Virus record (IMG/VR): IMGVR_UViG_3300042319_002138
Location: 1 to 64,000 of that record
DNA length: 64,000 bases
Direction: 5' to 3' (one strand)
In this document: positions 1 through 64,000 of the stretch, piece by piece
Layout: every line of letters starts with the position of its first letter
How positions within the stretch are numbered: position 1 is the stretch's first letter
Made by a program: the position numbers and the translations under genes
Notes under the pieces: generated by a model
The model's input: the letters and a program-made list of their open reading frames with translations, nothing else
Database searches by the model: none
What the model was told of the DNA's origin: nothing

Positions 1-2
1 TT

Positions 3-1007
3 AGTGATGATGATTTTAGTAATATTGCCGATGTAACAAGTGGAGGAATTCTTAATATTGATTATGTTGGTACCGCAACAAATGGTTCTGGAGTCTTTAA
101 CGGTCTTACAGGAACAACAAGTGGTTTGGGTAGTGGGGCATCTTTTGATGTTTATATATGTGGAACGACATATAATTCAATTACCGTTGTAACAAGTGGA
201 GTTGATTATGTTGTGGGAGACACAATAACAATATTAGGAACTGATCTTAGTGGTAGTACGCCTACAAATGATATAACAATTACAGTTACTGGTTTTAATC
301 CTAATCAAACGGGATGTGTTTTCATTGCAACAGGAGAAATACCAACAAATTGGAGTAACGGTTCTACTTTAGTGTCTAGCGGTAATTTAGTGGTGAAAGT
401 ATTAGAAAATAATTTAGGTTATGATATTGAGTGGGTTACTGGTGAGATTGGAGCAGGAGTTTATTTAGGATTTAATTCAATCACAGGACCATTGTATAAT
501 ACTTTTAATAGAAACACAACATTTGTTTTAGGTGGTGGAAATTCAATATCGTTTTTTGGACTTGAGCCTAACTTATTAGAGACTTTTATAGGTCCTGTAA
601 GTTTTGTAAACGAGAAAGATGACATAATTTTTGTTGCGGTTGTTGATACGGAAATATTTGACACAGTTGCTGATAATTTGTATTATTTTCCAGTAGAGAT
701 TCAAATTAAACAAGATTTAGATACCACACCAGTTTCAATAAACGGAACTGTAGAATCATTATTTCCTATTAATTTTACTAGTATTTCTTTGTTTTGTAAT
801 GGAAATTACATTCAAACACTTTACGGGAATGGTACCGTAACTGATATGTCAGAACTTATAACTTACTTAAACTCTGAACCAAATATGAGTTATTTGGGGA
901 CATATTCTGACGCTGGAGATGGTTCTGTAAATTTAGAAATGCCAACCAACTTAGTATATCAATTCTGTTCTAGTGGAACATTAACGTTTGAGGTCTTCAA
1001 CAACTAA
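3..1007 (+). CDS. Structural/tail-fibre-like protein (5'-truncated by window edge)
   Basis: Frame is open from base 3 into the listed ORF 126..1007. Gly/Thr/Ser-rich beta-type sequence (GSGASFDV..SGVDYVVGDTITI) typical of virion fibre proteins. Confidence 0.55.
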   Translation, partial: SDDDFSNIADVTSGGILNIDYVGTATNGSGVFNGLTGTTSGLGSGASFDVYICGTTYNSITVVTSGVDYVVGDTITILGTDLSGSTPTNDITITVTGFNPNQTGCVFIATGEIPTNWSNGSTLVSSGNLVVKVLENNLGYDIEWVTGEIGAGVYLGFNSITGPLYNTFNRNTTFVLGGGNSISFFGLEPNLLETFIGPVSFVNEKDDIIFVAVVDTEIFDTVADNLYYFPVEIQIKQDLDTTPVSINGTVESLFPINFTSISLFCNGNYIQTLYGNGTVTDMSELITYLNSEPNMSYLGTYSDAGDGSVNLEMPTNLVYQFCSSGTLTFEVFNN

Positions 1008-1026
1008 CTTTATAAAAATTAAAAAA

Positions 1027-1269
1027 ATGATAAAATATATTAAAAGAAAAAGTGACAATAAGTTTCTACAATCTTTAGAAAATGATGTTTGGGTTGATAA
1101 CTCAAAGGATGCTTATGAAATGACATATAAAGAATGTGAGGAAACAAAAACCACATTACTTAACACATATACTTCTGAAGAAATTACCGAAGTTGTTAAT
1201 ATGTTTAAGAGTAAACCAATGTCAAGAGAAGAAAAAAAAGAACTACTTAATTTATTAAAAAATAAATAA
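1027..1269 (+). CDS. Hypothetical protein
   Basis: ORF; ATG at 1027 after an A-run is more plausible than 988. Confidence 0.6.
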   Translation: MIKYIKRKSDNKFLQSLENDVWVDNSKDAYEMTYKECEETKTTLLNTYTSEEITEVVNMFKSKPMSREEKKELLNLLKNK

Positions 1270-1270
1270 T

Positions 1271-1531
1271 ATGAGAATCTGTATATTATGTGAAGAATCT
1301 AAGGTTTCACAGGCAAGAGAAAAAATGAAAAATGATAATATCTTAAAAATAGATTTATCACCAACAGGAGAATTACCAGCAACACATAAATTATGTGTTA
1401 TGGCAGTAACCGAAGAAAAGGCAAAACAACTTATGGATTCTGCTGAATTAACAATAATTGAGGCAATGAACCCAAGAGAATTTTTGAAAAAGCACAACTT
1501 AAAAAAAATTGGGAAATACGGAAACATATAA
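1271..1531 (+). CDS. Hypothetical protein
   Basis: 86-aa ORF packed between neighbours. Confidence 0.6.
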   Translation: MRICILCEESKVSQAREKMKNDNILKIDLSPTGELPATHKLCVMAVTEEKAKQLMDSAELTIIEAMNPREFLKKHNLKKIGKYGNI

Positions 1532-2144
1532 GATAATAAAAAAATTTATCACAAAAGACGTGGTAGACCAAATAGTAACTTGGCTTGATTCTGTTAATCA
1601 CAATGGTAATGGTAGTAATCATCATCTTACAGAATTATCTAAAACACTTAATGGTAAATCTTGTATATTCGACATATCTAACACCCCCTTAACTAACTAC
1701 ATCACAAAATTTCAAGCAATATCTGATGTTTCAAAAGAACCTTTACCTGATTTTATTTATAAAATTATAGATAGGATATCAGAAGAGTTTAATTTTCCAA
1801 AAGATAACATTTTCTTACAAGCAGTTGACATGGATAAGGGTGGGAAAATAAATCCACATTACGACGCGTCAATTGATGGGTATATTAACTACAAATGTAA
1901 TATATCTGTGTTGTCTGAAAATTATGATTTTTTTGTGGGTGATGAATCAATTAATATTGAAAAAACGGACCTTTATGCGTTTGAAGCGTCTCTTTATAAA
2001 CATTGGACAAACGAATTTAATTCAAGAAGAATACTTTTAAGTTTTGGGTTTGTTTTGCCTTATGAGGTTTTAAATAGAACTGAAAATGAACCAAGAGTAA
2101 GATTAAGTAAAAGGATTGGGAGATACTTTCAACAAAATAATTAA
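1509..2144 (+). CDS. 2OG-Fe(II) oxygenase-like protein
   Basis: HxD (PHYD), distal His (YKHW) and RxxLSF motif; start codon uncertain. Confidence 0.7.
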   Translation: MGNTETYKIIKKFITKDVVDQIVTWLDSVNHNGNGSNHHLTELSKTLNGKSCIFDISNTPLTNYITKFQAISDVSKEPLPDFIYKIIDRISEEFNFPKDNIFLQAVDMDKGGKINPHYDASIDGYINYKCNISVLSENYDFFVGDESINIEKTDLYAFEASLYKHWTNEFNSRRILLSFGFVLPYEVLNRTENEPRVRLSKRIGRYFQQNN

Positions 2145-2197
2145 AATAATTATTATGCTATTGGTTTAGTGTGATATTTATAAATAAAAACAAAAAA

Positions 2198-5100
2198 ATG
2201 GGAAAATTAATTTTAAAAAAAGGTGGCGTTGAGACGCAATATATTAATGGTGTTGACTTTACTACAATAACGCCACAAAATGGTGTTTACTCTGTTGGTG
2301 TTGACCTTGTTACTGGTTATTTTGAAAAACTAAACCCTGACGGTACAATCATAAACTTTGACCAAGATATTACAGGTAGTACAAATACTTATGGTGTAAC
2401 TTATTCAGGATTGGTAAATCATATTACGAGTGGTACATTAGATTCAGGTTCTTTTTATCTAATCACAGATTTTAAAACTTGTTATGACCAGCCTGATTTT
2501 GATTATAACAATAATCCTATTACAAGTGGTAATTACAAACAAGGTCCTGTTGAGCCTATTTTAGTTTTAGCTACTAGTGCAAACACAATCAGTGAGATAG
2601 CTTATCAACCAGCTTATCCTAAAGATAGAATATTATATGATTGGACATTTAATCAAACGGAGGTTACTAGTGGTGTTACTTTTGGTAGAATTACTGAAAG
2701 AATCGATGAGTTCAATAACAGAACTGATTATGACCATAGAAATATTTTATTTAAAAGATATAGATTATTTACTCAAAGAGAAGGTTTAAGAATAAATGGT
2801 ACAATCGAATTACTTAGTGGTGGTACTGTGAATGGTATTGATACATCTTTTACTGGTTTAACTATTGGTGATGTTATTTATATCCCTAATGCTGACCCTA
2901 GTTATTACGAGATTGTAAGTATTTCTGGTGACACATTAATGTCAGTTTCAGGTGATACAATAGGTTCAGTAGGTCTAGGTACAGTAATTTACAAAACAAT
3001 AGAAGAAACTAATGATAGTAATGGTTATTTTAGCTTTAAAAGAACAAATGTTAAAACATCTGATTTTATTGAATACACAACATTTGGAGATGCTCTTAAT
3101 CAAGAATACGCAAAAAATAATTATGTAGGTAATTACGCTAATAACTATACAAATTTAGGTTCTGGAACTTTTATATTAGCAAATAATGTATTATTAGAAG
3201 GACAATATGAAAGTAATAAATTTGGTGATTATTGTTATAACAACACATTTGGAACCGACAATCAAAATAACGTTTGGGGGGATTGGTGTTATGAAAACGT
3301 ATCAGTAAACGATATTGATGATTGTATTATAGGTCATTATTTTAATCGTAACTTAATAAATGCAAATTTATACTCTAACCATATTGGTAATGATTTTAAT
3401 AATAACCGATTATTGAATGAGAATGGTACTGATTTTGAAGACAACATTATTGGTAATGGTTTTAGTAACAATCTTATTTATTCTGGGTTTTATAAAAATG
3501 AAATATTAGATAATTTTAACGATAATGTAATTGGTGACTTCGGTAACTTAGATAATTTTGAATTTTATAGAAATTATATTCGTAATAATTTTAACGAAAA
3601 TATCATAAGACAAAATTTCCAAAACAATCAAATTGGTACAAACTACCAAGAGAATACTATTAATGGCGATTCTCAAGGTAACACAATACTTAATGGGTTT
3701 AATAATAATCAAATTGGTAGTTATTTTAATCACAATCTTATTGGTAATGGTTTTAATAATAATACAGTTAATGATAGTTTTTATAATAATGAAACTAAAA
3801 ATTATTTTAATGGTAATATTATTAGTAATGAATTTTTTACCAACGATATAGGTACAAACTTTTATAATAACAACCCATCTAATTTAGATTTATTTGGGTG
3901 GAACGACTTATCAACAGTATCAACAAGAACATATGATACTTTTTATAATTCACTTAATGGTGATTTTGGGAAAATTTTAGGTAAAGAACTTGTGATGGAG
4001 GTTACATCAACATCACAATATTTCAAGATTAAATTTACACAATGGTCAACTAACGACAATGGATTTCAATACACAAGAGAAGAAATTGATTCTTCTGGTA
4101 ATAGTTTAGGTCCTGTTATAGCATTCACTTTAGTTAATGGTGGAACTGACGTGGATTACATTGTTCCAGGTGATGTAGAAATAACAAGAAGTGGTACTGA
4201 CCCTATTTATAATTCTTTTGCTGAACCTGGTTGGGATAGTTCAGTTTCACCAAGTGGTACATCATGGAACTCTATATATACTGAGCCTAATAATGGTGAA
4301 AGATTCGCATATAATAAAATAGGAAATGAGTTTCAAAATAACACAATAGGAAATGATTTTGGTTTCGGAGGTAGTGACGACCATGGTAATGTAATAAACG
4401 ATGTGTTTGAAAATAATACTATTGGACAATTTATGTACGATAATGTTATAGGTAATTACTTTACCAACAATATTATCGGTGATAACTTTGAGACTAACTC
4501 AATAAAAAATAACTTCGAAAATAATACTATAGGTAATACATTTACAGGTAACGATATTGAAAATTTCTTTGTTGGAAATACAGTAGTTGATGGTTTTGAA
4601 GGTAATGAAATAGGTAACTACTTTGGGAATGATGGTTCGGGTCCTGGTTCACCAGTTCAAAATATTATTTTTGATGATTTTAAATACAATAAGATTGGTA
4701 ATTTCTTTGGTAATGACACTAACTACCCTACTGTTGGTGGTGGTTCAAATGGGGATGGTGGAAACATCATAAACACTGGATTCCAATTTAACGTGATTGG
4801 TGATAATGTAATATTTAACGCACTAAACTTAAACTTCACCAATAATAAAATTGGAAACGTCTTTTGGTTTAACGTTTTTGGGTCAAACAACAACAATAAT
4901 ACAATAGGGAATTTATTTGTCGGTAACTCAGGTATTGGTGGACTCCCAATTGAAATTGGTGATAACTTTATATCTAATAATTTGGGTAACTACTCAGCGT
5001 TTAACGAAATTGGTACTGATTTCCAATATAACAAGGTTGGTCATTTCTTTGGTAACGCTGGTAGTGGAACACAAAACATTATTTCTAATGGATTTAACAA

Positions 5101-5449
5101 TAACAACATCGGTAATTACTTTGGTGATGACGGTTCTCAAACTAGTGGGGGTAATAATATTGGGATTAACTTTACATTGAATGAAATTGATTCTCTTTTC
5201 TATTCCAACACTATTGGTGATGACTTTAACAACAACACAGTGGGTAACGGTTTCTTCGAAAACACAGTGGGGAATGACTTCAAAATAAATCAAATAGACT
5301 ACTCACCAAATAGTATAGATTTCACAACGGGGGCAACTCACGTATACGGTGATTATAACTGTATAATATTCAAAAGACCTGATAGTACATTAAGATTATC
5401 TTACTACGATAACTCAGATGTGTTAAACATAACAAACATTGACGCATAA
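2198..5449 (+). CDS. Tail fibre/spike-like beta-helix repeat protein
   Basis: Dozens of ~9-aa Asn-rich NNxIGNxF repeats; ATG at 2198 downstream of the ATATTTAT motif. Confidence 0.65.
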   Translation: MGKLILKKGGVETQYINGVDFTTITPQNGVYSVGVDLVTGYFEKLNPDGTIINFDQDITGSTNTYGVTYSGLVNHITSGTLDSGSFYLITDFKTCYDQPDFDYNNNPITSGNYKQGPVEPILVLATSANTISEIAYQPAYPKDRILYDWTFNQTEVTSGVTFGRITERIDEFNNRTDYDHRNILFKRYRLFTQREGLRINGTIELLSGGTVNGIDTSFTGLTIGDVIYIPNADPSYYEIVSISGDTLMSVSGDTIGSVGLGTVIYKTIEETNDSNGYFSFKRTNVKTSDFIEYTTFGDALNQEYAKNNYVGNYANNYTNLGSGTFILANNVLLEGQYESNKFGDYCYNNTFGTDNQNNVWGDWCYENVSVNDIDDCIIGHYFNRNLINANLYSNHIGNDFNNNRLLNENGTDFEDNIIGNGFSNNLIYSGFYKNEILDNFNDNVIGDFGNLDNFEFYRNYIRNNFNENIIRQNFQNNQIGTNYQENTINGDSQGNTILNGFNNNQIGSYFNHNLIGNGFNNNTVNDSFYNNETKNYFNGNIISNEFFTNDIGTNFYNNNPSNLDLFGWNDLSTVSTRTYDTFYNSLNGDFGKILGKELVMEVTSTSQYFKIKFTQWSTNDNGFQYTREEIDSSGNSLGPVIAFTLVNGGTDVDYIVPGDVEITRSGTDPIYNSFAEPGWDSSVSPSGTSWNSIYTEPNNGERFAYNKIGNEFQNNTIGNDFGFGGSDDHGNVINDVFENNTIGQFMYDNVIGNYFTNNIIGDNFETNSIKNNFENNTIGNTFTGNDIENFFVGNTVVDGFEGNEIGNYFGNDGSGPGSPVQNIIFDDFKYNKIGNFFGNDTNYPTVGGGSNGDGGNIINTGFQFNVIGDNVIFNALNLNFTNNKIGNVFWFNVFGSNNNNNTIGNLFVGNSGIGGLPIEIGDNFISNNLGNYSAFNEIGTDFQYNKVGHFFGNAGSGTQNIISNGFNNNNIGNYFGDDGSQTSGGNNIGINFTLNEIDSLFYSNTIGDDFNNNTVGNGFFENTVGNDFKINQIDYSPNSIDFTTGATHVYGDYNCIIFKRPDSTLRLSYYDNSDVLNITNIDA

Positions 5450-5478
5450 TAATAAGAAAATTAAAAAATAAAAATAAA

Positions 5479-5865
5479 ATGGCAAGTGCAAATTTTAATA
5501 CAAAAATACTTTCATCAAATTATGAAAAACAAAATACTGAATATTTTTTAGATGATGTAATAACAAAAGGTTTTAACGGTCCTTATTCGTATAGTTTTAC
5601 TAATGAAGTCCCTAACGGTGTAACATTAGACGGAGATATGTTAACAATAGCAGAAAGATTAACTTTTGTTTTGTCAATAACAGTAAATGCTGGAGATGAA
5701 AATAACCCTACATCTGCTATAGCGACAACAAACGTAACTATTGACACCACAAAAGATTATGCTAAAGAGGTGGAAATTCTATTGGACAATCCAGGAATAA
5801 CTCAAAAAGTAACTGACACTAAAAATAATTGGACTTCAATAATTAATGGTCAAGAACCTGCTTAA
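5479..5865 (+). CDS. Hypothetical (probable structural) protein
   Basis: 128-aa ORF following the fibre gene on the same strand. Confidence 0.6.
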   Translation: MASANFNTKILSSNYEKQNTEYFLDDVITKGFNGPYSYSFTNEVPNGVTLDGDMLTIAERLTFVLSITVNAGDENNPTSAIATTNVTIDTTKDYAKEVEILLDNPGITQKVTDTKNNWTSIINGQEPA

Positions 5866-5881
5866 ATTATTTTAATTATTT

Positions 5882-6277
5882 ATGGCACAAAATTTCTTCA
5901 TAAAGAAAAATTCAGAATTACCGATTTTACAAATGAAGGTAATTAATGATGGTCGTAATGATTACAAAAAGATATTTGATAATCTTGAGAATGCTGCGAT
6001 TACTTTTTCTATGAAGGAAGTTGATTGTAGTACTTGTAAATTTAAAGTATTCAACAAACCTGCTTTAATCATACCAGTAGAAAATGAGGCTTGTGGAGTG
6101 ACAGAATATTATATTGGTTATAAGTTTAGTAAAAATGAAACTAATATGGCAGGAACATTTAAAGCAGAATTTAAAATAGATTTTTTAGATGATGGTTGTT
6201 CCTTAATTGTTCCCATATACGAAGATTTATATGTAACAATAGCCGACAGTTTTGTAAATTCAAAAATAGTATGTTAA
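5882..6277 (+). CDS. Hypothetical structural protein (BppU/Ig-like baseplate-type fold possible)
   Basis: FFIKKN..LP.L....YKF...ET...G.F.AEFKI pattern resembles phage baseplate-upper-like domains. Confidence 0.45.
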   Translation: MAQNFFIKKNSELPILQMKVINDGRNDYKKIFDNLENAAITFSMKEVDCSTCKFKVFNKPALIIPVENEACGVTEYYIGYKFSKNETNMAGTFKAEFKIDFLDDGCSLIVPIYEDLYVTIADSFVNSKIVC

Positions 6278-6280
6278 AAT

Positions 6281-6317
6281 AAAGAATCCCCCAATCACTT
6301 GGGGGATTTTCTTTTTT
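6281..6317. terminator. Bidirectional intrinsic terminator
   Basis: aatcccccaa-tcac-ttgggggatt hairpin with A/T flanks, between convergent genes. Confidence 0.8.
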
Positions 6318-8799
6318 AGGACTTACTTTCAGTACCACTGATTATTTCAACAGTAACGTCATTTTTAGCATAACCAATTTTAATGGTATCCCCTTCTTTG
6401 ACATCACCCTCCATCATTCTTTCAGCGATAGGGTCTTCAACGTACTTTTGGATTGCTCTGTTAAGAGGTCTAGCTCCATACTTCTCATCGTAACCAATTT
6501 CAACTAAATGGTCTCTCATTTTTGTAGAAATCTTGATGTTGTAACCCATTTCAGCCATTCTATCTCTTAAATCGTTAAGAGGTAACTCAACAATATTCTT
6601 GATATCTTCTTTTCCTAAAGATTGGAAGATGATGATATCATCAAGACGGTTCAAAAATTCAGGTGAAAAAGCTTTCTTAACTGACTCTTCGATTACGTTG
6701 TTACGGATATCTTCCAAGTTTTCAATTTTAGCTTTTGTACCAAAACCAACACCTGTACCAAAATCCTGTAGTTTTCTAGCCCCTACGTTAGATGTCATGA
6801 TAATTAAAGTATTCTTAAAGTCTACTTTTCTACCAAGACCATCCGTTAAGTGACCCTCATCCAATACTTGGAGTAGGATGTTGAATACATCAGGGTGTGC
6901 CTTCTCAATCTCATCTAACAAGATAACTGAATAAGGTTTTCTTCTAACTTTCTCAGTCAACTGACCACCTTCTTCATAACCAACATACCCTGGAGGAGCT
7001 CCCACTAATTTAGAGATTGCGTGTTTTTCCATGTATTCAGACATATCCACTCTAATCATAGAATCTGCAGTACCAAACATTTCTTTGGCCAACATTTTAG
7101 CTAAGTGAGTTTTACCTACACCAGTTGGTCCTAAGAAAATAAATGAACCGATTGGTTTTCCTTGTTGTTTAATCCCCATTCTATTTCTACGAATAGCTTT
7201 TGAGATTTGCTCAACAGCAGAATCTTGACCGATTACCTTACTTGTTATTTCTTTGGACATGTTTTTGAGTCTTATCAACTCGTCCTGACCAACCTTAGTC
7301 ACAGGAATACCTGTAATCAATGAAACAACTTTAGCAACATCTTCTTCAGTAATTTCTTTTCTTTCTGAATTGAGATTACTAGTCCAAACGCTTGTCTCTA
7401 TATCCAAACTTTCTTTTAGTTTTCTTTCTTCATCACGAAGACGTGCAGCTTCTTCATATCTTTGAGCTTTAACCACATCAATTTTAGCCTTATCGATATC
7501 AACAATCTTGTTCTCTAAGTCTAAAATAACTTGTGGTGGTTTTGCGTGAACTTGTGACCTAGCACCTACCTCATCCATGATATCGATAGCTTTATCAGGT
7601 TGTTCACGGTCACTGATATATCTATCAGCTAATTTAACACAAGCTTCAATTGCCTCATCAGTATATCTTACTTTGTGGTGGTCCTCATACTTATCCTTAA
7701 TGTTTTTAAGAATAATTAATGTTTCCTCAGAAGATGGTGGTTCAACCATTACAGTTTGGAATCTTCTAGTTAATGCACCGTCTTTCTCAAAGTTTTCACG
7801 ATACTCATCAAGAGTTGTTGCCCCAATACATTGAATTTCACCACGTGCTAAAGCTGGCTTCAAGATGTTTGATGCGTCAAGAGAACCAGAAGCGTTACCA
7901 GCACCAACCATAGTATGGATTTCATCAATGAAAAGAATAACGTCATCAACCTTTTCCAATTCTTGCATAATACCTTTTAAACGTTCCTCAAATTGGCCAC
8001 GGTATTTAGTACCTGCAACTAATAGAGCCATGTCAAGGGATACTACTCTCGTATTGAACAAAATTCTAGGACATTTTTTCTGAACAATTTTTAGAGCTAA
8101 CCCTTCTACAATCGCTGTTTTACCAACACCTGGTTCACCAATCAAGATTGGGTTGTTTTTCTTTCTTCTACTCAATACCTGAGCAACTCTTTCAACTTCA
8201 TCGTCTCTACCAATAATTGGGTCAATCCCACCTTTTGCAGCAATATCGGTAATATCTCTACCAAAATTATCCAGAATAGGTGTGTTGGATTTAGTACTGC
8301 CCTTCTTACCTTTTAAACCATCCATTTCATCGTAATCGTCTGTAATTCCACTCATGTTAATTTGTTTTTTTATTTCTATTAATCTTTGTTTAAAACTTTT
8401 ATAATCAAGACCCTGATGTTCCAAAACTTTAGTACAATCAAGTTCTCTATTTTTTAAAATTGCTAACATTAGGTGTTCTTCCCCAATGTGTTTATCCCCT
8501 AATTTATCTGATTCCAGTTCTGCTATGTTTAAGACAGATTTAGAACTTTTACTCAAAGGTAGTAATTTTATTTCATATTTCGGGTTTTTAATTTTTAATC
8601 TTATGTAAGATTCGACTTTTGAAGTTAATTCGTCAACATCTAAACCCATATTTCTTATAACATCAGTAACACTATTGTTGTTATCAAAAAAAAGAGCTAA
8701 AACTATATGGTCTGGACTAATATCACTCCCACCTAATCTAACGGACTCTCTAAATGATTCCTGTATTATTAATCTAATTTTTTCTCCTATGGGTTTCAT
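6316..8799 (-). CDS. clpC: ATP-dependent Clp protease ATP-binding subunit ClpC
   Basis: Clp N repeats, two AAA+ modules ([16 protein letters not shown]; IDEIH, LDEIEK), UVR middle domain ([11 protein letters not shown]), VGF ClpP-docking loop (GVGFG), YGARPL. Confidence 0.93.
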
Positions 8800-8807
8800 T
8801 CACACAA

Positions 8808-8838
8808 CAAGTATAATTACTTTTTTTAAAATAGACAA
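8808..8838 (-). promoter_or_regulatory. Bacteroidota-type sigma-A-like promoter for clpC
   Basis: Minus strand TTG-N20-TATACTTG, one mismatch to TAnnTTTG. Confidence 0.4.
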
Positions 8839-8925
8839 CTGAATTGACTTTTTTTAACAAGATAATTAAAGTTAACACAGTTCTCAATAAAAGAATTATA
8901 ACAATTTATTTATTATATTTAAAGT

Positions 8926-9141
8926 ATGTATAAAGAATTAACAATTATTTTTAAAAATAACCCCAATAGTGATGATGATTTTGATGGGGGTACACATTCA
9001 GTAACCTACGAAAAGGCAGCTTTTCAATTAGTAGGTGATTATATGGTATTACATTTACAAAAAGAAGATGATGCTGGAAATGGTTATGTAGAAGGCCACA
9101 TATTACCAATAAATTCAATTAAATCTTATAAAGGGGTTTAA
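8926..9141 (+). CDS. Hypothetical protein
   Basis: 71-aa ORF; upstream TTGACT-N17-TAAAGT at 8844-8872. Confidence 0.6.
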   Translation: MYKELTIIFKNNPNSDDDFDGGTHSVTYEKAAFQLVGDYMVLHLQKEDDAGNGYVEGHILPINSIKSYKGV

Positions 9142-9142
9142 T

Positions 9143-9442
9143 ATGGCGGTAGTAAAAAAAATAGAAAAAGAAGATGGTGTTGTTGAGTGTTTAATTGACT
9201 CATCAAACATTATAATGTCTGAATACGACGAAACTAAAAGTACTTTAGCTATTACATTTAAAGCGGGTACAAAATACCTTTATAAAGAAGTTTTAAAAAG
9301 GGATTATGTTCGTTTTGAAGTTTCTGAAAGCCAAGGAGAAGTTTTTAATAAAACTTTACGTAAATATGTATACGAAAAATTAGATAATATAGACGTTTCT
9401 CCTTTAAAAGAACAAATTAAGGAAATAAAAGGTATTGTTTAA
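9143..9442 (+). CDS. KTSC domain protein
   Basis: SSNI..EYD....L.ITFK.G..YLY..V....Y..F..SESQG..FN pattern. Confidence 0.8.
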   Translation: MAVVKKIEKEDGVVECLIDSSNIIMSEYDETKSTLAITFKAGTKYLYKEVLKRDYVRFEVSESQGEVFNKTLRKYVYEKLDNIDVSPLKEQIKEIKGIV

Positions 9443-9771
9443 TTTTTTGTGTAAGATACTACATCTACAATATCCATACATGGAGGGTTAACATCTGACT
9501 TACTTTTCGCAATAAAAACAAAAACAGGTCCTTCAGTGTAAACAATATATTTAAGTTCATCTGATATACCACCGTAACCTAAAAATTTAATTGTAATCTC
9601 TTCAAACCCTAGTTCGGATAATTTTCTTGATACTAGGGTTTTTACACTTTCCCCCGTACAATCAATGGAACTTAAAATATTTACAATTTCATTTGCAGTA
9701 TATTCCTGAATTCTTATTTCAGTTAATCTTTGTAACTGTGATTCTGTTAGTATAATATTTTTTCTTCTCAT
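9439..9771 (-). CDS. Hypothetical protein with IILTESQL leader
   Basis: Start reassigned to ATG 9771 (MRRKNIILTESQLQRL), just after the upstream gene's stop. Confidence 0.65.
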   Translation of the reverse strand: MRRKNIILTESQLQRLTEIRIQEYTANEIVNILSSIDCTGESVKTLVSRKLSELGFEEITIKFLGYGGISDELKYIVYTEGPVFVFIAKSKSDVNPPCMDIVDVVSYTKN

Positions 9772-9775
9772 ATTA

Positions 9776-10357
9776 TTAATTTTCATTGTAGTCTTCATCA
9801 TAATCTTCATCATAGTCAGAAGGGTCAAATCCAGATTCTCTTCTTTCAAAATCTTCTACATCTAACCCAGCTTCATAAGCTCTACCTTCTTCAAAGGCTT
9901 TATAATAAGTTGCTTCAACCCCCTCTTCGTAACCTTTTTGATATCCGTCTTGGATAGCTTCGTCATAACCTTCGTCATAACCTTTCTCGTATTTTTCTTC
10001 TAACTTATCTTCCATATCCCGTTTAGCTTCAGAATATCCATCACGATGACCCATATCATACCCTTGGGATTCACCTTCACTATAACCATTTTGACTCCCT
10101 GTATCTATACCCCTTTCATAAGCATTATAACCAAATTCATATAATGATTTAATTAAACTATCTAATTGTATAGTGTTTAAACCAAGATTATAAATAGAAT
10201 TAACTAAAGGACTAGTTTCGGTATTAAAAATATAAAAACCAAAATCATCAAATCTAGATAGTTTATTAGCTATTTCAGATTTTGAGGTTGGTTCAGATTC
10301 CCTAACCCAATCAAAATCGTTGTCTTCTTTTAATATTTTCTTAATTGTATTTCTCAT
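9776..10357 (-). CDS. Hypothetical protein with GYxxG repeats and KKILKE..DFDW leader
   Basis: Yae1/FliH-like GYxxG repeats; preceded by ATATTTAT on the minus strand. Confidence 0.65.
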   Translation of the reverse strand: MRNTIKKILKEDNDFDWVRESEPTSKSEIANKLSRFDDFGFYIFNTETSPLVNSIYNLGLNTIQLDSLIKSLYEFGYNAYERGIDTGSQNGYSEGESQGYDMGHRDGYSEAKRDMEDKLEEKYEKGYDEGYDEAIQDGYQKGYEEGVEATYYKAFEEGRAYEAGLDVEDFERRESGFDPSDYDEDYDEDYNEN

Positions 10358-10366
10358 TATCATTTA

Positions 10367-10386
10367 ATAAATATCATGATATTTAT
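10367..10386. promoter_or_regulatory. Back-to-back ATATTTAT putative late promoters (perfect 20-bp palindrome)
   Basis: ataaatatca|tgatatttat between divergent genes, one motif facing each gene. Confidence 0.65.
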
Positions 10387-10390
10387 GAAT

Positions 10391-11608
10391 ATGAATATAA
10401 ATGAAAAAGAAGTCGAAAAAGCTAATAGAAAAATTGACTTGGGTGGTTTTACAATGAATGATGAATTAAATCCTAAAATTTGGGATGAAAATCAAAAAAT
10501 GAAACCCGAAGTTAAAAAAAATCTTTTAAAAATAGCTGATGATTATTTTGAGAGTTTAAAAATACCTGGGGTTGACATTGAAGATGTTTGTATTACAGGT
10601 AGTTTGGCTAATTATAATTGGTCAAAATACTCTGACGTTGATTTACATATTATAATCGATTATAAAGATGTCCCTGTTGATGAAGATTTAGTACAAGATT
10701 TTTTTAAATCTAAAAGCTCTAATTGGAATAAGGAACATGACGTTAAAATTTATGATTATGACGTTGAATTATATGTACAAGATATAAATGAATCACACCA
10801 CTCAACAGGAGTTTATTCAATATTAAATAATGAATGGGTAACAAAACCACAAAACAAGAAAATTAATTTTAACGATAAATCTGTAAAAGATAAGGCTAAC
10901 GGAATTATGGACCGTATTGAAGATTTATATGATGAGTTAAATGATGGTGATTATGATGTTGCTGTTAAAGGTGTTGAAAAATTAACGGAAAAAATTAAAA
11001 AAATGCGTCAATCAGGTTTAGAGTCTGGTGGTGAATTTTCAGTAGAAAATATTGTTTTCAAAGTTTTACGTAGAAATGGAATGTTGGATAGATTGTATGA
11101 TATTAAGACAGTTGCTTACGATAAATCGGTAACACTAGAATCAATGCGTGAGTCAAAAAAAATTGATTCCCTTTTAGAATCAATTGAAGATGACCCATTT
11201 AAATGGATAAAAGATGTAGAAACAAAAACATTAATAGAAAAACAACCATATAGAAGTGCTGAATATGATATAGTTGGTGAATATTTTAAAAAAGAAAAAC
11301 CCGTTTATAAGGGTTGGTCTGTTATTTGGGACGGTTTTCAAGGAGTTGTTGAATGGAGAAATCAAGATGTACCACATTTATTTATTTTTGCAACACCTTA
11401 TTGGGATGGTGCTGATAATGTACCAGTAAATTATGATGAAAATTACGGTGATGATTACGGACATTTAGGATTTGTAAGTATTCCTGAATTTGAGTATAAA
11501 GAAGACTTAATCAATTGGATAGAAAACGATTATTTTAAAGGGGTGTATAAATTAATTATAGATTATACGGGCCCTTTAGTCGAATCAGTAGAAGATTTTA
11601 AACGGTAA
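10391..11608 (+). CDS. Pol-beta superfamily nucleotidyltransferase with C-terminal extra domain
   Basis: GS..NY....SDVDLH motif plus later VELY; start is 10385 or 10391. Confidence 0.75.
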   Translation: MNINEKEVEKANRKIDLGGFTMNDELNPKIWDENQKMKPEVKKNLLKIADDYFESLKIPGVDIEDVCITGSLANYNWSKYSDVDLHIIIDYKDVPVDEDLVQDFFKSKSSNWNKEHDVKIYDYDVELYVQDINESHHSTGVYSILNNEWVTKPQNKKINFNDKSVKDKANGIMDRIEDLYDELNDGDYDVAVKGVEKLTEKIKKMRQSGLESGGEFSVENIVFKVLRRNGMLDRLYDIKTVAYDKSVTLESMRESKKIDSLLESIEDDPFKWIKDVETKTLIEKQPYRSAEYDIVGEYFKKEKPVYKGWSVIWDGFQGVVEWRNQDVPHLFIFATPYWDGADNVPVNYDENYGDDYGHLGFVSIPEFEYKEDLINWIENDYFKGVYKLIIDYTGPLVESVEDFKR

Positions 11609-11656
11609 TTGGTGGTTTATTGAAGATTAAACATATTTATATAGAAAAAGAAAATT

Positions 11657-11944
11657 ATGGATAGTTATTATGCATTACACTTACCTTCGGGAGCTACATA
11701 TACAGCATACACGTATTATCAAATATATGTTAACGCTGGAGCTACTTTAGTATATAAAGGTGTTACATTACCCTCACCTTCGGCTGGACCTATAGTATTA
11801 AATCTAACTGTTAATTCTACTACAGATATAGCTGGTAGTTCGGGAATTGCTTTATTAGGTAAGAAAAAACCAGAAGCTTTTGCAGAAGGACCTGCTGGAC
11901 AAAACGGTCTTAACACGGATGGTACTTGGAATATAAGAGGATAA
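11657..11944 (+). CDS. Hypothetical (probable virion) protein
   Basis: 95-aa ORF after the motif at 11633. Confidence 0.6.
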   Translation: MDSYYALHLPSGATYTAYTYYQIYVNAGATLVYKGVTLPSPSAGPIVLNLTVNSTTDIAGSSGIALLGKKKPEAFAEGPAGQNGLNTDGTWNIRG

Positions 11945-11957
11945 AAAAAAATAGAAG

Positions 11958-14234
11958 ATGAATAAAAAATTATTAAATAGAATGTTGGAACTCTCTAACA
12001 TTAAACCAGTGATTAAAGAAGAAAAGATGAGTCTATCTAATTTTGAATTGGTTAAAGAATCTGTAAACGGTAAAATATATGCTGTTGTAAGAGAACAAAA
12101 TAAATATTATATAAAGAACGCTGATTCTAAAAATAATATCAATGAATCTGATTTTGATTACATTGGTGGTATAGTTAATAAGGGAAAAAAATCTTTTTAT
12201 TCTTATGAAGAGGCGGTTAAACATTTAAATTTAATGTTTGAAGAAATTAATAATCACTATAATGTAGATAATGTTAATTTGTTAGAATCAGATGTTTTAA
12301 ATGAGAAAAAATTTATTTTAAAATTAAAAAACAAAAAAACTGAACCAAAAGCTGAACCAAAAGTTGATAAAGGTGGTTTTGACTTTGGTGGAGACTCTGA
12401 AGAAAAGGAAACTTCTGATAAAGGTGGTTTTGACTTTGGTGGAGGTGATGATACTGAAGATACGGGGGATAGTGAATTTGACTTCGGTGGAGATGAAGAT
12501 ACTGAAGATACTGGTGATGATTCATTTGACTTCGGTGATGATACTGAAGATACAGGAGACGGTGAATTTGATTTTGGTGGAGACGATGAGGGAGTTGATT
12601 CCGAAGAAGACGATACTGATGTAGAAGAATTTGGTGATGATGATATCAAAGATATTCAAAGTACCACAGGTAAATTGGGTCAACAAATTAGAGATGTCGA
12701 GGATTTATCTTCTGATATGCAAAAATGGGTTGCTAAATCAGTTTTATCTGCTATGGATTTAGAAAATATGGATTCTGAAGATAAAAAAGATATTATTCGT
12801 ACAATAAAAAAGAAATCACAAGAAGAACCTGAAGAATCTGATGAAGAGTCTTTTGATTTTGGTGATGAGGAACCTGTAGAGGAATCTTCTTATATGTCTT
12901 ATATGGACGATAAATCATGTACACATTGTAATGGTTCGGGTTATGATGAATTCACTGATGAAACTTGTGAATGGTGTGAGGGTGAAGGAAAATTTATAAA
13001 TCCTAATGACACAAGTAATTATCGTAGATATATGGGTGATGGTACACACGATTCTTACATGAAAGAGAAAAAAGAAAGTTATTCAGATTCAGAATTAGAT
13101 AATTGGTTGCTGGATATGGAAATGGCTGGATTTGTTTCAACACCTTCTTACGAATCATACATGGGAGAAGACAACCCTCATATTGGTGGTGATGAGAATA
13201 TGGTTGATGGTGAATTATTATTAGATTATGATGATGAAAATTTATATGGTTTAAACCTAAATATGAGAAATAATCCTAATTTAGAGTATTCAGAAAATAA
13301 TAACATGAATCGTGGATATGGTAATTATATGTCTGATGTAACAGATAAATTTGAGACATATGAACAAGAAATTGCTTACCAAGATTTGTCGGATATGGCA
13401 TCGGAATATGGTTTTACACTAAGTCTTTGTCACGCTGATAAAACAGAAGACCCTGAAGAATCTACAATCTATTTTGATATCAAAGACGGTAGTAAAAAAT
13501 TATTAAAGGCTAGAATTAACTCTATTGGTAGTCTTGAAATTGGTACAATGAGAGGTAGACATTTTATTGGTGAACCAGTTGACTCTTTATCAGATTTTGA
13601 CGAAACTTTTGACGAAGAAGGAAAATTAAAAGATATGGGACCCCAAAGAGAAAAAGCACCTGAAAAACCTGACCGTGGAACTGAAACAATTCCCGGAACA
13701 CCTACTAAAACACCTGATAGAGAACGTCCTTCTAGAAGACCGTTTAATCCTCCCCCACATATTACGCCAGGTGAGGAACCAGGTCCAAAAGCTAGAGGTA
13801 GAAGATTAAATAATTATGACCCTACAATGGCTCCGGCTCCAGCAAAACAACCTGAAAAACCTGACCGTGGAACTGAGACAGTTCCTGGAACGCCGACTAA
13901 AACGCCTGATAAGGATAGACCATCTAGAAGGCCTTTTAATCCACCTCCTCACATTACGCCAGGAGAAGAACCAGGTCCAAAAGCTAGAGGTAGAAGAAGT
14001 TATATGAGTTATATGGGGGATGAAGATAAAACATCTAAGCCATCTCATGACAAACCTCGAAGACCTGGCCGTAATCCATTTGAAAAACCTATGGGGGATG
14101 AAGATAAAACATCTAAGCCATCTCATCCCAAACCTCGAAGACCTGGCCGTAATCCATTTGAAAAACCTCAAAGACCTGACAGTAATCCATTCAAAAGGCC
14201 TAATAATAATGAAGGTGACGTTAAGTTCTCATAA
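11958..14234 (+). CDS. Large acidic low-complexity protein (probable internal head protein) with DnaJ-type Zn finger
   Basis: FDFGG repeats, two CxxCxGxG, YM[SG]D repeats, Pro/Arg C-terminal repeats. Confidence 0.6.
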   Translation: MNKKLLNRMLELSNIKPVIKEEKMSLSNFELVKESVNGKIYAVVREQNKYYIKNADSKNNINESDFDYIGGIVNKGKKSFYSYEEAVKHLNLMFEEINNHYNVDNVNLLESDVLNEKKFILKLKNKKTEPKAEPKVDKGGFDFGGDSEEKETSDKGGFDFGGGDDTEDTGDSEFDFGGDEDTEDTGDDSFDFGDDTEDTGDGEFDFGGDDEGVDSEEDDTDVEEFGDDDIKDIQSTTGKLGQQIRDVEDLSSDMQKWVAKSVLSAMDLENMDSEDKKDIIRTIKKKSQEEPEESDEESFDFGDEEPVEESSYMSYMDDKSCTHCNGSGYDEFTDETCEWCEGEGKFINPNDTSNYRRYMGDGTHDSYMKEKKESYSDSELDNWLLDMEMAGFVSTPSYESYMGEDNPHIGGDENMVDGELLLDYDDENLYGLNLNMRNNPNLEYSENNNMNRGYGNYMSDVTDKFETYEQEIAYQDLSDMASEYGFTLSLCHADKTEDPEESTIYFDIKDGSKKLLKARINSIGSLEIGTMRGRHFIGEPVDSLSDFDETFDEEGKLKDMGPQREKAPEKPDRGTETIPGTPTKTPDRERPSRRPFNPPPHITPGEEPGPKARGRRLNNYDPTMAPAPAKQPEKPDRGTETVPGTPTKTPDKDRPSRRPFNPPPHITPGEEPGPKARGRRSYMSYMGDEDKTSKPSHDKPRRPGRNPFEKPMGDEDKTSKPSHPKPRRPGRNPFEKPQRPDSNPFKRPNNNEGDVKFS
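13659..13997 (+). repeat. Imperfect ~147-bp intragenic duplication (13659-13805 / 13851-13997)
   Basis: Encodes PEKPDRGTET.PGTPTKTPD..RPSRRPFNPPPHITPGEEPGPKARGRR twice, with mostly synonymous differences. Confidence 0.9.
14013..14168 (+). repeat. 78-bp near-perfect tandem duplication
   Basis: MGDEDKTSKPSH.KPRRPGRNPFEKP x2, differing at one codon. Confidence 0.9.
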
Positions 14235-14251
14235 ATAAGAAATAAAATAAT

Positions 14252-14284
14252 AAAAAACATAGTCTAAAAAGGCTATGTTTTTTT
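14252..14284 (+). terminator. Intrinsic terminator
   Basis: aaaaaacatagtc-taaaaa-ggctatgttttttt. Confidence 0.75.
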
Positions 14285-14310
14285 ATGCTCAAGACTAATA
14301 TTTATAGTAT

Positions 14311-14718
14311 ATGTATTTAATTTATATAAACAGAATTGGTAAAACATTTAAAGGTGAACATATGTTTGAATTTTTATTCTCAGACTCAACTGAATGGGAA
14401 TGGGATGAATCTTGGTATGAATCGTCTGTTATTACCGAAACAAGAGAATTAGCCCCCGACGAAAATATCATTAAACTAGTTGGTTCACTTAAAACTGACG
14501 AATTTGATTTGGAATTAGTTCAAGAAGATGGTGTACGTGATATTTATAATGCTGTAGAAGGTATTATAGCTTTAGGTTGGGAAAAACTACAAGATGATGA
14601 AGATTATCCAGAACAAAGAAGAATATTCCGTTTTGGGGACACAAAAAAATCTGTTGATGAACAACTATACGAGTATGACCTTGTATTAAAATATAAAGAA
14701 AACAAAGTAACAAAATGA
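14311..14718 (+). CDS. Hypothetical protein
   Basis: 135-aa ORF, ATG 5 nt after ATATTTAT. Confidence 0.7.
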   Translation: MYLIYINRIGKTFKGEHMFEFLFSDSTEWEWDESWYESSVITETRELAPDENIIKLVGSLKTDEFDLELVQEDGVRDIYNAVEGIIALGWEKLQDDEDYPEQRRIFRFGDTKKSVDEQLYEYDLVLKYKENKVTK

Positions 14719-16658
14719 TGAGAAAAAAATATTTTTTACGAGAAGCTGATGAGATGGATAAGGAAGCTGTACTTAAATCTGCCGAAGAAAGTTTGGAACA
14801 AGAGAAACAAAATTTAGAAAATAATAAAAAATCTTTAGAGGTAAATAAAGAAACTTTAAAGGCATCTGAAGTTGACGTAGATACTAAATTATCAGCAATT
14901 CAGGGTAATAATAAAGTAATAGCACAAGGTAATAAAGCAGAAGACGTTACCGACCCAAAAACACAAGCAGATGCTTTAACAAGACAAAAACCAGTTCTTA
15001 CAAAACAAGTGAATGGTTTAAAACAACAAAATAAAGAAAAAGAACAAGCCATAAAAAATCAGGAAGAATCTATAAAAAACCAAGAAGATTATATTAAACA
15101 AAAAGAAGATTATATAAAAGACATGGAAAGTGGTATGCGTGAAAGTAGAATTATAAAAGCAAAAGATTTTAAATCTATTGTTGAAAACTATTCCAAAATT
15201 GATTTGTCTGAATCAGATATTATTAATATCATTGTAGAGACTCAAAATCCAATAATGACAAAAGCTAAGATTGTTGAGTCGATACAAAATAAATTAATAT
15301 TTGAAGCGGATATGAATAGAGACGTAAACAGTAGTTTTGAAGGTGGTACAAATGAGTATTCTGAATTGTTAGGTTCAGATTTAGCTAAACAAATGGCTAA
15401 TCAATCTTTTGAAGAAATAGCTAGAGCTATTAGACAAAAAACAGGTAAAGAAAGAGTTACTTTTGATGATGTTCAACAATTAATGTCTAGTTCATTGATG
15501 AATGCGGCTAAAGAAGAATACGCTTACGGTATCGACAGATTAGAAACAAAGGCTGTTGAAATGATTCGTAAACAATTCAACATCCCTGAAGGTGCTGTTG
15601 AATTTGATGCGACCATAACAGGTGTCCCACAAAAAGCGTTAGGTTTACCTAGTGGTACCCCACAGGCAACTATAAACCAAATGTCTAGACAATTGGGTGT
15701 TAAGATTGGTGATATACAAAGAGAAGGTCTTAAATTTGATAAAGGTACTAGTCCTGTTCCACAAGGAAAAACTGAGGTACAAATGAAACCTAAAATTAAA
15801 AGAAGAAAGTACACTAACGCTATGATGCACGGTGCGGCTAGAAAGTCACAAAACATTCACCACATGGACGACCAATTAAGACAGGAGAATCCTAGATTGA
15901 GTCAAAACTACGCTAATCTTATGGCTGCAAATGACGCTTCTTACTGGATGATGAATGATGAAGACATTAAAACACAGGGTAGACAAGGTATTCACGCAGG
16001 TAATGTTAGAGTTAAATTATCTGACCAACCTAATGGAGTTCCTAAAATTATTGCACAAGGTGTGGTATTCCCAGTACTTTTACATGAATTGGCTAAAGGT
16101 GTTATTGAATTAATGTCTTTATGGTCCCTACCTGTTGATGCTGAAGAAAGAAAATATGTCCTAGATAAAACTGATAATTTAGATAATGAAACTAATGATA
16201 TTAGATTAGGTACTATCTTTTGGGAAAAATTTGTAAGACAAATACCAACTGATAATCAAGAAGTTATTTCTTTGACATGGAATATGATGCAAGAACTTTC
16301 AGATGATGAGTTTAATAGTATTATTGAGGGATTATCAAATGATAGAACAGATTCACAAATGAAAGTTCAAAGAATAGCTGAAGAAGCGGCTGAAGAGTTA
16401 AGACGTGAAGCTTCCGACGATACTTTTGGTATGTACGGTGATGATGATGATAAAGATGGTGGTGATGTAGAAACTCCTGATGAGGATGAAGAAGAAACTA
16501 ACCCTACTGTTTTAGGTGGTGAAAAAGAGGGTCCTGAAGAACCTAAAGACCTTAATGATATGACTGATGATGAACTTAGAGGTTTAATGAAGTCAGCTAT
16601 TGAAGATGAGGACTATGAATTTGCTTCAGAAATTAGAGATATCTTAAAAAATAGATAA
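14715..16658 (+). CDS. Coiled-coil protein with C-terminal UVR (UvrB/C) motif
   Basis: N-terminal coiled coil; LLHELAKG; C-terminal LMKSAIEDEDYEFASEIRD. Confidence 0.6.
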   Translation: MMRKKYFLREADEMDKEAVLKSAEESLEQEKQNLENNKKSLEVNKETLKASEVDVDTKLSAIQGNNKVIAQGNKAEDVTDPKTQADALTRQKPVLTKQVNGLKQQNKEKEQAIKNQEESIKNQEDYIKQKEDYIKDMESGMRESRIIKAKDFKSIVENYSKIDLSESDIINIIVETQNPIMTKAKIVESIQNKLIFEADMNRDVNSSFEGGTNEYSELLGSDLAKQMANQSFEEIARAIRQKTGKERVTFDDVQQLMSSSLMNAAKEEYAYGIDRLETKAVEMIRKQFNIPEGAVEFDATITGVPQKALGLPSGTPQATINQMSRQLGVKIGDIQREGLKFDKGTSPVPQGKTEVQMKPKIKRRKYTNAMMHGAARKSQNIHHMDDQLRQENPRLSQNYANLMAANDASYWMMNDEDIKTQGRQGIHAGNVRVKLSDQPNGVPKIIAQGVVFPVLLHELAKGVIELMSLWSLPVDAEERKYVLDKTDNLDNETNDIRLGTIFWEKFVRQIPTDNQEVISLTWNMMQELSDDEFNSIIEGLSNDRTDSQMKVQRIAEEAAEELRREASDDTFGMYGDDDDKDGGDVETPDEDEEETNPTVLGGEKEGPEEPKDLNDMTDDELRGLMKSAIEDEDYEFASEIRDILKNR

Positions 16659-16662
16659 AGAG

Positions 16663-16732
16663 AACGGATTAGGACCGTTATAGTCTACGGACTATTAAAA
16701 CCCACCAAGTTCGCTACTATGGTGGGTTTTTT
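16663..16732 (+). other. Triple-hairpin structured element ending in a terminator-like stem
   Basis: aacgg/ccgtt, atagtc-tacg-gactat, aaaacccacca/tggtgggtttt followed by T-run. Confidence 0.55.
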
Positions 16733-16755
16733 CATGCCTGATGATATTTATTGGC

Positions 16756-18594
16756 ATGAGTTTAAGTAAAGGACAAATGATGTATGAAATAGGTAAGTGT
16801 TTAACAGACCCTATTTATGCTATAGAAAATTACCTTGAGACAGAGGATAGAACACAAAAGGGATTTGTTGCCTTTAAATTATTTCCTAGACAAAAGGAGT
16901 TAATTGAGGCATATAAAAATCATCATCACAATATAGTGATGAAACCAAGACAGGCAGGTATATCAACTACAACCGCGGCTTATTTAGCAATTGTAACCGC
17001 TTTAGCGTCAAGTAAAAGTACCCAAAAAATTCTTATTGCGGCAAATAAACAAGAAACAGCGAAAGAATTCTTAAAAAAGATTAAAGATTTTACAATGCAG
17101 TTACCTGGTTGGATGGATGTTCACAGACCAGCGGGTTCTGATAGTTGGTTTAACCCCGAAAAGAACTCTAGTTCACATTACAAATTATGGAATGGTTCTG
17201 AAGTAAAAGCTGTTGCTTCTTCAAAAGATGCACTTAGAGGTTATACACCGTCATTCATTGTTGTCGATGAAGCCGCCTTTATCGAAGGTCATAGGGGTGA
17301 GGAATTTTATACTGCCGCACAACCGTCACTTTCAACTGGTGGTAGGTCAATTCTTATTTCAACACCAAACGGACATGACCCTTTATACCATAAAGCTTAT
17401 GTAACGGCTGAAAGAGGTAAAAATAATTTTAACATAATTTCGATGAAGTGGTATGAAGACCCTCGTTATAATGGTAAAAATGATGGTTCTGGGATGTCTT
17501 GGGTTCTTAGGGATGAGAAGAATAACGATATTATAGAAAATATTGAGGACCCAAAAAGTGGATTTGGCCCTGATGCTGTTGTCCCACAAGAAAAATGGCC
17601 TGAAATGGCTGAAAAGGGGTATGTACCAAGGTCAAAATGGTTTGACGATATGTGTGCACAACTTAATCACAACGCAAGGTCAATAGCACAAGAGTTATTA
17701 TGTTCTTTTGTTGGTTCAGGTGATAGTGTAATTGATGATAAATACAAATCTAGACAAGAAAGAGATAATGTTAGAGAACCAATAAGAAAAGAGTGGGTTG
17801 ATGGTAACATGTGGATATGGGAAGACCCTATACCTGAACATGAATATATTTTGTCTGCTGACCCTTCTTCAGGTTCTTCTGATGACTTTGCAGGTATTTG
17901 TGTATGGGATTATACAACAGGTAATCAAGTAGCTGAATACCACGGTAAAGTAGCACCCGATGTTTTAGGTGAGATAGCTAACTATTATGGTGGTTCATAT
18001 GACGCATTTGTGGTTGTGGATATTACAGGTGGATGGGGTGCTTCTGTTGTATTAAAATTAATTGAATTAGGTTACCCTAAAAAAAGACTGTATTACGATG
18101 TTACCGTTGGTATTGATTCTGTTGAAAATAACAGAGCCTTACAAAAACACATGGATAGGGGTAAACTACCTGGGTTAAACTTTCAAAAAAATAGAAATAC
18201 CATAATCTCTAAATTAGAAGAGGCTATTAGATTGGATTCGTTTAAGATTCGTTCTAAAAGAATGTTAGCTGAAATAGAGACGTTTGTCTATATTAATGGT
18301 AGACCAGACCACATGAGAGGTTATCACGATGACTTATTAATGTGTATTGGTATGTGTTGTTTTGTGGCTATGACCTCTTTTAAAGATTTGGAAAAATCTA
18401 AAGGTCAGGCAAAGGCAATGATTAACAGTTGGTCTGTTGAGACTGGTACTATAGAAGAGAATCCAATTTTAAATGAAGTTATTGGTACAGGTTTTTATAC
18501 AGATAGTAGAAATAAAGATAATAATAGAATAACTACTGAACAAACTAAGGAATACTCTTGGTTATTTAGTGGGATGAAAGGATTTAAAAAATAA
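16756..18594 (+). CDS. terL: Terminase large subunit (T4 gp17-like)
   Basis: KPRQAGIST Walker A, IVVDEAAF Walker B, ISTPNG, nuclease ADPS and HDDL motifs; start moved to 16756. Confidence 0.93.
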   Translation: MSLSKGQMMYEIGKCLTDPIYAIENYLETEDRTQKGFVAFKLFPRQKELIEAYKNHHHNIVMKPRQAGISTTTAAYLAIVTALASSKSTQKILIAANKQETAKEFLKKIKDFTMQLPGWMDVHRPAGSDSWFNPEKNSSSHYKLWNGSEVKAVASSKDALRGYTPSFIVVDEAAFIEGHRGEEFYTAAQPSLSTGGRSILISTPNGHDPLYHKAYVTAERGKNNFNIISMKWYEDPRYNGKNDGSGMSWVLRDEKNNDIIENIEDPKSGFGPDAVVPQEKWPEMAEKGYVPRSKWFDDMCAQLNHNARSIAQELLCSFVGSGDSVIDDKYKSRQERDNVREPIRKEWVDGNMWIWEDPIPEHEYILSADPSSGSSDDFAGICVWDYTTGNQVAEYHGKVAPDVLGEIANYYGGSYDAFVVVDITGGWGASVVLKLIELGYPKKRLYYDVTVGIDSVENNRALQKHMDRGKLPGLNFQKNRNTIISKLEEAIRLDSFKIRSKRMLAEIETFVYINGRPDHMRGYHDDLLMCIGMCCFVAMTSFKDLEKSKGQAKAMINSWSVETGTIEENPILNEVIGTGFYTDSRNKDNNRITTEQTKEYSWLFSGMKGFKK

Positions 18595-18598
18595 TATT

Positions 18599-18835
18599 AT
18601 GGGAATATCGTCAAACAAACCTTTTAATAGACAATGTAATGTAAGAAAAGGTGCTGGTCCAGTTTATAATAAGTTTTGTCCTCCAACAGATAGAGCTAAT
18701 AACAACAACACTAAAGTTAATGTTAAAGTTGTAAAAGAACCCTGTTTTGGGGAATACGATAACTTAGTTCAATATGTGTACGAAATAGACCTTACAGGTC
18801 ATTTAGGTTATGTAGATTGTGACTATGTAGAGTAA
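18599..18835 (+). CDS. Small Cys-containing hypothetical protein
   Basis: 78-aa ORF between terminase and portal. Confidence 0.55.
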   Translation: MGISSNKPFNRQCNVRKGAGPVYNKFCPPTDRANNNNTKVNVKVVKEPCFGEYDNLVQYVYEIDLTGHLGYVDCDYVE

Positions 18836-18918
18836 GTTTAATACGAATAACATTCACATTAATAAAGTGTCGGTTAACTTTATTAATAATATTTATAATA
18901 TAAAAAACATTTTTTTAA

Positions 18919-20823
18919 ATGGCAGAAGAAAATAAAAATTTAACGGTATATCAAAAACTCTTTTACCTTTTTGGTCAAGGTAATGGTGGTATAAAAGCCA
19001 ATACCATATATAACAAATACGCTTTAGGTGATAGAGATTTAATTGTTACAAAGTCCAGAGAGGAGTTTGAGAAAGAAAAATTACAAAGACAACAACAAAA
19101 ATACTTAGAAGGTCAATGGGCTAAAGTAGATAGTGAATTATATCAAAAAGCGATTTACTATGAAACTTCTAGGGTTGCCTCTTATATGGATTACGAGGCA
19201 ATGGAGTTTACCCCTGAAATTGCTGTCGCTTTAGATATTATGTCAGAAGAATCTTGTACATTAAACGAACAAGGTAAAATTTTAAGTGTTTATTCTGATT
19301 CATCTAGAATTAAAAAAGTTTTAGAAGATTTATTCTTTAATGTAATGGACATCCACTCAAATTTACCGATGTGGACTAGAAATACATGTAAATACGGTGA
19401 TAACTTTCTTTATTTAAAAATAGATTACAGGGATGGTATTGTTGGTTCTTCTCAATTAACAAATATTGATATTGAAAGAAAAGAAACAGGCGTATTCCCT
19501 TTTCAAGCTCAAAAAGAAGAAACAAAAGAAGAAACACAGAAAAAACAAGTTAAATTCTTTTGGAGAGATAAAACCATGGAGTTTAACGCTTGGGAAATAG
19601 CTCATTTTAGACTTTTAGGTGATGATAGAAAATTACCTTATGGTACTTCGGTATTAGAGAAAGTAAGGAGAATATGGAAACAACTTCTTTTAGCAGAAGA
19701 CGCTATGTTAGTTTATCGTGTAACTAGAGCACCTGAAAGAAGAGTATTTAAAGTTTATGTAGGTAACATTGATGATAATGATGTTGAAGCTTACGTACAA
19801 AAAGTTGCTAATAAATTTAAAAGAACACAAAAAGCTGATAGTCAAACAGGTCAGGTAGATTTAAGATATAATACTTTGGCAGTTGACCAAGATTACTTTG
19901 TACCTGTAAGAGATGCTAACGCTTCTAGTCCAATTGAAACGTTGGCGGGTGCGTCTAACCTAGACCAAATTGCAGATATTCAATTTATCCAAAGAAAAAT
20001 GGTTACAGCATTAAGAGTACCAAAAACTTTCCTAGGTTTTGATGATGTCGTTGGTGAGGGTGGTAATTTAGCTATGTTAGATATTAGATTTGCTAGGACC
20101 ATAAATAGAATTCAACAGGCTATGGTTCAAGAGTTAAATAAAATAGCTATTATCCATTTATATATTTTAGGTTTCCACGATGAGTTAAATAATTTTAAAC
20201 TAGTCCTTAACAATCCATCTACTCAAGGTGAAGTTCTTAAAGTTGAACAATGGAAAGAAAAAGTTTTGTTGTATAAAGACCTTGTTAGTGCTGTTGATGG
20301 TGGAATTGCTCCAACATCACACACATGGGCTAAAAAAAATATCTTTAATTGGTCTAATGATGAAATCTTAGAAGATTTAGAACAACAAAGACTTGAAAGA
20401 GCGGCAGCTAAGGAACTTGAAAATACTGCTGAAATTATCAAAAACACAGGATTCTTTAAGAACGTTGATAAACTTTATGGTGAAATTCCTGTTAAATCAG
20501 ATGAAACGGCTGGGACTGAAACTGGTGGTGAAGAAACTGGAGGCTTTGGAGGCGGTGAAGAAGCTGGAGGCTTTGGAGGTTTAGGAGGTGGTGAAGAAGC
20601 TGGAGGCTTTGGAGGTTTCGGAGGCGGTGAAGAAGCTGGAGGCGGTGAAGAAGCTGGAGGAGGTGAAGAAGTTGGTGGTTTTGGTGAAAGCTTTAGAGGT
20701 GATGAGAATGTAATTAATAAATTATTACTTGAAGGTAGAAAGAAAAATGAAGATATTTTAATGATGACTAAGGGTATAGATTTGTTACTTAATGAAGGTG
20801 ATGATGAAATACTTGGTAGCTAA
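18919..20823 (+). CDS. gp20: Portal protein (T4 gp20-like)
   Basis: EDAMLVYRVTRAPERRVF.V.VGN, QDYFVP.R, ALRVP motifs; position in the head module. Confidence 0.92.
   Translation: MAEENKNLTVYQKLFYLFGQGNGGIKANTIYNKYALGDRDLIVTKSREEFEKEKLQRQQQKYLEGQWAKVDSELYQKAIYYETSRVASYMDYEAMEFTPEIAVALDIMSEESCTLNEQGKILSVYSDSSRIKKVLEDLFFNVMDIHSNLPMWTRNTCKYGDNFLYLKIDYRDGIVGSSQLTNIDIERKETGVFPFQAQKEETKEETQKKQVKFFWRDKTMEFNAWEIAHFRLLGDDRKLPYGTSVLEKVRRIWKQLLLAEDAMLVYRVTRAPERRVFKVYVGNIDDNDVEAYVQKVANKFKRTQKADSQTGQVDLRYNTLAVDQDYFVPVRDANASSPIETLAGASNLDQIADIQFIQRKMVTALRVPKTFLGFDDVVGEGGNLAMLDIRFARTINRIQQAMVQELNKIAIIHLYILGFHDELNNFKLVLNNPSTQGEVLKVEQWKEKVLLYKDLVSAVDGGIAPTSHTWAKKNIFNWSNDEILEDLEQQRLERAAAKELENTAEIIKNTGFFKNVDKLYGEIPVKSDETAGTETGGEETGGFGGGEEAGGFGGLGGGEEAGGFGGFGGGEEAGGGEEAGGGEEVGGFGESFRGDENVINKLLLEGRKKNEDILMMTKGIDLLLNEGDDEILGS
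20520..20690 (+). repeat. Gly/Glu tandem repeats (GGEEAGGFGG) in portal C-terminus
   Basis: Repeated ggtgaagaagctggagg units. Confidence 0.85.
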
Positions 20824-20849
20824 AGCATATTTATTTTAAAAATAAAATT

Positions 20850-21650
20850 ATGAACTTTGGTACATTAAAAGATATATTCGTTGAGAAGTTAATAGAATCT
20901 TACATTTCTGAAGATAAATCAGGAAAAGACTTATATAAAAACTTCTTAAAAATACTTAAAGAAAACGAAACTCTTAGAACAACCTTTATTGTTTACAAGA
21001 ATATCGAGGGTAAAACAATAAAAAGTGAAACAGCGGCTAATGAATATTTAAAAGAATCTATTTCTTTATTAGAAAATTTTAGAGGTGAAAAATCCATATC
21101 TACAGAATCAGAAAAATTAATTTCTTTATTAGAAAAATATAATATTGATTTGAGTGGGGTTAAAACAAAAGGGTTACACGAATCTTTACAAAATTTACTA
21201 ACAACCAAGAAAAGTGTTTCTACAATAGACAAACTACATGAATCTAGAACTAATGTTATTTCTTGGTTAATGTCTGATAAAGAAACTATTTCAGAATCAG
21301 AAGATAAATCTTATGTTAGAAAAAATATTGACCCTAGGAAATTTCTAGAAGTAGCTGTAAATAAATTTAATGAAAAATATAATGATTCCTTAACTGAGGA
21401 AGAAAAAAAGATTTTAAAGGTTTTGCGTGAAAATAACGAAGAAAAAACAAAAACTTTAGTGTCTGATTTGGTGAAGGAAACAATCCAACTAGTTAATCAA
21501 CATTTAGATGATTACGGGGACAATGTAACAGTAAAATCAAAACTACTAGAAACTAAAGATGTTATTTACAAGATGAGTGAAAATAACGACAGTTTTAACG
21601 AAAAAGTTTTAAGGCTGTATGAATTGAAAAAGAATCTTAAAAATGATTAG
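20850..21650 (+). CDS. Hypothetical head-associated protein
   Basis: 266-aa ORF after portal, behind ATATTTAT at 20827; many (L/I)xE sites. Confidence 0.65.
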   Translation: MNFGTLKDIFVEKLIESYISEDKSGKDLYKNFLKILKENETLRTTFIVYKNIEGKTIKSETAANEYLKESISLLENFRGEKSISTESEKLISLLEKYNIDLSGVKTKGLHESLQNLLTTKKSVSTIDKLHESRTNVISWLMSDKETISESEDKSYVRKNIDPRKFLEVAVNKFNEKYNDSLTEEEKKILKVLRENNEEKTKTLVSDLVKETIQLVNQHLDDYGDNVTVKSKLLETKDVIYKMSENNDSFNEKVLRLYELKKNLKND

Positions 21651-22197
21651 TCGATTTTTTAATTACATTGTTAACAATTTTGGTTTTAACTGTACACACG
21701 ATTTTAATAATTCAATAGTACATTCTAATTTACTAACAATAACACTACCTATAGCAGGAATATCTAGTATCATAGAAACTTCAATGGGATTACAAGGTTT
21801 AACTGTTTTAGCCTTTGTTGTACTTGTAATATTAGAATTAATTACTGGTATAGCAGCATCAAGAGCAAGAGGAGAAAAAATACAATCACACAAATTTAGT
21901 AGGTTTGGTTTAAAAGTTTTTGTATGGATGTCCTTATTGTTTATAACCAATAGTATTGGTTTAGAGTACAGTGGTCAGGATGATGTATTATCTACAATGG
22001 CTAAAGGGTTTTTTGTTTGGTTACATGGTACTTTATTTATTTATGTTACACTAGAATATTTAATTTCTGTTTTAGAAAATTTGGGTTCTCTGACTGGTGA
22101 AAAAAATAAAAAAACATTAATCACAAAAATAATTGAAAAATTAAATAGTGTCTTGGGTATAGAAAGATACCAAAAAAATAATGAAGAAAATAAATAA
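21643..22197 (+). CDS. Phage holin family protein (holin 4-like)
   Basis: Several TM segments; LELITG..S.KF.RF.LK and E.LISVLENL motifs. Confidence 0.75.
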   Translation: MISRFFNYIVNNFGFNCTHDFNNSIVHSNLLTITLPIAGISSIIETSMGLQGLTVLAFVVLVILELITGIAASRARGEKIQSHKFSRFGLKVFVWMSLLFITNSIGLEYSGQDDVLSTMAKGFFVWLHGTLFIYVTLEYLISVLENLGSLTGEKNKKTLITKIIEKLNSVLGIERYQKNNEENK

Positions 22198-22226
22198 AAT
22201 TTAATATTATTATTAAAAAATATGAT

Positions 22227-22258
22227 AAAGCCTCCCTATTTTAGGGGGGCTTTTTTTT
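22227..22258 (+). terminator. Intrinsic terminator
   Basis: aagcctcccta-ttt-taggggggctttttttt. Confidence 0.75.
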
Positions 22259-22296
22259 ATGTTAAAAAATTAGTATAATTAAGAAAAAAATTATAT

Positions 22297-23376
22297 ATGA
22301 ATAAAATTTTATTAGAATACATTTGGTTGGATGGTAATCAACCACAACAATTACGGAGTAAAACAAAAGTAGTTTCTAAAGCTGATACATTAAAAGCGTC
22401 AGAGTACCCATTGTGGTCTTTTGACGGTAGCTCAACAAATCAAGCAGAAGCAGGTAAAGGTAAAAATACAGATTGTATACTTAAACCAGTTTTTGTAAAA
22501 CAAGACCCCTTTAGAGGTGGAAACCATTTATTGGTTTTTTGTGAGGTAATGAATCCTGATGGTACACCACATAAAAGTAATACTAGGTATAAATTAAGTC
22601 AGTTTATTTTGGAAAATAAAAACATTGAGAGTAATGTTTGGTTTGGTTGGGAACAAGAATATACGTTAACCCATAAACCATCAATGCCTTTTGGGGAAGG
22701 TGTAGGGTTACCTCTAGGTTTTACTAGTGACCTCTCTAGATTACCTAGACCACAGGGGGACTATTATTGTGGTATCGGTTCAGATACAGTTGTTGGTCGT
22801 AAAATTGTTGAGGAACACATGGAAAAATGTTTAGAAATAGGTTTAGAGGTTTCTGGTATTAATGCCGAAGTTCTTTTAGGTCAATGGGAGTATCAAATCG
22901 GACCTGTGGCACCATTAAATGGTTCAGACCAATTGTGGGTTTCTAGATATATTTTAGACCGTGTGGCAGAAGAAAACGATGTAAACGTATCTTTACACCC
23001 AAAACCACTAAAAGGTGATTGGAACGGTTCAGGATGTCATGTTAATTTTTCAACAAAAGAAATGCGTGAAGAAGGTGGTTTGAAGATAATTGAGGATACC
23101 ATGGAAAAACTCAAAAATAATCATGAAGAACACATTAAAGTTTATGGTTTACATAACAATGAAAGATTAAGTGGTGAACACGAAACATCTAGTATTCACG
23201 ATTTTAGTTATGGATATAGTACAAGAGACACAAGTATTAGAATTCCAGCTCAAGCAATAATTGACGGATGTGGTTATTTTGAAGATAGAAGACCGGCGTC
23301 AAATTGTGACCCTTATATGGTTTCTTTAAGAATGTTAGATACCGTGTATAACACAGTGGCAGAAACAATTCAATAA
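22297..23376 (+). CDS. glnII: Glutamine synthetase type II
   Basis: EYIWLDG, FDGSST, EQEY, NAEV..GQWEYQIGP, HPKP..GDWNGSGCH, EDRRPASNCDPY. Confidence 0.92.
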   Translation: MNKILLEYIWLDGNQPQQLRSKTKVVSKADTLKASEYPLWSFDGSSTNQAEAGKGKNTDCILKPVFVKQDPFRGGNHLLVFCEVMNPDGTPHKSNTRYKLSQFILENKNIESNVWFGWEQEYTLTHKPSMPFGEGVGLPLGFTSDLSRLPRPQGDYYCGIGSDTVVGRKIVEEHMEKCLEIGLEVSGINAEVLLGQWEYQIGPVAPLNGSDQLWVSRYILDRVAEENDVNVSLHPKPLKGDWNGSGCHVNFSTKEMREEGGLKIIEDTMEKLKNNHEEHIKVYGLHNNERLSGEHETSSIHDFSYGYSTRDTSIRIPAQAIIDGCGYFEDRRPASNCDPYMVSLRMLDTVYNTVAETIQ

Positions 23377-23813
23377 TGAAAAGAGGTAAAGAAATGAGAG
23401 TAGAAACCCCATACCAATATAACGTAATATCGGGTACAGTAGATAACAAAGAACCTAAATCTATTTATATCCAAATATCCGCGTGGGGAAAACCTAAAGA
23501 GTATGGTTTAGAAAATTACGATAATATCATTAAGAAAAAATCAAAAAGAGTAAAAAGTAAGTTGTTTGAAATTTTAAACGATACCGAATTCCACAAAACA
23601 AAATCAATAGTAGATTTTAATATGGCTTCATCAGGTATTAATTTTGATAAAAGAAGTTTTATGTCGGTTGAAATAACTTTATTTAAAAAAGAACCATTTT
23701 TACCTATAAATTCAGATGAGATGAAACCAATGATTGAGTCCATATCTCAAAAAATAATATCAGATGTCTTTGAAAAAGACGAAACTTTTGAATTTTATAA
23801 AACAAAAAAATAA
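23376..23813 (+). CDS. Hypothetical protein
   Basis: 145-aa ORF overlapping the GS stop codon. Confidence 0.65.
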   Translation: MKRGKEMRVETPYQYNVISGTVDNKEPKSIYIQISAWGKPKEYGLENYDNIIKKKSKRVKSKLFEILNDTEFHKTKSIVDFNMASSGINFDKRSFMSVEITLFKKEPFLPINSDEMKPMIESISQKIISDVFEKDETFEFYKTKK

Positions 23814-23842
23814 AAAGGAGGGGTAGTAACCCCTCTTTTTTT
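23812..23842 (+). terminator. Intrinsic terminator
   Basis: gaggggt-agta-acccctc followed by T-run. Confidence 0.75.
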
Positions 23843-23886
23843 GCTCCAAAGATTAATATAGCATATTTATAAGAAAAAGTATAAAT

Positions 23887-24654
23887 ATGAAAATATTAAA
23901 ACCAGGTGAAGAAGGTACAGGTTTTTTAGTTGAATATGATTCAGGGTATATTAAACCTGAATTAACTTGCAAAGATGGCGTTTGTTCAAACGTTAATTTA
24001 ATTAGAGAATTTAAGTCTGGAATGAATTTCACTATGGACGGGCCTTTACCTGAAAAAATTGAAATATATGCCGTACTACAAAAGTGGGGTGTAGAAAATA
24101 AAAACGGTAGGGTCTACCCTAAAGATATCTTAGAAAGAGAAGCTAAAAGATACCAAGAGTTTATCAAAATGGGTACTTCTTTGGGTGAATTAAACCACCC
24201 AGAATCATCTATTATTGATGGTGAAAGGGTATCACATATGGTAACTGAATTATGGTGGGAAGGCAAAACTCTAATGGGTACATTAGAATTAGATACAACA
24301 CCAGGATATCATAAAATGGGAATTATTTCATCAGTTGGTGATAAAGTTCTTAATATGATTAGAAAAGGTTGGACCGTAGGTATCTCATCTAGAGGTGTAG
24401 GTTCACTTAAAAATGAAGGTGGTAAGAATGTAGTTCAAGATGACTTTGAGTTAATCTGTTGGGATATTGTAACTTCACCATCAACTCCAGGTTCTTGGAT
24501 TTCTTCTGATAAGAATGACCTTAAACCTTATACGGAATCTACTAATAAAAAAATGGATTTATTAAATAGTAGTTCAAATATAATAGCAGATAACCTATAT
24601 TTATCTGAAAATGAATCTAAATTATTAAACAATTTAAATAAATTTTTACTATAA
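23887..24654 (+). CDS. gp21: Prohead core protease (T4 gp21-like)
   Basis: NKNGRVYP, LGELNHP, GISSRGVGS, WDIVTSPSTPG motifs. Confidence 0.92.
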   Translation: MKILKPGEEGTGFLVEYDSGYIKPELTCKDGVCSNVNLIREFKSGMNFTMDGPLPEKIEIYAVLQKWGVENKNGRVYPKDILEREAKRYQEFIKMGTSLGELNHPESSIIDGERVSHMVTELWWEGKTLMGTLELDTTPGYHKMGIISSVGDKVLNMIRKGWTVGISSRGVGSLKNEGGKNVVQDDFELICWDIVTSPSTPGSWISSDKNDLKPYTESTNKKMDLLNSSSNIIADNLYLSENESKLLNNLNKFLL

Positions 24655-24724
24655 AAAATAAAAGCGCGCAGCAGCTAGCTTAAGCTAAAAGCAAAGCAGC
24701 AAAAATAAATAAAATAAAATTAAT

Positions 24725-25003
24725 ATGAAAAAAGTAATTAAATTAAACGAAGCTGATTTGGAAAAATTAGTTCAAAAAATTATTAGAGAAGAAGGTGAAC
24801 AAGGAGGTCAGGAAATGTCACAAGGTTCAGAAGCAAAAACTGGAAAAGTGTTAGACTCAACAGTTTTTAATCAGTTGCTTACAACATTAAAATCTAAATC
24901 AGCTGACGAACAAGTTAATATTATAATGACATTATTAAAACAAATGGATTTAAAAGGTGGTTTTGGTGTGAAATTTAAACAAGCTTTAAAAACTTTAAGT
25001 TAA
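24725..25003 (+). CDS. Hypothetical protein with KKVIKLNEADL leader
   Basis: 92-aa ORF. Confidence 0.7.
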   Translation: MKKVIKLNEADLEKLVQKIIREEGEQGGQEMSQGSEAKTGKVLDSTVFNQLLTTLKSKSADEQVNIIMTLLKQMDLKGGFGVKFKQALKTLS

Positions 25004-25527
25004 TGAATATTCGTAAAATTATAAAAGAAGAATTACTTAAGGAAGTTGGTGGGTATGATGATAAAAATATCATGTCTATTCATGCCGGAGTTTCTATGAC
25101 TACTTTAGCTAACGTATATAATGACTTAACACTCGTTATCGAAGGTTTAGCTAATGCTGTGGTGGATGGACATTCAAAGAATGATTTTATAAGTTATTTA
25201 AGTGAAACTTCTGAAGTTATTGGTTCTCTTATCAAAGAGGTTGAAACCGTTATAAACGAATTTACTGAAGACGATTTAATTAGAGATGCTAGAAGCATGA
25301 TTAAAAAACTAAACACTTTCAAGAGAAGAGTAGATGTTCTTTCTAATTTTTCAGACGCTATGGGTAATGATGAAGTTTTCACCGAAAAAATAAAACAATT
25401 ATTAATTGATTTATTACCTTCTTTACATAAGTTTGGTGAACAATTACAAATTACTGGTCATGAGTTTAAACATAGATTGGCTGGTCATGGTAGAAGTTCT
25501 TTTGGTTCAGGATTTAGTGATAATTAA
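25003..25527 (+). CDS. Hypothetical protein with RKIIKEE leader
   Basis: 174-aa ORF. Confidence 0.7.
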   Translation: MNIRKIIKEELLKEVGGYDDKNIMSIHAGVSMTTLANVYNDLTLVIEGLANAVVDGHSKNDFISYLSETSEVIGSLIKEVETVINEFTEDDLIRDARSMIKKLNTFKRRVDVLSNFSDAMGNDEVFTEKIKQLLIDLLPSLHKFGEQLQITGHEFKHRLAGHGRSSFGSGFSDN

Positions 25528-25598
25528 TACTTCACTATTTAATTTATTATCCTTATCATTAATACGTAAATAAATTATTAATTTAAAAAGTATTAAAA

Positions 25599-25832
25599 AT
25601 GGGAGACCAAGTAACAAATTTTTTCCTTATCAAGGTTGAATTCGAAGATGTAAACGAAGAAACAGGAAAAATAAAAAAAATCAAAACACAGTATCTTGTT
25701 GATGCAATGACTTGTACTGAAGCTGAAGCAAGAACTCACAAGTACCTAGATGGTACGGTATTAGACTACGAGATTGTATCGGCTGTTAAATCATCAATTG
25801 AGGATGTAATTCGGGTAGAAGTTACAGCTTAA
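25599..25832 (+). CDS. DUF4494-like protein
   Basis: FxxKV......ETG..KK....YLVDA...TEAEAR pattern, a Bacteroidota-associated family. Confidence 0.7.
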   Translation: MGDQVTNFFLIKVEFEDVNEETGKIKKIKTQYLVDAMTCTEAEARTHKYLDGTVLDYEIVSAVKSSIEDVIRVEVTA

Positions 25833-25838
25833 TTAAAT

Positions 25839-25865
25839 AAAGACTCAGAAATGGGTCTTTTTTTT
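25839..25865. terminator. Intrinsic terminator between convergent genes
   Basis: aaagactca-gaaa-tgggtcttttttt. Confidence 0.7.
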
Positions 25866-25876
25866 GTACCTAGTAT

Positions 25877-26305
25877 TTAATCTTGGTATTCTTTAGGTAA
25901 TCCCATTCTATCAGCTAATTTTTTAAATAAACCCGAATGTTCATCACTTTGTGGTAAATCTTCCCCAACGGACGCATGTATTAATTCATGTACTATAATC
26001 CATTTTAGATATTCCTTATCTTTTAAAGCCTTTTCTTTAATACCCATCTCTGCGTTTTCACCATTTTTAGGATGATTAAAACCAGCTATTTTCCCTTTTT
26101 TAATAGAGTTATCTATATTAATCTCTATGTTAGGTAGGGTTAATTCTTTGCCTGTTATCTCCCGATAAACATTTTTTAATTTTTTTTCTATAGAAGATTT
26201 TAAGAATTTGATTTCTTCTAAATCCCCATTTTTTTCTGTTAAATGAGGTTTTTCAATTCTTTCACTTAGAATTTGATTTACAATGTCGGACATAAGATAC
26301 TTCAT
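25877..26305 (-). CDS. SprT-like zinc metalloprotease
   Basis: HELIH motif plus downstream H...FK; behind ATATTTAT on the minus strand. Confidence 0.7.
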   Translation of the reverse strand: MKYLMSDIVNQILSERIEKPHLTEKNGDLEEIKFLKSSIEKKLKNVYREITGKELTLPNIEINIDNSIKKGKIAGFNHPKNGENAEMGIKEKALKDKEYLKWIIVHELIHASVGEDLPQSDEHSGLFKKLADRMGLPKEYQD

Positions 26306-26443
26306 ACAATAATAAATATCAATTGTTTTTAAATAATCTTTTTAAAAAAATCAATCTTTTCCACATTTAATACATATTTATTTGAGAAACTAGCGTTTTA
26401 AAGCGCTATTTTTTCATAATAACAGTTTAAAAAAACAAAAAAA

Positions 26444-27721
26444 ATGGCTGAAACAAGAAAGTCTATCATCGATGAAGCTTTTATGGAAGCGGAGCACATA
26501 GACAATGCTTTCAAAGCCAACGCGAAAGAAATACTAGCTCATACAATGAGTCTAGAAATTGAGGAAATGGTAAAAGAATCTCTAGGAGATTGGAGTGGCT
26601 TAACAGAAGACGAAGATGAAGAGAATGTGGATTTAGAGTTAGACAATGACTCTGATGTAGCCGGCTTAGGTGCTGGTAACGATGAAGAATTCGACTTTGA
26701 CAGTTTAGATTTAGATGACGAGGACGATGATGACGACCTTGATGGTTTAGATTTAGATGACGAGGACGATGATGATGTAGATGTTGTAGACCTTACGGGT
26801 GAGGAAGATATCGAGAAAGTAGTTAATGTGTTCAAAAAAATGAGCCCAGAAGATGAAATCGAGGTTGTTCAAGACGGAGGTAACATTGAAATCAAAGATA
26901 ACGCAACTGGTGCTGAGTACAGAATAGAACTTGGTGGTTCTGACGACACTGAAATGTTTGATGATGAAGAAGACATGTTTGATGATGAAGAAGATATGTT
27001 TGATGATGAAGAAAACGAAGATGATGAAGCCTTTAATAGAATGGGTGAAGAAGTTATCTACGAAATTCATTTATCTGAAGATGAAGAAGGTGATGATGAT
27101 GAATACATGTCTGATAAATACATGTCTGATAAATCTAAGGATGAAGATGGTGAAATGGAAGAAGGTAGAATGCCTCGTACATTATCTAAAGCTGGAAAAG
27201 TTGGGAATCGTAAATCATCTGACATGAACTCAAACCGTGAAAAATTAGGTATGAGAGAATCAACAACACCAAGAGTTACACAGTTAATGACTGAAAACAA
27301 AGTTCTAAAAAACAAAGTTAGTTCTATCAATTCTGAAAATAAGAGTTTAACAGAAGACTATAACAAAATGGTCGACGCTCTTAAAGAGTTCAGAAATAAA
27401 TTAAATGAGGTAGCTATCTTTAATAGCAACCTTACATACACAGTAAGATTGTTTACTGAACACTCAACTACTAAAGACGAGAAGGTGGATATCATCAAAA
27501 GATTTGATGAGGCAAAAACTCTTAAAGAATCTAAAAATATCTACAAAAATTTAGTTAAAGAAATTTCTAAAACTAAAGCTCCAATCAAAGAATCTATTGA
27601 AAATAAATTCAATGATACTAAAAGTAGTGGTTCATCAACACAAATTACTGAATCAAAAGTTTATGTAGACCCCCAACTAGAAAATATGAAAAGATTGTGG
27701 GAATACGAATATAAACACTAA
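26444..27721 (+). CDS. Prohead scaffold/core protein (gp22-like)
   Basis: Very acidic with C-terminal coiled coil; directly upstream of the capsid gene. Confidence 0.7.
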   Translation: MAETRKSIIDEAFMEAEHIDNAFKANAKEILAHTMSLEIEEMVKESLGDWSGLTEDEDEENVDLELDNDSDVAGLGAGNDEEFDFDSLDLDDEDDDDDLDGLDLDDEDDDDVDVVDLTGEEDIEKVVNVFKKMSPEDEIEVVQDGGNIEIKDNATGAEYRIELGGSDDTEMFDDEEDMFDDEEDMFDDEENEDDEAFNRMGEEVIYEIHLSEDEEGDDDEYMSDKYMSDKSKDEDGEMEEGRMPRTLSKAGKVGNRKSSDMNSNREKLGMRESTTPRVTQLMTENKVLKNKVSSINSENKSLTEDYNKMVDALKEFRNKLNEVAIFNSNLTYTVRLFTEHSTTKDEKVDIIKRFDEAKTLKESKNIYKNLVKEISKTKAPIKESIENKFNDTKSSGSSTQITESKVYVDPQLENMKRLWEYEYKH

Positions 27722-27751
27722 AATAATAATAAAATAAAAAACAAAAAAAAA

Positions 27752-29551
27752 ATGGGATATTTATTAAAATCTGGAGAGGTTGGTAATATCGGATTAAAGC
27801 ACCAAAAAGCTATCCGTGAGGCAACTGTAAACAAATGGAATGACCTTGGGTTCTTAGAAGGACTTACAGGACATGTACGTGAGAATATGGCTTTGTTGTA
27901 TGAAAACCAAGCATCTGTTCTTATCAATGAGACTGACACATCGGGTGGTGCATCTACTGGTTCTTTTGAAACTGTAGTTTTCCCTATCGTAAGACGTGTA
28001 TTCTCTAAATTATTAGCTAACGACATCGTGTCTGTACAAGCGTTGAACTTACCTATCGGTAAATTGTTCTACTTTGTACCTAAGATTTCTGAAAGAATCG
28101 AAGCTACTGAAGGTGAAAGCACAGTTTATAAGCACGGTGAACCAATCGTTACACCTTGTCTTTCTGTAGATAACGCAACTTGTCCTGAGACTACATATGT
28201 AGAATGTGCTAAAAATCTTTACGATAGATTTTACAATGATGGTTTATATGACCAATCAAAAGGTAAAATCACTTTAGTTGTTACTAACGGTGTACCAGTT
28301 ATTTGGACATCTTGTACAACAGGTAACGAATTTACAGATGGTGTATCAGCTTTTGCTGGTGACGGTTCTGTTAGAACTCAAATCCTTGAATTAACAGGAT
28401 TTAACAATAATGGTCAAGGTAGACTTTTAGGTCCTGATGGAAATGAAATGGATACTGAGGCTTTCTTAGCTTCTTTAGCTGTTACTGTCGGTGGTGGTAG
28501 TCTTAAAGATAAAGATGGTGAAGTTATTTACGCTCCAGGTGATGAAGTTCCTGTAAGAGTTGTAACACAAAGATATGGTAAAGGTATTGTTAATTATGGT
28601 GATATTTGTACTGGTGAAGGTATTATGTATCTTGAAGTAGATTTAACTCACCCTAAGTGTATTACTTGTTCATCAGGTACATTTGATGGTTATATCGGAG
28701 CTCAATCTGGTAATACATCTATCGTACCTGGAGTTGGTGTATCTACATTAGGTGGTGTTAGTTTTGTTATCACTTATAGACAATACGCTGACTTAGAAAT
28801 GGAATCTCAAATGGGTGAAGTTTCTTTCGAATTAGATTCTGTAACGGTATCTGTAACTGAAAGAAAACTAAGAGCTACTTGGACTCCTGAATTAGCACAA
28901 GATGTTAGTGCATTCCACAACATCGACGCTGAAGCTGAATTGACAGCATTACTTTCTGAGCAAGTTGCGGCAGAAATTGACCGTGAAATCTTACGTGACT
29001 TACGTACAGGTGCAGCATGGCAATTACGTTGGGATTACAACGGATGGAAGAGACTACCTAACAACAACGGTTACACTCAAAAAGACTGGAACCAAACGTT
29101 AGTAACAGCTATCAACCAAATCTCAGCACAAATTCACAAAGCTACATTGAGAGGTGGAGCTAACTTCGTAGTTGTATCTTCTGAAGTATCTGCTGTTTTT
29201 GATGATTTAGAATACTTCCACGTATCTAACGCTTCTCCTGAGCAAGACCAATATAACATGGGTATCGAAAGAGTAGGTTCACTTTCAGGAAGATATACTA
29301 TCTACCGTGACCCTTACGCACCAGCATACTCTGTATTGATTGGACACAAAGGAAAATCATTGTTAGACACAGGTTACATCTACGCACCGTATGTACCTCT
29401 ACAATTAACACCTACAATGTACAATCCGTTTAACTTTGTACCTGTTAAAGGTATCATGACTCGTTACGCCAAAAAAATGGTGAACAACAGGTTTTACGGC
29501 CATATCCGTGTAGACGGTTTACGTACATTTGACGTAAGAGAATTAAGATAA
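27752..29551 (+). CDS. gp23: Major capsid protein (T4 gp23-like)
   Basis: LLYENQ, PIVRRVF, RKLRATWTPELAQD..AFHNIDAEAEL, GYIYAPYVPL, GIMTRY. Confidence 0.95.
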   Translation: MGYLLKSGEVGNIGLKHQKAIREATVNKWNDLGFLEGLTGHVRENMALLYENQASVLINETDTSGGASTGSFETVVFPIVRRVFSKLLANDIVSVQALNLPIGKLFYFVPKISERIEATEGESTVYKHGEPIVTPCLSVDNATCPETTYVECAKNLYDRFYNDGLYDQSKGKITLVVTNGVPVIWTSCTTGNEFTDGVSAFAGDGSVRTQILELTGFNNNGQGRLLGPDGNEMDTEAFLASLAVTVGGGSLKDKDGEVIYAPGDEVPVRVVTQRYGKGIVNYGDICTGEGIMYLEVDLTHPKCITCSSGTFDGYIGAQSGNTSIVPGVGVSTLGGVSFVITYRQYADLEMESQMGEVSFELDSVTVSVTERKLRATWTPELAQDVSAFHNIDAEAELTALLSEQVAAEIDREILRDLRTGAAWQLRWDYNGWKRLPNNNGYTQKDWNQTLVTAINQISAQIHKATLRGGANFVVVSSEVSAVFDDLEYFHVSNASPEQDQYNMGIERVGSLSGRYTIYRDPYAPAYSVLIGHKGKSLLDTGYIYAPYVPLQLTPTMYNPFNFVPVKGIMTRYAKKMVNNRFYGHIRVDGLRTFDVRELR

Positions 29552-29574
29552 TAAATTCTTAAAACTATAATACT

Positions 29575-29603
29575 AAGAGGGACTTCGGTCCCTCTTTTTT
29601 TTT
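29575..29603 (+). terminator. Strong intrinsic terminator after MCP
   Basis: agagggac-ttcg-gtccctct with cUUCGg tetraloop and T-run. Confidence 0.9.
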
Positions 29604-29646
29604 GTATTATTTACAATAATATATTTTATGGGTATATTTATATTAT

Positions 29647-30345
29647 ATGGGAAAAAAGAAAATTGAAATACCTGAAGATGTTTTATCAGAAATGATAAGA
29701 TTATATAATGAAGACTATATTGGTACACCTTCATTATCTGATAGATTTGGTTATCATAAATCTATTATTTTAAGAAGTTTTAAAGATAAAGGTGTACAAC
29801 TAGGTCCATCTGGCCGTAAATGGACTGGTGGTAAAGAAGAGGCAGCTAAAAAATATCACTCTAAACCTGAAGTTAAAAAAAGAAAAAGTGATAACCACAA
29901 AATATGGTCAGAAAAAAACCGTGAACATCTACGAGAATACCACACCAAATGGAGAGAAGAAAATCGTGAAGACTTAAATGAGTACAAACGTATCTACGAA
30001 AAAACAAAAAAAGATTCCGACCCATCATATCGATTGGCATGTTATACAAGAACAGCTGTTTACACTTGTTTAAAAGAAAGAGATGTAACAAAATATAAAA
30101 GTACTTTTGATTTATTACCTTATTCTTTGGAGGAATTAATCACCCATTTGGAATCCCAATTTAAAGAAGATATGACATGGGATAACTATGGTGAGTGGCA
30201 TGTTGACCATATTAAACCTATGACTTCATTTAATATCCAATCACCTGAAGATAAATCTTTTCAAGAGTGTTGGTCGTTAAATAATTTACAACCTCTATGG
30301 GGTGTGGAAAATCTTTCCAAAGGTTCAAGATATTTATTAATATGA
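29647..30345 (+). CDS. Free-standing HNH (homing) endonuclease
   Basis: WHVDHIKP...NLQPLW..ENLSK, basic helical N-terminal region. Confidence 0.8.
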   Translation: MGKKKIEIPEDVLSEMIRLYNEDYIGTPSLSDRFGYHKSIILRSFKDKGVQLGPSGRKWTGGKEEAAKKYHSKPEVKKRKSDNHKIWSEKNREHLREYHTKWREENREDLNEYKRIYEKTKKDSDPSYRLACYTRTAVYTCLKERDVTKYKSTFDLLPYSLEELITHLESQFKEDMTWDNYGEWHVDHIKPMTSFNIQSPEDKSFQECWSLNNLQPLWGVENLSKGSRYLLI

Positions 30346-30689
30346 ATCTACGTAAGATTATAAAAGAAGAGATTAATGATTTTGATTGGATTCCCAAAAA
30401 AAGTATTATAACCAATGAGTTTGATTTTGATGGGGAGTTAAATACTGACGAGGCTAATCAAAATTTTAAGAATGAAGTTAATGGGTATTATGCTATTTCA
30501 ACACCAAAGGGTAAGGAATCTCCTGAAACAATAATAGCTTATGGACCTGTATTCTATATAAAACAAGTTTTAAGATATATTGATAGTTTAAACGACCCTT
30601 ATTGGGGTGGCATGGATTTATATCTTGGGGTTGTTAAATACTCTAGGAAAGATAAAGATAACGTATTATCTTTAATAAAATATTATTAA
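30342..30689 (+). CDS. Hypothetical protein with RKIIKEE..DFDW leader
   Basis: Start reassigned to ATG 30342 (ATGA overlap with the HNH stop). Confidence 0.7.
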   Translation: MNLRKIIKEEINDFDWIPKKSIITNEFDFDGELNTDEANQNFKNEVNGYYAISTPKGKESPETIIAYGPVFYIKQVLRYIDSLNDPYWGGMDLYLGVVKYSRKDKDNVLSLIKYY

Positions 30690-30690
30690 T

Positions 30691-31335
30691 ATGAATCTTA
30701 AAAAAATCATAAAAGAAGAGGTTGACGAATTTGATTGGGCTCGTGAAATAGAACCAAAATGGGAACCCCAAGTCGGTGATAAATTTATTTGTAAACATGG
30801 TTTTAATAGGAATAGTATGTCAGATTATTATGGGGGTGCCGCATATGTGGAAGGAAAAGTCTATACTATATATAGAATTACACCCGACATTCATAATGAT
30901 GATAATGTCATATTATGGGGTAAAGAAGATGAAGATAACAACGGTGTTTATAAAAGAGCCACTGAACTTTATTTTGAATCTCTAAGTGAATCTAAAGAAG
31001 ATGATTTTGAATGGGCTAGAGGTGAGGTTATTTTTACAATTAATGATATTATTGGTAAAAAATGTACTTATAGAGAAAATAATTTAGTAGACCTAGAACA
31101 AGAGTATGAAATCTCCCAACTTAAAAGAGGTGACGTTGATTTGGGTCCCATTAGATATAATGATAAGTATTCTTATTGGGTGGTGACTAGATTAGAAGGT
31201 GATGATGCTTTTATTAATTTAGCTGATGGTACTGAATTAGATTATAAAATAGAAGAAATAGAACAATACGTTAATTTAGGTGTATGGGTTTTATTTGATG
31301 ATAATGGTAATATTTTAAACGATTTTTATAAATAA
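30691..31335 (+). CDS. Two-domain hypothetical protein, each domain preceded by a DF[DE]WAR motif
   Basis: MNLKKIIKEEVDEFDWARE ... LSESKEDDFEWARG. Confidence 0.7.
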   Translation: MNLKKIIKEEVDEFDWAREIEPKWEPQVGDKFICKHGFNRNSMSDYYGGAAYVEGKVYTIYRITPDIHNDDNVILWGKEDEDNNGVYKRATELYFESLSESKEDDFEWARGEVIFTINDIIGKKCTYRENNLVDLEQEYEISQLKRGDVDLGPIRYNDKYSYWVVTRLEGDDAFINLADGTELDYKIEEIEQYVNLGVWVLFDDNGNILNDFYK

Positions 31336-31338
31336 TAC

Positions 31339-31370
31339 AAAAAAGGGAACTTCTCAGTCCCCCTTATTTT
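31339..31370. terminator. Imperfect terminator-like hairpin
   Basis: aaaaaagggaac-ttctca-gtcccccttatttt. Confidence 0.5.
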
Positions 31371-31380
31371 GTGATAGATA

Positions 31381-31492
31381 GGTATTATTCTTTAATACCT
31401 TTTTTGGTTGCCGCCTCTTTGTTTGTAGGGCCGTTCTCCAATTTGTCATTGATAATGGTCATAATCTCACTTCCAACCAAACTATAAACTTT
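31381..31492 (-). pseudogene. Orphan copy of the last 35 codons of the 33402..34142 gene (direct repeat with 33398-33509)
   Basis: 112 bp with 7 mismatches; encodes KVYSLVGSEIMTIINDKLENGPTNKEAATKKGIKE*. Confidence 0.9.
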
Positions 31493-31557
31493 ATTTACGT
31501 TTTTCTTAGGGACAACACATATTTATATATAAATAATATTTTTTAAAAAATAAAAAA

Positions 31558-31974
31558 ATGGCAGAAGAAATGCAAGAAATACAAGATGTATGTTTATGTT
31601 TTGAGGGAGATAAAGCACAAACACGAGTTGGTGGTGAATGGTTTGTTACGGCAGCGGATGTTAGTTTTTCTGGTTCCGTTCAGAGTGGTAAAATTCAATT
31701 TACTGGTGAACAATCAATGTCTGTAAAGGACAAGCCTGAATTTAATTTGGCTGTTAAACCTGGTGGGTACGAAAATGAGCTTATTAAATACCCTGGTAGT
31801 GTTTTAGACACACCAGATAAATTACCTTTACCTGTTGAAATTAGACAGTTAACACCACAACAAAAAGTAGATGTTATTAAACGAAATGCTAGAAGAATAA
31901 AAGATAATTTCCAACGAACTTTACAAAACCGTTTTGGTAGCCAAACATCAGTAATTAATAACACAAATACTTAA
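31558..31974 (+). CDS. Hypothetical protein (cassette gene 1)
   Basis: 138 aa; behind ATATTTAT at 31519. Confidence 0.7.
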   Translation: MAEEMQEIQDVCLCFEGDKAQTRVGGEWFVTAADVSFSGSVQSGKIQFTGEQSMSVKDKPEFNLAVKPGGYENELIKYPGSVLDTPDKLPLPVEIRQLTPQQKVDVIKRNARRIKDNFQRTLQNRFGSQTSVINNTNT

Positions 31975-31976
31975 TT

Positions 31977-32453
31977 ATGGCAGTAGAAACAATAAAAGAA
32001 AAGATAAAAATAGGTCAATTATTAGATAAAAATAATAAACCTATTGAAATAAGTTCAAATTTTGAGAATGTAGTTTTAACCTTTAATGGGGTTAAAGTAA
32101 TCAAAGAAAAAACTACTTACAGTGAGATTGTAAAAGCGACCACAGATAAAGATGGTTTTATATACCTTAATAACGAAGATGAAATTAAAAAAGTTAGTGA
32201 GGTGTTAAAAAAAGAAACAGTAACTTTTAATACATCAAGTATTTTTGGTTATGAGGATAGTATAAATATAGTGACTAAAGAAAATTTTGATTCAAAAAAT
32301 TTAAAAATTGTTTTAACAATTAAATCTTATACACCCGAAGAAAAGGTTGATTTAATAATTAAAAACGCTAAAGCACTAAAAGAAAAAGTAGTAAAAGCTT
32401 TAGAGACACGTTTTAAACCGTCATTAGGGGAAGCAACACAAGCAACTCAATAA
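31977..32453 (+). CDS. Hypothetical protein (cassette gene 2; C-terminus similar to gene 1)
   Basis: TPEEKVDLIIKNA...LETRF versus TPQQKVDVIKRNA...LQNRF. Confidence 0.7.
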   Translation: MAVETIKEKIKIGQLLDKNNKPIEISSNFENVVLTFNGVKVIKEKTTYSEIVKATTDKDGFIYLNNEDEIKKVSEVLKKETVTFNTSSIFGYEDSINIVTKENFDSKNLKIVLTIKSYTPEEKVDLIIKNAKALKEKVVKALETRFKPSLGEATQATQ

Positions 32454-32498
32454 TTTTTAAAAACAATAAAAAATAATAATTTAATAAAATAAAAAAAA

Positions 32499-33341
32499 AT
32501 GAACTTTTATAAAAATACTAAACAATTTTACGCACTAGTCGGTAATAATGTTGCTGGTAACAGTAATCTAACTATAGATGAATTTTTAAACCAATTAGAA
32601 AATAAATATTCTAATGCTGGTTTAATCTTTAATTATTTAATAGATAGGGGTGTAAATGGTAATCTTCAAATTAAAGCATTATTAGCTAGACCTGAATATT
32701 TTTCTTTTATAGATAAATCTTTGACGTTGGCTAGTGCTACAGATACTACTGATTTTTACCAAAAGGTAGTTGAAGTCAATTCTCTTTACACAGAAGAAAA
32801 TAAGTTTTCACTTTTAGCAAACGATGTTGAAGCTTTTGGTTATAGTGGTGGGACTTATGTATACACAACTTTATTAGAATCAAAAGAATCTGCTTTAATC
32901 CAAGATACTATTGCATTTAGTGGTGACGTTGCTGTTAAAAGTTACAGGTTAGTTGGTAGTGCATATTTAGATGACAGTACCGGATTTTATGTTTTACCTT
33001 TAGGTTTAATTACTATAGAAGGTGATTATATTGGGGCCAGTCTTTCTTCTGGTAAAAACACTGTGTCAGCACAAGACACACTTTTTGATAACGTTGTAAC
33101 ACCTTTAGCTCCTGGTTGTTTTGTTACTGACTCATCTAGTGGTGATTTTGAAGTGGCTCCTATTGCTTTCATATTTGCTGATAATACCTCTTTAGGTCCA
33201 AATGATTATGAGTTATACCTAGTAGTTGCGTCAATTAGTTTCTCTATTGGTAGTACGGTTGTGACTATTGACCAAGAATTTACTATTTCAACATTAACAA
33301 AAGATTTTAGTAACGTTAAAGCTAATTTTATTAATATATAA
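32499..33341 (+). CDS. Hypothetical protein (cassette gene 3)
   Basis: 280-aa ORF. Confidence 0.7.
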   Translation: MNFYKNTKQFYALVGNNVAGNSNLTIDEFLNQLENKYSNAGLIFNYLIDRGVNGNLQIKALLARPEYFSFIDKSLTLASATDTTDFYQKVVEVNSLYTEENKFSLLANDVEAFGYSGGTYVYTTLLESKESALIQDTIAFSGDVAVKSYRLVGSAYLDDSTGFYVLPLGLITIEGDYIGASLSSGKNTVSAQDTLFDNVVTPLAPGCFVTDSSSGDFEVAPIAFIFADNTSLGPNDYELYLVVASISFSIGSTVVTIDQEFTISTLTKDFSNVKANFINI

Positions 33342-33364
33342 TTTAATATTATTTAATTAAAAAT

Positions 33365-33397
33365 AAAAAAGGGACTTATAAAAAGTCCCTTTTTTTT
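33365..33397. terminator. Bidirectional intrinsic terminator
   Basis: aaaaaagggactt-ataaa-aagtcccttttttt. Confidence 0.8.
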
Positions 33398-33401
33398 GGT
33401 A

Positions 33402-34142
33402 TCATTCTTTAATACCTTTTTTAGATGCGGCCTCTTTGTTGGTAGGTCCGTTCTCCAATTTGTCATTGATAATGGTCATAATCTCACTTCCGACCAAACT
33501 ATAAACTTTCATGGCGTTGCTAACGTTCATTTGTGTGTCAACAACATCCCACAATGTAATACCGTCTTGTTTGTTACGGTCATTGTGAAATGCTACTTTT
33601 GAGAAAATGTTATTACGAGCTTCACTATCTTTGACATTTTTATCAATCAAATACACTAGAACACCGTTCTCAGTATATTGTTTGAAGTATCTACCGTAGT
33701 TTTGGTCTTCACTTGCCACACACCACTTAGTTGCTTTACCATAAAGGTTTGAACTACGTGTTGAAAGTGGGAATATAACCAACCAACGGTCATCTTCATA
33801 AAGAACTTCGGTTTCTTTTTTCTTAACCTCAGAACGAGTTATTTTTTCTTTAGCCGTTTTTACAGCTTCGATAATATCTTGATTTGATTCGTAAGAATAG
33901 ATATCTTTATTATCCAGTAAATTACGTTGTGAAAGGTCCTCAAAATCTTTGATTACCTCAAACATTTCTTTAAATGTTTCATTACGTAATTCATTATTAA
34001 TCCAGTCTACCCATTCAGCGGTACATTTAATCATGAATGGTAGGTACTTGTTGGACTTACTTGGGTCCATTGAAGACAAAACCTCGATAACGTCTACTAC
34101 GTAACTTGGATTTTGTACTTTTAAATCTTTAACTCTTGCCAT
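33402..34142 (-). CDS. Hypothetical phage protein with YGxxTKWC motif
   Basis: 246-aa ORF behind a host-type promoter; likely an early gene. Confidence 0.7.
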   Translation of the reverse strand: MARVKDLKVQNPSYVVDVIEVLSSMDPSKSNKYLPFMIKCTAEWVDWINNELRNETFKEMFEVIKDFEDLSQRNLLDNKDIYSYESNQDIIEAVKTAKEKITRSEVKKKETEVLYEDDRWLVIFPLSTRSSNLYGKATKWCVASEDQNYGRYFKQYTENGVLVYLIDKNVKDSEARNNIFSKVAFHNDRNKQDGITLWDVVDTQMNVSNAMKVYSLVGSEIMTIINDKLENGPTNKEAASKKGIKE

Positions 34143-34176
34143 ATAAATTGTTTTTTTTTCTTAAACGTTAACACTA

Positions 34177-34208
34177 CAAATATAAGTATCTTTTTTTAAT
34201 CAATCAAA
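34177..34208 (-). promoter_or_regulatory. Bacteroidota sigma-A consensus promoter (-33/-7)
   Basis: Minus strand TTTG-N20-TATATTTG, exact match to TTTG...TAnnTTTG. Confidence 0.7.
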
Positions 34209-34261
34209 GGGTAAACCTAAAATTTTTCTTTTTTCTGGGATATTTATATAAAAACATTAAA

Positions 34262-34690
34262 ATGAAAAAAATAATCAAACTTAACGAGCAAGATTTAGAG
34301 AGGTTAGTTAAAAAAGTTATTGCTGAAGAAGAGAATTCTTCACAAGGTAAAACTCCTGAAAAGAAGACAACAATGACAAAACACCCAGCTTATAGTGTTA
34401 TTGATAAATTAGGTAGAGATTTGGAATCTTTAAAAACAGAATTTAAAGATGGTATCGCTGATGCTGTTTCTGGTTCTGACGGTTATCATAGTGAAATAGA
34501 TACATTTTCTAGTGACTTTACAAAATTCATTGGTAAACTTGAGGATTTAAAGAAAAAAATTAATGATTACCAAGTTATTGATAATGCCAGACATAAAGAA
34601 ATGAAAGAAAAACAAAAACAACAGGATAAGTACCAACAGCATATGAGGGTAAGAGAAGCCGGAAGAAATGGTTCAAATTATTCTTACTAA
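34262..34690 (+). CDS. Hypothetical protein with KKIIKLNEQDL leader
   Basis: 142 aa; behind ATATTTAT at 34240. Confidence 0.7.
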   Translation: MKKIIKLNEQDLERLVKKVIAEEENSSQGKTPEKKTTMTKHPAYSVIDKLGRDLESLKTEFKDGIADAVSGSDGYHSEIDTFSSDFTKFIGKLEDLKKKINDYQVIDNARHKEMKEKQKQQDKYQQHMRVREAGRNGSNYSY

Positions 34691-35082
34691 TGAAAAGACG
34701 AGATAAACTAAAAGTAATTCAGGAAGCTAATCAAAGATTGGAAGAAAAGTTTTTAAATGAAAAAGCTATAGGTTTTCAAACTGCTGGTGATAATAGAGAT
34801 AAGGACACAAATTCAGAAAGAGGTAAATTAGGATTTAAACCATCTAAAGACCTTGAAGATAAAATCATTAGTTTAATGATTAAATTAAAAGCTATGGCTG
34901 AAAAAGGTGAATCTGGTGAAAAAGATACCGCTATGAAAAAACTTAATGACTTAGCTAAAAAATACGGGATAAGTACAAAAAACCTTGGTGAAAAAAGTTC
35001 TAAGGTTGGGTTTAAATTCTCTTGGGAAAATGGTGACTATGACATAGAGGATATCACTAAAGAAGTTAATAAATTAAATTAA
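34690..35082 (+). CDS. Hypothetical protein with DUF2786-like segment
   Basis: KLKAMAEKG..GEKDTAMKKLNDLAKKYGI. Confidence 0.55.
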   Translation: MKRRDKLKVIQEANQRLEEKFLNEKAIGFQTAGDNRDKDTNSERGKLGFKPSKDLEDKIISLMIKLKAMAEKGESGEKDTAMKKLNDLAKKYGISTKNLGEKSSKVGFKFSWENGDYDIEDITKEVNKLN

Positions 35083-35083
35083 T

Positions 35084-35115
35084 AAAAAAAAGGTCTGATT
35101 TCTCAGACCTTTTTT
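35084..35115. terminator. Bidirectional intrinsic terminator
   Basis: aaaaaaggtctga-tttc-tcagacctttttt. Confidence 0.85.
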
Positions 35116-35117
35116 AT

Positions 35118-36620
35118 TTAACACCAATCTTTTTCAGAAACAATTTCAAATTGTATGATATCGTGGTAAGTTCTAATTTCACTACCTGATTCTAATTTAA
35201 ACTCTAAATAATAATCATTAGGTATAAACCAAGAAGTATCAATTAAAAAGAAGTTACTATCTTCAGTTCTATTTAATTCACCCCAAGGAAGATATTCTAT
35301 TTGTGTTTCACCTTCTTTAATGTATATTCTATAATACATTTTATCAACAGGTTTATAATCAGATGTATAAGGTATTGTAGCCTGAACCTCAACTCTTCTA
35401 GTATCACCACGTTTTATTTTTTCTTTACGTTGTATTCCATTAAAAGAAAAATGATAGTCATATATTGATATGTTTTTACCATTACCAACGCCTCTACCAC
35501 TTCTATCATTAGAACCAATATTATAATAAGAATTTTTTTCTTGAATAATGAAGTCTAACTCAATATCACCTACGTTATTACCGTTTATAGTTACATTTTC
35601 CCAAACATCTCTAAACTGAACATTACCACAGTAACCATTAACAGGGTCACTAGATACGTTTAATTCAACATAATAAACACCTGTAGTTGTTTGTTTTATA
35701 TCTATAGCCGGTATTATCTGATATACGTTATCATTTTGGTCGTATATACTAACAGAATCTATGGTAGCGTTAACTCTTTCACCACCAGCATTAACAAATA
35801 GATAAAGTCTGTTTGTTTTATCTAAATAAAATTCACATCTATCATCTTTTATTAAATCATTATATACACTCTCCATAAAAGGTTCATAAACTGTTTGGGT
35901 TTCTCTAGAGAAAAATCCTACATAACAAAAAGATTCTTGTGGAGCTGATTCTAAACCTGGTGAAAAAGCTACACCCATTGTACAAGCAGTAACACTATTT
36001 AAAATTAAACCATTAACATAGTTAGTAACGTCTACACAAAAGTTTTCATTTCCCTTATCAAAGTGTTGTTCACCTTTAACTAAGTTGGTTGTTGTTCCTG
36101 TGTATCCTGTTGATGAACCTGGCCACCACATAGTAGGGTCTATATAAACACCTTGTTGGTACCAAGATGTAAACCCTACACGTTCAACCCAGTTTGCTGG
36201 TGATTCACAATATACTTGGTCACCCGTATCACAAGTTAGGTAAGTTGTTGGTACATAATCATATCCATTACCCTCATCCCAAAATTCAGGTACTTCAAAA
36301 AGTATTAAATCAAAACTTGTAGCTCTAGATACTTCACCACAAGAACTTGAAACTGTTTTACAATACAATTCCCTGTCAAAACAAGATGTATTTGTTAAAT
36401 TAATTTTATGTGTTAGATTAGATAAATTATACTCACCACTCGCAACTTTAGATATTAATTCAGTCAAATCCAAATTAAAAATATATCTAGTATAAATTAA
36501 GTCATTTACATTATTAGACCCCCCATGAAATAACTCTACTATTGGGTTTCTGCCTGTATTGACACAAGAATTTCTTATAATTACAGTATCTTTATCAAAG
36601 TAAGTTCTGTATATACTCAT
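35118..36620 (-). CDS. Cys-rich structural protein (tail/baseplate candidate)
   Basis: 500 aa, beta-rich, behind the late motif; 12 Cys counted. Confidence 0.55.
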   Translation of the reverse strand: MSIYRTYFDKDTVIIRNSCVNTGRNPIVELFHGGSNNVNDLIYTRYIFNLDLTELISKVASGEYNLSNLTHKINLTNTSCFDRELYCKTVSSSCGEVSRATSFDLILFEVPEFWDEGNGYDYVPTTYLTCDTGDQVYCESPANWVERVGFTSWYQQGVYIDPTMWWPGSSTGYTGTTTNLVKGEQHFDKGNENFCVDVTNYVNGLILNSVTACTMGVAFSPGLESAPQESFCYVGFFSRETQTVYEPFMESVYNDLIKDDRCEFYLDKTNRLYLFVNAGGERVNATIDSVSIYDQNDNVYQIIPAIDIKQTTTGVYYVELNVSSDPVNGYCGNVQFRDVWENVTINGNNVGDIELDFIIQEKNSYYNIGSNDRSGRGVGNGKNISIYDYHFSFNGIQRKEKIKRGDTRRVEVQATIPYTSDYKPVDKMYYRIYIKEGETQIEYLPWGELNRTEDSNFFLIDTSWFIPNDYYLEFKLESGSEIRTYHDIIQFEIVSEKDWC

Positions 36621-36663
36621 TAGTTTTTATTTACTAATAAATATCTAAAAAAAAGATATAATT

Positions 36664-38013
36664 TTAGAAAACTTTTATTTTGTTAATAGGAGGTATTTCA
36701 ACATCACTATTATTAATACCATTAGCAACAAGATAAGATAATAATGCTGTCACAACTTGTTGATAAGCTAATAATTGATTTCCTCCCCTACCTTCTAGTT
36801 TAGTTATTATTTCACCAGACGCATTATTAATAATATCAAATTCAACTAAACATTCATTATCATCACAATTCCTGACTGCATTTATACTAATTAAAGGTGA
36901 ATTAATTTCGTCAACCCTTTGTATTTCAGAATTAACCCTAACTTCAGCTTCATTAGGTAATATGGTTGCTTGTTTATTTACCGTTGATTTTGTTTTATTA
37001 TTTTCAAAATCACCACCAGCAAAAATATTTCTACTATTTAATCTAGGTAATTCTTCGGTCATCCATCTTTGTAATTCAATATAAGCGGGTTCTTCTGGAT
37101 ATTGCGGTAATTTATGATAAGAGTGGGTGTGTGATTTAGCCCAATTAAATAACTTTTCAATAAAATCTTTTAATATATCACCATAAACTAATGGGTGTAA
37201 TTTATCTTCTAAAGAAAATTCTTCTTCATCAGTAAAATAAGGATTAACAATTGATGAGTTATTGTCTCTACCAATTAAATAAATCTTATTACTAACCATA
37301 TTAATATCAGTCCTAGTCTCTGAAAATTTTTCTTGTTGTAATATTTTTTTAAAAAAAGTATCAGTAGTAGCATTTATATCTATATTAGTACTGTATTTAC
37401 CCGGATTTATTGTTTTTAATTGTATATAGGCAGGGTTCACTTCATTTCTAACCGTAGGTTGGTCTGGTAGGAACTTTGCTGCTCTAATCAAAACTTCTGA
37501 AGGTTTAAAAATTATATCAGAGTTGTCACGTCCTTGTATTGCAATCTCATCTACATTAGGGTAAACACCTTGAGCGGTAACAATTTTTTTTATTGATTTC
37601 TCATAAGTTAATGGAAAATCAGGTCTACCTCTTTTAGCATCGGGAAAATCTAATGATTCTTTTAACTTATCACCTAATTGTGGTATTAAAGGTCCGACAT
37701 ATTCTCTGACAGCTTGGTCATTTTTACTATCGTATAAAATTATTTTAGCCGTTTCACCTACTTTTGGGATTATGTTTATATGTAAAGGTAAAAAAGGAAA
37801 ACAGACTAAAGGGTCAAACTTTGACCATGGTGTGGGTGGGGTATCTTCAGGTTTATCATCAAAACCTTTTATCTTCACCCTAATTCTACCCGCAGCTACA
37901 GGGTCATTAACATCAATAACAATACCTAAGTGTATTATTTTCTGTTGATTTCTTGATTTTATCGAACCGTCACCACGTGCCCCTTCTCCTAGGGATTCAT
38001 TTCTTTCAGACAT
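36664..38013 (-). CDS. Baseplate hub/central spike protein (gp5/gpV-like)
   Basis: N-terminal G.V.DVNDP...GRIRV OB-fold motif; HTH(SYH) spike-tip motif. Confidence 0.7.
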   Translation of the reverse strand: MSERNESLGEGARGDGSIKSRNQQKIIHLGIVIDVNDPVAAGRIRVKIKGFDDKPEDTPPTPWSKFDPLVCFPFLPLHINIIPKVGETAKIILYDSKNDQAVREYVGPLIPQLGDKLKESLDFPDAKRGRPDFPLTYEKSIKKIVTAQGVYPNVDEIAIQGRDNSDIIFKPSEVLIRAAKFLPDQPTVRNEVNPAYIQLKTINPGKYSTNIDINATTDTFFKKILQQEKFSETRTDINMVSNKIYLIGRDNNSSIVNPYFTDEEEFSLEDKLHPLVYGDILKDFIEKLFNWAKSHTHSYHKLPQYPEEPAYIELQRWMTEELPRLNSRNIFAGGDFENNKTKSTVNKQATILPNEAEVRVNSEIQRVDEINSPLISINAVRNCDDNECLVEFDIINNASGEIITKLEGRGGNQLLAYQQVVTALLSYLVANGINNSDVEIPPINKIKVF

Positions 38014-38182
38014 CTACACCTCTATTTTTTAATTCCTCATTAATTGAGTTATAAACCTTTTCTATATTTTTCATATGGTCATATTTTTTTATAGTTTCTT
38101 CCTTAACTCTATAAAAATCCTGACCCAATTTAAATCTAAGTTCCAATAGTTGTGTATTACTCTTTTTATCCAACCCCTTCAT
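38006..38182 (-). CDS. Small hypothetical protein
   Basis: ATG at 38182. Confidence 0.55.
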   Translation of the reverse strand: MKGLDKKSNTQLLELRFKLGQDFYRVKEETIKKYDHMKNIEKVYNSINEELKNRGVDV

Positions 38183-38184
38183 AA

Positions 38185-38631
38185 TTAAAACATTTGCCCA
38201 TGACCACATGAAGTGTTTATTGTAGTACCAAAAACTTGTATAGGACCTCCCGCATTACCACCAGTAGCCTGTAATTGTGTACCAGCTTTTGTACACACAT
38301 CAATTCTAGCGTCTTCAGTTAAAGCTTTAACAATTTCTTCCATCCTTATTTTTTCCATTACCTCATCAGGTGATACTTGACCCCCAGGTAATGGACCAAC
38401 AGGTAAACCTGCTTCAGATTTTCTTTGGATGATTCTTGCCGCAATTTTATCGGGACTCATGCCAGGTTTTAAACTACCCGTGTACGCTAATATATTTGAA
38501 TCAATTAAATTTGTTGTTGGTATATTCGGTACTTTAAATAAATTTTTTATTGCATTTAAAACAGAACGTGAACTTTTAAAATTTATTTGACCAATTTTTT
38601 CTGATTCCCTACATTTATTTTTATTACTCAT
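38185..38631 (-). CDS. Hypothetical (structural) protein
   Basis: 148 aa in the late operon. Confidence 0.65.
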   Translation of the reverse strand: MSNKNKCRESEKIGQINFKSSRSVLNAIKNLFKVPNIPTTNLIDSNILAYTGSLKPGMSPDKIAARIIQRKSEAGLPVGPLPGGQVSPDEVMEKIRMEEIVKALTEDARIDVCTKAGTQLQATGGNAGGPIQVFGTTINTSCGHGQMF

Positions 38632-38636
38632 ACAAT

Positions 38637-40232
38637 TTAAACGTTATTAGCACCACTTATTTGTGGTTCAGGTACACCACTTATTAACCCTGAGTCTTCT
38701 GAAGCAGCTAATTTAGCTTTAGCGTAACTTTTGATTATTTTTATTTTCTTTTCTGCTATTTTCTTAAGTATTTTTTTAACCATTTTAGCAATAAGTTTTA
38801 ATATTTCAGGTTTTAACCATACCTGAAAAGTTATTTTTACTAAAACAGCTAAAGATTCTCTAGCTATGTATTCAACAAATACTCTATTATTTATAACAAA
38901 ATCAAAACTAGTATTTTGTGTAGTATTTACCGCTGTTGTTATATACCCCGAAAGGTTATAAATCCCCACAACGGTTGGTTTCATAACAGAATTTTTTACA
39001 AGAATTTTTGGTAATTCTAATAAGATGTCCCAATTAAATTTTTTCTTAATTGCTTCACTATTTCTTGGTGAATTCTTTGCAGCAATATCTTCTATTGAAT
39101 TTAATAATTGTATTGTTTTTCTTTCTTGTAATTGTGCGTTGTTGTTGTTATTTTTTATATCGTCTAAAAAACCCACTAATAAAGGTGTGTTGTCATTTAA
39201 ATCAAATTCAAAAATACCACAACCTAAATCTATGTTCGTTACACCCAATTTTCTTTCTCTTGCTCTTCTTTCTATTTCTTCTAAATCTTCATTATTAAAA
39301 CTAAAAAAAGAATTATCGTAAACTATTTCATCATAACATGGGTCTGTATCTAAAATTTTGTCTATAATTTTATTAGTTTTTTCTTCATTAATTAATTGTT
39401 CTACAGTTGTGTCTGTTTGTGAAGAAATAAGACCAAAAAAGAAATCTAATAATGTTGCCATAAATTTTTCTTTACTAAATAATTCTACACTTGCAAAAAA
39501 ATCTAATAAAAAATCACCAAAATTTTTATCATCATAATTTTGATTTACTTTAAAATCTATTTGATTGTTTTGTGTACCCCCAGAAAAATATGTTAAATCT
39601 ATTAATGGACCATTAGGTCCTTGCCAAACATTAAGGGTGTTTGGTGTTCTTACTGTATCGTATATAAACTTATCAAAATCTTTTGATGAATCACCCAATA
39701 AAAATGATGCCATACCACCAGCGTTGGGGTCCATTTTAAATAGATTATTATAATCTATATCAGCTAAATTCATTAACATATTAGCTCCTGATGGCATCAC
39801 AAAATCAGAACCACAATTAAACGTGGCTTTAATACCCAAAATCAAAGCTTCTTTTAATATTTTAATAAATTCAGGTAAAAATTTAATTAATATTTTTTTT
39901 ACAATTGTTTTCCATTTTGGTTCTTCTTCGGGTTCTTCTTCGGGTTTTTCTTCCTTTTTTTTTTGTAAAAGTTTTCCGTTACCTGGGAGTTTAAAATCAA
40001 AACCACGTTCCACGTTTTTTTCTTTTTCCTTTTCCTCTTTTTCGGCTTCTCTTTTTTCTTTTTTATCATTAGAAACAATAGTCAACAACTCTAATAAAAA
40101 AGGTAATATGTTTTTTGAATTGCTATTAGCAGAGTCAAAAGAAGAGGTACTTTTTGAATCGGGTATATCATTAAGCGTCTTAATGATACCAACCTCTTCA
40201 AATACACTTTTTTTATCATTTTTGTAACTCAT
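38637..40232 (-). CDS. Hypothetical (structural) protein
   Basis: 531 aa in the late operon. Confidence 0.65.
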   Translation of the reverse strand: MSYKNDKKSVFEEVGIIKTLNDIPDSKSTSSFDSANSNSKNILPFLLELLTIVSNDKKEKREAEKEEKEKEKNVERGFDFKLPGNGKLLQKKKEEKPEEEPEEEPKWKTIVKKILIKFLPEFIKILKEALILGIKATFNCGSDFVMPSGANMLMNLADIDYNNLFKMDPNAGGMASFLLGDSSKDFDKFIYDTVRTPNTLNVWQGPNGPLIDLTYFSGGTQNNQIDFKVNQNYDDKNFGDFLLDFFASVELFSKEKFMATLLDFFFGLISSQTDTTVEQLINEEKTNKIIDKILDTDPCYDEIVYDNSFFSFNNEDLEEIERRARERKLGVTNIDLGCGIFEFDLNDNTPLLVGFLDDIKNNNNNAQLQERKTIQLLNSIEDIAAKNSPRNSEAIKKKFNWDILLELPKILVKNSVMKPTVVGIYNLSGYITTAVNTTQNTSFDFVINNRVFVEYIARESLAVLVKITFQVWLKPEILKLIAKMVKKILKKIAEKKIKIIKSYAKAKLAASEDSGLISGVPEPQISGANNV

Positions 40233-40233
40233 A

Positions 40234-40584
40234 TTATTCTTTTTCTTTTGTAAACATATCTCTTAATAACTCCATGTCTTCGGGAGTTAATGAACCATCT
40301 GATTTAGATTCAGTTCCCTCACCTTTAAAAATTAAAGTACCCATTAATTTAACTATTGAAAGTTTTTTATCTATGGTACTATCAACTAATTTTAATAAGT
40401 CAGTGTTTGCTTTGTTTAGATTAACTAAATCATGCATATCCTCAACTTCAACTTTCTTTTTGTTTTCGTTGATTTGTCTTATAGCGGTACTACGTTGTTC
40501 AACAAGTTCGTTATATGCTTCTTGTGCCACACCTAAAAAACTATCTGTACTTAACTTAATTTCTTTTTTCTTTGGCCTACTCAT
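40234..40584 (-). CDS. Hypothetical protein
   Basis: 116 aa; first gene behind ATATTTAT at 40597-40604. Confidence 0.65.
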   Translation of the reverse strand: MSRPKKKEIKLSTDSFLGVAQEAYNELVEQRSTAIRQINENKKKVEVEDMHDLVNLNKANTDLLKLVDSTIDKKLSIVKLMGTLIFKGEGTESKSDGSLTPEDMELLRDMFTKEKE

Positions 40585-40619
40585 AATCTTTTTTTTATAA
40601 ATATCCTTTTTATATAATT

Positions 40620-41402
40620 TTAAAAAGAATCATCTCTTAAAACATTGTAAATGACCCTATATCTTTTCATGCCATTTCTAATGTCTTTAGTATTAAGAGA
40701 TGTCATTTCTCTCATATAATATAAAATAAGGTTTTTATTGAATTTATTTTTACCAGGAACATTATCATCATCAAAAAGATTTTCCCATTCATCTAAAATA
40801 GAAGTTAGGGCCTTACCGACTTTAATTTCATTTTCGTTTAAAACTTTATTTTCCATTTCTTTTTTAATGCTAGTAGAAATGCTTCCGATTAAATCACCCA
40901 AATTTGGTTTTGGGTCATCGATATAATAAGCCATGTTTTCGTCCTCCTCAATCATAGGAGCAACGTCATCGTAACTTAAATTTTGTTTAAGTCTTTTATC
41001 CCCCTTTATCATTTGACCTAAGAGGTAGTGTTTACACACAGTCCCATAATAAGAGTAAGATTTTTTATTTCTTGACGGCTTAAATTTATGAAACTTAATG
41101 TGTAAAAAACTAAGTGTATCGGCATGAAGGTCATCAAACTCCATTGTTTTAGAATAGAGTTTGTACCTTCTAATAATGCTTTCAACCATTTTATCTAACG
41201 GGGCCTTGAGCTGTTTACTGTAGATTCTATTTCTAAGTGTGTCTTCTTCCGTTGTGCCAGTCCATCTATACCCGTCTTGTGTAGTCGGGTCTTTAATTAA
41301 TTCTCCAAGTTCAAGATAATTCTTTACTGCTTCTTCTTCTTCCGGACCAAAGTAAGGTTTCTTTTTAGGTTTCCTACCCCTTTTCTTTGGTTCTTCTATC
41401 AT
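40620..41402 (-). CDS. Late-transcription sigma factor (T4 gp55-like)
   Basis: Region-2-like KFKPSRNKKSYSYYGTVCKHYL, compare gp55-type F.P.K....FAYFT; no obvious region 4. Confidence 0.6.
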   Translation of the reverse strand: MIEEPKKRGRKPKKKPYFGPEEEEAVKNYLELGELIKDPTTQDGYRWTGTTEEDTLRNRIYSKQLKAPLDKMVESIIRRYKLYSKTMEFDDLHADTLSFLHIKFHKFKPSRNKKSYSYYGTVCKHYLLGQMIKGDKRLKQNLSYDDVAPMIEEDENMAYYIDDPKPNLGDLIGSISTSIKKEMENKVLNENEIKVGKALTSILDEWENLFDDDNVPGKNKFNKNLILYYMREMTSLNTKDIRNGMKRYRVIYNVLRDDSF

Positions 41403-42215
41403 TTAGACTGTTTGTTCTTCTGCGTTATAAGTTAGACCTCTGTCTTGTTTAAAATAACATTCCTTTTTAGCAGTATTAAACCACCATCTAGCTTCAAGAG
41501 GGTCAATTTTATTTACACCATTATAGTATTCAAAAAACAAAGAAGAAGGTCTCATATTTGTTTTTTTGTAACCAATCTTAGGGATAGTCATAATTTTTTT
41601 ATCGTAGTAAGTCATTCTTAAGAAGAACTCATACACAAATTGTAGTCTAATACTAGATTTCAATTTACCTACAGATTCAAAAGATTCTTTTCTGTAAACT
41701 CCACCAGAGATTTGGAAACTTGGGTAGTTCAATAAAGCGTCATTATCTAAGAAACCAATCTTGTCTGAAAAATCTTTTGCCCATACAGGTTCATTTGTAA
41801 AATGTAAAAATCTACCTTCAACATTAGCGTCTAAAACAATAGGTAAAAATGCGTCTACATCATCATAATAGTTTGCGTATTGGTAAAAATTACTAAACCA
41901 AATTTTAGAATATTCATCATCCATTTCTAGAATACTAAACCACTCTGTTTCTACTTGTGAAACACCGTAGTTAATTTGTGAACAAAAATCAGTTTCACCA
42001 TCATTTTCAACAATAGTTAAAATATCTTTAATTTTTTCATCATAAGAATATTCTTCCACTGTTGTTTTTGCTTCACTACCTTTTGGTACTACAATAATAA
42101 CTTTTGTAGGTAATTCTTTTTGTTCTCTAAGACTAGCCATAGCTTTAGCAAAGTAGTCTTTCTCCTCTTCATTAATTTTATGTACAGGTACAATAACTGT
42201 TACTTTATTATCCAT
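41403..42215 (-). CDS. Glycosyltransferase family 2
   Basis: VTVIVPVH, N.G......WF..LEMDD. Confidence 0.75.
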   Translation of the reverse strand: MDNKVTVIVPVHKINEEEKDYFAKAMASLREQKELPTKVIIVVPKGSEAKTTVEEYSYDEKIKDILTIVENDGETDFCSQINYGVSQVETEWFSILEMDDEYSKIWFSNFYQYANYYDDVDAFLPIVLDANVEGRFLHFTNEPVWAKDFSDKIGFLDNDALLNYPSFQISGGVYRKESFESVGKLKSSIRLQFVYEFFLRMTYYDKKIMTIPKIGYKKTNMRPSSLFFEYYNGVNKIDPLEARWWFNTAKKECYFKQDRGLTYNAEEQTV

Positions 42216-43308
42216 TTGTTTCTTCTGTTTTAGTTTCTGTTATTACTTCTGGTTCAACAAATTGTGTCAAACTAGATTTAAATTCCTCAATAGCTTTATT
42301 AGTTAACTTTTCAAAATAATTTTTGATTGTTTCTTTTTGTTCTTCAGGAGTATATTTTTTGTTAGTTTCTTCCATTTCAGTGTACAATTCTTGTGGTTCT
42401 AAATCTTCCAACCAAGCTTGAACGTAGTTACCTAAAATATCTACAATATTGTTAACATTGTTAGTCCACATTCCGTTTCTATCTGTCATCCATTCAGGTA
42501 CCATGTTAGGAACTTTACCAATAACAGGTACACCACATCTCATAGATTCTAATGGGAAAGTACCAAAGCCTGAAATATCGTCAACCCAAATAGATACACA
42601 AGATTCAGCTAAATTTTCAGCAAATTTTTCTCTAGACATACCTCTTAAATCTCTAAAAGAAACCCATTTTAAGTGTGGGTATTTAATGTAAAAAGCCTTA
42701 AAGATTTTTAGAGTATCTCTTTGGTCTCTAGTGTTAATCGTTACAATAGGTTTTCTAGGTTCTTCCGATTTTTTAAAGTAACTTGGGATTGAAATTGATG
42801 TTGAATCAACTTCGATTGTTGGGTTATTGAACAGGGTGTTAATGTATTCTTTTTGGTTTGCTGATGTTGTAATAACATCTCTTACTTTATAGTCAGCCCA
42901 AGTTTTACCTGGTTCTAACATCTCAAAAATATAATCATATGCCTGTGACATAATCATTTTTCTACATGGTAATCCTTTAATTTGTTCTAATACATTAGCA
43001 AAAATTTCAGGGATGATTACAAAATCACTACCACCAACTTTTAATTCGTTTCTTTCGATAGAAAGGTGTGGTAAATTACCATACTCTTCACCTAACCAAG
43101 AATTAACACTAGTATAATCATTTTTTTCATGTAAGATATAAGCTCTATATCCTAGTTCAGTTAAAACTTTTACGTGTTCATAAACGTTTGCTACTCCAGC
43201 CGTAGGAGCTCCTTTTGTGTCCATCGTAAAGAAATAAATACCAAAATCTTTTTTTGATAGTTTTTCGATGTTAGACTCAATTTGTTTTACAATTTCTAAT
43301 TTTTCCAT
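42208..43308 (-). CDS. Glycosyltransferase (GT-B/GT4-like)
   Basis: GFGTFPLESMRCGVPVIG. Confidence 0.7.
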   Translation of the reverse strand: MEKLEIVKQIESNIEKLSKKDFGIYFFTMDTKGAPTAGVANVYEHVKVLTELGYRAYILHEKNDYTSVNSWLGEEYGNLPHLSIERNELKVGGSDFVIIPEIFANVLEQIKGLPCRKMIMSQAYDYIFEMLEPGKTWADYKVRDVITTSANQKEYINTLFNNPTIEVDSTSISIPSYFKKSEEPRKPIVTINTRDQRDTLKIFKAFYIKYPHLKWVSFRDLRGMSREKFAENLAESCVSIWVDDISGFGTFPLESMRCGVPVIGKVPNMVPEWMTDRNGMWTNNVNNIVDILGNYVQAWLEDLEPQELYTEMEETNKKYTPEEQKETIKNYFEKLTNKAIEEFKSSLTQFVEPEVITETKTEETNG

Positions 43309-43309
43309 A

Positions 43310-43657
43310 TTAGCTTCTGTTTTTTTTTATTAATTTATATTTTATTAGTGTATTAAATGAAAGTCTGAACGGTATTGATAGTTGTTCACCTAATTTGGTG
43401 ATTCCCATACCCTCATCAACAATCCCATTTTCGTTTAATATTGATTCAATCATTGCTTTAGTTAAATCCCATTTAGTCATATCGACCATTGGACCTTGTA
43501 AATCAATGGGTTCTTCTTCCCCTTCACCTTTTGGGTTTTTTTCTTTAGTCAACAAGTCCTCAAAACTTTTAGACTCTTCTTCGTCTATTTTTACAAAATC
43601 AGAAATTGATTTTAAATCAAAATAGTACTCTTCTCCAGCTATGTCAAATAATTCCAT
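43310..43657 (-). CDS. Hypothetical protein
   Basis: 115-aa ORF. Confidence 0.65.
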   Translation of the reverse strand: MELFDIAGEEYYFDLKSISDFVKIDEEESKSFEDLLTKEKNPKGEGEEEPIDLQGPMVDMTKWDLTKAMIESILNENGIVDEGMGITKLGEQLSIPFRLSFNTLIKYKLIKKNRS

Positions 43658-43694
43658 AGTTAATTATTAATAATAAAATTTTAGATGTAAACCA

Positions 43695-44390
43695 TTATAA
43701 GGACCATTCTCCCTCACCACCCAATAAAATATTTTGAATATCTTTTAGTGTGGTAGAATCAATTTCTTTAATTGACTTAATATTAATATTAGATTGTACT
43801 AATAGTGTATTAAATTCTTTCTCTATTTTAACACAAACTTTTTTACTTGGTTTTGAATTGATTATTTCTGGGTGGTCCGTAATCATCACGTCAACGTAAT
43901 CCCATACTTTATTATATTCTGTAACAAATTTTATGTTAGGACAAGTGCATCTTGTTTTTGATAGAAAAAATAAAGTAGACGGAATAACTAACCCACCTTC
44001 TCTAGTTATGATAATAAATTCGTGTTGTGGATTATCTATAATTAATTTATTTAATGTCTCTACAGCAGAATTAACAACCTCATTTGCGTACCCAAAAATC
44101 TCTAATGTACATTTTTCATACATAAATTCTTCTAATGTAACTTGTTTTTTGACCGTAACTAATTTTGTATCTTCCTCTGATTCAAGAAAAGAATCTTCAT
44201 TAAAGTCAGGATTAAATTCTAATTCAGCTTGTTTAACTTCTTCTTCAGGAAACTTAATCCAATTTTCTAAATCATAGTCTTTAACCTCAATCGGTTCATT
44301 GTCTTCGTCAGCAAAATATTTTTGGAATGTGTTTTCTATTTGCCCAAAATAATCTCTTAATACATTATCTATTGATACCCCTATCTTCAT
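43695..44390 (-). CDS. 5'(3')-deoxyribonucleotidase/HAD-like protein
   Basis: IGVSIDNVLRD, ITR, DVMITD; first motif Asp appears replaced by Ser. Confidence 0.55.
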   Translation of the reverse strand: MKIGVSIDNVLRDYFGQIENTFQKYFADEDNEPIEVKDYDLENWIKFPEEEVKQAELEFNPDFNEDSFLESEEDTKLVTVKKQVTLEEFMYEKCTLEIFGYANEVVNSAVETLNKLIIDNPQHEFIIITREGGLVIPSTLFFLSKTRCTCPNIKFVTEYNKVWDYVDVMITDHPEIINSKPSKKVCVKIEKEFNTLLVQSNINIKSIKEIDSTTLKDIQNILLGGEGEWSL

Positions 44391-44535
44391 CTTCTACAAC
44401 TTTATAAATTTTTAGTAATTCTTTTTTTGTTAATTTTTTTACTTCACTAAAATATTCTATAGATTCTTCCAGTGAGTCAGATTTAAATTTATTTATGGCT
44501 TCACCATTTTTATTTATTAATTTAAAAGTTTTCAT
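44365..44535 (-). CDS. Small hypothetical protein (56 aa, not in ORF track)
   Basis: MKTFKLINKNGEAINKFKSDSLEESIEYF...; fills the gap between phoH and the HAD-like gene. Confidence 0.6.
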   Translation of the reverse strand: MKTFKLINKNGEAINKFKSDSLEESIEYFSEVKKLTKKELLKIYKVVEDEDRGINR

Positions 44536-44537
44536 AA

Positions 44538-45293
44538 TTAATTTTTTCTTTTGGTGTTTGGTATTCTTCCCTCGGCAAGAGCCTTTTCGTAGTTATCAAT
44601 AATCTTAATAAGTAATGGGTCTCTAACAATATCATTTCTATCAAACTTAAAGTGAAACATTTGGTCATCTTCACCTAAAATTTCTTTAACAAAAAAGTCT
44701 AAAGCCACATACTTTTCATTGATGTCGTTTTGTCTTGAATCTCCAATAATAGTAATTTTAGAACCTTCACCAAAACGAGTAATTGTTGTCATTAATTGTT
44801 TAATGTCAGCGTTTTGCATTTCATCACAGATAATATATGAGTGTTTAAAAGTACGACCCCTCATGTAAGCAATGGGTTCAAATTTAATAGTGCCGTTGTC
44901 AATTAACATTTTAAGTGTTCTACCGTCCATCATCTCAATTAAATTATCTAAAAAAGATTCCATAAATGGTTGTACTTTATCTTTTTCAGAACCAGGTAAA
45001 AACCCTAAGTCTTCACCAGAAGTCTCAAGAGGCTTCACTAAAACTATTCTTTTAACTTCACCCTTTTGTAATGCTTTAACTGCTGCCCAACAAGCGGTAA
45101 ATGTTTTAGATGTTCCTGGAGGGCCGACAATTGTAGAGATTCTAGAATCTTTTATACCATTAAAAAGTTCGTATTGTTTTTCTGATAATTTAACATTTTT
45201 ATAGGAACCAAATTCTTTATTAATTGATTCGTTGTTTAAATACTCATCATAAACCTCTTGTGTATTAATTTTACGTTTTTTTTGATTTGTCAT
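44538..45293 (-). CDS. phoH: PhoH-like ATPase
   Basis: GPPGTSKT, LGFLPG, YMRGRTF, DEMQN, GDSRQ.D, DIVR. Confidence 0.9.
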   Translation of the reverse strand: MTNQKKRKINTQEVYDEYLNNESINKEFGSYKNVKLSEKQYELFNGIKDSRISTIVGPPGTSKTFTACWAAVKALQKGEVKRIVLVKPLETSGEDLGFLPGSEKDKVQPFMESFLDNLIEMMDGRTLKMLIDNGTIKFEPIAYMRGRTFKHSYIICDEMQNADIKQLMTTITRFGEGSKITIIGDSRQNDINEKYVALDFFVKEILGEDDQMFHFKFDRNDIVRDPLLIKIIDNYEKALAEGRIPNTKRKN

Positions 45294-45329
45294 AAAAAAT
45301 TATATTAAATTTTTGGAAAAAGTATATGA

Positions 45330-46265
45330 TTACTTCCTAATTTTATTATAGTTACCCTCAAACCATTCTATAGTTTCTTTTAAACCTTCATATAAAGGTG
45401 TGAATTTAAAATTTGGTAAATAATTTTTAATTTTACTATTGTCGCTTGGTTTTCTAAATTGTCCGTCTGGTTTTGAGGTATCCCATATAACCTCACCCTT
45501 AAAATTCATAATTTCAACAATTACGTCAACAATTTCTTTAATCGATATTTCTTCGGATGTCGATAAAATTATTGGTTCGTTTTCAGTGTAATTATTTAAA
45601 ACCCATTCAGATAAAATGGCAACATCTTTATTGTATATAAATTCCCTTAATGGTTTACCTGAACCCCATATAGTTAAAGGTGTTTTAGTTTCTCTAGCAA
45701 TATAACATTTATGTATTATGGAAGGAATTACATGTCCGTTTTCAATATCAAAATTATCATTTATACCATATATGTTTGTTGGTATAACTGATTTATAATT
45801 TAATCCATATTGTTCTTTGTAAGCTCTTATTTGAATGTCAGCCATTCTTTTAGAGTAAGCGTAAGCATCATTAGAAAAATGTGGTGGACCTAAATGTATT
45901 TTATTCTCTGTTAAGGGATACTCAACGTTGTCAGGAAAAACACATGTTGAAAGGAAAACAACTAAATCTTTTATGTTGTGTTTTCTACATGATTCAATAA
46001 CATTTGTATTTATCATGATGTTATCATAAAAAAATTCTCCCTTATATCTCATGTTTCCACCAACGCCACCTACTTTAGCTGCGGTATGGATAACCTTATC
46101 AACAACAAATTCTTTTTGTATTTCTTTATTTGTATAAAAAGAAAAAATTTCGTCAACAGATTTTTGGTCTCTTAAATCACAAACTTTAGAATTTAAGGCA
46201 ATTAAATTACCTTTAAACTGTGAACCCACCAAGCCACTTTGTCCTGTAACTAATAATCTACCCAT
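45330..46265 (-). CDS. fcl: GDP-L-fucose synthase
   Basis: GQSGLVG, AAKVGG, STCVFP, YAYSK, PTNIYG.NDNF, HVIP, WGSGKPLREF, KPDGQ. Confidence 0.92.
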   Translation of the reverse strand: MGRLLVTGQSGLVGSQFKGNLIALNSKVCDLRDQKSVDEIFSFYTNKEIQKEFVVDKVIHTAAKVGGVGGNMRYKGEFFYDNIMINTNVIESCRKHNIKDLVVFLSTCVFPDNVEYPLTENKIHLGPPHFSNDAYAYSKRMADIQIRAYKEQYGLNYKSVIPTNIYGINDNFDIENGHVIPSIIHKCYIARETKTPLTIWGSGKPLREFIYNKDVAILSEWVLNNYTENEPIILSTSEEISIKEIVDVIVEIMNFKGEVIWDTSKPDGQFRKPSDNSKIKNYLPNFKFTPLYEGLKETIEWFEGNYNKIRK

Positions 46266-47320
46266 TAAACATTTCTATTTCTCATAATACCTAGCATTAC
46301 CTCTGATGGTATGTCTAATATATTTTGTTCTATTTCATTCTCTTCTACTTTATAATGTTCTAACCAATATTCAATCATTTCATCTAACATTGTCTCAAAA
46401 GTATATTTTGGGTCCCAATTTAACTCATCTCTTAACTTACTTGAATCCCCCTTTAAATCATGTAATTCTTCAGGTCTAAAATGTTTATCATCAATAACAA
46501 CATATTTTCTAAAATCCAAGTTTAATTTGGAAAATGTGTATTCACATAATTCTTTTACTGAATGTGAAACACCTGTAGAACATACATAATCATCTGGTTT
46601 ATCAGATTGTAACATTAACCACATAGCTTCTACATAATCTTTTGCGTGACCCCAATCTCTGGTAGCATCAAGATTACCTAAATGTAAATTATTTTGTAAT
46701 CCTAATTTAATTCTAACTGCAGCTTTAACAACTTTATTAGTTACAAAATTAGTTCCTCTTCTAGGGGACTCGTGATTAAATAATATACCGTTCCATATTT
46801 TCATACCATATGAATTTCTATAATTCTTACAAATGTTGTAAGAAAAAACTTTAGCACAACCATATGGTGATACAGGATTCAATGGTGTCGTTTCTCTTTG
46901 ATACCCATCATCGTCTATTGAATTACCAAACATTTCTGAAGATGATGCTTGATAAATTTTTGAATGTGGTGAAACCATCCTTACAGCTTCAAGTAAATTT
47001 AATGTACCTAAACCAGTAGCGTTAGCCGTGTATATTGGTTGGTCAAAACTAACTCTAACATGGGATTGTGCTGCTAGATTATATATTTCATCAGGTTGTA
47101 CTTTTTGTAAAACTCTAACTAAAGATGCCATATCAGTTAAATCAGCGTACTCTAAATTAATTTTACCTTCTGAGAGTAGGTGTTCTATTCTAGTAGATTG
47201 TGTTTCAGATACAGAATTTCTTTTTACGGTACCCCATATCTCATAATCTTTATTCAACAAAAATTCTGCTAAATAAGAACCGTCTTGTCCGTTAATACCC
47301 GTTATTAAAACTTTTTTCAT
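46265..47320 (-). CDS. gmd: GDP-mannose 4,6-dehydratase
   Basis: GINGQDGSYLAE, NLAAQSHV, QASSSE, SPYGCAK, NHESPRRG, RDWGHA. Confidence 0.95.
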   Translation of the reverse strand: MKKVLITGINGQDGSYLAEFLLNKDYEIWGTVKRNSVSETQSTRIEHLLSEGKINLEYADLTDMASLVRVLQKVQPDEIYNLAAQSHVRVSFDQPIYTANATGLGTLNLLEAVRMVSPHSKIYQASSSEMFGNSIDDDGYQRETTPLNPVSPYGCAKVFSYNICKNYRNSYGMKIWNGILFNHESPRRGTNFVTNKVVKAAVRIKLGLQNNLHLGNLDATRDWGHAKDYVEAMWLMLQSDKPDDYVCSTGVSHSVKELCEYTFSKLNLDFRKYVVIDDKHFRPEELHDLKGDSSKLRDELNWDPKYTFETMLDEMIEYWLEHYKVEENEIEQNILDIPSEVMLGIMRNRNV

Positions 47321-47353
47321 TATTAATTTTTTGTGTTAATATATTTATTATTT

Positions 47354-48112
47354 TTAAAAATTCATTTTATTGTTTATTACGGATGTTAACCTATCCCAAA
47401 AACTCGTATAAATTAACGATAACTCAAAATTATTTTTAATAAAAGGTAACATGTTATTATATGTCTCAAGATTTAATTTTTCAATTATTCCCTTAAATTC
47501 ATCGACACTGTTAAACTCTAAAAAACCCCTCTTATCAAAATAATTACCAATATTACCACACCCCCAATATATTGGTACGGTTCCAGTAACTAAACAATCG
47601 ATTATTTTTTCTGTAAACAAATTATCTATTTTTTCATTTTCTATAATTAAAGAAAACATATAATCTTTAAATGCGGTAATTTTATTCTCAACTGGATTAT
47701 ATCCATGACCATAAGTGTCCATAGGGGTTAACTTACTATCAATTATTTTATGTCGAAGTTGATGTCCCTCAGTTTGACGTTTGTTGGAAGCTACAATTGA
47801 TAAAATTTTTGTTTTATCATGAATACCCCTATCAGATTCATTTATCCAACAAGAACCAAAAGGAAATAATTTACTATTTTCACATTCTTCTAATACTTTT
47901 GTATTCCAACTTAAAATTAAATCAAAATTATTTTTAAATGAGGGTATTTGGTTTACTATCCCCATGATAGAGGGTGGTTCTATTTGGACCATGACTTTAT
48001 AATCAGCATTTTCATCGTAATTAAAACTATCAAAAGAAATACTAACTTTTTTATTAAAATATAAATCGTTATGTAGAGTACCAAAAGTAGAAGCTTTTAT
48101 ATTATTTTCCAT
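47354..48112 (-). CDS. GT10-like alpha-1,3/4-fucosyltransferase
   Basis: YMFSLIIEN.....FTEKI.D....GTVPIYWG. Confidence 0.75.
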   Translation of the reverse strand: MENNIKASTFGTLHNDLYFNKKVSISFDSFNYDENADYKVMVQIEPPSIMGIVNQIPSFKNNFDLILSWNTKVLEECENSKLFPFGSCWINESDRGIHDKTKILSIVASNKRQTEGHQLRHKIIDSKLTPMDTYGHGYNPVENKITAFKDYMFSLIIENEKIDNLFTEKIIDCLVTGTVPIYWGCGNIGNYFDKRGFLEFNSVDEFKGIIEKLNLETYNNMLPFIKNNFELSLIYTSFWDRLTSVINNKMNF

Positions 48113-48127
48113 TTTTTTTACAAATGC

Positions 48128-48658
48128 CTATTTTATTGCTTGAATGTTTAAACTCATTAAAATACCATTCTCTTTATCCATATGAGGCATATATGCCTGT
48201 GAAAAATCATCAATATTAGAATGTTCCGATTCTCTCCAATCCCATATTTTGACATCAGTAAAACCAATTTGTTCTAAGTCTTCTTTTAAAGTGTTGTAAT
48301 CAAACCCAACATAATGATAATTGTGTTCATAACTTTGTCCACCATATAAAAACCCCATTAATTCTCTTAAAGAAGTACCATTTTTATATTGTAAAAAAAC
48401 TTTTTCTAAATCAGGTACAGATAGTTTTATAATTCCACCTTTTTTTAATATTTCATACCATCTTTTTAATACTGTGATATATTCATGTCTACTAAAATGT
48501 TCTAACACATGACAAGCATAGATTTCATCTGCACTAGATGGATTGAATTGTGAAAGTGTTTTTATATCATCAACTACGTCACAATCTAAATTTTCTCGTA
48601 TATCTATGTTTATATAATTTTTTATAATTTTTGTCCCGCAACCTAAGTGTAATTTCAT
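48128..48658 (-). CDS. SAM-dependent methyltransferase
   Basis: LHLGCG, HVLEH, LKKGG. Confidence 0.8.
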   Translation of the reverse strand: MKLHLGCGTKIIKNYINIDIRENLDCDVVDDIKTLSQFNPSSADEIYACHVLEHFSRHEYITVLKRWYEILKKGGIIKLSVPDLEKVFLQYKNGTSLRELMGFLYGGQSYEHNYHYVGFDYNTLKEDLEQIGFTDVKIWDWRESEHSNIDDFSQAYMPHMDKENGILMSLNIQAIK

Positions 48659-48662
48659 ATTT

Positions 48663-49340
48663 TTAAGTATAATAATTGTGTGATTTTAATTGTCTATGTA
48701 TAGTTTCGTTTTCTTTAACTTCATACTGAATGTCGTTTAATAAGCAATACACGGTTAGATACCTTTCAAAATGGTGTGCAAAATAATTAGAATCATTATT
48801 ATCCAAATAAACAGGGTAAAACCATTCCATAAAATTTCTAAATGTTTCAGTTTTTATTAAGACATCCCCAATACTAAACCATTTGTCTTGTATAAATTTA
48901 TTATAATGTTTTTCTATTAAAAATTGTAGATTAAAACCTAATTTATTTTTTATATAATCATTAAATTTATGATGTTCTGGAAAACCAGTGTTAAAATAAA
49001 AATTAAAATTAAAACCCATAGATGATTTAATATCGTAACTAGTTTGATTATTAGGTGTTAAAATGTCAACATCGTAATCAATTAATCTAATGTAATCTGA
49101 ATTTAAAGATGTGTTTTTAAATATGGAATACCACCCACAGTATTGTAAACAATGCTTATTGTTTTCTATATTATCAGATAAATTTCTAGATATAATTACA
49201 TTCTCTAGACCTTCAATTTTGTCAACCTCATTAAAACCTAAAAAAACAAAATAATGTTTACCTAAACAGTCATACCTAGTATTTTCAATACTATTCAAAA
49301 TAAAGTTTTGGTCGTGGCAAAATATGTATGTAGTAACCAT
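48663..49340 (-). CDS. Putative glycosyltransferase (DUF4422-like)
   Basis: DYD motif, H.FER; located in the glycan island. Confidence 0.4.
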   Translation of the reverse strand: MVTTYIFCHDQNFILNSIENTRYDCLGKHYFVFLGFNEVDKIEGLENVIISRNLSDNIENNKHCLQYCGWYSIFKNTSLNSDYIRLIDYDVDILTPNNQTSYDIKSSMGFNFNFYFNTGFPEHHKFNDYIKNKLGFNLQFLIEKHYNKFIQDKWFSIGDVLIKTETFRNFMEWFYPVYLDNNDSNYFAHHFERYLTVYCLLNDIQYEVKENETIHRQLKSHNYYT

Positions 49341-49967
49341 TTAAATATTAATAAATTTTTTATTATTTAATTTTTGTGTGTGAACATTATGTGGTAGTTT
49401 AACGTTATTAGCATCAAAAACCGATGGTAATACATTAATGTACTTATTATCCACAAATATTAAATTTGTAAAATCAGTTTCAGCGTATAAATAATAACCT
49501 TTTTCTTCTCCTAAATTTTTTAAACATGTTAAAGATGCACTATAAGCATAAGTTTCATCCCAAACATGGTTTTCATCATATTCCAACGCTACAGATTCTT
49601 CGTGTGAAAAATTTGAGTTATACTCTATAATGACTACGGATGGTTTATATGTCAATTCTTTCCAAACCCAATAATCATTACCATCGATATCTATAGATAG
49701 TAAATCTAAATTTTCAGGTACTTCATATTTTTTTAATAAAAAGTTTATATTGTCTTTTGTTATAAACTCATTTTTTACATTACCTTGTGGGTTTGATATA
49801 CCTTCCATTTGTAACCCATTCCACCCAATGTCTAAAAACATTCTAATATTAGATAACCAATAACCGTCACCTGCACCAAATTCTACAGCGTACTTGCTAT
49901 TGACACCTATTTTTTCAAAAATACTATGTAGTATTTTACTTTCCCCATTTTGTGAATAATCTGTCAT
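49341..49967 (-). CDS. FkbM-like methyltransferase
   Basis: YSQNGE, VEFGAGDG, DLLSIDIDGND. Confidence 0.75.
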   Translation of the reverse strand: MTDYSQNGESKILHSIFEKIGVNSKYAVEFGAGDGYWLSNIRMFLDIGWNGLQMEGISNPQGNVKNEFITKDNINFLLKKYEVPENLDLLSIDIDGNDYWVWKELTYKPSVVIIEYNSNFSHEESVALEYDENHVWDETYAYSASLTCLKNLGEEKGYYLYAETDFTNLIFVDNKYINVLPSVFDANNVKLPHNVHTQKLNNKKFINI

Positions 49968-49997
49968 ATTTAATTTTTTAATTGTTTATTATTATTA

Positions 49998-50594
49998 TTA
50001 TTTTTTATTATTAATAAAAAGAGCGTTACCCCAATTACTGTTTTCGGGGTATATTGAATCAAGTTCAAAAGAGTATTGTTTAACATAATTCTCTATTTTA
50101 TCTAAATTACTACAATCTTCATATAATTCTGAATTTATATATTCGACATATATGTAATCTAATTTTTTTAAAAAATCACCAAAGCCTTTTAATACTTGAA
50201 TTTCATAACCTTGTGTATCTGAAACTAACACATTAAAATTATTAATATCAATACCCAAAGAATCAAATCTTTTTATTTCAACACTTTCAGTATGATTAAA
50301 TTGTATAGAAGTAAATTGTGATAAATGATTTAAAGGTTTAAGAAAAGATGATGACTCACCGTTATTTGAGGCGATATTTATATTTTTTATCTCATCCCTA
50401 TCACCTAAAGCAAAATTATAACAAATAAAATCTGGGTTATTTTTTGTTAATAAATTGAACACATCTTTTATGGGTTCAAAACACATAACATTATTTGTAT
50501 ATTTTCTAAATAAACTAGACTCTTGGCCTGTATTAGCACCTACCTGTATTATACCCCTTATTTCTTTAATTTTCTCCAATACTTCGATTTCCAT
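49998..50594 (-). CDS. FkbM family methyltransferase
   Basis: QVGANTGQ, FEP, DTQGYE..VLKG. Confidence 0.85.
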   Translation of the reverse strand: MEIEVLEKIKEIRGIIQVGANTGQESSLFRKYTNNVMCFEPIKDVFNLLTKNNPDFICYNFALGDRDEIKNINIASNNGESSSFLKPLNHLSQFTSIQFNHTESVEIKRFDSLGIDINNFNVLVSDTQGYEIQVLKGFGDFLKKLDYIYVEYINSELYEDCSNLDKIENYVKQYSFELDSIYPENSNWGNALFINNKK

Positions 50595-50656
50595 TTTTAT
50601 AATATATAAAAATTTTAGTTAAATTAAAGTCTAACTAATTTTTATTTTTTACATTT

Positions 50657-51415
50657 CTAACACCATTCATTCGGTATTAAATCATGAGTATTGTGGTTTA
50701 TTGCCTTACCGAACCAATTTTTTGGTGTTATAACCATTTTGTTAGGGTTTGTGTTTAACCATGCACCCCACCATGAAAAAGATGAATTAGCTATTATATT
50801 ATTTTTACATAGACTCATTAACCATAAATCGATATAGTCTTTTTCGCCCTCAATAAAAATAAATTGTGGTCCTTTAAAATTTTTTTTACACCATTCTATG
50901 TCGTTTGAAAAAACTAAAAAAATTGTTTTTTTATCAAAATTAGAAATAGCTTGATTATAATATTCGATACTACAAATTGGGTGGTGTTCTGGTAATCCTA
51001 AATAATCACCTCTTCTAATATGAATTGAACAGGTTTTTTCGTTTAAAAATTTACCATATTTTTCATATATTTCTTCTTTAGATTTTTCATCTATCGCATA
51101 TAAATTTAATATTTGTTCACGATTATGTAAAAAATATTTTTCACTTTGAAAGTATCCGTACAACTTTAAATTTGTTGTGTACGGTATTTTAGAATAATGA
51201 AAAAAAGGTTCTTGGTAAGTTTTATTACAATTTGTAATACCGAATTTTACGAATCTAAAAATATTTTCAGTGTAAGAATTTATTGGTTGGTGAGCATTTG
51301 AAGCTTGGGTTACTTCGAATACGGATTCGTCATTATTATCTAAAGACAATGAATAAGTTGTAGCTATTTGGAACATCTTGTTACCTAACCCACCTATTAA
51401 GTTACACGTTATCAT
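50657..51415 (-). CDS. GT11 alpha-1,2-fucosyltransferase
   Basis: GGLGN.MFQ, GYFQSEKYF, HIRRGDY, NSSFSWW. Confidence 0.9.
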   Translation of the reverse strand: MITCNLIGGLGNKMFQIATTYSLSLDNNDESVFEVTQASNAHQPINSYTENIFRFVKFGITNCNKTYQEPFFHYSKIPYTTNLKLYGYFQSEKYFLHNREQILNLYAIDEKSKEEIYEKYGKFLNEKTCSIHIRRGDYLGLPEHHPICSIEYYNQAISNFDKKTIFLVFSNDIEWCKKNFKGPQFIFIEGEKDYIDLWLMSLCKNNIIANSSFSWWGAWLNTNPNKMVITPKNWFGKAINHNTHDLIPNEWC

Positions 51416-52094
51416 TATATTTTTGTTTTACGTAATCTATTTCTTCATTTATATTTTTATTGTATCTACTACTAATTTGAAATTGGTGTATTCTATTACT
51501 TATTAAAATATCACTAACTACCTGTGGTAAACCATATTTTTTATATAAATGGTAATAATACTCACAATCCATTAACATTGTTAAATTCTCATCAAAAAAA
51601 ACAATTTCTTCATTAATAAAGGAAAGTACTGAAGGTGAACTAATTGTGTTAACACCATACAATATTTGGTCATTCCAAGAAGGTACCATTTCCCTGTTAA
51701 AAGTAAGACCATCATTTGTGTGATTACAACCATTAACTAACCATTTACAGTTGGTTTCTTTAAATGTATTGTGTATTATTTGTAATGCGTTATCGTCCAC
51801 AAATAGGTCATCCTGGAACATTACTTTTATAATTTCCCCATCAGCATTTTTTATGGCTATATTTGTATTAGCAGGACCATTGCCTCGGTCATACTCATTT
51901 TTAATATAAACAATATCAAAAAATATATTATAAGATTCTACAAGTTTTTTGATTCCATCATCTACACTATGGTCAGAAATAATAACGTTAAAATTTTTAA
52001 AACTTTGTGTTTTTATAGAATTTAATAAAGCCTTTAAATAATGCAGACCATTACCATACTGTTCCCAAGTGGGTATGCAAATACTTATTTTCAT
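51402..52094 (-). CDS. Glycosyltransferase family 2
   Basis: ISICIPT, SDHS, FQDD; start at 52094. Confidence 0.8.
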   Translation of the reverse strand: MKISICIPTWEQYGNGLHYLKALLNSIKTQSFKNFNVIISDHSVDDGIKKLVESYNIFFDIVYIKNEYDRGNGPANTNIAIKNADGEIIKVMFQDDLFVDDNALQIIHNTFKETNCKWLVNGCNHTNDGLTFNREMVPSWNDQILYGVNTISSPSVLSFINEEIVFFDENLTMLMDCEYYYHLYKKYGLPQVVSDILISNRIHQFQISSRYNKNINEEIDYVKQKYNDNV

Positions 52095-52849
52095 ACCCAA
52101 CGCCAAGTTTTAATATGATTAGTTAATTGTTCTCTATTCATATTTCTTATTTTATGGAATTCTTGCCCATTAGAATGAAAAAGTGGGTTACTATCAGAAC
52201 TATTGTGTGTCCTACTATGGGTTAAATGATAAAGAGGACCCTCAACTCTACATAAACTATAACCCATAATTTCTATACGTACAACTCTTTCCCAATCTTC
52301 ATGACCCCATGAAACAAAATTTTCATTTTCTAAACCAATTTGTGAGTATCTTTCTTTGTTAAAGAAAAAAGCTCCACCAACAGAATTAGGGTTAAATAGA
52401 GTACACTGACTTAAATCAATGTCTTGAATATTATCAGAATCAACTAAATGGAATTGATTTTTTTGTACGTCATAGAATTTTCCTGAGTAAGGGAATACCA
52501 TATCACAACCTTCTAAAATTTTATTTCTAGATTCTAGGTATTGGTCAACTGTGAAAATAACATCAACATCATAGTTAACAACAATGTTTGTTTCACACAT
52601 TTTAGTCATATCATTCAACAATCTTGTTCTATGAAAAAGTCTTTCATCGTTTTTTTCAAAAACATATTTTATTTTATCTGAAACTGATTTTACAAATTCT
52701 TCATTAGAATTTTCATCACTTTCTAATACTATAATATTAGTATCAAAGTTCCTTAATAAAAAACTTATTGAAGTTTTAAAATTATCTCTTCTATCCTGTG
52801 AATCAAATCTAACAGGAACAATAAATGTAACGTCTTTAAAATCTATCAT
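52091..52849 (-). CDS. Glycosyltransferase (GT2/GT7-C galactosyltransferase-like)
   Basis: YDVD, ENENFVSWGHED. Confidence 0.75.
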   Translation of the reverse strand: MIDFKDVTFIVPVRFDSQDRRDNFKTSISFLLRNFDTNIIVLESDENSNEEFVKSVSDKIKYVFEKNDERLFHRTRLLNDMTKMCETNIVVNYDVDVIFTVDQYLESRNKILEGCDMVFPYSGKFYDVQKNQFHLVDSDNIQDIDLSQCTLFNPNSVGGAFFFNKERYSQIGLENENFVSWGHEDWERVVRIEIMGYSLCRVEGPLYHLTHSRTHNSSDSNPLFHSNGQEFHKIRNMNREQLTNHIKTWRWV

Positions 52850-54387
52850 CCTCTATTTTGATATATTGCTTGTAATTGTTGTTGTACCTGTTCTGGTGTT
52901 GCTAAAGGTGTTTCTGTGGGTGTAATCCCATGTTTATTTTTGTACCACATAGTACCTTTTCTAAAATTCTCATTCCATGTTGGTGTTCTAGCAATAGTAC
53001 TTTCAGCTATTGAGTTCGGTATATCAGTTAAGTAATTCCAACTTTCATGAATATCGGCAAAATACCAAAAAGCTGGGTGATACATTTTTTTAATAGCTTG
53101 GTATGTGTGTTCAACATGTTCCCACGCGTTTTTAAACATTGGGTCAAAACCACCGATATCTTCTAATACTTTTCTTTGGTAATAAGAAAATGCCCCAACA
53201 CAATTAGGGTACAATGCTATTTTTACACCCGTATTTAATACATCACCATTTTCATAAGGGATAATCATCCTAGGGTTAGGTTTACCATCTACATCCTCTC
53301 TTTCAGATAAATCTGTAAATCCCTTACTACCAATCTTATTAGCTGGTCCGTGTAAAGCAAAATTTAAATGTTTAATACCAGAAATTAATGAGTGTTTAAT
53401 ATATTCTTTAAAAACATTTTCATCTTTAATTAAGATATCATCTTCCATAATAAAAATATGTTCACAACCTTTTTCCATTAGATAATTAATAGCTGTTGTT
53501 TTTGCTGCACCTACAGACATATTTGTTTTATGCTGTATGATATGTGCATCTTCAGGGTAAGCGTCTTCAGGGTAAGGTGTACCGTCATTTACAATAACAA
53601 AATTCTTAACCCATTTTGGAACTGTAAAAGCACTTTGCCTAATTCTATGTTCAGCATTATAAGTAACCATACCAAAACCAATAGAATCAGGGTCAAACTC
53701 TAACTTTTCTTCAAAAGTTTTATTATTTGATAGTCTTACAGGTAAGTTATCTTTATATCTTTCTTCAAATTTAATTTTATTATCTTCCCATTGTTGATTG
53801 GTCATACCTACTGATAAATGGGTTACTCTAATTAAAGTCGTTAAACCAATTTTAACACCATCTAAATAATTAGGGAAACAAAAAGCTAAATCATAAAAAT
53901 GGAATCCATCAAAAGATTCGTCAAAAGTATGTTTAATTTTTGTTTTATCTATAGCAAAAAACAAACCATCTAAAACAACCATTTCAGTAATTTTATTACC
54001 CTGGTCTTTAGAATAATAGTTAGTCCATTTTTTACCTTCGTGTTGGTGTGATACAATACCATTCATAGATTCTTTCAAAGTCCACCATCTACCGTCTAAT
54101 AAATCTGTTGTACCAGCTATCCCTAAAATTCCATATTCAGGATTTTTATTAAATAGTTTTTGTAGTTTTTGGCCCCAACCCTTAGTTTCAAAAATTAAAT
54201 CATCGTGACAAAAAACAACTATATTATTTTTAGCCATATCTAATCCTTTATTATAAGCTTGTGGTAATGACATTTCACCATCATTAACAATTTGTATAAC
54301 ATCTACGTTATGAATACCACAAGTTTTTTTAATTTGTTCGATATACTCAGGGTTATCTTTTCTTGTTGAATATACTACTGTAATCAT
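52846..54387 (-). CDS. Two-domain GT-A glycosyltransferase
   Basis: FCHDD...LDG.F...FHFYD domain followed by a second GT2 domain (VNDG, MEDD). Confidence 0.8.
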   Translation of the reverse strand: MITVVYSTRKDNPEYIEQIKKTCGIHNVDVIQIVNDGEMSLPQAYNKGLDMAKNNIVVFCHDDLIFETKGWGQKLQKLFNKNPEYGILGIAGTTDLLDGRWWTLKESMNGIVSHQHEGKKWTNYYSKDQGNKITEMVVLDGLFFAIDKTKIKHTFDESFDGFHFYDLAFCFPNYLDGVKIGLTTLIRVTHLSVGMTNQQWEDNKIKFEERYKDNLPVRLSNNKTFEEKLEFDPDSIGFGMVTYNAEHRIRQSAFTVPKWVKNFVIVNDGTPYPEDAYPEDAHIIQHKTNMSVGAAKTTAINYLMEKGCEHIFIMEDDILIKDENVFKEYIKHSLISGIKHLNFALHGPANKIGSKGFTDLSEREDVDGKPNPRMIIPYENGDVLNTGVKIALYPNCVGAFSYYQRKVLEDIGGFDPMFKNAWEHVEHTYQAIKKMYHPAFWYFADIHESWNYLTDIPNSIAESTIARTPTWNENFRKGTMWYKNKHGITPTETPLATPEQVQQQLQAIYQNRG

Positions 54388-54563
54388 AGTTCAAAATTAT
54401 CTTTAGTATTTTCTTTTATTGAAACAAATTCTCTAATAGTCTTACCTAACTCTGTATCATCAGAATAAGTTTTAACTAATAATTCTACAACCTCCATTCT
54501 TAAAGCCTCATGTCTTTCATTAATGGGGTTATTTTCCAAATCCGTATATACTTGATTTTTCAT
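54384..54563 (-). CDS. Small hypothetical protein
   Basis: ATG at 54563. Confidence 0.5.
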   Translation of the reverse strand: MKNQVYTDLENNPINERHEALRMEVVELLVKTYSDDTELGKTIREFVSIKENTKDNFEL

Positions 54564-54564
54564 A

Positions 54565-55056
54565 TTACTTCTCAATTTCAATAATATTAATTGGTTCCTC
54601 ACAATAAACTGATAAGTGACATGAAGCCTTAATAGCTTCTTTTACTGAATTACCCAAGTATAATGCTGCTAAAGCAAAATCCATACCAGCACCAATAGCT
54701 GTATAATCAGTTACTTCTTTACACCAAAAACCTTCCATTACAAAAGCTTTTTTCTCAAAAACAATAACATATTGGTTAGTTAATTTTGTTTCTTCTGTTT
54801 TATTTCTATACCAATCTTGGAACTCTGACATAAACTCTACCATTCCCTCCACAGAAGCTTCTCTAGGCTTTCTTGTTTTAGAATAAATTAGAAATAATCC
54901 ACCTTCTTGTGCATCACCACAATCACCGATAACCATTCCGTTTACTTCATTAAGTTTTGCTAATTTATCTTTTTCTTGTGTCCAACCAGATACTAGGATA
55001 CTATCCGCTCCAATTGTAATTTTTTTATTTGTTACTCTTACTGCTACTACTGACAT
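54565..55056 (-). CDS. Ntn-hydrolase, HslV/proteasome-beta-like peptidase
   Basis: N-terminal SVVAV...IGADS, AKL, AIGAG..FALAAL. Confidence 0.65.
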   Translation of the reverse strand: MSVVAVRVTNKKITIGADSILVSGWTQEKDKLAKLNEVNGMVIGDCGDAQEGGLFLIYSKTRKPREASVEGMVEFMSEFQDWYRNKTEETKLTNQYVIVFEKKAFVMEGFWCKEVTDYTAIGAGMDFALAALYLGNSVKEAIKASCHLSVYCEEPINIIEIEK

Positions 55057-55058
55057 GT

Positions 55059-55391
55059 TTAAGCTTTTGTTGTTATGTTATAAATCCCACTATTTAAAGT
55101 TACACTATCCGTCCCTGATGTGGTATACCATACTTGTGGGTAAAAGGGTGGCTGAGGACTTGTATATGGGTTAACCTCATTTGGTACCCCAGTTGGTATA
55201 AACGGATTTATTGGTGTGTGTGGTGTGATTGTTATAGGGTTTCTCCATTCAGTAATTTTAGTTACCTTTAATGTAAATTCTCTCCACAAACCACTTGGTA
55301 ATAAAGAATTTAGTTCTTCATAAAAATCATGAAGGTTAACATCTTCCTCTATTGTAATTGTTTTATTAATTGTATCTAATTGAATTTTCAT
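55059..55391 (-). CDS. Hypothetical protein
   Basis: 110 aa with Pro-rich tail. Confidence 0.6.
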   Translation of the reverse strand: MKIQLDTINKTITIEEDVNLHDFYEELNSLLPSGLWREFTLKVTKITEWRNPITITPHTPINPFIPTGVPNEVNPYTSPQPPFYPQVWYTTSGTDSVTLNSGIYNITTKA

Positions 55392-55987
55392 TACTTTGTA
55401 CCTGTAGAACCAAATCCACCCTCACCACGTTCAGATTCGTTTATTTCCATAACTTCGATTAAATCACCGTAGTCTGAACTAATTCTATGTGCCACAACAC
55501 CTTGTGCGATTCTTTCACCTCTTTCCCAAGTAAATTCCTCATTACTAATGTTAACCAAAAGAACTTTAATTTCACCACGGTATCCTGTATCTACAGTTCC
55601 AGGTGAGTTTAATACGGTAATACCGTTTTTATAAGCCAACCCACTTCTAGGTCTAATTTGTAATTCATAACCATCAGGTAATTCAAAATACAAACCTGTA
55701 CCAACAAGTTTTCTTTCTAATGGTTTTAAAGAACCACCTTCATTTGCTCTTAAATCAAAACCTGAATCTCCCTCTTTTGCATAGACAGGATTTTTATTTT
55801 CGGATTTATTAATATAATTAATTTTTACTTTTGTTTTAACTGGTTCATTAACTTTTTTATTATCGTATTCTTGTACTGATTCAGCTAATTTAATCGCCAT
55901 TAAAATTTCTTGTCTAGTTGCTTCAGGTAACATATCCATTTCAGCTAGAGCTTTTAATTCTTCTATTTGTTGTGTAATTTCTCCCAT
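55391..55987 (-). CDS. dut: dUTPase (trimeric)
   Basis: GFDL, RPRSGLA, GTVD.GYRGE, RIAQ, RGEGGFGSTG. Confidence 0.95.
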   Translation of the reverse strand: MGEITQQIEELKALAEMDMLPEATRQEILMAIKLAESVQEYDNKKVNEPVKTKVKINYINKSENKNPVYAKEGDSGFDLRANEGGSLKPLERKLVGTGLYFELPDGYELQIRPRSGLAYKNGITVLNSPGTVDTGYRGEIKVLLVNISNEEFTWERGERIAQGVVAHRISSDYGDLIEVMEINESERGEGGFGSTGTK

Positions 55988-56700
55988 TATTTAAGATTAT
56001 TTAATTTTGTTATTATATCTACAAGAGCCTTAACGTCTCTTTCACAATATTCTTTAATTTCTTCATGATTACCCTCCCAATAATTGGTAGTAACGCTATC
56101 CCCTTTAACATCACCGTTTTTAGGTGATTCAATATCTAATGATGAACAGATTAAATCTAAAGAACCCAAAGACCAATTGTTACCAAATTGCCAAACTTCT
56201 TTAGTATCAACAACTCTTAAATCCCATGGTTTAGTTTCATGTGTTGGGAACAGTTTAGGTGGTTTCATTCCATTAATAAAAAATCTTTTACCTAAAAATG
56301 GGATATCAAATATTTTAATACTTTGACCACAAAGGTCAAACCCAAGAGGTTCAATTTTATTAAAGATTTTTCTAACTTCAGTTAAAATATGTAATTCATC
56401 TTCACCGTAAAAAGATTCAAATCTAACCTCACCTTCTTTAGTTACAAATGCCATAGAAACACAAGCTACCTTACCATATTCAGGGAAGAATGCCGCAGTT
56501 TGTCTATAAACTTCTTGGTGAATTTCTTTTAATGACATAGATTCAGAGTCTATTCTAGTTTCATCGGTAACTTTTTTTCTAAACGAGTCATAGTAAGATT
56601 CCCACATCTTTAATTTATCTTCAGGCATGTCGTATAAATCTTCATACTGACTTACTGATTCGATATCAAAAAATAATAATTTGTCTAATTTAAATTGCAT
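55987..56700 (-). CDS. DnaQ-like 3'-5' exonuclease (PolB-exo-like)
   Basis: FDIE, FDIPF, YCERDV. Confidence 0.8.
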   Translation of the reverse strand: MQFKLDKLLFFDIESVSQYEDLYDMPEDKLKMWESYYDSFRKKVTDETRIDSESMSLKEIHQEVYRQTAAFFPEYGKVACVSMAFVTKEGEVRFESFYGEDELHILTEVRKIFNKIEPLGFDLCGQSIKIFDIPFLGKRFFINGMKPPKLFPTHETKPWDLRVVDTKEVWQFGNNWSLGSLDLICSSLDIESPKNGDVKGDSVTTNYWEGNHEEIKEYCERDVKALVDIITKLNNLK

Positions 56701-58006
56701 TTGTATGTTCGATTAATTGTCCAACTTCTTTTTTATCATCTTTCAATATTGTTTTATAGAAAGATGCTCTTGTATGTGTAACTGTATCAATATGGTATTT
56801 ATCCTTAACCGTTTCATGTAAGTTATGTGACAATAACTCTACTAAACTCGGATTATCCTTTAATTTTTTGAGTGCTTTATACCAATCCTTATGATTTTTA
56901 CCTGTATCTACTAAAATTGCGTTACCCTTTTCATTAATACCACCACCATACTCTAACAAGTTTACACAATCTATTTGATAAGGTCCATAATTTTGTGCGA
57001 TTAAAGCTTTTTTATGGAAACCAGATTCAATAACTTTTAATTGTGATTTAACCTTATTAAATGTATGTTCTTTAAGTGGGGCCATTGATACATCAAATAG
57101 ATTGTAGTTTGATGCATAAGTGGTAATAGGTTTGGTCCAAACTCTTCTATATAATTCATTTAAATCGTTGTATTTTTTATCACTACTTTCATCATATTTT
57201 TTTATTTGATTCAAATAGTCACCTTCAAGTAATTTGTAATTTTTAGTAAACATTTCTTCATAACGAGCCCAAACACTTTCATGTGGTTCAATTTTTCTTG
57301 TTCTTTGTTGTCCTGTATTTCTATCAATTTCAGTAATACTACCTCTAGTATCAAAACCACAAAGTACCATTTGTGAATCCATTTTATTTTCACCTAAAAA
57401 TCTACTCACACCCTCTTCAATAATTTTTAAGTCATGTAAGTGAGATGAACCACCTAACCAACCTAATCTAATAAGTTTATCTGTTTTTTCGAGGTTTGGT
57501 GTAAATTGTTTTTCTGAAGGGTCAATTGCATTTGGTAATACAATTACATTTTTATTTAATTGGCTAATTTCTTTAGCAAAAATATCTGTAGTTGTAATTA
57601 CATAATTAACTCTCTTAATATTTTCTTTGATTTTTTTAGGTAATTCATCACTAACAATCATATGATATGCTGGGTGTTCTTTAGAAGGTAACCAGTAATC
57701 ATCTAAATCCATAACTGTTATAATACCCAATGAATGGATTTTGTCCAATATTTGAAACATATCTTCCATATATACTTGTCTTAACATACCGTCTTTAATC
57801 ATTGGTAACGTTCTATGGAAATGGACAATATCAAATTTTCGTAAAAAACTTTCGTCCCAACTAAAATTATCTGTACCTGCTGTAATAATTTCTACATAAA
57901 AATCGTCATTATACAATTCTTGTAGTTTCATATGTGGTTCTACTGAACGAAATTTAGATACCCCTGTTCTATCTGATGGGAATACTAAAACATTTATTTT
58001 ACTCAT
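56690..58006 (-). CDS. Glycosyltransferase (GT-B/GT4-like)
   Basis: DLDDYW, LPNAID, GWLGGSSH..DL, APL...FN..KS.LK.IE. Confidence 0.75.
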   Translation of the reverse strand: MSKINVLVFPSDRTGVSKFRSVEPHMKLQELYNDDFYVEIITAGTDNFSWDESFLRKFDIVHFHRTLPMIKDGMLRQVYMEDMFQILDKIHSLGIITVMDLDDYWLPSKEHPAYHMIVSDELPKKIKENIKRVNYVITTTDIFAKEISQLNKNVIVLPNAIDPSEKQFTPNLEKTDKLIRLGWLGGSSHLHDLKIIEEGVSRFLGENKMDSQMVLCGFDTRGSITEIDRNTGQQRTRKIEPHESVWARYEEMFTKNYKLLEGDYLNQIKKYDESSDKKYNDLNELYRRVWTKPITTYASNYNLFDVSMAPLKEHTFNKVKSQLKVIESGFHKKALIAQNYGPYQIDCVNLLEYGGGINEKGNAILVDTGKNHKDWYKALKKLKDNPSLVELLSHNLHETVKDKYHIDTVTHTRASFYKTILKDDKKEVGQLIEHTNAI

Positions 58007-58053
58007 AATCTATATTTTATACCAATATAAACTATTAGAAAAGTTTAGTAAAT

Positions 58054-58079
58054 AAAAAACCCGACTTAATGTCGGGTTT
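58054..58079 (-). terminator. Intrinsic terminator
   Basis: aaacccgac-ttaat-gtcgggttt with A-run on the left. Confidence 0.8.
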
Positions 58080-58083
58080 AGTA

Positions 58084-58137
58084 TTACTTTTTTGGTGTTC
58101 CTTTGTTACCTTTGCAACTACATCCTTTTGTTCTCAT
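58084..58137 (-). CDS. 17-aa basic CxC micropeptide (MRTKGCSCKGNKGTPKK)
   Basis: A-rich leader, ATG, TAA, then terminator; last position of an operon. Confidence 0.45.
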   Translation of the reverse strand: MRTKGCSCKGNKGTPKK

Positions 58138-58160
58138 GTTTTCTTTTTTTTAGTTGTTTG

Positions 58161-58742
58161 TTATTGTACCCTTTTAACTTTACTATTTAAAGTTTTTAAG
58201 ATTTTTACGTTTTCTTGAATCATTTTTTTATCAAAATATTTTTCAACAATACTAGGTAATGCTTTTGATATTTCCTCAGCAATCATTTGTCTAATTACAT
58301 TTTCATTTAGTGTACTAGAATTTTTTGCTACAGGTTTTTTTTGTTCTACTATATGTCTTTTTTGTTCCATATAATCAAACTCGTCTTCTTCAGAATAGTA
58401 TTCTTCTTTTACACTACCGTATTTTGGGTTTATTTCTTTGATGTCCTCATCATCCAAAGAAAATGTCCCAACAGCATCTGGTTGTGGAATTGGGTTTTCT
58501 AACATCGCCCTCTGAATTTCAGGTGGTAATTTAGATTCTTTAACTCTTTGTTTATACATATCACTTCCTATTGCTACTTTAGGTACAGAATTTCTAACAG
58601 GTTCACTAATTTCTTCACTTAAAGAAGCTTGTCTACTTGTAACATTAGATTCTAAAATTGCCATGTCAGTTTTATCAAACTGTCTAGCTCTTTCATCGAT
58701 AACTTTCGCTTTTTGTAGTATTGCTTTTAATCTTGGGTCCAT
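58161..58742 (-). CDS. Hypothetical protein
   Basis: 193 aa. Confidence 0.65.
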   Translation of the reverse strand: MDPRLKAILQKAKVIDERARQFDKTDMAILESNVTSRQASLSEEISEPVRNSVPKVAIGSDMYKQRVKESKLPPEIQRAMLENPIPQPDAVGTFSLDDEDIKEINPKYGSVKEEYYSEEDEFDYMEQKRHIVEQKKPVAKNSSTLNENVIRQMIAEEISKALPSIVEKYFDKKMIQENVKILKTLNSKVKRVQ

Positions 58743-59128
58743 TATTCAAATGTTGCTTGTTTATAAATTTTTATCATACTCCTATCTCCGTTAGGATTAT
58801 ATTTTGGTACGCCTGATTTTCTATCAGAAATAGGTTCATAAAACGTTTGACCCGTTTTAATCCAATTGCTAATTCTATCTACCCTAAAAGTTTTCCAACC
58901 TTCAGGTTCGGTATCAGTAACCCCTTGAGTTTGATAGACTCTAATTATTGGGTTATTGGCTAAAGATTCTCCATAAACATAAGGTTCAATCCATCTCCAA
59001 CCTCTTACTTCTGTTTCATCACCCTCATAATAAATTCTAGCAACCTTATGTTTTTCAATAGAATCTTCTATTTCATTTGGTCGTACTTCTTCTAATATAA
59101 TATTGCTTAATAGAGAGTAAAGTTTCAT
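58742..59128 (-). CDS. WYL-domain protein
   Basis: IYY.G......R.IEPY.YG....IRVYQ....WKTFRVDRI; start at 59128. Confidence 0.7.
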   Translation of the reverse strand: MKLYSLLSNIILEEVRPNEIEDSIEKHKVARIYYEGDETEVRGWRWIEPYVYGESLANNPIIRVYQTQGVTDTEPEGWKTFRVDRISNWIKTGQTFYEPISDRKSGVPKYNPNGDRSMIKIYKQATFE

Positions 59129-59130
59129 TA

Positions 59131-59499
59131 TTACCAATATTGTTCCCCGTAACTATAATTATAATAATTACTACCAGCTGTTCCAGGTTTGTATTTATTA
59201 CCAGAAGTATACAACAACACATTTTTACGTTGTATATCTATCAAAGTACCAACACCTGAATTAGGTGCGGTTTCTCCTCTACCATAGTTATCACCAGTGC
59301 TTTGTGCGTTAGGGTGTTGAGCGTCGTATCTCTGTCCATTAACATTCTTATAATCGTTAATTACAGTTTGTTGTGCTCTACTAATATCACCTTGTGCTTT
59401 TAATGATGGTAATTGATTAGTAACTGCCCCACCATTAGGGTTTAGTTCTTGTACTGAGTCTGCGTCCGTTAATATAGGAGCTATTGATTGTCCAGGCAT
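59131..59499 (-). CDS. Hypothetical protein
   Basis: 122 aa, Gly/Asn/Gln-rich. Confidence 0.65.
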   Translation of the reverse strand: MPGQSIAPILTDADSVQELNPNGGAVTNQLPSLKAQGDISRAQQTVINDYKNVNGQRYDAQHPNAQSTGDNYGRGETAPNSGVGTLIDIQRKNVLLYTSGNKYKPGTAGSNYYNYSYGEQYW

Positions 59500-59978
59500 A
59501 ATTTTCTGTTTTTATCAATTGTTGTTATTAGGTTTTCCATTAACCTCATATTATAAATACCTTCTTGTCTTAAAATTTTATTTGTATCTGAGTCATGTTT
59601 TTCTGTGTCTATTCTAACATTACCACCAATTTTTTCTTTTTGGTATTGGTTTTTCATACCCACGTCACTCATAGCATCTTGTTTACCTTTAATACTTTGT
59701 CTAGCTTTATTCAAGGTATGTTCTATCCAATTCTTCATTAAGGTTCCACCATTTAATAGGTAAGATGTATGTTTATTACCCTCATTATGACCATCAAAAA
59801 AATTCTTAATTAATTTTAATTGTTCATAGGTGATAGAATCTTTATCTACCAATTCTTCCAACCTTTGATATCCCTCAACATCTTTAGCACCTTTATATGC
59901 ATTAAAAATTTTTTTTAAATGATTTTTTATTTCCTCATCAATATCAAAAGATTGTCCCTGTAGTTTGGAATTGGCCAT
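59481..59978 (-). CDS. Hypothetical protein
   Basis: 165 aa. Confidence 0.65.
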   Translation of the reverse strand: MANSKLQGQSFDIDEEIKNHLKKIFNAYKGAKDVEGYQRLEELVDKDSITYEQLKLIKNFFDGHNEGNKHTSYLLNGGTLMKNWIEHTLNKARQSIKGKQDAMSDVGMKNQYQKEKIGGNVRIDTEKHDSDTNKILRQEGIYNMRLMENLITTIDKNRKLCLDNQ

Positions 59979-60511
59979 TATCTAATTTTCTTTTTAAGTT
60001 CATTCTTATATTCAACAGGGATGTCTGTCATATCCATGTCTAAAAGATAATTTATTATAATAGCCTTTTCTTCACCAGTGGCATCATTTTTACCAATTAA
60101 ATCTCTAAGTGTTTCTACTTTTCTAATTAAAATAGGATTAGAGTCTTTAATAGTATCTAAATTTTGGATTCCGTTTAATCTTAAATCAGGTTGTTTAGTA
60201 ACAAAATCCCTATCAAAATCTTTTTTAGTAAAGATATCCTCAATAAGTTCATCCATTTTTTTTGCTGAACCCTCTTCTACTCTTTTTTTTAAAGATTTTT
60301 TATTTTTCTTTTTTGTTAAATTCGGTTTTTTATCGGACATATATCTCCATCTGCCGTAATTATTATACCTACTAAGTCCCTGCATTTGATTTTGCTTATC
60401 GTCAGTAGTTAGTTTAGAAGCTGTAACATCATCGTTACTATTAATAGGCATATCACCCTTAATTTTAGCTCCCCCTTTGGTTATAAATTCACGTAATAAT
60501 AAAATAGCCAT
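59978..60511 (-). CDS. Hypothetical protein
   Basis: 177 aa; behind ATATTTAT at 60526-60533. Confidence 0.65.
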   Translation of the reverse strand: MAILLLREFITKGGAKIKGDMPINSNDDVTASKLTTDDKQNQMQGLSRYNNYGRWRYMSDKKPNLTKKKNKKSLKKRVEEGSAKKMDELIEDIFTKKDFDRDFVTKQPDLRLNGIQNLDTIKDSNPILIRKVETLRDLIGKNDATGEEKAIIINYLLDMDMTDIPVEYKNELKKKIR

Positions 60512-60579
60512 AAATTACTTTCTATATAAATATCAGGTAATTATTATAATTCTACTTTATTTTTTCTTATTTTAAGGGT

Positions 60580-63480
60580 TTAATCAACTAAGGCTATGTT
60601 TTTAGAATCTAAATTTTCTTTTTTATCGGATAATCTATCATTAACCATATAATCGGGTGAAATACCTTTTTTCTGCCAAAACTTTAATTCATCATCACTC
60701 ATTGTCATAAGTTCTTCTAAACTATCTTGGTCTCCAGGTTCAGATGGTATGCCCGATACTAATCCCAACTCACTTCTAGTAAAAAATTGTTTATCAGCCG
60801 GGTCAGTTATCAATAAACTTTCTCTAATATGTAAATTAAAAACTACCAATAAAGGTTCTACTTTTTTATTAAAAGAATCTATATATTTTGGGACATTATA
60901 ATTTCCTTTCATATTTGGATTTTTTTCCATTTCGTCAGAAGTAATCAAATAAGAGTTAAAAACTAAAGTACCTTCAGGTGGGTCATTTTTAGTTTTTTTA
61001 ACTTGGATGTCTCCATGTGATTTTTTTGTACCGTTATTAACATAGTAAACTTGGTCCCCCAATTGAGGTTCAATTCCTTCTTTAATTAAAAGTTCCATGT
61101 GAGCTTGTCTAGGTAAATCAGCTCCATTTTTATTTGAACCTCTATTCTTATATTGTTTAAAAGTTTTTTTAACTTTTGATTTATTAGCAATATCGGCTAA
61201 AGGAATATCCATATTATAAATCTTTTCAAGGTATTCATTATAATAATCTACAAAAGATTTTCCATCACCATTTAATAACATTTTAATACCATTGTTCAAA
61301 AATGTTTTAATATATTTTTGAATCATTTTACCTTTAATAGTATTACCTGTTAATTTAATTTTACCATTTGGTTTAAGAGTGGCATAATTTTTACGTGATA
61401 AATTAATTGTTGCCGGCCATACCTCATCAATATCAAGACCCATAGCTTCATACATATAACGGTCATTATATTCCATTACATCAGCATCAATACCTTTATA
61501 TTCTTTCCCCTCCTCAACAAATCTATGGAGACCTTTACCAATGTAAGTATGTGATAATACTTTATCATCATAAGAAAAGTTTACACCATCAGTATCTAAT
61601 ACCAAAGGGTCGTAACCTCTTTCCATAAAAAATTTAATCATGTGTCTTAGGTATTGTCTACCTGTACAAGTAATAGTTTCACCAATATCAATATCACCCC
61701 AAGGAAAAATATAAGGTGCTGAAATAGAACCAAAAGCAGAGTTATTGAAAATTTTAATCGGTAATTGTTTTTTATCAAATTTACCGGCTAATTTGTCATC
61801 ACCCTCAGCTCTATATTTGTTCATTAAATTTTTATATAAATTACGAGTATCAGACAAGTATTTTATCATTGCTTTTAAAGCACCAGATACATCTACATCA
61901 GGAAAAACATTATGTGTTAATTGGATTGATGGGTAAAGTGAAGCGTAGTCAAATTTAGCAATATTCTTACTATACCCCAAGTTTAATAATCTAGATAACC
62001 CCCCAACAAAATCTCTTTTTGGTGATACGTCTGGTAAAGCTAAATTATTTTCATAAGACCATGCCATCATTAAAGTTTTCCACATTGTTGCGGTACCCAT
62101 TGTAATTGAACGAACAAAGTTAGTCGGAACTAAAGCTGCGGTTAAGAATCCTGCTTGTGCATAAATGTCATCAACTTGTTCAGTTTCCCAAAGGTCATCA
62201 TGAAGATATTCTTTAATTAAAAATTGACCGTCAACTATATTCCAAGTGTCTTCATAGGCATCAATAATTTCACCTTCAATTTCTTTCGGGTTTGGTTTAT
62301 TTCCGTCTAATGAATACCACTGACCACTAGTCGGGTTATAATGATATTTTTTATTTTCTTTCCAAATCTTACCTAATTGAGCTCCATCAATATAAACACG
62401 GTTGGGTCTTTCGATATTAGCCTCCTTAGCAATATATTTCAAACCACCTTCTTGTAAATTTGAATTTAAAGCCATCGCCTGTCTAACTCTGTGGTAAGTG
62501 TCCATCACATTATAACCCCATAGTTGGGTTTGTTCATATTCCTCAGTTTCAGCACCCAATTTTAAACTAGCTTTTTTTCTAGATGCTTTAATCATTGGAT
62601 GTTTTGTTTTAATAATGTCGTCAGTATTTAAACCTAAAAGTTGAGCACGTCCAGGAATTAATGTTTTCTTAACTTCAATCTTTCTTGTTTTTGGGTGTGT
62701 GTATTTTTGTTCTTCTGTTCTGCCTATAAGGTAAGTCCAGTCAAAGTTTTCTGAGTTGTAACCAATAATAACTGTTGGTTCTAGTTCATGTATAATTTCA
62801 AAAAATTCTTTTAACATTTTTTTTTCACCCTCTTTAGTATACTCACCGTCATTGTCGTAAGCAGTTAAAAGTTTTTGGAACCCACGATTATCTTTAATCC
62901 CAATCATAAAAGCATGCCCTTCTGCTGGGTCAAGACTTGTGGTCTCAATATCGAATGTTAATTTGTGAACTTCTGTGTAATCCTCATAACCTTTAAATAA
63001 TCTTTTACCTGTTTGAATCATGAATTGTTCTACAGGGGGTAAAATTTGTATTAATCTTTTATCTCTATCCCAAGGATTGATTCCACCTTTTTTAAAGAAA
63101 TTAATTAGGTCACGGTAAGTACCTGTTGTTTTAACCAAAAAACTAAAACCATCTTCAAGTCTTTCGTTATCATCAGTATTTAATTTTTGTGTACTTATAC
63201 CATATTTTTTGGCCTCACGTCTAATGACATCTAGGTCATCACCGTAAAAACCACTTCCTCTTAATGATTTGGTCCAACAAAAAGGTGTAAATTTTTGGAC
63301 TTTAATTTTTTTACCCTTATTAGGGTCATCGATAATTAAATAAACTTTGTTGGTTTCGTCAATTGACCAATCGTCTGTTTGGTCTAATTCAATTGAGACA
63401 ATATATTTTTCAGGGTCATGTCCTTCTAAAAATAATTTAATGTCTTCAGGGGTTGCCTGTTTGATTTTTTCTTTTTTCAT
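60580..63480 (-). CDS. polB: DNA polymerase family B
   Basis: FDIETT (ExoI), YNSENFD, DYASLYPS, KIFNNSAFG, LDTDG. Confidence 0.93.
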   Translation of the reverse strand: MKKEKIKQATPEDIKLFLEGHDPEKYIVSIELDQTDDWSIDETNKVYLIIDDPNKGKKIKVQKFTPFCWTKSLRGSGFYGDDLDVIRREAKKYGISTQKLNTDDNERLEDGFSFLVKTTGTYRDLINFFKKGGINPWDRDKRLIQILPPVEQFMIQTGKRLFKGYEDYTEVHKLTFDIETTSLDPAEGHAFMIGIKDNRGFQKLLTAYDNDGEYTKEGEKKMLKEFFEIIHELEPTVIIGYNSENFDWTYLIGRTEEQKYTHPKTRKIEVKKTLIPGRAQLLGLNTDDIIKTKHPMIKASRKKASLKLGAETEEYEQTQLWGYNVMDTYHRVRQAMALNSNLQEGGLKYIAKEANIERPNRVYIDGAQLGKIWKENKKYHYNPTSGQWYSLDGNKPNPKEIEGEIIDAYEDTWNIVDGQFLIKEYLHDDLWETEQVDDIYAQAGFLTAALVPTNFVRSITMGTATMWKTLMMAWSYENNLALPDVSPKRDFVGGLSRLLNLGYSKNIAKFDYASLYPSIQLTHNVFPDVDVSGALKAMIKYLSDTRNLYKNLMNKYRAEGDDKLAGKFDKKQLPIKIFNNSAFGSISAPYIFPWGDIDIGETITCTGRQYLRHMIKFFMERGYDPLVLDTDGVNFSYDDKVLSHTYIGKGLHRFVEEGKEYKGIDADVMEYNDRYMYEAMGLDIDEVWPATINLSRKNYATLKPNGKIKLTGNTIKGKMIQKYIKTFLNNGIKMLLNGDGKSFVDYYNEYLEKIYNMDIPLADIANKSKVKKTFKQYKNRGSNKNGADLPRQAHMELLIKEGIEPQLGDQVYYVNNGTKKSHGDIQVKKTKNDPPEGTLVFNSYLITSDEMEKNPNMKGNYNVPKYIDSFNKKVEPLLVVFNLHIRESLLITDPADKQFFTRSELGLVSGIPSEPGDQDSLEELMTMSDDELKFWQKKGISPDYMVNDRLSDKKENLDSKNIALVD

Positions 63481-63586
63481 AAACTTTTTTGATTTTTGGT
63501 ACGGGGTAAATCTTAACCTCTCGTTATTTTATTAATTATACTACATTTATAAATAAAAACAAATATATTTATGATAAAAATAAGTT

Positions 63587-64000
63587 ATGTTTTTAAATAA
63601 AATAAATGTAAATAAATTAGATAATATAAAATATTTTGTTTTTTGTAGTGGAAAAACAGGGTCTAGAACTTTATTTGGTGGTATGAAAAATAAGTTTGGT
63701 TCTAACTCTGTCATACATTTACACAGTACGGCTCATTTTAAAGGTGGTCACCCAAGACACGGTGATGTAAAAAAATTAATTACTGACAGCTCAAAAAAAT
63801 TTGATAAAATCTATATTATAGATTCTTACAGGGAACCTTTTGAAAGGGGTATTTCCTCTTTTTTTCAGAACATAGACAAACATTGTCCTAATTGGCGCTC
63901 AATGTCAGTTGACGAGATTATCATTTTTTTTAATGAAAATAAATTATACCTTTTGGATATATATCATTCTTATCACGAATCGTGGGGTTATTTTAACATC
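63587..64000 (+). CDS. Sulfotransferase-like protein (3'-truncated, not in ORF track)
   Basis: Open frame from ATG 63587 to the window end; KTGSRT (5'-PSB-like) and REPFERGISSF (3'-PB-like). Confidence 0.65.
   Translation, partial: MFLNKINVNKLDNIKYFVFCSGKTGSRTLFGGMKNKFGSNSVIHLHSTAHFKGGHPRHGDVKKLITDSSKKFDKIYIIDSYREPFERGISSFFQNIDKHCPNWRSMSVDEIIIFFNENKLYLLDIYHSYHESWGYFNI

What the first reader, a model, noticed from the sequence alone, without database searches (positions are those of the whole stretch)
31381..33509. Three-gene cassette flanked by a 112-bp direct repeat that replaces a gene's 3' end
Seen: 31381-31492 and 33398-33509 differ at 7 sites. Five are silent (including TAA/TGA) and two give a single T/S change, so both copies evolved as coding alleles. 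Each has a terminator-like hairpin downstream. Between them lie an ATATTTAT motif and three unknown genes, with no recognisable integrase or transposase. Inference: the module came from a related phage carrying its own allele of the gene end and restored the ORF on insertion (att-like). It could loop out or amplify by recombination between the repeats.
Basis: partly seen in the sequence, partly recalled or inferred. Interest (0 to 1): 0.65.

Follow-up and report, generated by a model that had tools for sequence, protein, structure and literature searches.

The report
Recent gene-cassette insertion in lake phage
A freshwater T4-like phage recently gained a 2-kb, three-gene accessory module from a related phage by a sloppy recombination that left the old end of the neighbouring gene behind as an orphan copy; it is a well-resolved but ordinary case of how such phages swap accessory genes.

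Summary
Positions 31381-31492 and 33398-33509 are a 112-nt direct repeat with 7 differences. It is the only dispersed repeat above 90% identity in the 226-kb phage genome. Copy B is the working 3' end of a minus-strand gene of 246 codons (g246). Copy A is an orphan tail of 36 codons.

Near-identical phages in other lake metagenomes have an exact empty site: one copy, carrying copy A's alleles at all 7 sites. So copy A and its terminator are original. Copy B, its terminator and the three genes came in together as 2,017 bp.

More distant relatives carry the same three genes natively next to g246, with no orphan tail. Their DNA upstream of the cassette contains TATAAACTTT, the same 10 nt as g246 codons 211-214, exactly at the window's left junction. 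The best model is therefore recombination with a cassette-bearing relative: homologous in g246, and illegitimate at a 10-nt microhomology on the other side. There is no integrase, so the "att-like" reading is not supported. No sign of loop-out was found, since none of the empty-site contigs has an A/B chimeric copy.

The cassette has its own promoter-like motif and a bidirectional terminator. Its largest protein ends in a domain shared with collagen-like tail-fibre tips. This is a new member of a known kind.

The parts
30691..31335 (+). p214, the left flanking gene. In empty-site relatives it is convergent with g246.
   Evidence: ORF. It sits directly next to g246 in L003 and L043-L049.
31342..31365 (-). 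Original terminator-like hairpin of g246. It is now downstream of the orphan tail.
   Evidence: -15.7 kcal/mol, z -4.0 on the minus strand. It is identical in the empty-site genomes.
31381..31492 (-). Copy A: the orphaned original 3' end of g246 (35 codons plus TAA at 31385-31387, plus 4 nt). No start codon or upstream frame precedes it.
   Evidence: It is 112/112 identical to the single copy in L044-L047 and 111/112 to L003.
31483..31492 (.). TATAAACTTT, the 10-nt microhomology at the left junction. The same 10 nt are at 33500-33509 in copy B.
   Evidence: Donor-type L033 reads these 10 nt directly before the cassette's upstream DNA. Window 31483-31560 is 100% identical to L033 6988-7065. There are only 3 occurrences in the window.
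31493..33509 (.). The acquired 2,017-bp segment: upstream region, three genes, terminator and the donor allele of the g246 end. The phase is ambiguous by the 10-17 identical nt.
   Evidence: It is absent from L003. blastn shows the two flanks overlapping by exactly the 112 nt. Divergence from the empty-site allele is 8 differences in 33403-33492, and the next difference is at 33558.
31519..31535 (+). Promoter-like motifs upstream of c138: ATATTTAT (31519-31526) and TATAAATA (31528-31535).
   Evidence: ATATTTAT lies in gene orientation within 80 nt upstream of 14 of 66 ORFs, mostly at -13 to -30. TATAAATA alone is not enriched.
31558..31974 (+). c138, cassette gene 1. It is a paralogue of c158.
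   Evidence: (phmmer E 5e-6 between the two). No family match.
31977..32453 (+). c158, cassette gene 2. It has a beta-rich N-terminal part and a long C-terminal helix.
   Evidence: AF2 pLDDT 57; helix 120-145.
32499..33341 (+). c280, cassette gene 3. It has an N-terminal helical domain and a C-terminal beta-sandwich related to the tips of collagen-like tail fibres.
   Evidence: hhalign gives 97.7% probability, E 1.3e-12, and 95.9%, E 5.5e-9.
33365..33395 (.). Bidirectional terminator-like hairpin that came in with the cassette. It lies between the convergent genes c280 and g246.
   Evidence: -16.5 and -15.6 kcal/mol on the two strands. The same hairpin follows g246 in donor-type L033 and L042.
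33398..33509 (-). Copy B: the donor allele, now the working 3' end of g246 (stop TGA at 33402-33404).
33402..34142 (-). g246, a conserved gene of unknown function whose end was exchanged.
   Evidence: Homologues at 55-100% identity occur in 24 IMG/VR loci, always at this position. Its only family matches are phrog_17056 and phrog_28193, both of unknown function.

Best explanation
This is a recent gain of an accessory-gene cassette. It lies in the hypervariable region between the gp23-type major capsid gene and the g246 and baseplate genes of a freshwater T4-like phage.

The donor was a related phage in which the operon c138-c158-c280 sits natively next to g246, convergent with it and sharing one bidirectional terminator. 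The recipient was a phage like L003, in which g246 is followed directly by its terminator and p214.

During mixed infection, recombination used g246 as the homologous arm. The other join was illegitimate. Donor DNA just upstream of the cassette's promoter region was joined to codon 211 of the recipient's g246, at a shared 10-nt stretch (TATAAACTTT). That join fell 112 nt inside the gene rather than beyond it. As a result the recipient's last 36 codons and terminator were kept as a dead orphan (copy A). The gene now ends with the donor's allele and terminator (copy B).

The foreign tract ends within 65 nt of the same point in g246. This fits repair of a single break there: one end invades the donor's g246 and copies through the cassette, and the new strand is captured by the other end through the microhomology.

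The cassette is a self-contained unit, with a promoter-like motif, three genes and a terminator. It probably encodes virion-surface or fibre-tip type proteins.

Shown: the insertion polymorphism, its polarity, the donor-type architecture and the junction microhomology. Inferred: the break-repair route and the function of the proteins.
For: An empty site occurs in near-identical genomes, and the two flanks overlap by exactly the 112 nt. The single copy equals copy A at all 7 sites in L003 and L043-L049.

Copy B differs from that allele at 8 sites within 33403-33492. After that the next differences are at 33558 and 33741, which is background density. The 7 differences between the copies fit purifying selection, p about 3e-4.

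The native arrangement p214-F2-c138-c158-c280-g246, without an orphan tail, is seen in L033, L034 and L035. L036, L042 and one further contig also have the cassette beside g246.

Window 31483-34329 aligns to L033 6988-9831. The 10 nt TATAAACTTT precede the cassette's upstream DNA in L033 and end copy A in the window.

Copy B shares its Ser codon, ACC codon, TGA stop and hairpin with L033 and L042.

The region between g246 and the capsid gene holds 0 to 6 genes across 24 relatives. A second indel in the same region (p130a, 349 bp) is bounded by 56-nt coding repeats, with a chimeric single copy in L044 and L047.

No recombinase was found. The promoter-like motif is, and the hairpins.
Against: The direct donor was not found. 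The nearest sampled cassette is only about 86% identical in DNA, and its c280 is at most 74% identical in protein. The microhomology is therefore read from a relative of the donor, not from the donor itself.

Patchy clusters of differences occur elsewhere between the window and L003. So the foreign tract ending near the junction could be coincidence, with a rough chance of 0.1. In that case a single unequal crossover would do as well as break repair.

The empty-site contigs may descend from one ancestor and are not 9 independent witnesses of polarity.

The functions of the three proteins rest on one remote domain match and on models of modest confidence (pLDDT 71 and 57).
Confidence: 0.7

Rival explanations
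1. Mini-circle route, like the PeSL mini-circles of T4-type phages. In the donor, the 2,017 bp between the two 10-nt direct repeats (one in g246, one upstream of the cassette) looped out as a circle. The circle then integrated, Campbell-style, into the recipient's g246 end by homologous crossover within the 112-nt homology.
For: A donor-type genome has the 10-nt stretch at both ends of exactly this segment. The product would have the observed structure. Arbiol et al. 2010 (PMC2839356) report such circles in T4-type phages. Recombination between short coding repeats does occur in this region.
Against: The crossover would have to fall in the outermost 17 of the 112 nt, because copy A is purely recipient-type and copy B is donor-type at every informative site. 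The longest identical block, 44 nt, would be the favoured place. No circle or tandem junction was seen, but the contig data could not have shown one.
Confidence: 0.13
2. Reverse polarity. The cassette-bearing arrangement is the older one in this clade, and the empty-site genomes are revertants that lost the cassette by recombination between copies A and B.
For: The repeats are direct and 94% identical, so deletion is mechanically possible. A neighbouring 349-bp unit shows a single chimeric repeat of the kind that such a deletion, or the reverse insertion, would leave. The empty-site contigs may share one origin.
Against: Every empty-site copy is copy-A type at all 7 sites, including the innermost one. 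The crossover would therefore have been confined to the last 17 nt. A pre-insertion state identical to these genomes must have existed in any case. Copy A is 112/112 identical to the empty-site allele of L044-L047, so the event is recent.
Confidence: 0.1
3. Site-specific (att-like) integration. On this reading the cassette is an integrative element whose attachment site is the end of g246, like phage 21 or e14 in icd, or islands in tRNA genes.
For: The element brings a substitute gene end that keeps the target ORF intact, and direct repeats flank it.
Against: There is no integrase, transposase or other recombinase in the 2 kb or in the neighbouring genes. The genome is a lytic-type T4-like phage. 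The cassette is native to this locus in relatives and lacks the second repeat there. In L036 the small F2 gene lies between the cassette and g246, so the cassette does not keep a fixed attachment point. The junction is a 10-nt microhomology.
Confidence: 0.03
4. Assembly artefact: a chimera of two co-occurring strains.
For: Both forms circulate in lake-water metagenomes, and the repeat contains a 44-nt identical block.
Against: The junction shares only 10 nt with donor-type DNA, too few for a k-mer assembler to jump. Unitigs in two runs cross it. At least 13 contigs from different samples and assemblers agree to the base.
Confidence: 0.01

Closest known systems
Modular shuffling in the hyperplastic regions of T4-type phages (PeSL cassettes; Arbiol et al. 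2010, PMC2839356; Comeau et al. 2014, PMC4122927)
   Same: Accessory genes of unknown function are gained or lost between conserved core genes in otherwise near-identical T4-like phages. The gained unit brings its own transcription signals. Short direct repeats flank the unit, and recombination between them is the proposed route.
   Different: Here the repeat is not a promoter plus stem-loop motif. It is the coding 3' end of a neighbouring gene in two allelic versions. The two hairpins are unrelated in sequence. One junction is a 10-nt microhomology. No mini-circle was observed.
Integrative elements that replace the 3' end of their target gene (phage 21 and e14 in icd; islands in tRNA or tmRNA genes). 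This comparison is from general knowledge.
   Same: The incoming DNA carries a slightly different copy of the gene's end, so the ORF stays intact and the old end is left as a flanking direct repeat.
   Different: There is no integrase and no lysogeny. The cassette is native to the locus in relatives, and the junction is by microhomology.
Morons of lambdoid phages (Hendrix and colleagues). This comparison is from general knowledge.
   Same: It is an extra transcription unit, present in one genome and absent from a close relative at the same place, with a predicted promoter in front and a terminator behind.
   Different: It holds three genes instead of one. Its base composition is not distinct (0.29 against 0.305 GC). 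It sits in a T4-like lytic genome, and it interrupts and rebuilds a gene end rather than sitting cleanly between genes.
Microhomology-mediated illegitimate recombination and break repair in phage T4. This comparison is from general knowledge.
   Same: There is a join at about 10 shared nucleotides, combined with homologous exchange on the other side. A partial duplication is the by-product.
   Different: It is seen here as a natural polymorphism between wild lake phages, with both parental architectures sampled, rather than as a laboratory deletion or duplication.

Membership tests
T4-like myovirus (gp23-type capsid) | The major capsid protein belongs to the Gp23 family | tested here: met
   phrog_138 major head protein, E 1.1e-62. 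PF07068 Gp23 is recorded on the same product.
Hyperplastic-region indel of T4-type phages | It lies in a stretch of variable gene content between conserved core genes | tested here: met
   Between g246 and the capsid gene, 24 relatives hold 0 to 6 genes from at least 17 families.
Hyperplastic-region indel of T4-type phages | It is present or absent between otherwise near-identical genomes, with exact breakpoints | tested here: met
   L003 is 98.2% identical to the window on one flank and 94.4% on the other, and the flanks overlap by the 112 nt.
PeSL-mediated shuffling | The flanking repeats are conserved units of an early sigma-70 promoter plus a stem-loop | tested here: not met
   The repeat is coding sequence. 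The hairpins differ in sequence. Sigma-70-like sites are not above chance (29 found, 35.7 expected).
PeSL-mediated shuffling | Mini-circles of the excised unit exist | not testable with these tools
   Only Logan contigs were on offer, and unitigs break at the shared 44-mer.
Site-specific integrative element that restores the target gene's end | It encodes an integrase or recombinase | tested here: not met
   No such match for c138, c158, c280 or their neighbours in Pfam, PHROGs, NCBIfam or PADLOC.
Site-specific integrative element that restores the target gene's end | It brings a substitute gene end, so the ORF stays intact | tested here: met
   Copy B completes g246 with one Thr-to-Ser change.
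Site-specific integrative element that restores the target gene's end | The same element with the same attachment site occurs at the target in unrelated backgrounds, or as a free form | tested here: not met
   In relatives the cassette sits at this locus without a second repeat. In L036 it is separated from g246 by the F2 gene.
Moron | It has its own promoter and terminator | tested here: inconclusive
   A promoter-like motif shared with 14 of 66 ORFs and a strong hairpin. There are no expression data.
Moron | Its base composition differs from that of the host genome | tested here: not met
   The insert is 0.29 GC and the window 0.305.
Homing-endonuclease-driven insertion | An endonuclease gene lies inside the mobile segment | tested here: not met
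   There is none in 31493-33509. An HNH/endonuclease VII-like gene lies 1.1 kb to the left, at 29647-30345 (phrog_1035, E 1.2e-14).
Phage tail-fibre tip domain (c280 C-terminus) | Homology to the C-terminal domain that follows collagen-like repeats in fibre proteins | tested here: met
   Profile hit to P0028 residues 1231-1351, E 5e-11. The collagen repeat and tail-fibre PHROGs lie just upstream in P0028. hhalign gives 97.7% and 95.9% probability.
Phage tail-fibre tip domain (c280 C-terminus) | The protein is part of the virion and binds a receptor | not testable with these tools
   This needs virion proteomics or adsorption assays.

The most novel reading that the evidence does not exclude
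The 2,017-bp unit is a recombinase-free mobile mini-circle. It carries a copy of its target gene's end as a built-in homology arm, so it can hop between related phages, always rebuilding g246, and can leave again by recombination between the two gene ends. It would toggle an adhesin-type module on and off in a lake phage population.
Probability: 0.08. Interest if true: 0.65.

Novelty: new member of a known kind. Interest (0 to 1): 0.33.

Why it matters
It gives a base-resolved natural example of how T4-like phages acquire accessory genes. All three states were sampled in the wild: the recipient, the recombinant and the donor-type architecture. The junction shows which kind of recombination was used.

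Both forms, with and without the cassette, occur in lake-water metagenomes as otherwise nearly identical genomes. The largest cassette protein ends in a fibre-tip type domain. The pair is therefore a ready-made natural experiment on whether such a module changes adsorption or host range. It does not reveal a new kind of mobile element.

Tried and rejected
**Phage GenBank records.** A blastn search of 29500-35200 found only short matches to the HNH gene.

**Single-protein scans of IMG/VR.** Scans with c138, c158 and c280 found only the window's own strain. The donor-type loci came from the word search and exact-protein look-ups instead.

**Read evidence for a deletion or circle.**
- 24 lake-water runs hold the stretch, but all are served as Logan contigs.
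- Laying four of them on 3,501 letters (within the operators' limit) showed no joints. The unitigs end at the 44-nt block shared by the two copies, so this says nothing either way.

**TATAAATA as a T4 late promoter.** There are 26 matches against 17.8 expected, which is not significant.

**Function of the proteins.**
- c138, c158 and g246: Pfam, NCBIfam, PADLOC and PDB sequence and profile searches gave nothing above noise.
- c280 fold searches: Foldseek against the PDB gave TM below 0.25. The Foldseek-independent search gave a best Z of 7.6 to generic beta-sandwiches (virus P domain, CBM, cohesin, adhesins), which is noise level by the tool's own note. The best BFVD hit is an unnamed protein.
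- The c158 model is too poor to search with (pLDDT 57). The Atlas model's likeness to carboxypeptidase-regulatory-like sandwiches has TM of 0.5 or less.

**The direct donor.** All contigs carrying the exact c280 or the exact g246 have the window's arrangement.

**Not used.** No other genetic code was used, and no spliced model or complex prediction was needed.
Full report
**1. What is in the sequence**

The window is the first 64 kb of a 226,303-bp viral contig from a lake-water metagenome. It has a Gp23-family major capsid gene at 27752-29551 (phrog_138, E 1e-62; PF07068). That makes it a T4-like phage. The window's GC content is 0.305.

The reported repeat is real. Positions 31381-31492 (copy A) and 33398-33509 (copy B) are 112 nt long, start 2,017 nt apart, and differ at 7 sites. 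Homology ends sharply at the inner edge.

Copy B is the end of a minus-strand gene, g246 (33402-34142). Copy A is the same 35 codons plus a stop, with nothing in front of it.

Of the 7 differences, four are synonymous, one is TAA versus TGA, and two make a single Thr/Ser change. Seven random changes would keep the frame, the stop and at most one residue change only 0.03% of the time. Both copies therefore diverged as working gene ends in different genomes.

Each copy is followed by a strong hairpin with flanking A and T runs, and the two hairpins are unrelated in sequence.

Between the copies lie three plus-strand genes:
- c138 (31558-31974)
- c158 (31977-32453)
- c280 (32499-33341)

This is the only dispersed repeat above 90% identity in the whole genome.

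**2. It is not an artefact**

The same structure, base for base at the repeats, is on at least 13 contigs from different samples and assemblers. Logan unitigs from two runs cross the copy A/cassette junction without a mismatch. The junction shares only 10 nt with anything else, too little for a k-mer assembler to jump.

**3. Empty site and polarity**

L003 is an IMG/VR contig 98% identical to the window to the right of the repeat and 94% identical to the left. It lacks the cassette. The two flanks overlap in it by exactly the 112 nt.

Its single copy has copy A's base at all 7 sites and continues into copy A's hairpin and p214. Nine contigs from at least eight samples carry that g246 protein. 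In every one whose record extends beyond g246, p214 follows it directly. Four of them (L044-L047) are 112/112 identical to copy A.

Against that allele, copy B has 8 differences within 33403-33492. The next differences are at 33558 and 33741, which is background density.

So copy A, its hairpin and p214 are the original context. Copy B, its hairpin and the three genes arrived together as 2,017 bp. The foreign tract ends at, or within 65 nt of, the repeat's inner edge.

**4. Where it came from**

A word search with c280 found homologues of 47-74% identity. Their contigs show the cassette in its native setting:
- In L033, L034 and L035 the order is capsid gene, p130a, p214, a small minus-strand gene (F2, 98 codons), c138 (81% identity), c158 (80%), c280 (70%), then convergent g246 (91%). 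There is no orphan tail.
- L042 and one further contig for which only the gene table was returned also have c280 convergent with g246.
- L012 has a c280 homologue beside g246. Its close relative L015 has lost it but keeps the last ~40 nt of that gene.
- In L036 the F2 gene lies between c280 and g246.

The cassette therefore belongs to this locus in part of the phage group.

Copy B shares its Ser codon, its ACC codon, its TGA stop and its hairpin with L033 and L042, whereas copy A does not.

**5. The junction**

Window 31483-34329 aligns with L033 6988-9831, and the first 78 nt are identical. In L033 the cassette's upstream DNA is preceded by TATAAACTTT. In the recipient-type genomes the same 10 nt are codons 211-214 of g246. 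In the window they are the last 10 nt of copy A.

The left junction is thus a microhomology join between donor-type intergenic DNA and the inside of the recipient's g246. The motif occurs only three times in the window.

No integrase, transposase or other recombinase is in the cassette or next to it.

**6. Mechanism**

The best reading is recombination in a mixed infection between a cassette-less phage and a relative with the native cassette. The exchange was homologous in g246 and illegitimate at the 10-nt stretch.

Both ends of the foreign tract map to the same spot in g246. I therefore favour repair of one break there: one end invades the donor's g246 and copies through the gene end, terminator and cassette, and the other end captures the new strand by microhomology. 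This step is inferred.

A single unequal crossover followed by patchy homogenisation is nearly as good. Clusters of differences are common between these genomes.

A Campbell-type insertion of a 2,017-bp circle would need a crossover in the outermost 17 of the 112 nt. Such circles have been described for PeSL units in T4-type phages (PMC2839356).

The reverse polarity, with empty sites as revertants, needs the same narrow crossover. It is not favoured.

**7. Can it loop out?**

Mechanically, yes. The same region gives a precedent. The 349-bp unit holding p130a is flanked by 56-nt repeats (30334-30389 and 30683-30738, 82% identical) that encode the shared N-terminus of p130a and p214. L044 and L047 have one chimeric copy, left half from the first repeat and right half from the second.

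For the cassette, however, no chimera was found among the empty-site contigs, and the contig-based read data cannot show a deletion or a circle. Loop-out and amplification remain untested possibilities.

**8. What the cassette encodes**

It looks like a self-contained transcription unit.

Only about one such case would be expected from the share of sequence involved. It is therefore probably a promoter element of this phage. The T4 late consensus TATAAATA next to it is not enriched on its own.

*Terminator.* The hairpin at 33365-33395 folds equally well on both strands.

*c138 and c158.* They are paralogues, each with a beta-rich body and a conserved C-terminal helix. No family or fold could be assigned.

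*c280.* It has a helical N-terminal domain and a C-terminal beta-sandwich (AF2 mean pLDDT 71). An exhaustive profile search found only 37 related clusters among 1.8 billion representatives, and it showed the two halves recombined with other partners.

The C-terminal half matches the last ~120 residues of two proteins:
- a 1,358-residue protein whose preceding segment is a collagen repeat that hits tail-fibre PHROGs;
- a 294-residue collagen-like tail-fibre protein.

These matches are. hhalign gives 97.7% probability with E 1e-12, and 95.9% with E 5e-9. Fold searches gave only generic sandwiches.

I infer, with modest confidence, a virion-surface or fibre-tip type function for c280. The function of g246 is unknown.

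**9. Comparison with known systems, and verdict**

The event belongs with accessory-gene turnover in the hyperplastic regions of T4-type phages. It resembles PeSL shuffling and morons in outcome. It resembles integrative elements in icd or tRNA genes only in that a gene end is replaced. It fails the defining tests of the PeSL unit (no promoter/stem-loop repeat) and of site-specific elements (no recombinase, no fixed attachment point).

It is a new, unusually well-documented member of a known kind, not a new kind of element.

Noticed in passing
window 30334-30389 and 30683-30738 (p130a, 30297-30689): There is a second indel in the same region. The 349-bp unit carrying p130a is flanked by 56-nt direct repeats (82% identical) that encode the shared N-terminal motif of p130a and p214. 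Near-identical strains L044 and L047 lack the unit and have one chimeric repeat, its left half like the first copy and its right half like the second.
   Followed up: yes
window 29647-30345: A free-standing HNH/endonuclease VII-like gene (phrog_1035, E 1e-14) lies just after the capsid gene. Among relatives it is present, absent or enlarged (227-573 codons). Differences between the window and L003 pile up in the capsid gene (28000-28800) and in this gene (29800-30000), as would be expected around a homing endonuclease.
   Followed up: partly
window-wide, e.g. 14298, 18889, 20827, 23863, 29634, 31519, 34240, 63565 (+); 10367, 26312, 36637, 40597, 60526 (-): ATATTTAT lies in gene orientation within 80 nt upstream of 14 of 66 ORFs, mostly 13-30 nt before the start codon. 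It is probably a promoter element of this phage. It is not the T4 late consensus read in the same direction.
   Followed up: partly
L012 8837-10356 versus L015 8838-8878: In another pair of relatives, a c280-like gene and a gene of 237 codons between g246 and the capsid gene are missing from L015. L015 keeps the last ~40 nt of the c280-like gene. This looks like a deletion without notable flanking repeats.
   Followed up: partly
L033 6664-6960 and L036 5403-5705: A small gene (F2, about 100 codons) usually follows g246 directly on the same strand. In L036 it still does, with the cassette beyond it. In L033 the cassette lies between g246 and F2. The cassette has therefore taken more than one position within this locus.
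   Followed up: partly
window 32499-33341 (c280) and proteins P0024-P0053: c280 is a two-module protein. Its N-terminal ~130 residues recur on proteins of 547 and 689 residues with other C-termini. Its C-terminal sandwich recurs at the end of fibre-like proteins of up to 1,358 residues. The family is rare: 37 clusters among 1.8 billion representatives.
   Followed up: partly
window 34262-34690 (p142); L033 168-239, 716-814, 9764-9832: The first ~25 residues of p142 recur at the start of several small genes in related loci. This is another short conserved N-terminal coding motif that could serve as recombination homology.
   Followed up: no
G000:C1 107011-112317 (outside the window): There are three tandem paralogous units of about 1.35 kb, 73-77% identical. 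A further pair is at 195046-195548 and 197057-197559.
   Followed up: no
window 13649-14168 (inside ORF 11958-14234): There are internal direct repeats: 157 nt at 85% identity and 79 nt at 97% identity. They suggest a repetitive domain in a 758-codon gene.
   Followed up: no

What the first reader, a model, noticed from the sequence alone, without database searches (positions are those of the whole stretch)
41403..58006. Phage-encoded fucosylation and methylated-glycan pathway
Seen: gmd and fcl (GDP-mannose to GDP-L-fucose), GT10-like and GT11 fucosyltransferases, at least six further glycosyltransferase genes and three methyltransferases, all co-oriented. No flippase, polymerase or priming transferase is evident. 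Known: GT10 and GT11 build Lewis/H-type fucosyl linkages, and Bacteroidota O-glycosylate proteins with fucose-containing glycans. Inference: virion-protein glycosylation or host-receptor masking (superinfection exclusion). DNA hypermodification is an alternative given the neighbouring dUTPase, exonuclease and polymerase.
Basis: partly seen in the sequence, partly recalled or inferred. Interest (0 to 1): 0.62.

Follow-up and report, generated by a model that had tools for sequence, protein, structure and literature searches.

The report
Phage fucosylated-glycan gene island
A roughly 300-kb lake-water phage that probably infects Bacteroidota carries its own enzymes for making GDP-fucose and building a fucose-rich, methylated sugar chain; similar gene sets are known in large cyanophages, and what the sugar chain is attached to is still unknown.

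Summary
On the minus strand of 41403-58006 lie gmd, fcl, a GT11 and a GT10-like fucosyltransferase (signature motifs intact), six further glycosyltransferases and three methyltransferases (one weak). PhoH, dUTPase, an exonuclease and an HslV-like peptidase lie among them.

- **Transcription unit:** the block looks like one unit, from a strong terminator at 58057-58079 to a sigma-factor-like gene at 40620-41402.
- **Second island:** more glycan genes, including a complete GT10, lie just past the window (contig 64397-70399).
- **No membrane steps:** all products are predicted soluble. No priming transferase or flippase candidate is found in this phage, and neither priming family in near-complete relatives.
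- **Host:** canonical TTTG-N19-TAnnTTTG promoters and a CHU_C protein point to Bacteroidota.
- **Lineage pattern:** the 80 IMG/VR contigs kept (of at least 593 hits) mostly share the gene order. The 438-aa glycosyltransferase is as conserved as PolB; a low-GC variable cassette follows.
- **DNA hypermodification disfavoured:** no hydroxymethylase, TET or C5-methylase in about 263 kb. Relatives' ThyA is td-like and dispensable.

The acceptor stays unresolved: virion proteins about 0.4, host envelope glycans about 0.33. Large cyanomyoviruses already carry gmd, fcl and GT10/GT11 clusters, so this is a new member of a known kind.

The parts
58057..58079 (-). Intrinsic terminator (9-bp stem, 5 GC pairs, T-run) that closes the upstream unit, just before the first glycosyltransferase gene
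   Evidence: A terminator-like stem-loop stands at the same place in 19 of 37 relatives examined.
58022..58029 (-). Promoter-like -7 box TATATTGG, one mismatch from the Bacteroidota TAnnTTTG consensus, 23 nt before the ATG of the 438-aa glycosyltransferase
   Evidence: Some relatives have TATATTTG or TATATTGG here. The late-type motif ATATTTAT is absent. The promoter role is inferred.
56690..58006 (-). Core GT-B (GT4-like) glycosyltransferase, 438 aa ('GT438')
   Evidence: phrog_7162 1.5e-39. AlphaFold2 pLDDT 89; Foldseek hits GlgM, PglA, BshA, MshA, PimA. More than 7,400 metagenomic homologues. 54-60% identical in five large relatives.
55987..56700 (-). PolB-exo2-type 3'-5' exonuclease; not a glycan gene, but syntenic across the lineage
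   Evidence: PF10108 5.9e-12; present in 46 of 80 related loci.
55391..55987 (-). dUTPase; not a glycan gene
   Evidence: PF00692 6.9e-24; present in 74 of 80 related loci.
54565..55056 (-). HslV-family peptidase-like protein; not a glycan gene
   Evidence: phrog_1040 1.1e-19.
52846..54387 (-). Core two-domain glycosyltransferase, 513 aa: confident N-terminal GT-A (GT2_5) plus an unresolved C-terminal 300 aa
   Evidence: PF13712 3.6e-26. AlphaFold2: residues 1-216 confident, 217-513 pLDDT below 50. It or its 524-aa paralogue occurs in 47 of 80 related loci.
52091..52849 (-). GT-A glycosyltransferase with a beta-1,4-galactosyltransferase-type C-terminal domain (GT2/GT7C)
   Evidence: PF02709 1.1e-8, PF10111 8.5e-8. 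Lies next to or near GT11 and GT10-like in relatives L027, L013 and L080.
51402..52106 (-). GT2 glycosyltransferase
   Evidence: PF00535 1.1e-11.
50657..51415 (-). GT11 alpha-1,2-fucosyltransferase-family enzyme
   Evidence: PF01531 5.2e-31; HIRRGDY and SSFSWWGAWL motifs conserved.
49998..50594 (-). FkbM-family SAM methyltransferase (probable sugar O-methyltransferase)
   Evidence: PF05050 7.3e-13; TIGR01444 6.2e-19.
49341..49967 (-). Weak FkbM-like methyltransferase
   Evidence: PF05050 1.2e-3, below the cut-off; VEFGAGDG motif.
48663..49340 (-). Unknown 225-aa protein of a virus-only family, with a faint DUF4422 (glycosyltransferase-like) resemblance
   Evidence: No Pfam, PHROG or NCBIfam hit. 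Atlas feature hits 0.93-0.98 to viral clusters.
48128..48658 (-). Class I SAM methyltransferase
   Evidence: PF08241 1.1e-5, PF13489 1.4e-5.
47354..48112 (-). Compact GT10-like fucosyltransferase, 252 aa; FucT_N domain not detected
   Evidence: PF00852 5e-9; 2nzw 2e-8; FSLIIEN...FTEK motif.
46265..47320 (-). GDP-mannose 4,6-dehydratase (gmd)
   Evidence: PF16363 1.2e-123; TIGR01472 409 bits against a cut-off of 415.
45330..46265 (-). GDP-L-fucose synthase (fcl / GMER)
   Evidence: NF047922 7.1e-70; 1.1e-89 to 4e5y with catalytic motifs aligned.
44538..45293 (-). PhoH-like ATPase; not a glycan gene
   Evidence: PF02562 4.7e-55.
43695..44390 (-). Conserved 231-aa protein, weak HAD/NT5C-like; role unknown
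   Evidence: PF06941 4.3e-3, below the cut-off. Syntenic in L006, L007 and L026/L027.
42208..43308 (-). Probable GT-B (GT4-like) glycosyltransferase on the conserved right flank
   Evidence: PF00534 5.9e-4, below the cut-off; BshA 2e-4; PDB 8xsg 2e-5. 41-51% identical in L006, L007 and L026/L027.
41403..42215 (-). GT2 glycosyltransferase, the last glycan gene of the unit
   Evidence: PF00535 1.8e-9.
40620..41402 (-). Sigma-factor-like protein at the end of the same co-oriented run; not a glycan gene
   Evidence: Atlas feature score 0.98-0.99 to viral 'RNA polymerase sigma factor family' clusters. No Pfam hit.
40597..40604 (-). First late-type promoter motif (ATATTTAT) downstream of the block; marks the next unit

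Best explanation
Shown by sequence. The phage encodes a self-contained, entirely soluble glycan-building toolkit. Gmd and Fcl convert host GDP-mannose into GDP-L-fucose. Eight glycosyltransferases in the window and three more just past it include one GT11 and two GT10 fucosyltransferase-family enzymes and a GT7C-type (galactosyltransferase-like) enzyme. Together with three SAM methyltransferases they are expected to assemble a fucosylated, O-methylated oligosaccharide in the cytoplasm of an infected Bacteroidota cell.

The recurring trio of GT7C-like, GT11 and GT10-like genes suggests a Lewis/H-type fucosylated motif. That is an inference.

The island has two vertically inherited core glycosyltransferases (GT438 and the two-domain GT2_5 protein), a semi-conserved right flank, and a low-GC variable interior that differs between related phages.

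Inferred. The core glycosyltransferases are as conserved as the DNA polymerase, and the phage supplies no membrane-bound priming, flipping or ligating step. The acceptor is therefore most likely a conserved phage-encoded macromolecule. The best candidate is one or more virion proteins glycosylated directly in the cytoplasm, as in chloroviruses and mycobacteriophages. The variable cassette would then give related phages different surface glycotypes.
For: - Enzyme identities and motifs.
- All cluster proteins lack predicted TM segments, and only two multi-TM ORFs exist in 226 kb.
- No PF02397 or PF00953 priming transferase in this phage, its 262.8-kb extension, or relatives 93-100% complete.
- GT438 has more than 7,400 homologues and is 54-60% identical in five large relatives, whose PolB is 50-70% and MCP 64-78% identical.
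- Conserved order GT438, exonuclease, dUTPase, two-domain glycosyltransferase, then a variable cassette across the related IMG/VR loci.
- Relatives' cassettes carry TylF O-methyltransferases, a DegT aminotransferase, an acyltransferase, an extra SDR and a HAD+NTP-transferase fusion.
- Variable genes are 22-28% GC against 30.8% for the genome.
- The second island follows a late-type promoter motif shared with portal, sheath and baseplate genes.
- From my own knowledge: the gene content (GMD, GMER, soluble glycosyltransferases, methyltransferase) parallels the chlorovirus capsid-glycosylation toolkit.
Against: - There is no direct evidence for any acceptor.
- The island sits in the replication module, not next to structural genes.
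- Its own promoter looks host-sigma-type (early), not late.
- GT2, GT4, GT10 and GT11 enzymes normally act on lipid- or oligosaccharide-linked acceptors of envelope glycans.
- The literature on the analogous cyanophage clusters favours host-surface modification (PMC9602691, PMC12801897).
- No RNA data exist for this phage.
- About 18-30% of the genome is unseen.
Confidence: 0.4

Rival explanations
1. Host-envelope remodelling. The soluble phage glycosyltransferases act at the inner face of the membrane on the host's own undecaprenyl-linked intermediates (LPS O-antigen, capsule, or the Bacteroidota general protein O-glycan). The host's priming enzyme, flippase and ligase or oligosaccharyltransferase finish the job. 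The changed surface blocks superinfection, stops progeny sticking to debris, or alters recognition by grazers.
For: - The families present are the usual envelope-glycan families, and bacterial GT11 homologues are often from Bacteroidota.
- The first island has a host-sigma-like promoter and carries the sigma-factor-like gene, which suggests early expression.
- The phage encodes a PKD+CHU_C (T9SS-type) protein, so it places at least one product on the host surface.
- This is the published hypothesis for the analogous cyanophage clusters (PMC9602691, PMC12801897).
- The missing membrane steps could be supplied by the host.
Against: - Eleven glycosyltransferases plus a private GDP-fucose supply is far more than known seroconverting phages use (my own knowledge).
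- Core glycosyltransferases as conserved as PolB across divergent phages are hard to reconcile with acceptors as variable as host surface glycans.
- Bacterial homologues are at most 47% identical, so there is no sign of recent capture from a host locus.
Confidence: 0.33
2. DNA hypermodification. The glycosyltransferases decorate a modified base in phage DNA with a fucose-containing glycan to escape restriction.
For: - GT438 is tightly syntenic with the exonuclease, dUTPase and PolB across the lineage.
- Phage DNA glycosyltransferases are known to be recruited from LPS or teichoic-acid type enzymes and to add up to trisaccharides (10.1101/2023.12.21.572611; PMC13326640).
- Two Mom-family genes elsewhere in the genome show the phage does invest in DNA modification.
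Against: - No ThyA-family hydroxymethylase or hydroxylase, ThyX, TET/JBP or C5-methyltransferase in 226 kb. No ThyA family in the contig extending coverage to about 263 kb.
- Relatives' ThyA is td-like: 55% to the Flavobacterium phage immuto thymidylate synthase and 33% to T4-type td.
- That gene occupies a slot which holds a different gene in this phage, and it is absent from a 93%-complete relative that keeps the glycosyltransferases.
- The GT438 fold is generic GT4, not specifically T4 alpha- or beta-GT-like.
- GT10 and GT11 enzymes fucosylate sugars within oligosaccharides, which implies a glycan larger than any known on DNA.
Confidence: 0.07
3. Another soluble acceptor. The enzymes make a free or lipid-anchored fucosylated, methylated oligosaccharide (Nod-factor-like logic), or they glycosylate non-structural phage or host proteins, for example to disable a defence or alter signalling.
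For: - The toolkit is entirely cytoplasmic and has no export genes.
- FkbM-type methyltransferases paired with fucosyltransferases recall Nod-factor decoration by NodZ and NoeI (my own knowledge).
- S-SCSM1 carries a NodZ-like fucosyltransferase (PMC9602691).
Against: There is no backbone synthase such as a chitin-oligomer synthase and no exporter. The number of glycosyltransferases and the cassette-like variability are more typical of surface-exposed glycans.
Confidence: 0.15

Closest known systems
'LPS / cell-wall synthesis and modification' gene clusters of large T4-like cyanomyoviruses (P-SSM2, S-SKS1, S-CAM7, S-SCSM1, S-SCSM2R)
   Same: - Myovirus genomes above 200 kb from water carry gmd + fcl beside a GT11 alpha-1,2-fucosyltransferase and sometimes a GT10, plus many roughly 250-aa GT2-type enzymes.
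- 103 deposited phage records match the GT11 and 259 match gmd.
- S-SCSM2R has 13 glycosyltransferases and also a mom gene (PMC12801897).
- The function is unproven there too.
   Different: - Predicted host phylum is Bacteroidota, not cyanobacteria.
- Protein identity is only 34-52%.
- Here the island has a defined architecture: two core glycosyltransferases as conserved as PolB, a terminator and promoter boundary, and a low-GC variable interior.
- It carries three methyltransferases.
- No GT438 homologue was found in cyanophages at E below 1e-5.
Chlorovirus (PBCV-1) autonomous capsid glycosylation
   Same: A virus-encoded GMD and GDP-fucose synthase-type enzyme, several soluble glycosyltransferases and a sugar methyltransferase build a fucose-centred, methylated glycan in the cytoplasm without host membrane machinery (my own knowledge; review PMC4691112).
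   Different: That is a eukaryotic virus. The acceptor there, the major capsid protein, is proven; here it is not. No specific sequence relationship of the glycosyltransferases was shown.
Mycobacteriophage virion glycosylation (Che8, Corndog, Myrna; Freeman et al. 2023, as cited in PMC12619734)
   Same: Phage-encoded soluble glycosyltransferases modify phage proteins in the cytoplasm, and the glycans shield the virion.
   Different: - Those systems have few glycosyltransferases and act on C-terminal tails of capsid and tail-tube proteins.
- This island is about 12 kb from the capsid gene, on the opposite strand, inside the replication module.
- It is much larger and has its own nucleotide-sugar synthesis.
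Phage DNA glycosylation systems (T4 alpha/beta-GT on 5hmC; RB69/DLP3 arabinosyl-5hoC; MT+TET-dependent glycosyltransferase clusters)
   Same: Glycosyltransferase genes sit among replication and nucleotide-metabolism genes, and the enzymes are recruited from envelope-glycan families.
   Different: The defining base-activating enzyme (a ThyA homologue, or C5-methyltransferase plus TET) is absent here and is not linked to the glycosyltransferases in relatives.
Moraphages (freshwater jumbo phages predicted to infect Bacteroidota; PMC12619734)
   Same: - Habitat, size class (200-307 kb) and predicted host.
- The shared gene set: dUTPase, exonuclease, PhoH, ClpA-like ATPase, sigma factor, Hc1 histone-like protein, DnaJ.
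- That paper notes four core glycosyltransferase orthogroups.
   Different: That paper does not mention fucose, GDP-sugars or methyltransferases, nor the island architecture. Membership of this contig was judged by gene content only, not by phylogeny.

Membership tests
GDP-mannose 4,6-dehydratase (Gmd) | Full-length match to the family model above its cut-off | tested here: met
   PF16363 413 bits over positions 1-332 of 332. TIGR01472 gives 409 bits, just under its 415 equivalog cut-off.
GDP-L-fucose synthase (Fcl/GMER) | Full-length homology to solved enzymes, with the SDR Ser/Tyr/Lys triad and the Cys/His epimerase residues | tested here: met
   1.1e-89 to 4e5y over residues 3-311. LSTC, YaYSK and GHV stretches align with the enzyme's motifs.
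GDP-L-fucose synthase (Fcl/GMER) | NCBIfam equivalog score cut-off | tested here: not met
   NF047922 gives 236 bits against a cut-off of 500. The protein is closer to the eukaryote-type enzyme (304 bits) than to the E. coli one (174 bits).
GT11 alpha-1,2-fucosyltransferase | Pfam model above its cut-off, and the HxRRxD GDP-fucose motif | tested here: met
   PF01531 108 bits. HIRRGDY at residue 132, invariant across 12 homologues.
GT10 alpha-1,3/4-fucosyltransferase | C-terminal catalytic domain with the FxLxFEN...YxTEK motif | tested here: met
   PF00852 36.5 bits for 47354-48112 and 72 bits for the copy at contig 64397-65260. Motifs FSLIIEN..FTEK and FSLAFEN..YTSEK.
GT10 alpha-1,3/4-fucosyltransferase | N-terminal FucT_N acceptor domain | tested here: inconclusive
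   Not detected in the window copy (252 aa). Present in the second copy at 1.5e-21.
Wzx/Wzy- or ABC-dependent polysaccharide (O-antigen/capsule) locus | Priming phosphoglycosyl transferase, flippase or ABC exporter, polymerase or ligase | tested here: not met
   No TM segments in the block; only two multi-TM ORFs in 226 kb. PF02397 and PF00953 are absent in this phage and in relatives 93-100% complete. Wzx and Wzy models were not searched directly.
Phage DNA base-glycosylation system | Enzyme that creates the hydroxylated base (ThyA-family hydroxymethylase or hydroxylase, or C5-methyltransferase plus TET/JBP) | tested here: not met
   PF00303, PF02511, PF12851 and PF00145 are absent in 226 kb. 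PF00303 is absent in the extension contig. Relatives' ThyA is td-like and dispensable.
Phage DNA base-glycosylation system | Glycosylated nucleosides in virion DNA | not testable with these tools
   Needs LC-MS or native-DNA signal data.
Mycobacteriophage-type virion glycosylation | Glycosyltransferase genes associated with structural genes; glycans on C-terminal tails of capsid and tail-tube subunits | tested here: not met
   The island is in the replication module, on the opposite strand and about 12 kb from the MCP gene at 27752-29551. Glycan attachment itself cannot be tested here.
Chlorovirus-type autonomous glycosylation | Virus-encoded soluble glycosyltransferases plus GMD and GMER plus a sugar methyltransferase, with no membrane machinery | tested here: met
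   Gene content. The acceptor (capsid) is not testable.
Cyanomyovirus LPS/CWSM cluster | gmd + fcl with GT11 and/or GT10 and multiple small glycosyltransferases in a T4-like genome above 200 kb | tested here: met
   PMC9602691; PMC12801897. T4-like MCP, portal, TerL, gp25, gp32 and sheath.
Moraphage lineage | Shared core gene set and placement in the MCP/TerL/PolB trees | tested here: inconclusive
   Gene content matches. No tree was built, and that paper's genomes were not at hand.

The most novel reading that the evidence does not exclude
A whole, widespread lineage of freshwater Bacteroidota jumbo phages (at least 593 IMG/VR contigs) runs a virus-autonomous protein-glycosylation system. Two core glycosyltransferases would lay a conserved core on virion proteins, and an exchangeable low-GC cassette (fucosyl-, amino-, methyl-sugar enzymes) would give each phage its own virion glycotype. 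That would be the bacterial-virus counterpart of chlorovirus capsid glycosylation, and the first such system in phages of Gram-negative hosts.
Probability: 0.35. Interest if true: 0.75.

Novelty: new member of a known kind. Interest (0 to 1): 0.42.

Why it matters
Large aquatic phages repeatedly carry big glycan-synthesis clusters whose purpose has been unknown since the first cyanomyovirus genomes. This case adds three things.

- **A second host phylum.** The predicted host is Bacteroidota rather than cyanobacteria.
- **A clear architecture.** Core glycosyltransferases as conserved as the polymerase flank a variable low-GC cassette. That argues for a phage-encoded acceptor and gives concrete proteins to test.
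- **A weakened rival.** Sequence evidence disfavours DNA glycosylation.

If the acceptor is the virion, phage particles in lakes would carry variable fucosylated and methylated coats. That would bear on adsorption, grazing, particle stickiness and lectin-based sorting of viruses.

Tried and rejected
- **Nucleotide search.** Megablast of the region against deposited phages gave no match.
- **Expression.** No RNA runs hold the phage, so expression could not be checked.
- **Strain-level cassette swaps.** Contigs from four other lake runs tile 47300-53200 with identical sequence, and no replacement was seen.
- **GT438 fold.** It is a generic GT4/GT-B fold and gave no clue to the acceptor.
- **Two-domain glycosyltransferase.** The C-terminal 300 residues were not resolved (pLDDT below 50), so no fold search was run on it.
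- **Ser/Thr-rich tracts and the Bacteroidota D(S/T)(A/I/L/V/M/T) sequon.** Both are scattered over many tail and fibre proteins and do not discriminate.
- **Bacterial donors.** GT11 homologues are at most 47% identical and taxonomically mixed, so no donor or host locus could be named.
- **The 260-aa ORF at 40620-41402.** It was considered as another glycan gene and rejected; it looks like a sigma factor.
- **The 154-aa cytidylyltransferase-like ORF in the second island.** It was considered as a sugar-activating enzyme, but its best solved relatives are NMN adenylyltransferases.
- **An ARAGORN tRNA-Tyr call inside the 524-aa glycosyltransferase gene.** Treated as a false positive.
- **Tools deliberately not used.** Complex prediction was not used because I do not claim a specific enzyme-acceptor pair. 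The large representative-protein search was not used because family scans and the word search sufficed. No alternative genetic code was used.
- **Literature.** Freeman et al. 2023 could not be read.

Full report
**What the window is.** The window is the first 64 kb of a 226,303-bp IMG/VR viral contig. It is linear, and CheckV puts it at about 70% complete. The plus strand carries T4-type structural genes: large terminase 16741-18594, portal 18919-20823, and a gp23-like major capsid protein 27752-29551. The rest of the contig has a tail sheath, T4 baseplate and gp25, gp32, DnaB, a ribonucleotide reductase, ClpP, a sigma-70 factor, DnaJ and an Hc1 histone-like protein.

The nearest cultured capsid proteins belong to the Flavobacterium phage immuto and the Microcystis phage Mel-JY01, at about 42-44% identity. 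The same phage occurs in at least 24 lake-water metagenome runs from 2020 to 2024. An overlapping 195.7-kb contig extends coverage to about 262.8 kb.

The gene content matches the published 'moraphages': dUTPase, exonuclease, PhoH, ClpA-like ATPase, sigma factor, Hc1, DnaJ, freshwater origin and a size of 200-307 kb (PMC12619734). I did not build a tree.

**Host.** About 29 intergenic sites carry the canonical Bacteroidota sigma-A promoter architecture, TTTG followed about 19 nt later by TAnnTTTG. They sit mostly before small genes in the 200-225 kb region and before PolB. The phage also encodes a PKD + CHU_C protein with a type IX secretion C-terminal domain.

A second motif, ATATTTAT, lies about 22 nt before the start codons of the portal, sheath, baseplate and many other genes. 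It occurs in 38 of 93 upstream gaps, a 22-fold enrichment. I take it as the phage's late or middle promoter.

| Gene | Coordinates | Evidence |
|---|---|---|
| gmd | 46265-47320 | PF16363 1.2e-123 |
| fcl | 45330-46265 | 1e-89 to human GDP-L-fucose synthase, with S-x-C, Y-x3-K and G-H motifs aligned |
| GT11 | 50657-51415 | 5e-31; HIRRGDY and SSFSWWGAWL motifs |
| GT10-like | 47354-48112 | 5e-9; 2e-8 to H. pylori FucT; FxLxxEN...FTEK motif |
| GT2 | 41403-42215 | |
| GT4-like (weak) | 42208-43308 | |
| GT2 | 51402-52106 | |
| GT2/GT7C | 52091-52849 | |
| GT2_5, two domains | 52846-54387 | |
| GT438 | 56690-58006 | phrog_7162 1.5e-39; AlphaFold2 pLDDT 89; GT-B/GT4 fold |
| Class I methyltransferase | 48128-48658 | |
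| FkbM methyltransferase | 49998-50594 | |
| FkbM-like (weak) | 49341-49967 | |

The interval also holds genes that are not glycan genes: PhoH, a HAD-like protein, an HslV-like peptidase, dUTPase and an exonuclease. A 225-aa ORF at 48663-49340 belongs to a virus-only family with a faint glycosyltransferase-like resemblance.

**Boundaries and extent.** A strong terminator at 58057-58079 precedes GT438. Behind it lies a -7-like box, TATATTGG, rather than the late motif. A terminator-like stem-loop stands at this place in 19 of 37 relatives examined, and some of them have TATATTTG or TATATTGG behind it.

No clear terminator and no late motif follows until 40604. The unit therefore probably runs from 58006 to 40620 and ends with a sigma-factor-like gene. 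This suggests early, host-polymerase-driven expression, but that is an inference.

The glycan genes do not stop at the window. On the same strand of the contig lie:
- a complete GT10 at 64397-65260 (FucT_N 1.5e-21 plus GT10 6.5e-20);
- a DUF5672 + GT2 protein at 65244-66953;
- a GT2_5 + GT2 protein at 68825-70399.

Three other genes sit among them: DUF2061, an NMN-adenylyltransferase-like gene and an APS kinase-HAD fusion. This second island follows a late-type motif at 72923 and a lysozyme gene. It is missing from the close relatives L051 and L052, where the u474 and lysozyme homologues directly adjoin PolB. It is therefore a strain-specific insertion.

**No membrane steps.** None of the ORFs of the minus-strand block containing the first island has a predicted transmembrane segment. 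The only multi-TM ORFs in 226 kb are a 931-aa protein among the tail genes and a 3-TM protein. Neither priming-transferase superfamily (PF02397, PF00953) is present in this phage, in the extension contig, or in relatives that are 96%, 100% and 93% complete.

**Lineage-wide architecture.** GT438 has more than 7,400 metagenomic homologues and at least 593 IMG/VR loci. In the 80 best loci the gene order recurs: u131, u193, GT438, exonuclease (46 of 80), dUTPase (74 of 80), sometimes the HslV-like gene, then a roughly 510-550-aa two-domain GT2_5 protein (47 of 80). A run of roughly 200-450-aa genes follows, and it differs from phage to phage.

In the nearer relatives L006, L007, L013 and L026/L027 the far side is conserved too: gmd, fcl, PhoH, the HAD-like gene, u115, the GT4-like gene and the GT2. 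Their interiors carry TylF sugar O-methyltransferases, a DegT aminotransferase, a hexapeptide acyltransferase, an extra SDR and a HAD+NTP-transferase fusion.

The variable genes of this phage are 22-28% GC against 30.8% for the genome. Against five large relatives, GT438 is 54-60% identical, PolB 50-70% and MCP 64-78%. GT438 is therefore a vertically inherited core gene.

The GT7C-like, GT11 and GT10-like genes travel together in several relatives. This is the same enzyme trio that makes Lewis/H-type structures. The inference rests on family knowledge and was not tested.

**DNA hypermodification.** All known phage DNA glycosylation starts from a hydroxylated pyrimidine. The base is made either by a ThyA homologue or by a C5-methyltransferase plus a TET enzyme (10.1101/2023.12.21.572611; PMC13326640).

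- None of PF00303, PF02511, PF12851 or PF00145 is found in 226 kb.
- PF00303 is also absent from the contig that extends coverage to about 263 kb.
- Six relatives do have a ThyA-family gene. Its best matches are ordinary thymidylate synthases: 55% to the Flavobacterium phage immuto enzyme and 33-35% to T4-type td.
- In three of them it lies far from the glycosyltransferases, in a slot syntenic with window 9.1-10.4 kb. This phage carries a different gene there.
- It is absent from a 93%-complete relative that keeps GT438 and the cassette.
- No TET/JBP gene occurs in five large relatives.

I therefore rate DNA glycosylation at about 0.07. Two Mom-family genes at 183085-184612 of the contig show a separate, probable DNA-modification function.

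**What it most likely does.** It is secure that the island makes GDP-L-fucose from host GDP-mannose. It is also secure that the island encodes the enzymes to build a fucosylated, probably O-methylated oligosaccharide in the cytoplasm. The acceptor is not shown.

I favour a phage-encoded acceptor, most likely virion proteins, at about 0.4. The reasons:
- the core glycosyltransferases are as conserved as the polymerase across phages that must meet different host surfaces;
- the toolkit is complete for soluble chemistry and lacks every membrane step;
- the gene content mirrors the chlorovirus capsid-glycosylation kit;
- the cassette-like variability suggests an exposed glycan.

Remodelling of host envelope glycans through the host's own lipid-linked pathway is nearly as likely, at about 0.33. 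It fits the apparent early promoter, the usual roles of these families, and the published hypothesis for cyanophages. A free or lipid glycoconjugate, or non-structural protein targets, remain possible at about 0.15.

**Comparison with what is known, and novelty.** gmd, fcl, GT11 and occasionally GT10 genes are already annotated in about 100 deposited cyanomyovirus genomes. Examples are P-SSM2, S-SM2, S-CAM7, S-SKS1, S-SCSM1 and S-SCSM2R, the last with 13 glycosyltransferases. They are discussed there as cell-wall or LPS modification genes of unknown role.

The moraphage paper notes four core glycosyltransferase orthogroups. It does not mention fucose, GDP-sugars or methyltransferases. A full-text search for 'fucosyltransferase' together with 'jumbo phage' found nothing.

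The finding is therefore a new member of a known kind. The added value is the Bacteroidota host, the defined core-plus-cassette architecture across hundreds of contigs, and the evidence against the DNA route.

**Limits.**
- There are no expression data.
- About 18-30% of the genome is unseen.
- One glycosyltransferase and one methyltransferase call are below curated cut-offs.
- The promoter classes are inferred from motifs only.

Noticed in passing
contig G000 64397-72897 (just past the window; locus L032 397-8897), minus strand: A second glycan island: a complete GT10 (FucT_N + GT10), DUF5672+GT2, DUF2061, an NMN-adenylyltransferase-like gene, an APS kinase-HAD fusion and a GT2_5+GT2 protein. 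It lies downstream of a lysozyme gene and a late-type promoter motif at 72923. It is absent from close relatives, where the u474 and lysozyme homologues directly adjoin PolB.
   Followed up: partly
whole contig; examples at window 34184 and 63567 (minus strand), and G000 200229, 203550, 204976: About 29 intergenic sites have the canonical Bacteroidota promoter architecture (TTTG, about 19 nt, TAnnTTTG). Many lie only about 12 nt before the ATG of small genes, which implies near-leaderless early transcripts.
   Followed up: partly
window 18889, 20827, 23863, 29634, 36644, 40604, 60533 and about 45 more sites on the contig: The motif ATATTTAT sits about 22 nt upstream of start codons of the portal, sheath, baseplate and many other genes (22-fold enriched in upstream gaps). 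It is probably the promoter read by a phage sigma factor.
   Followed up: partly
window 40620-41402 (minus strand) and G000 160497-161312: The phage has two sigma-factor-type genes. One is recognisable only by language-model features and sits at the end of the glycan transcription unit. The other is a clear sigma-70 with regions r1_2, r2 and r4.
   Followed up: no
G000 183085-183816 and 183818-184612: Two adjacent Mom-family (PF25680) genes, a probable DNA adenine modification function unrelated to the glycan island.
   Followed up: no
G000 190658-192865 (minus strand): A 735-aa protein with PKD and CHU_C (type IX secretion C-terminal) domains behind a late-type promoter. It would be a phage protein exported to the Bacteroidota cell surface.
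   Followed up: no
G000 188908-200199, 206221-212674 and 220299-220691: About 24 tRNA genes in three clusters, and a tmRNA gene with tag peptide ANATVGHFVTEGATVAA.
   Followed up: no
window 9143-10376: In three relatives a td-like thymidylate synthase sits between the KTSC-domain gene and the 410-aa gene. Here that slot holds an unrelated 195-aa minus-strand ORF behind a late-type motif.
   Followed up: yes
window 6316-8799, window 54565-55056, G000 85975-86664: The phage carries its own proteostasis set: an 827-aa ClpA/ClpB-like ATPase (phrog_4871, 1.7e-264), an HslV-like peptidase and ClpP. DnaJ (177652-178584) and an FKBP-type isomerase add to it.
   Followed up: no
G000 193783-198164: A phage-encoded two-component system: a GAF/PAS histidine kinase, a second HATPase_c protein and a response regulator.
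   Followed up: no
G000 101837-107014: A 1,725-aa tail-region protein with a weak intein-splicing domain hit. PolB homologues in relatives G007 and G008 sit in open frames of 1,261-1,469 aa with split matches, which suggests inteins or insertions there.
   Followed up: no
G000 185533-186154: Two short ORFs (78 and 141 aa) match the Gp23 capsid family far from the real capsid gene. Relatives G006 and G007 also have extra short capsid-like fragments.
   Followed up: no
G000 173883-174068; 161312-162037; 151089-152240: An Hc1 histone-like protein, a SIR2-family protein and a DruA-family protein. Just beyond the contig end lies a weak Gad2-like gene. These are defence or counter-defence candidates.
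   Followed up: no
locus L032 5351-5446 (G000 69351-69446, minus strand): ARAGORN calls a 96-nt tRNA-Tyr inside the 524-aa glycosyltransferase ORF. It is probably a false positive.
   Followed up: no
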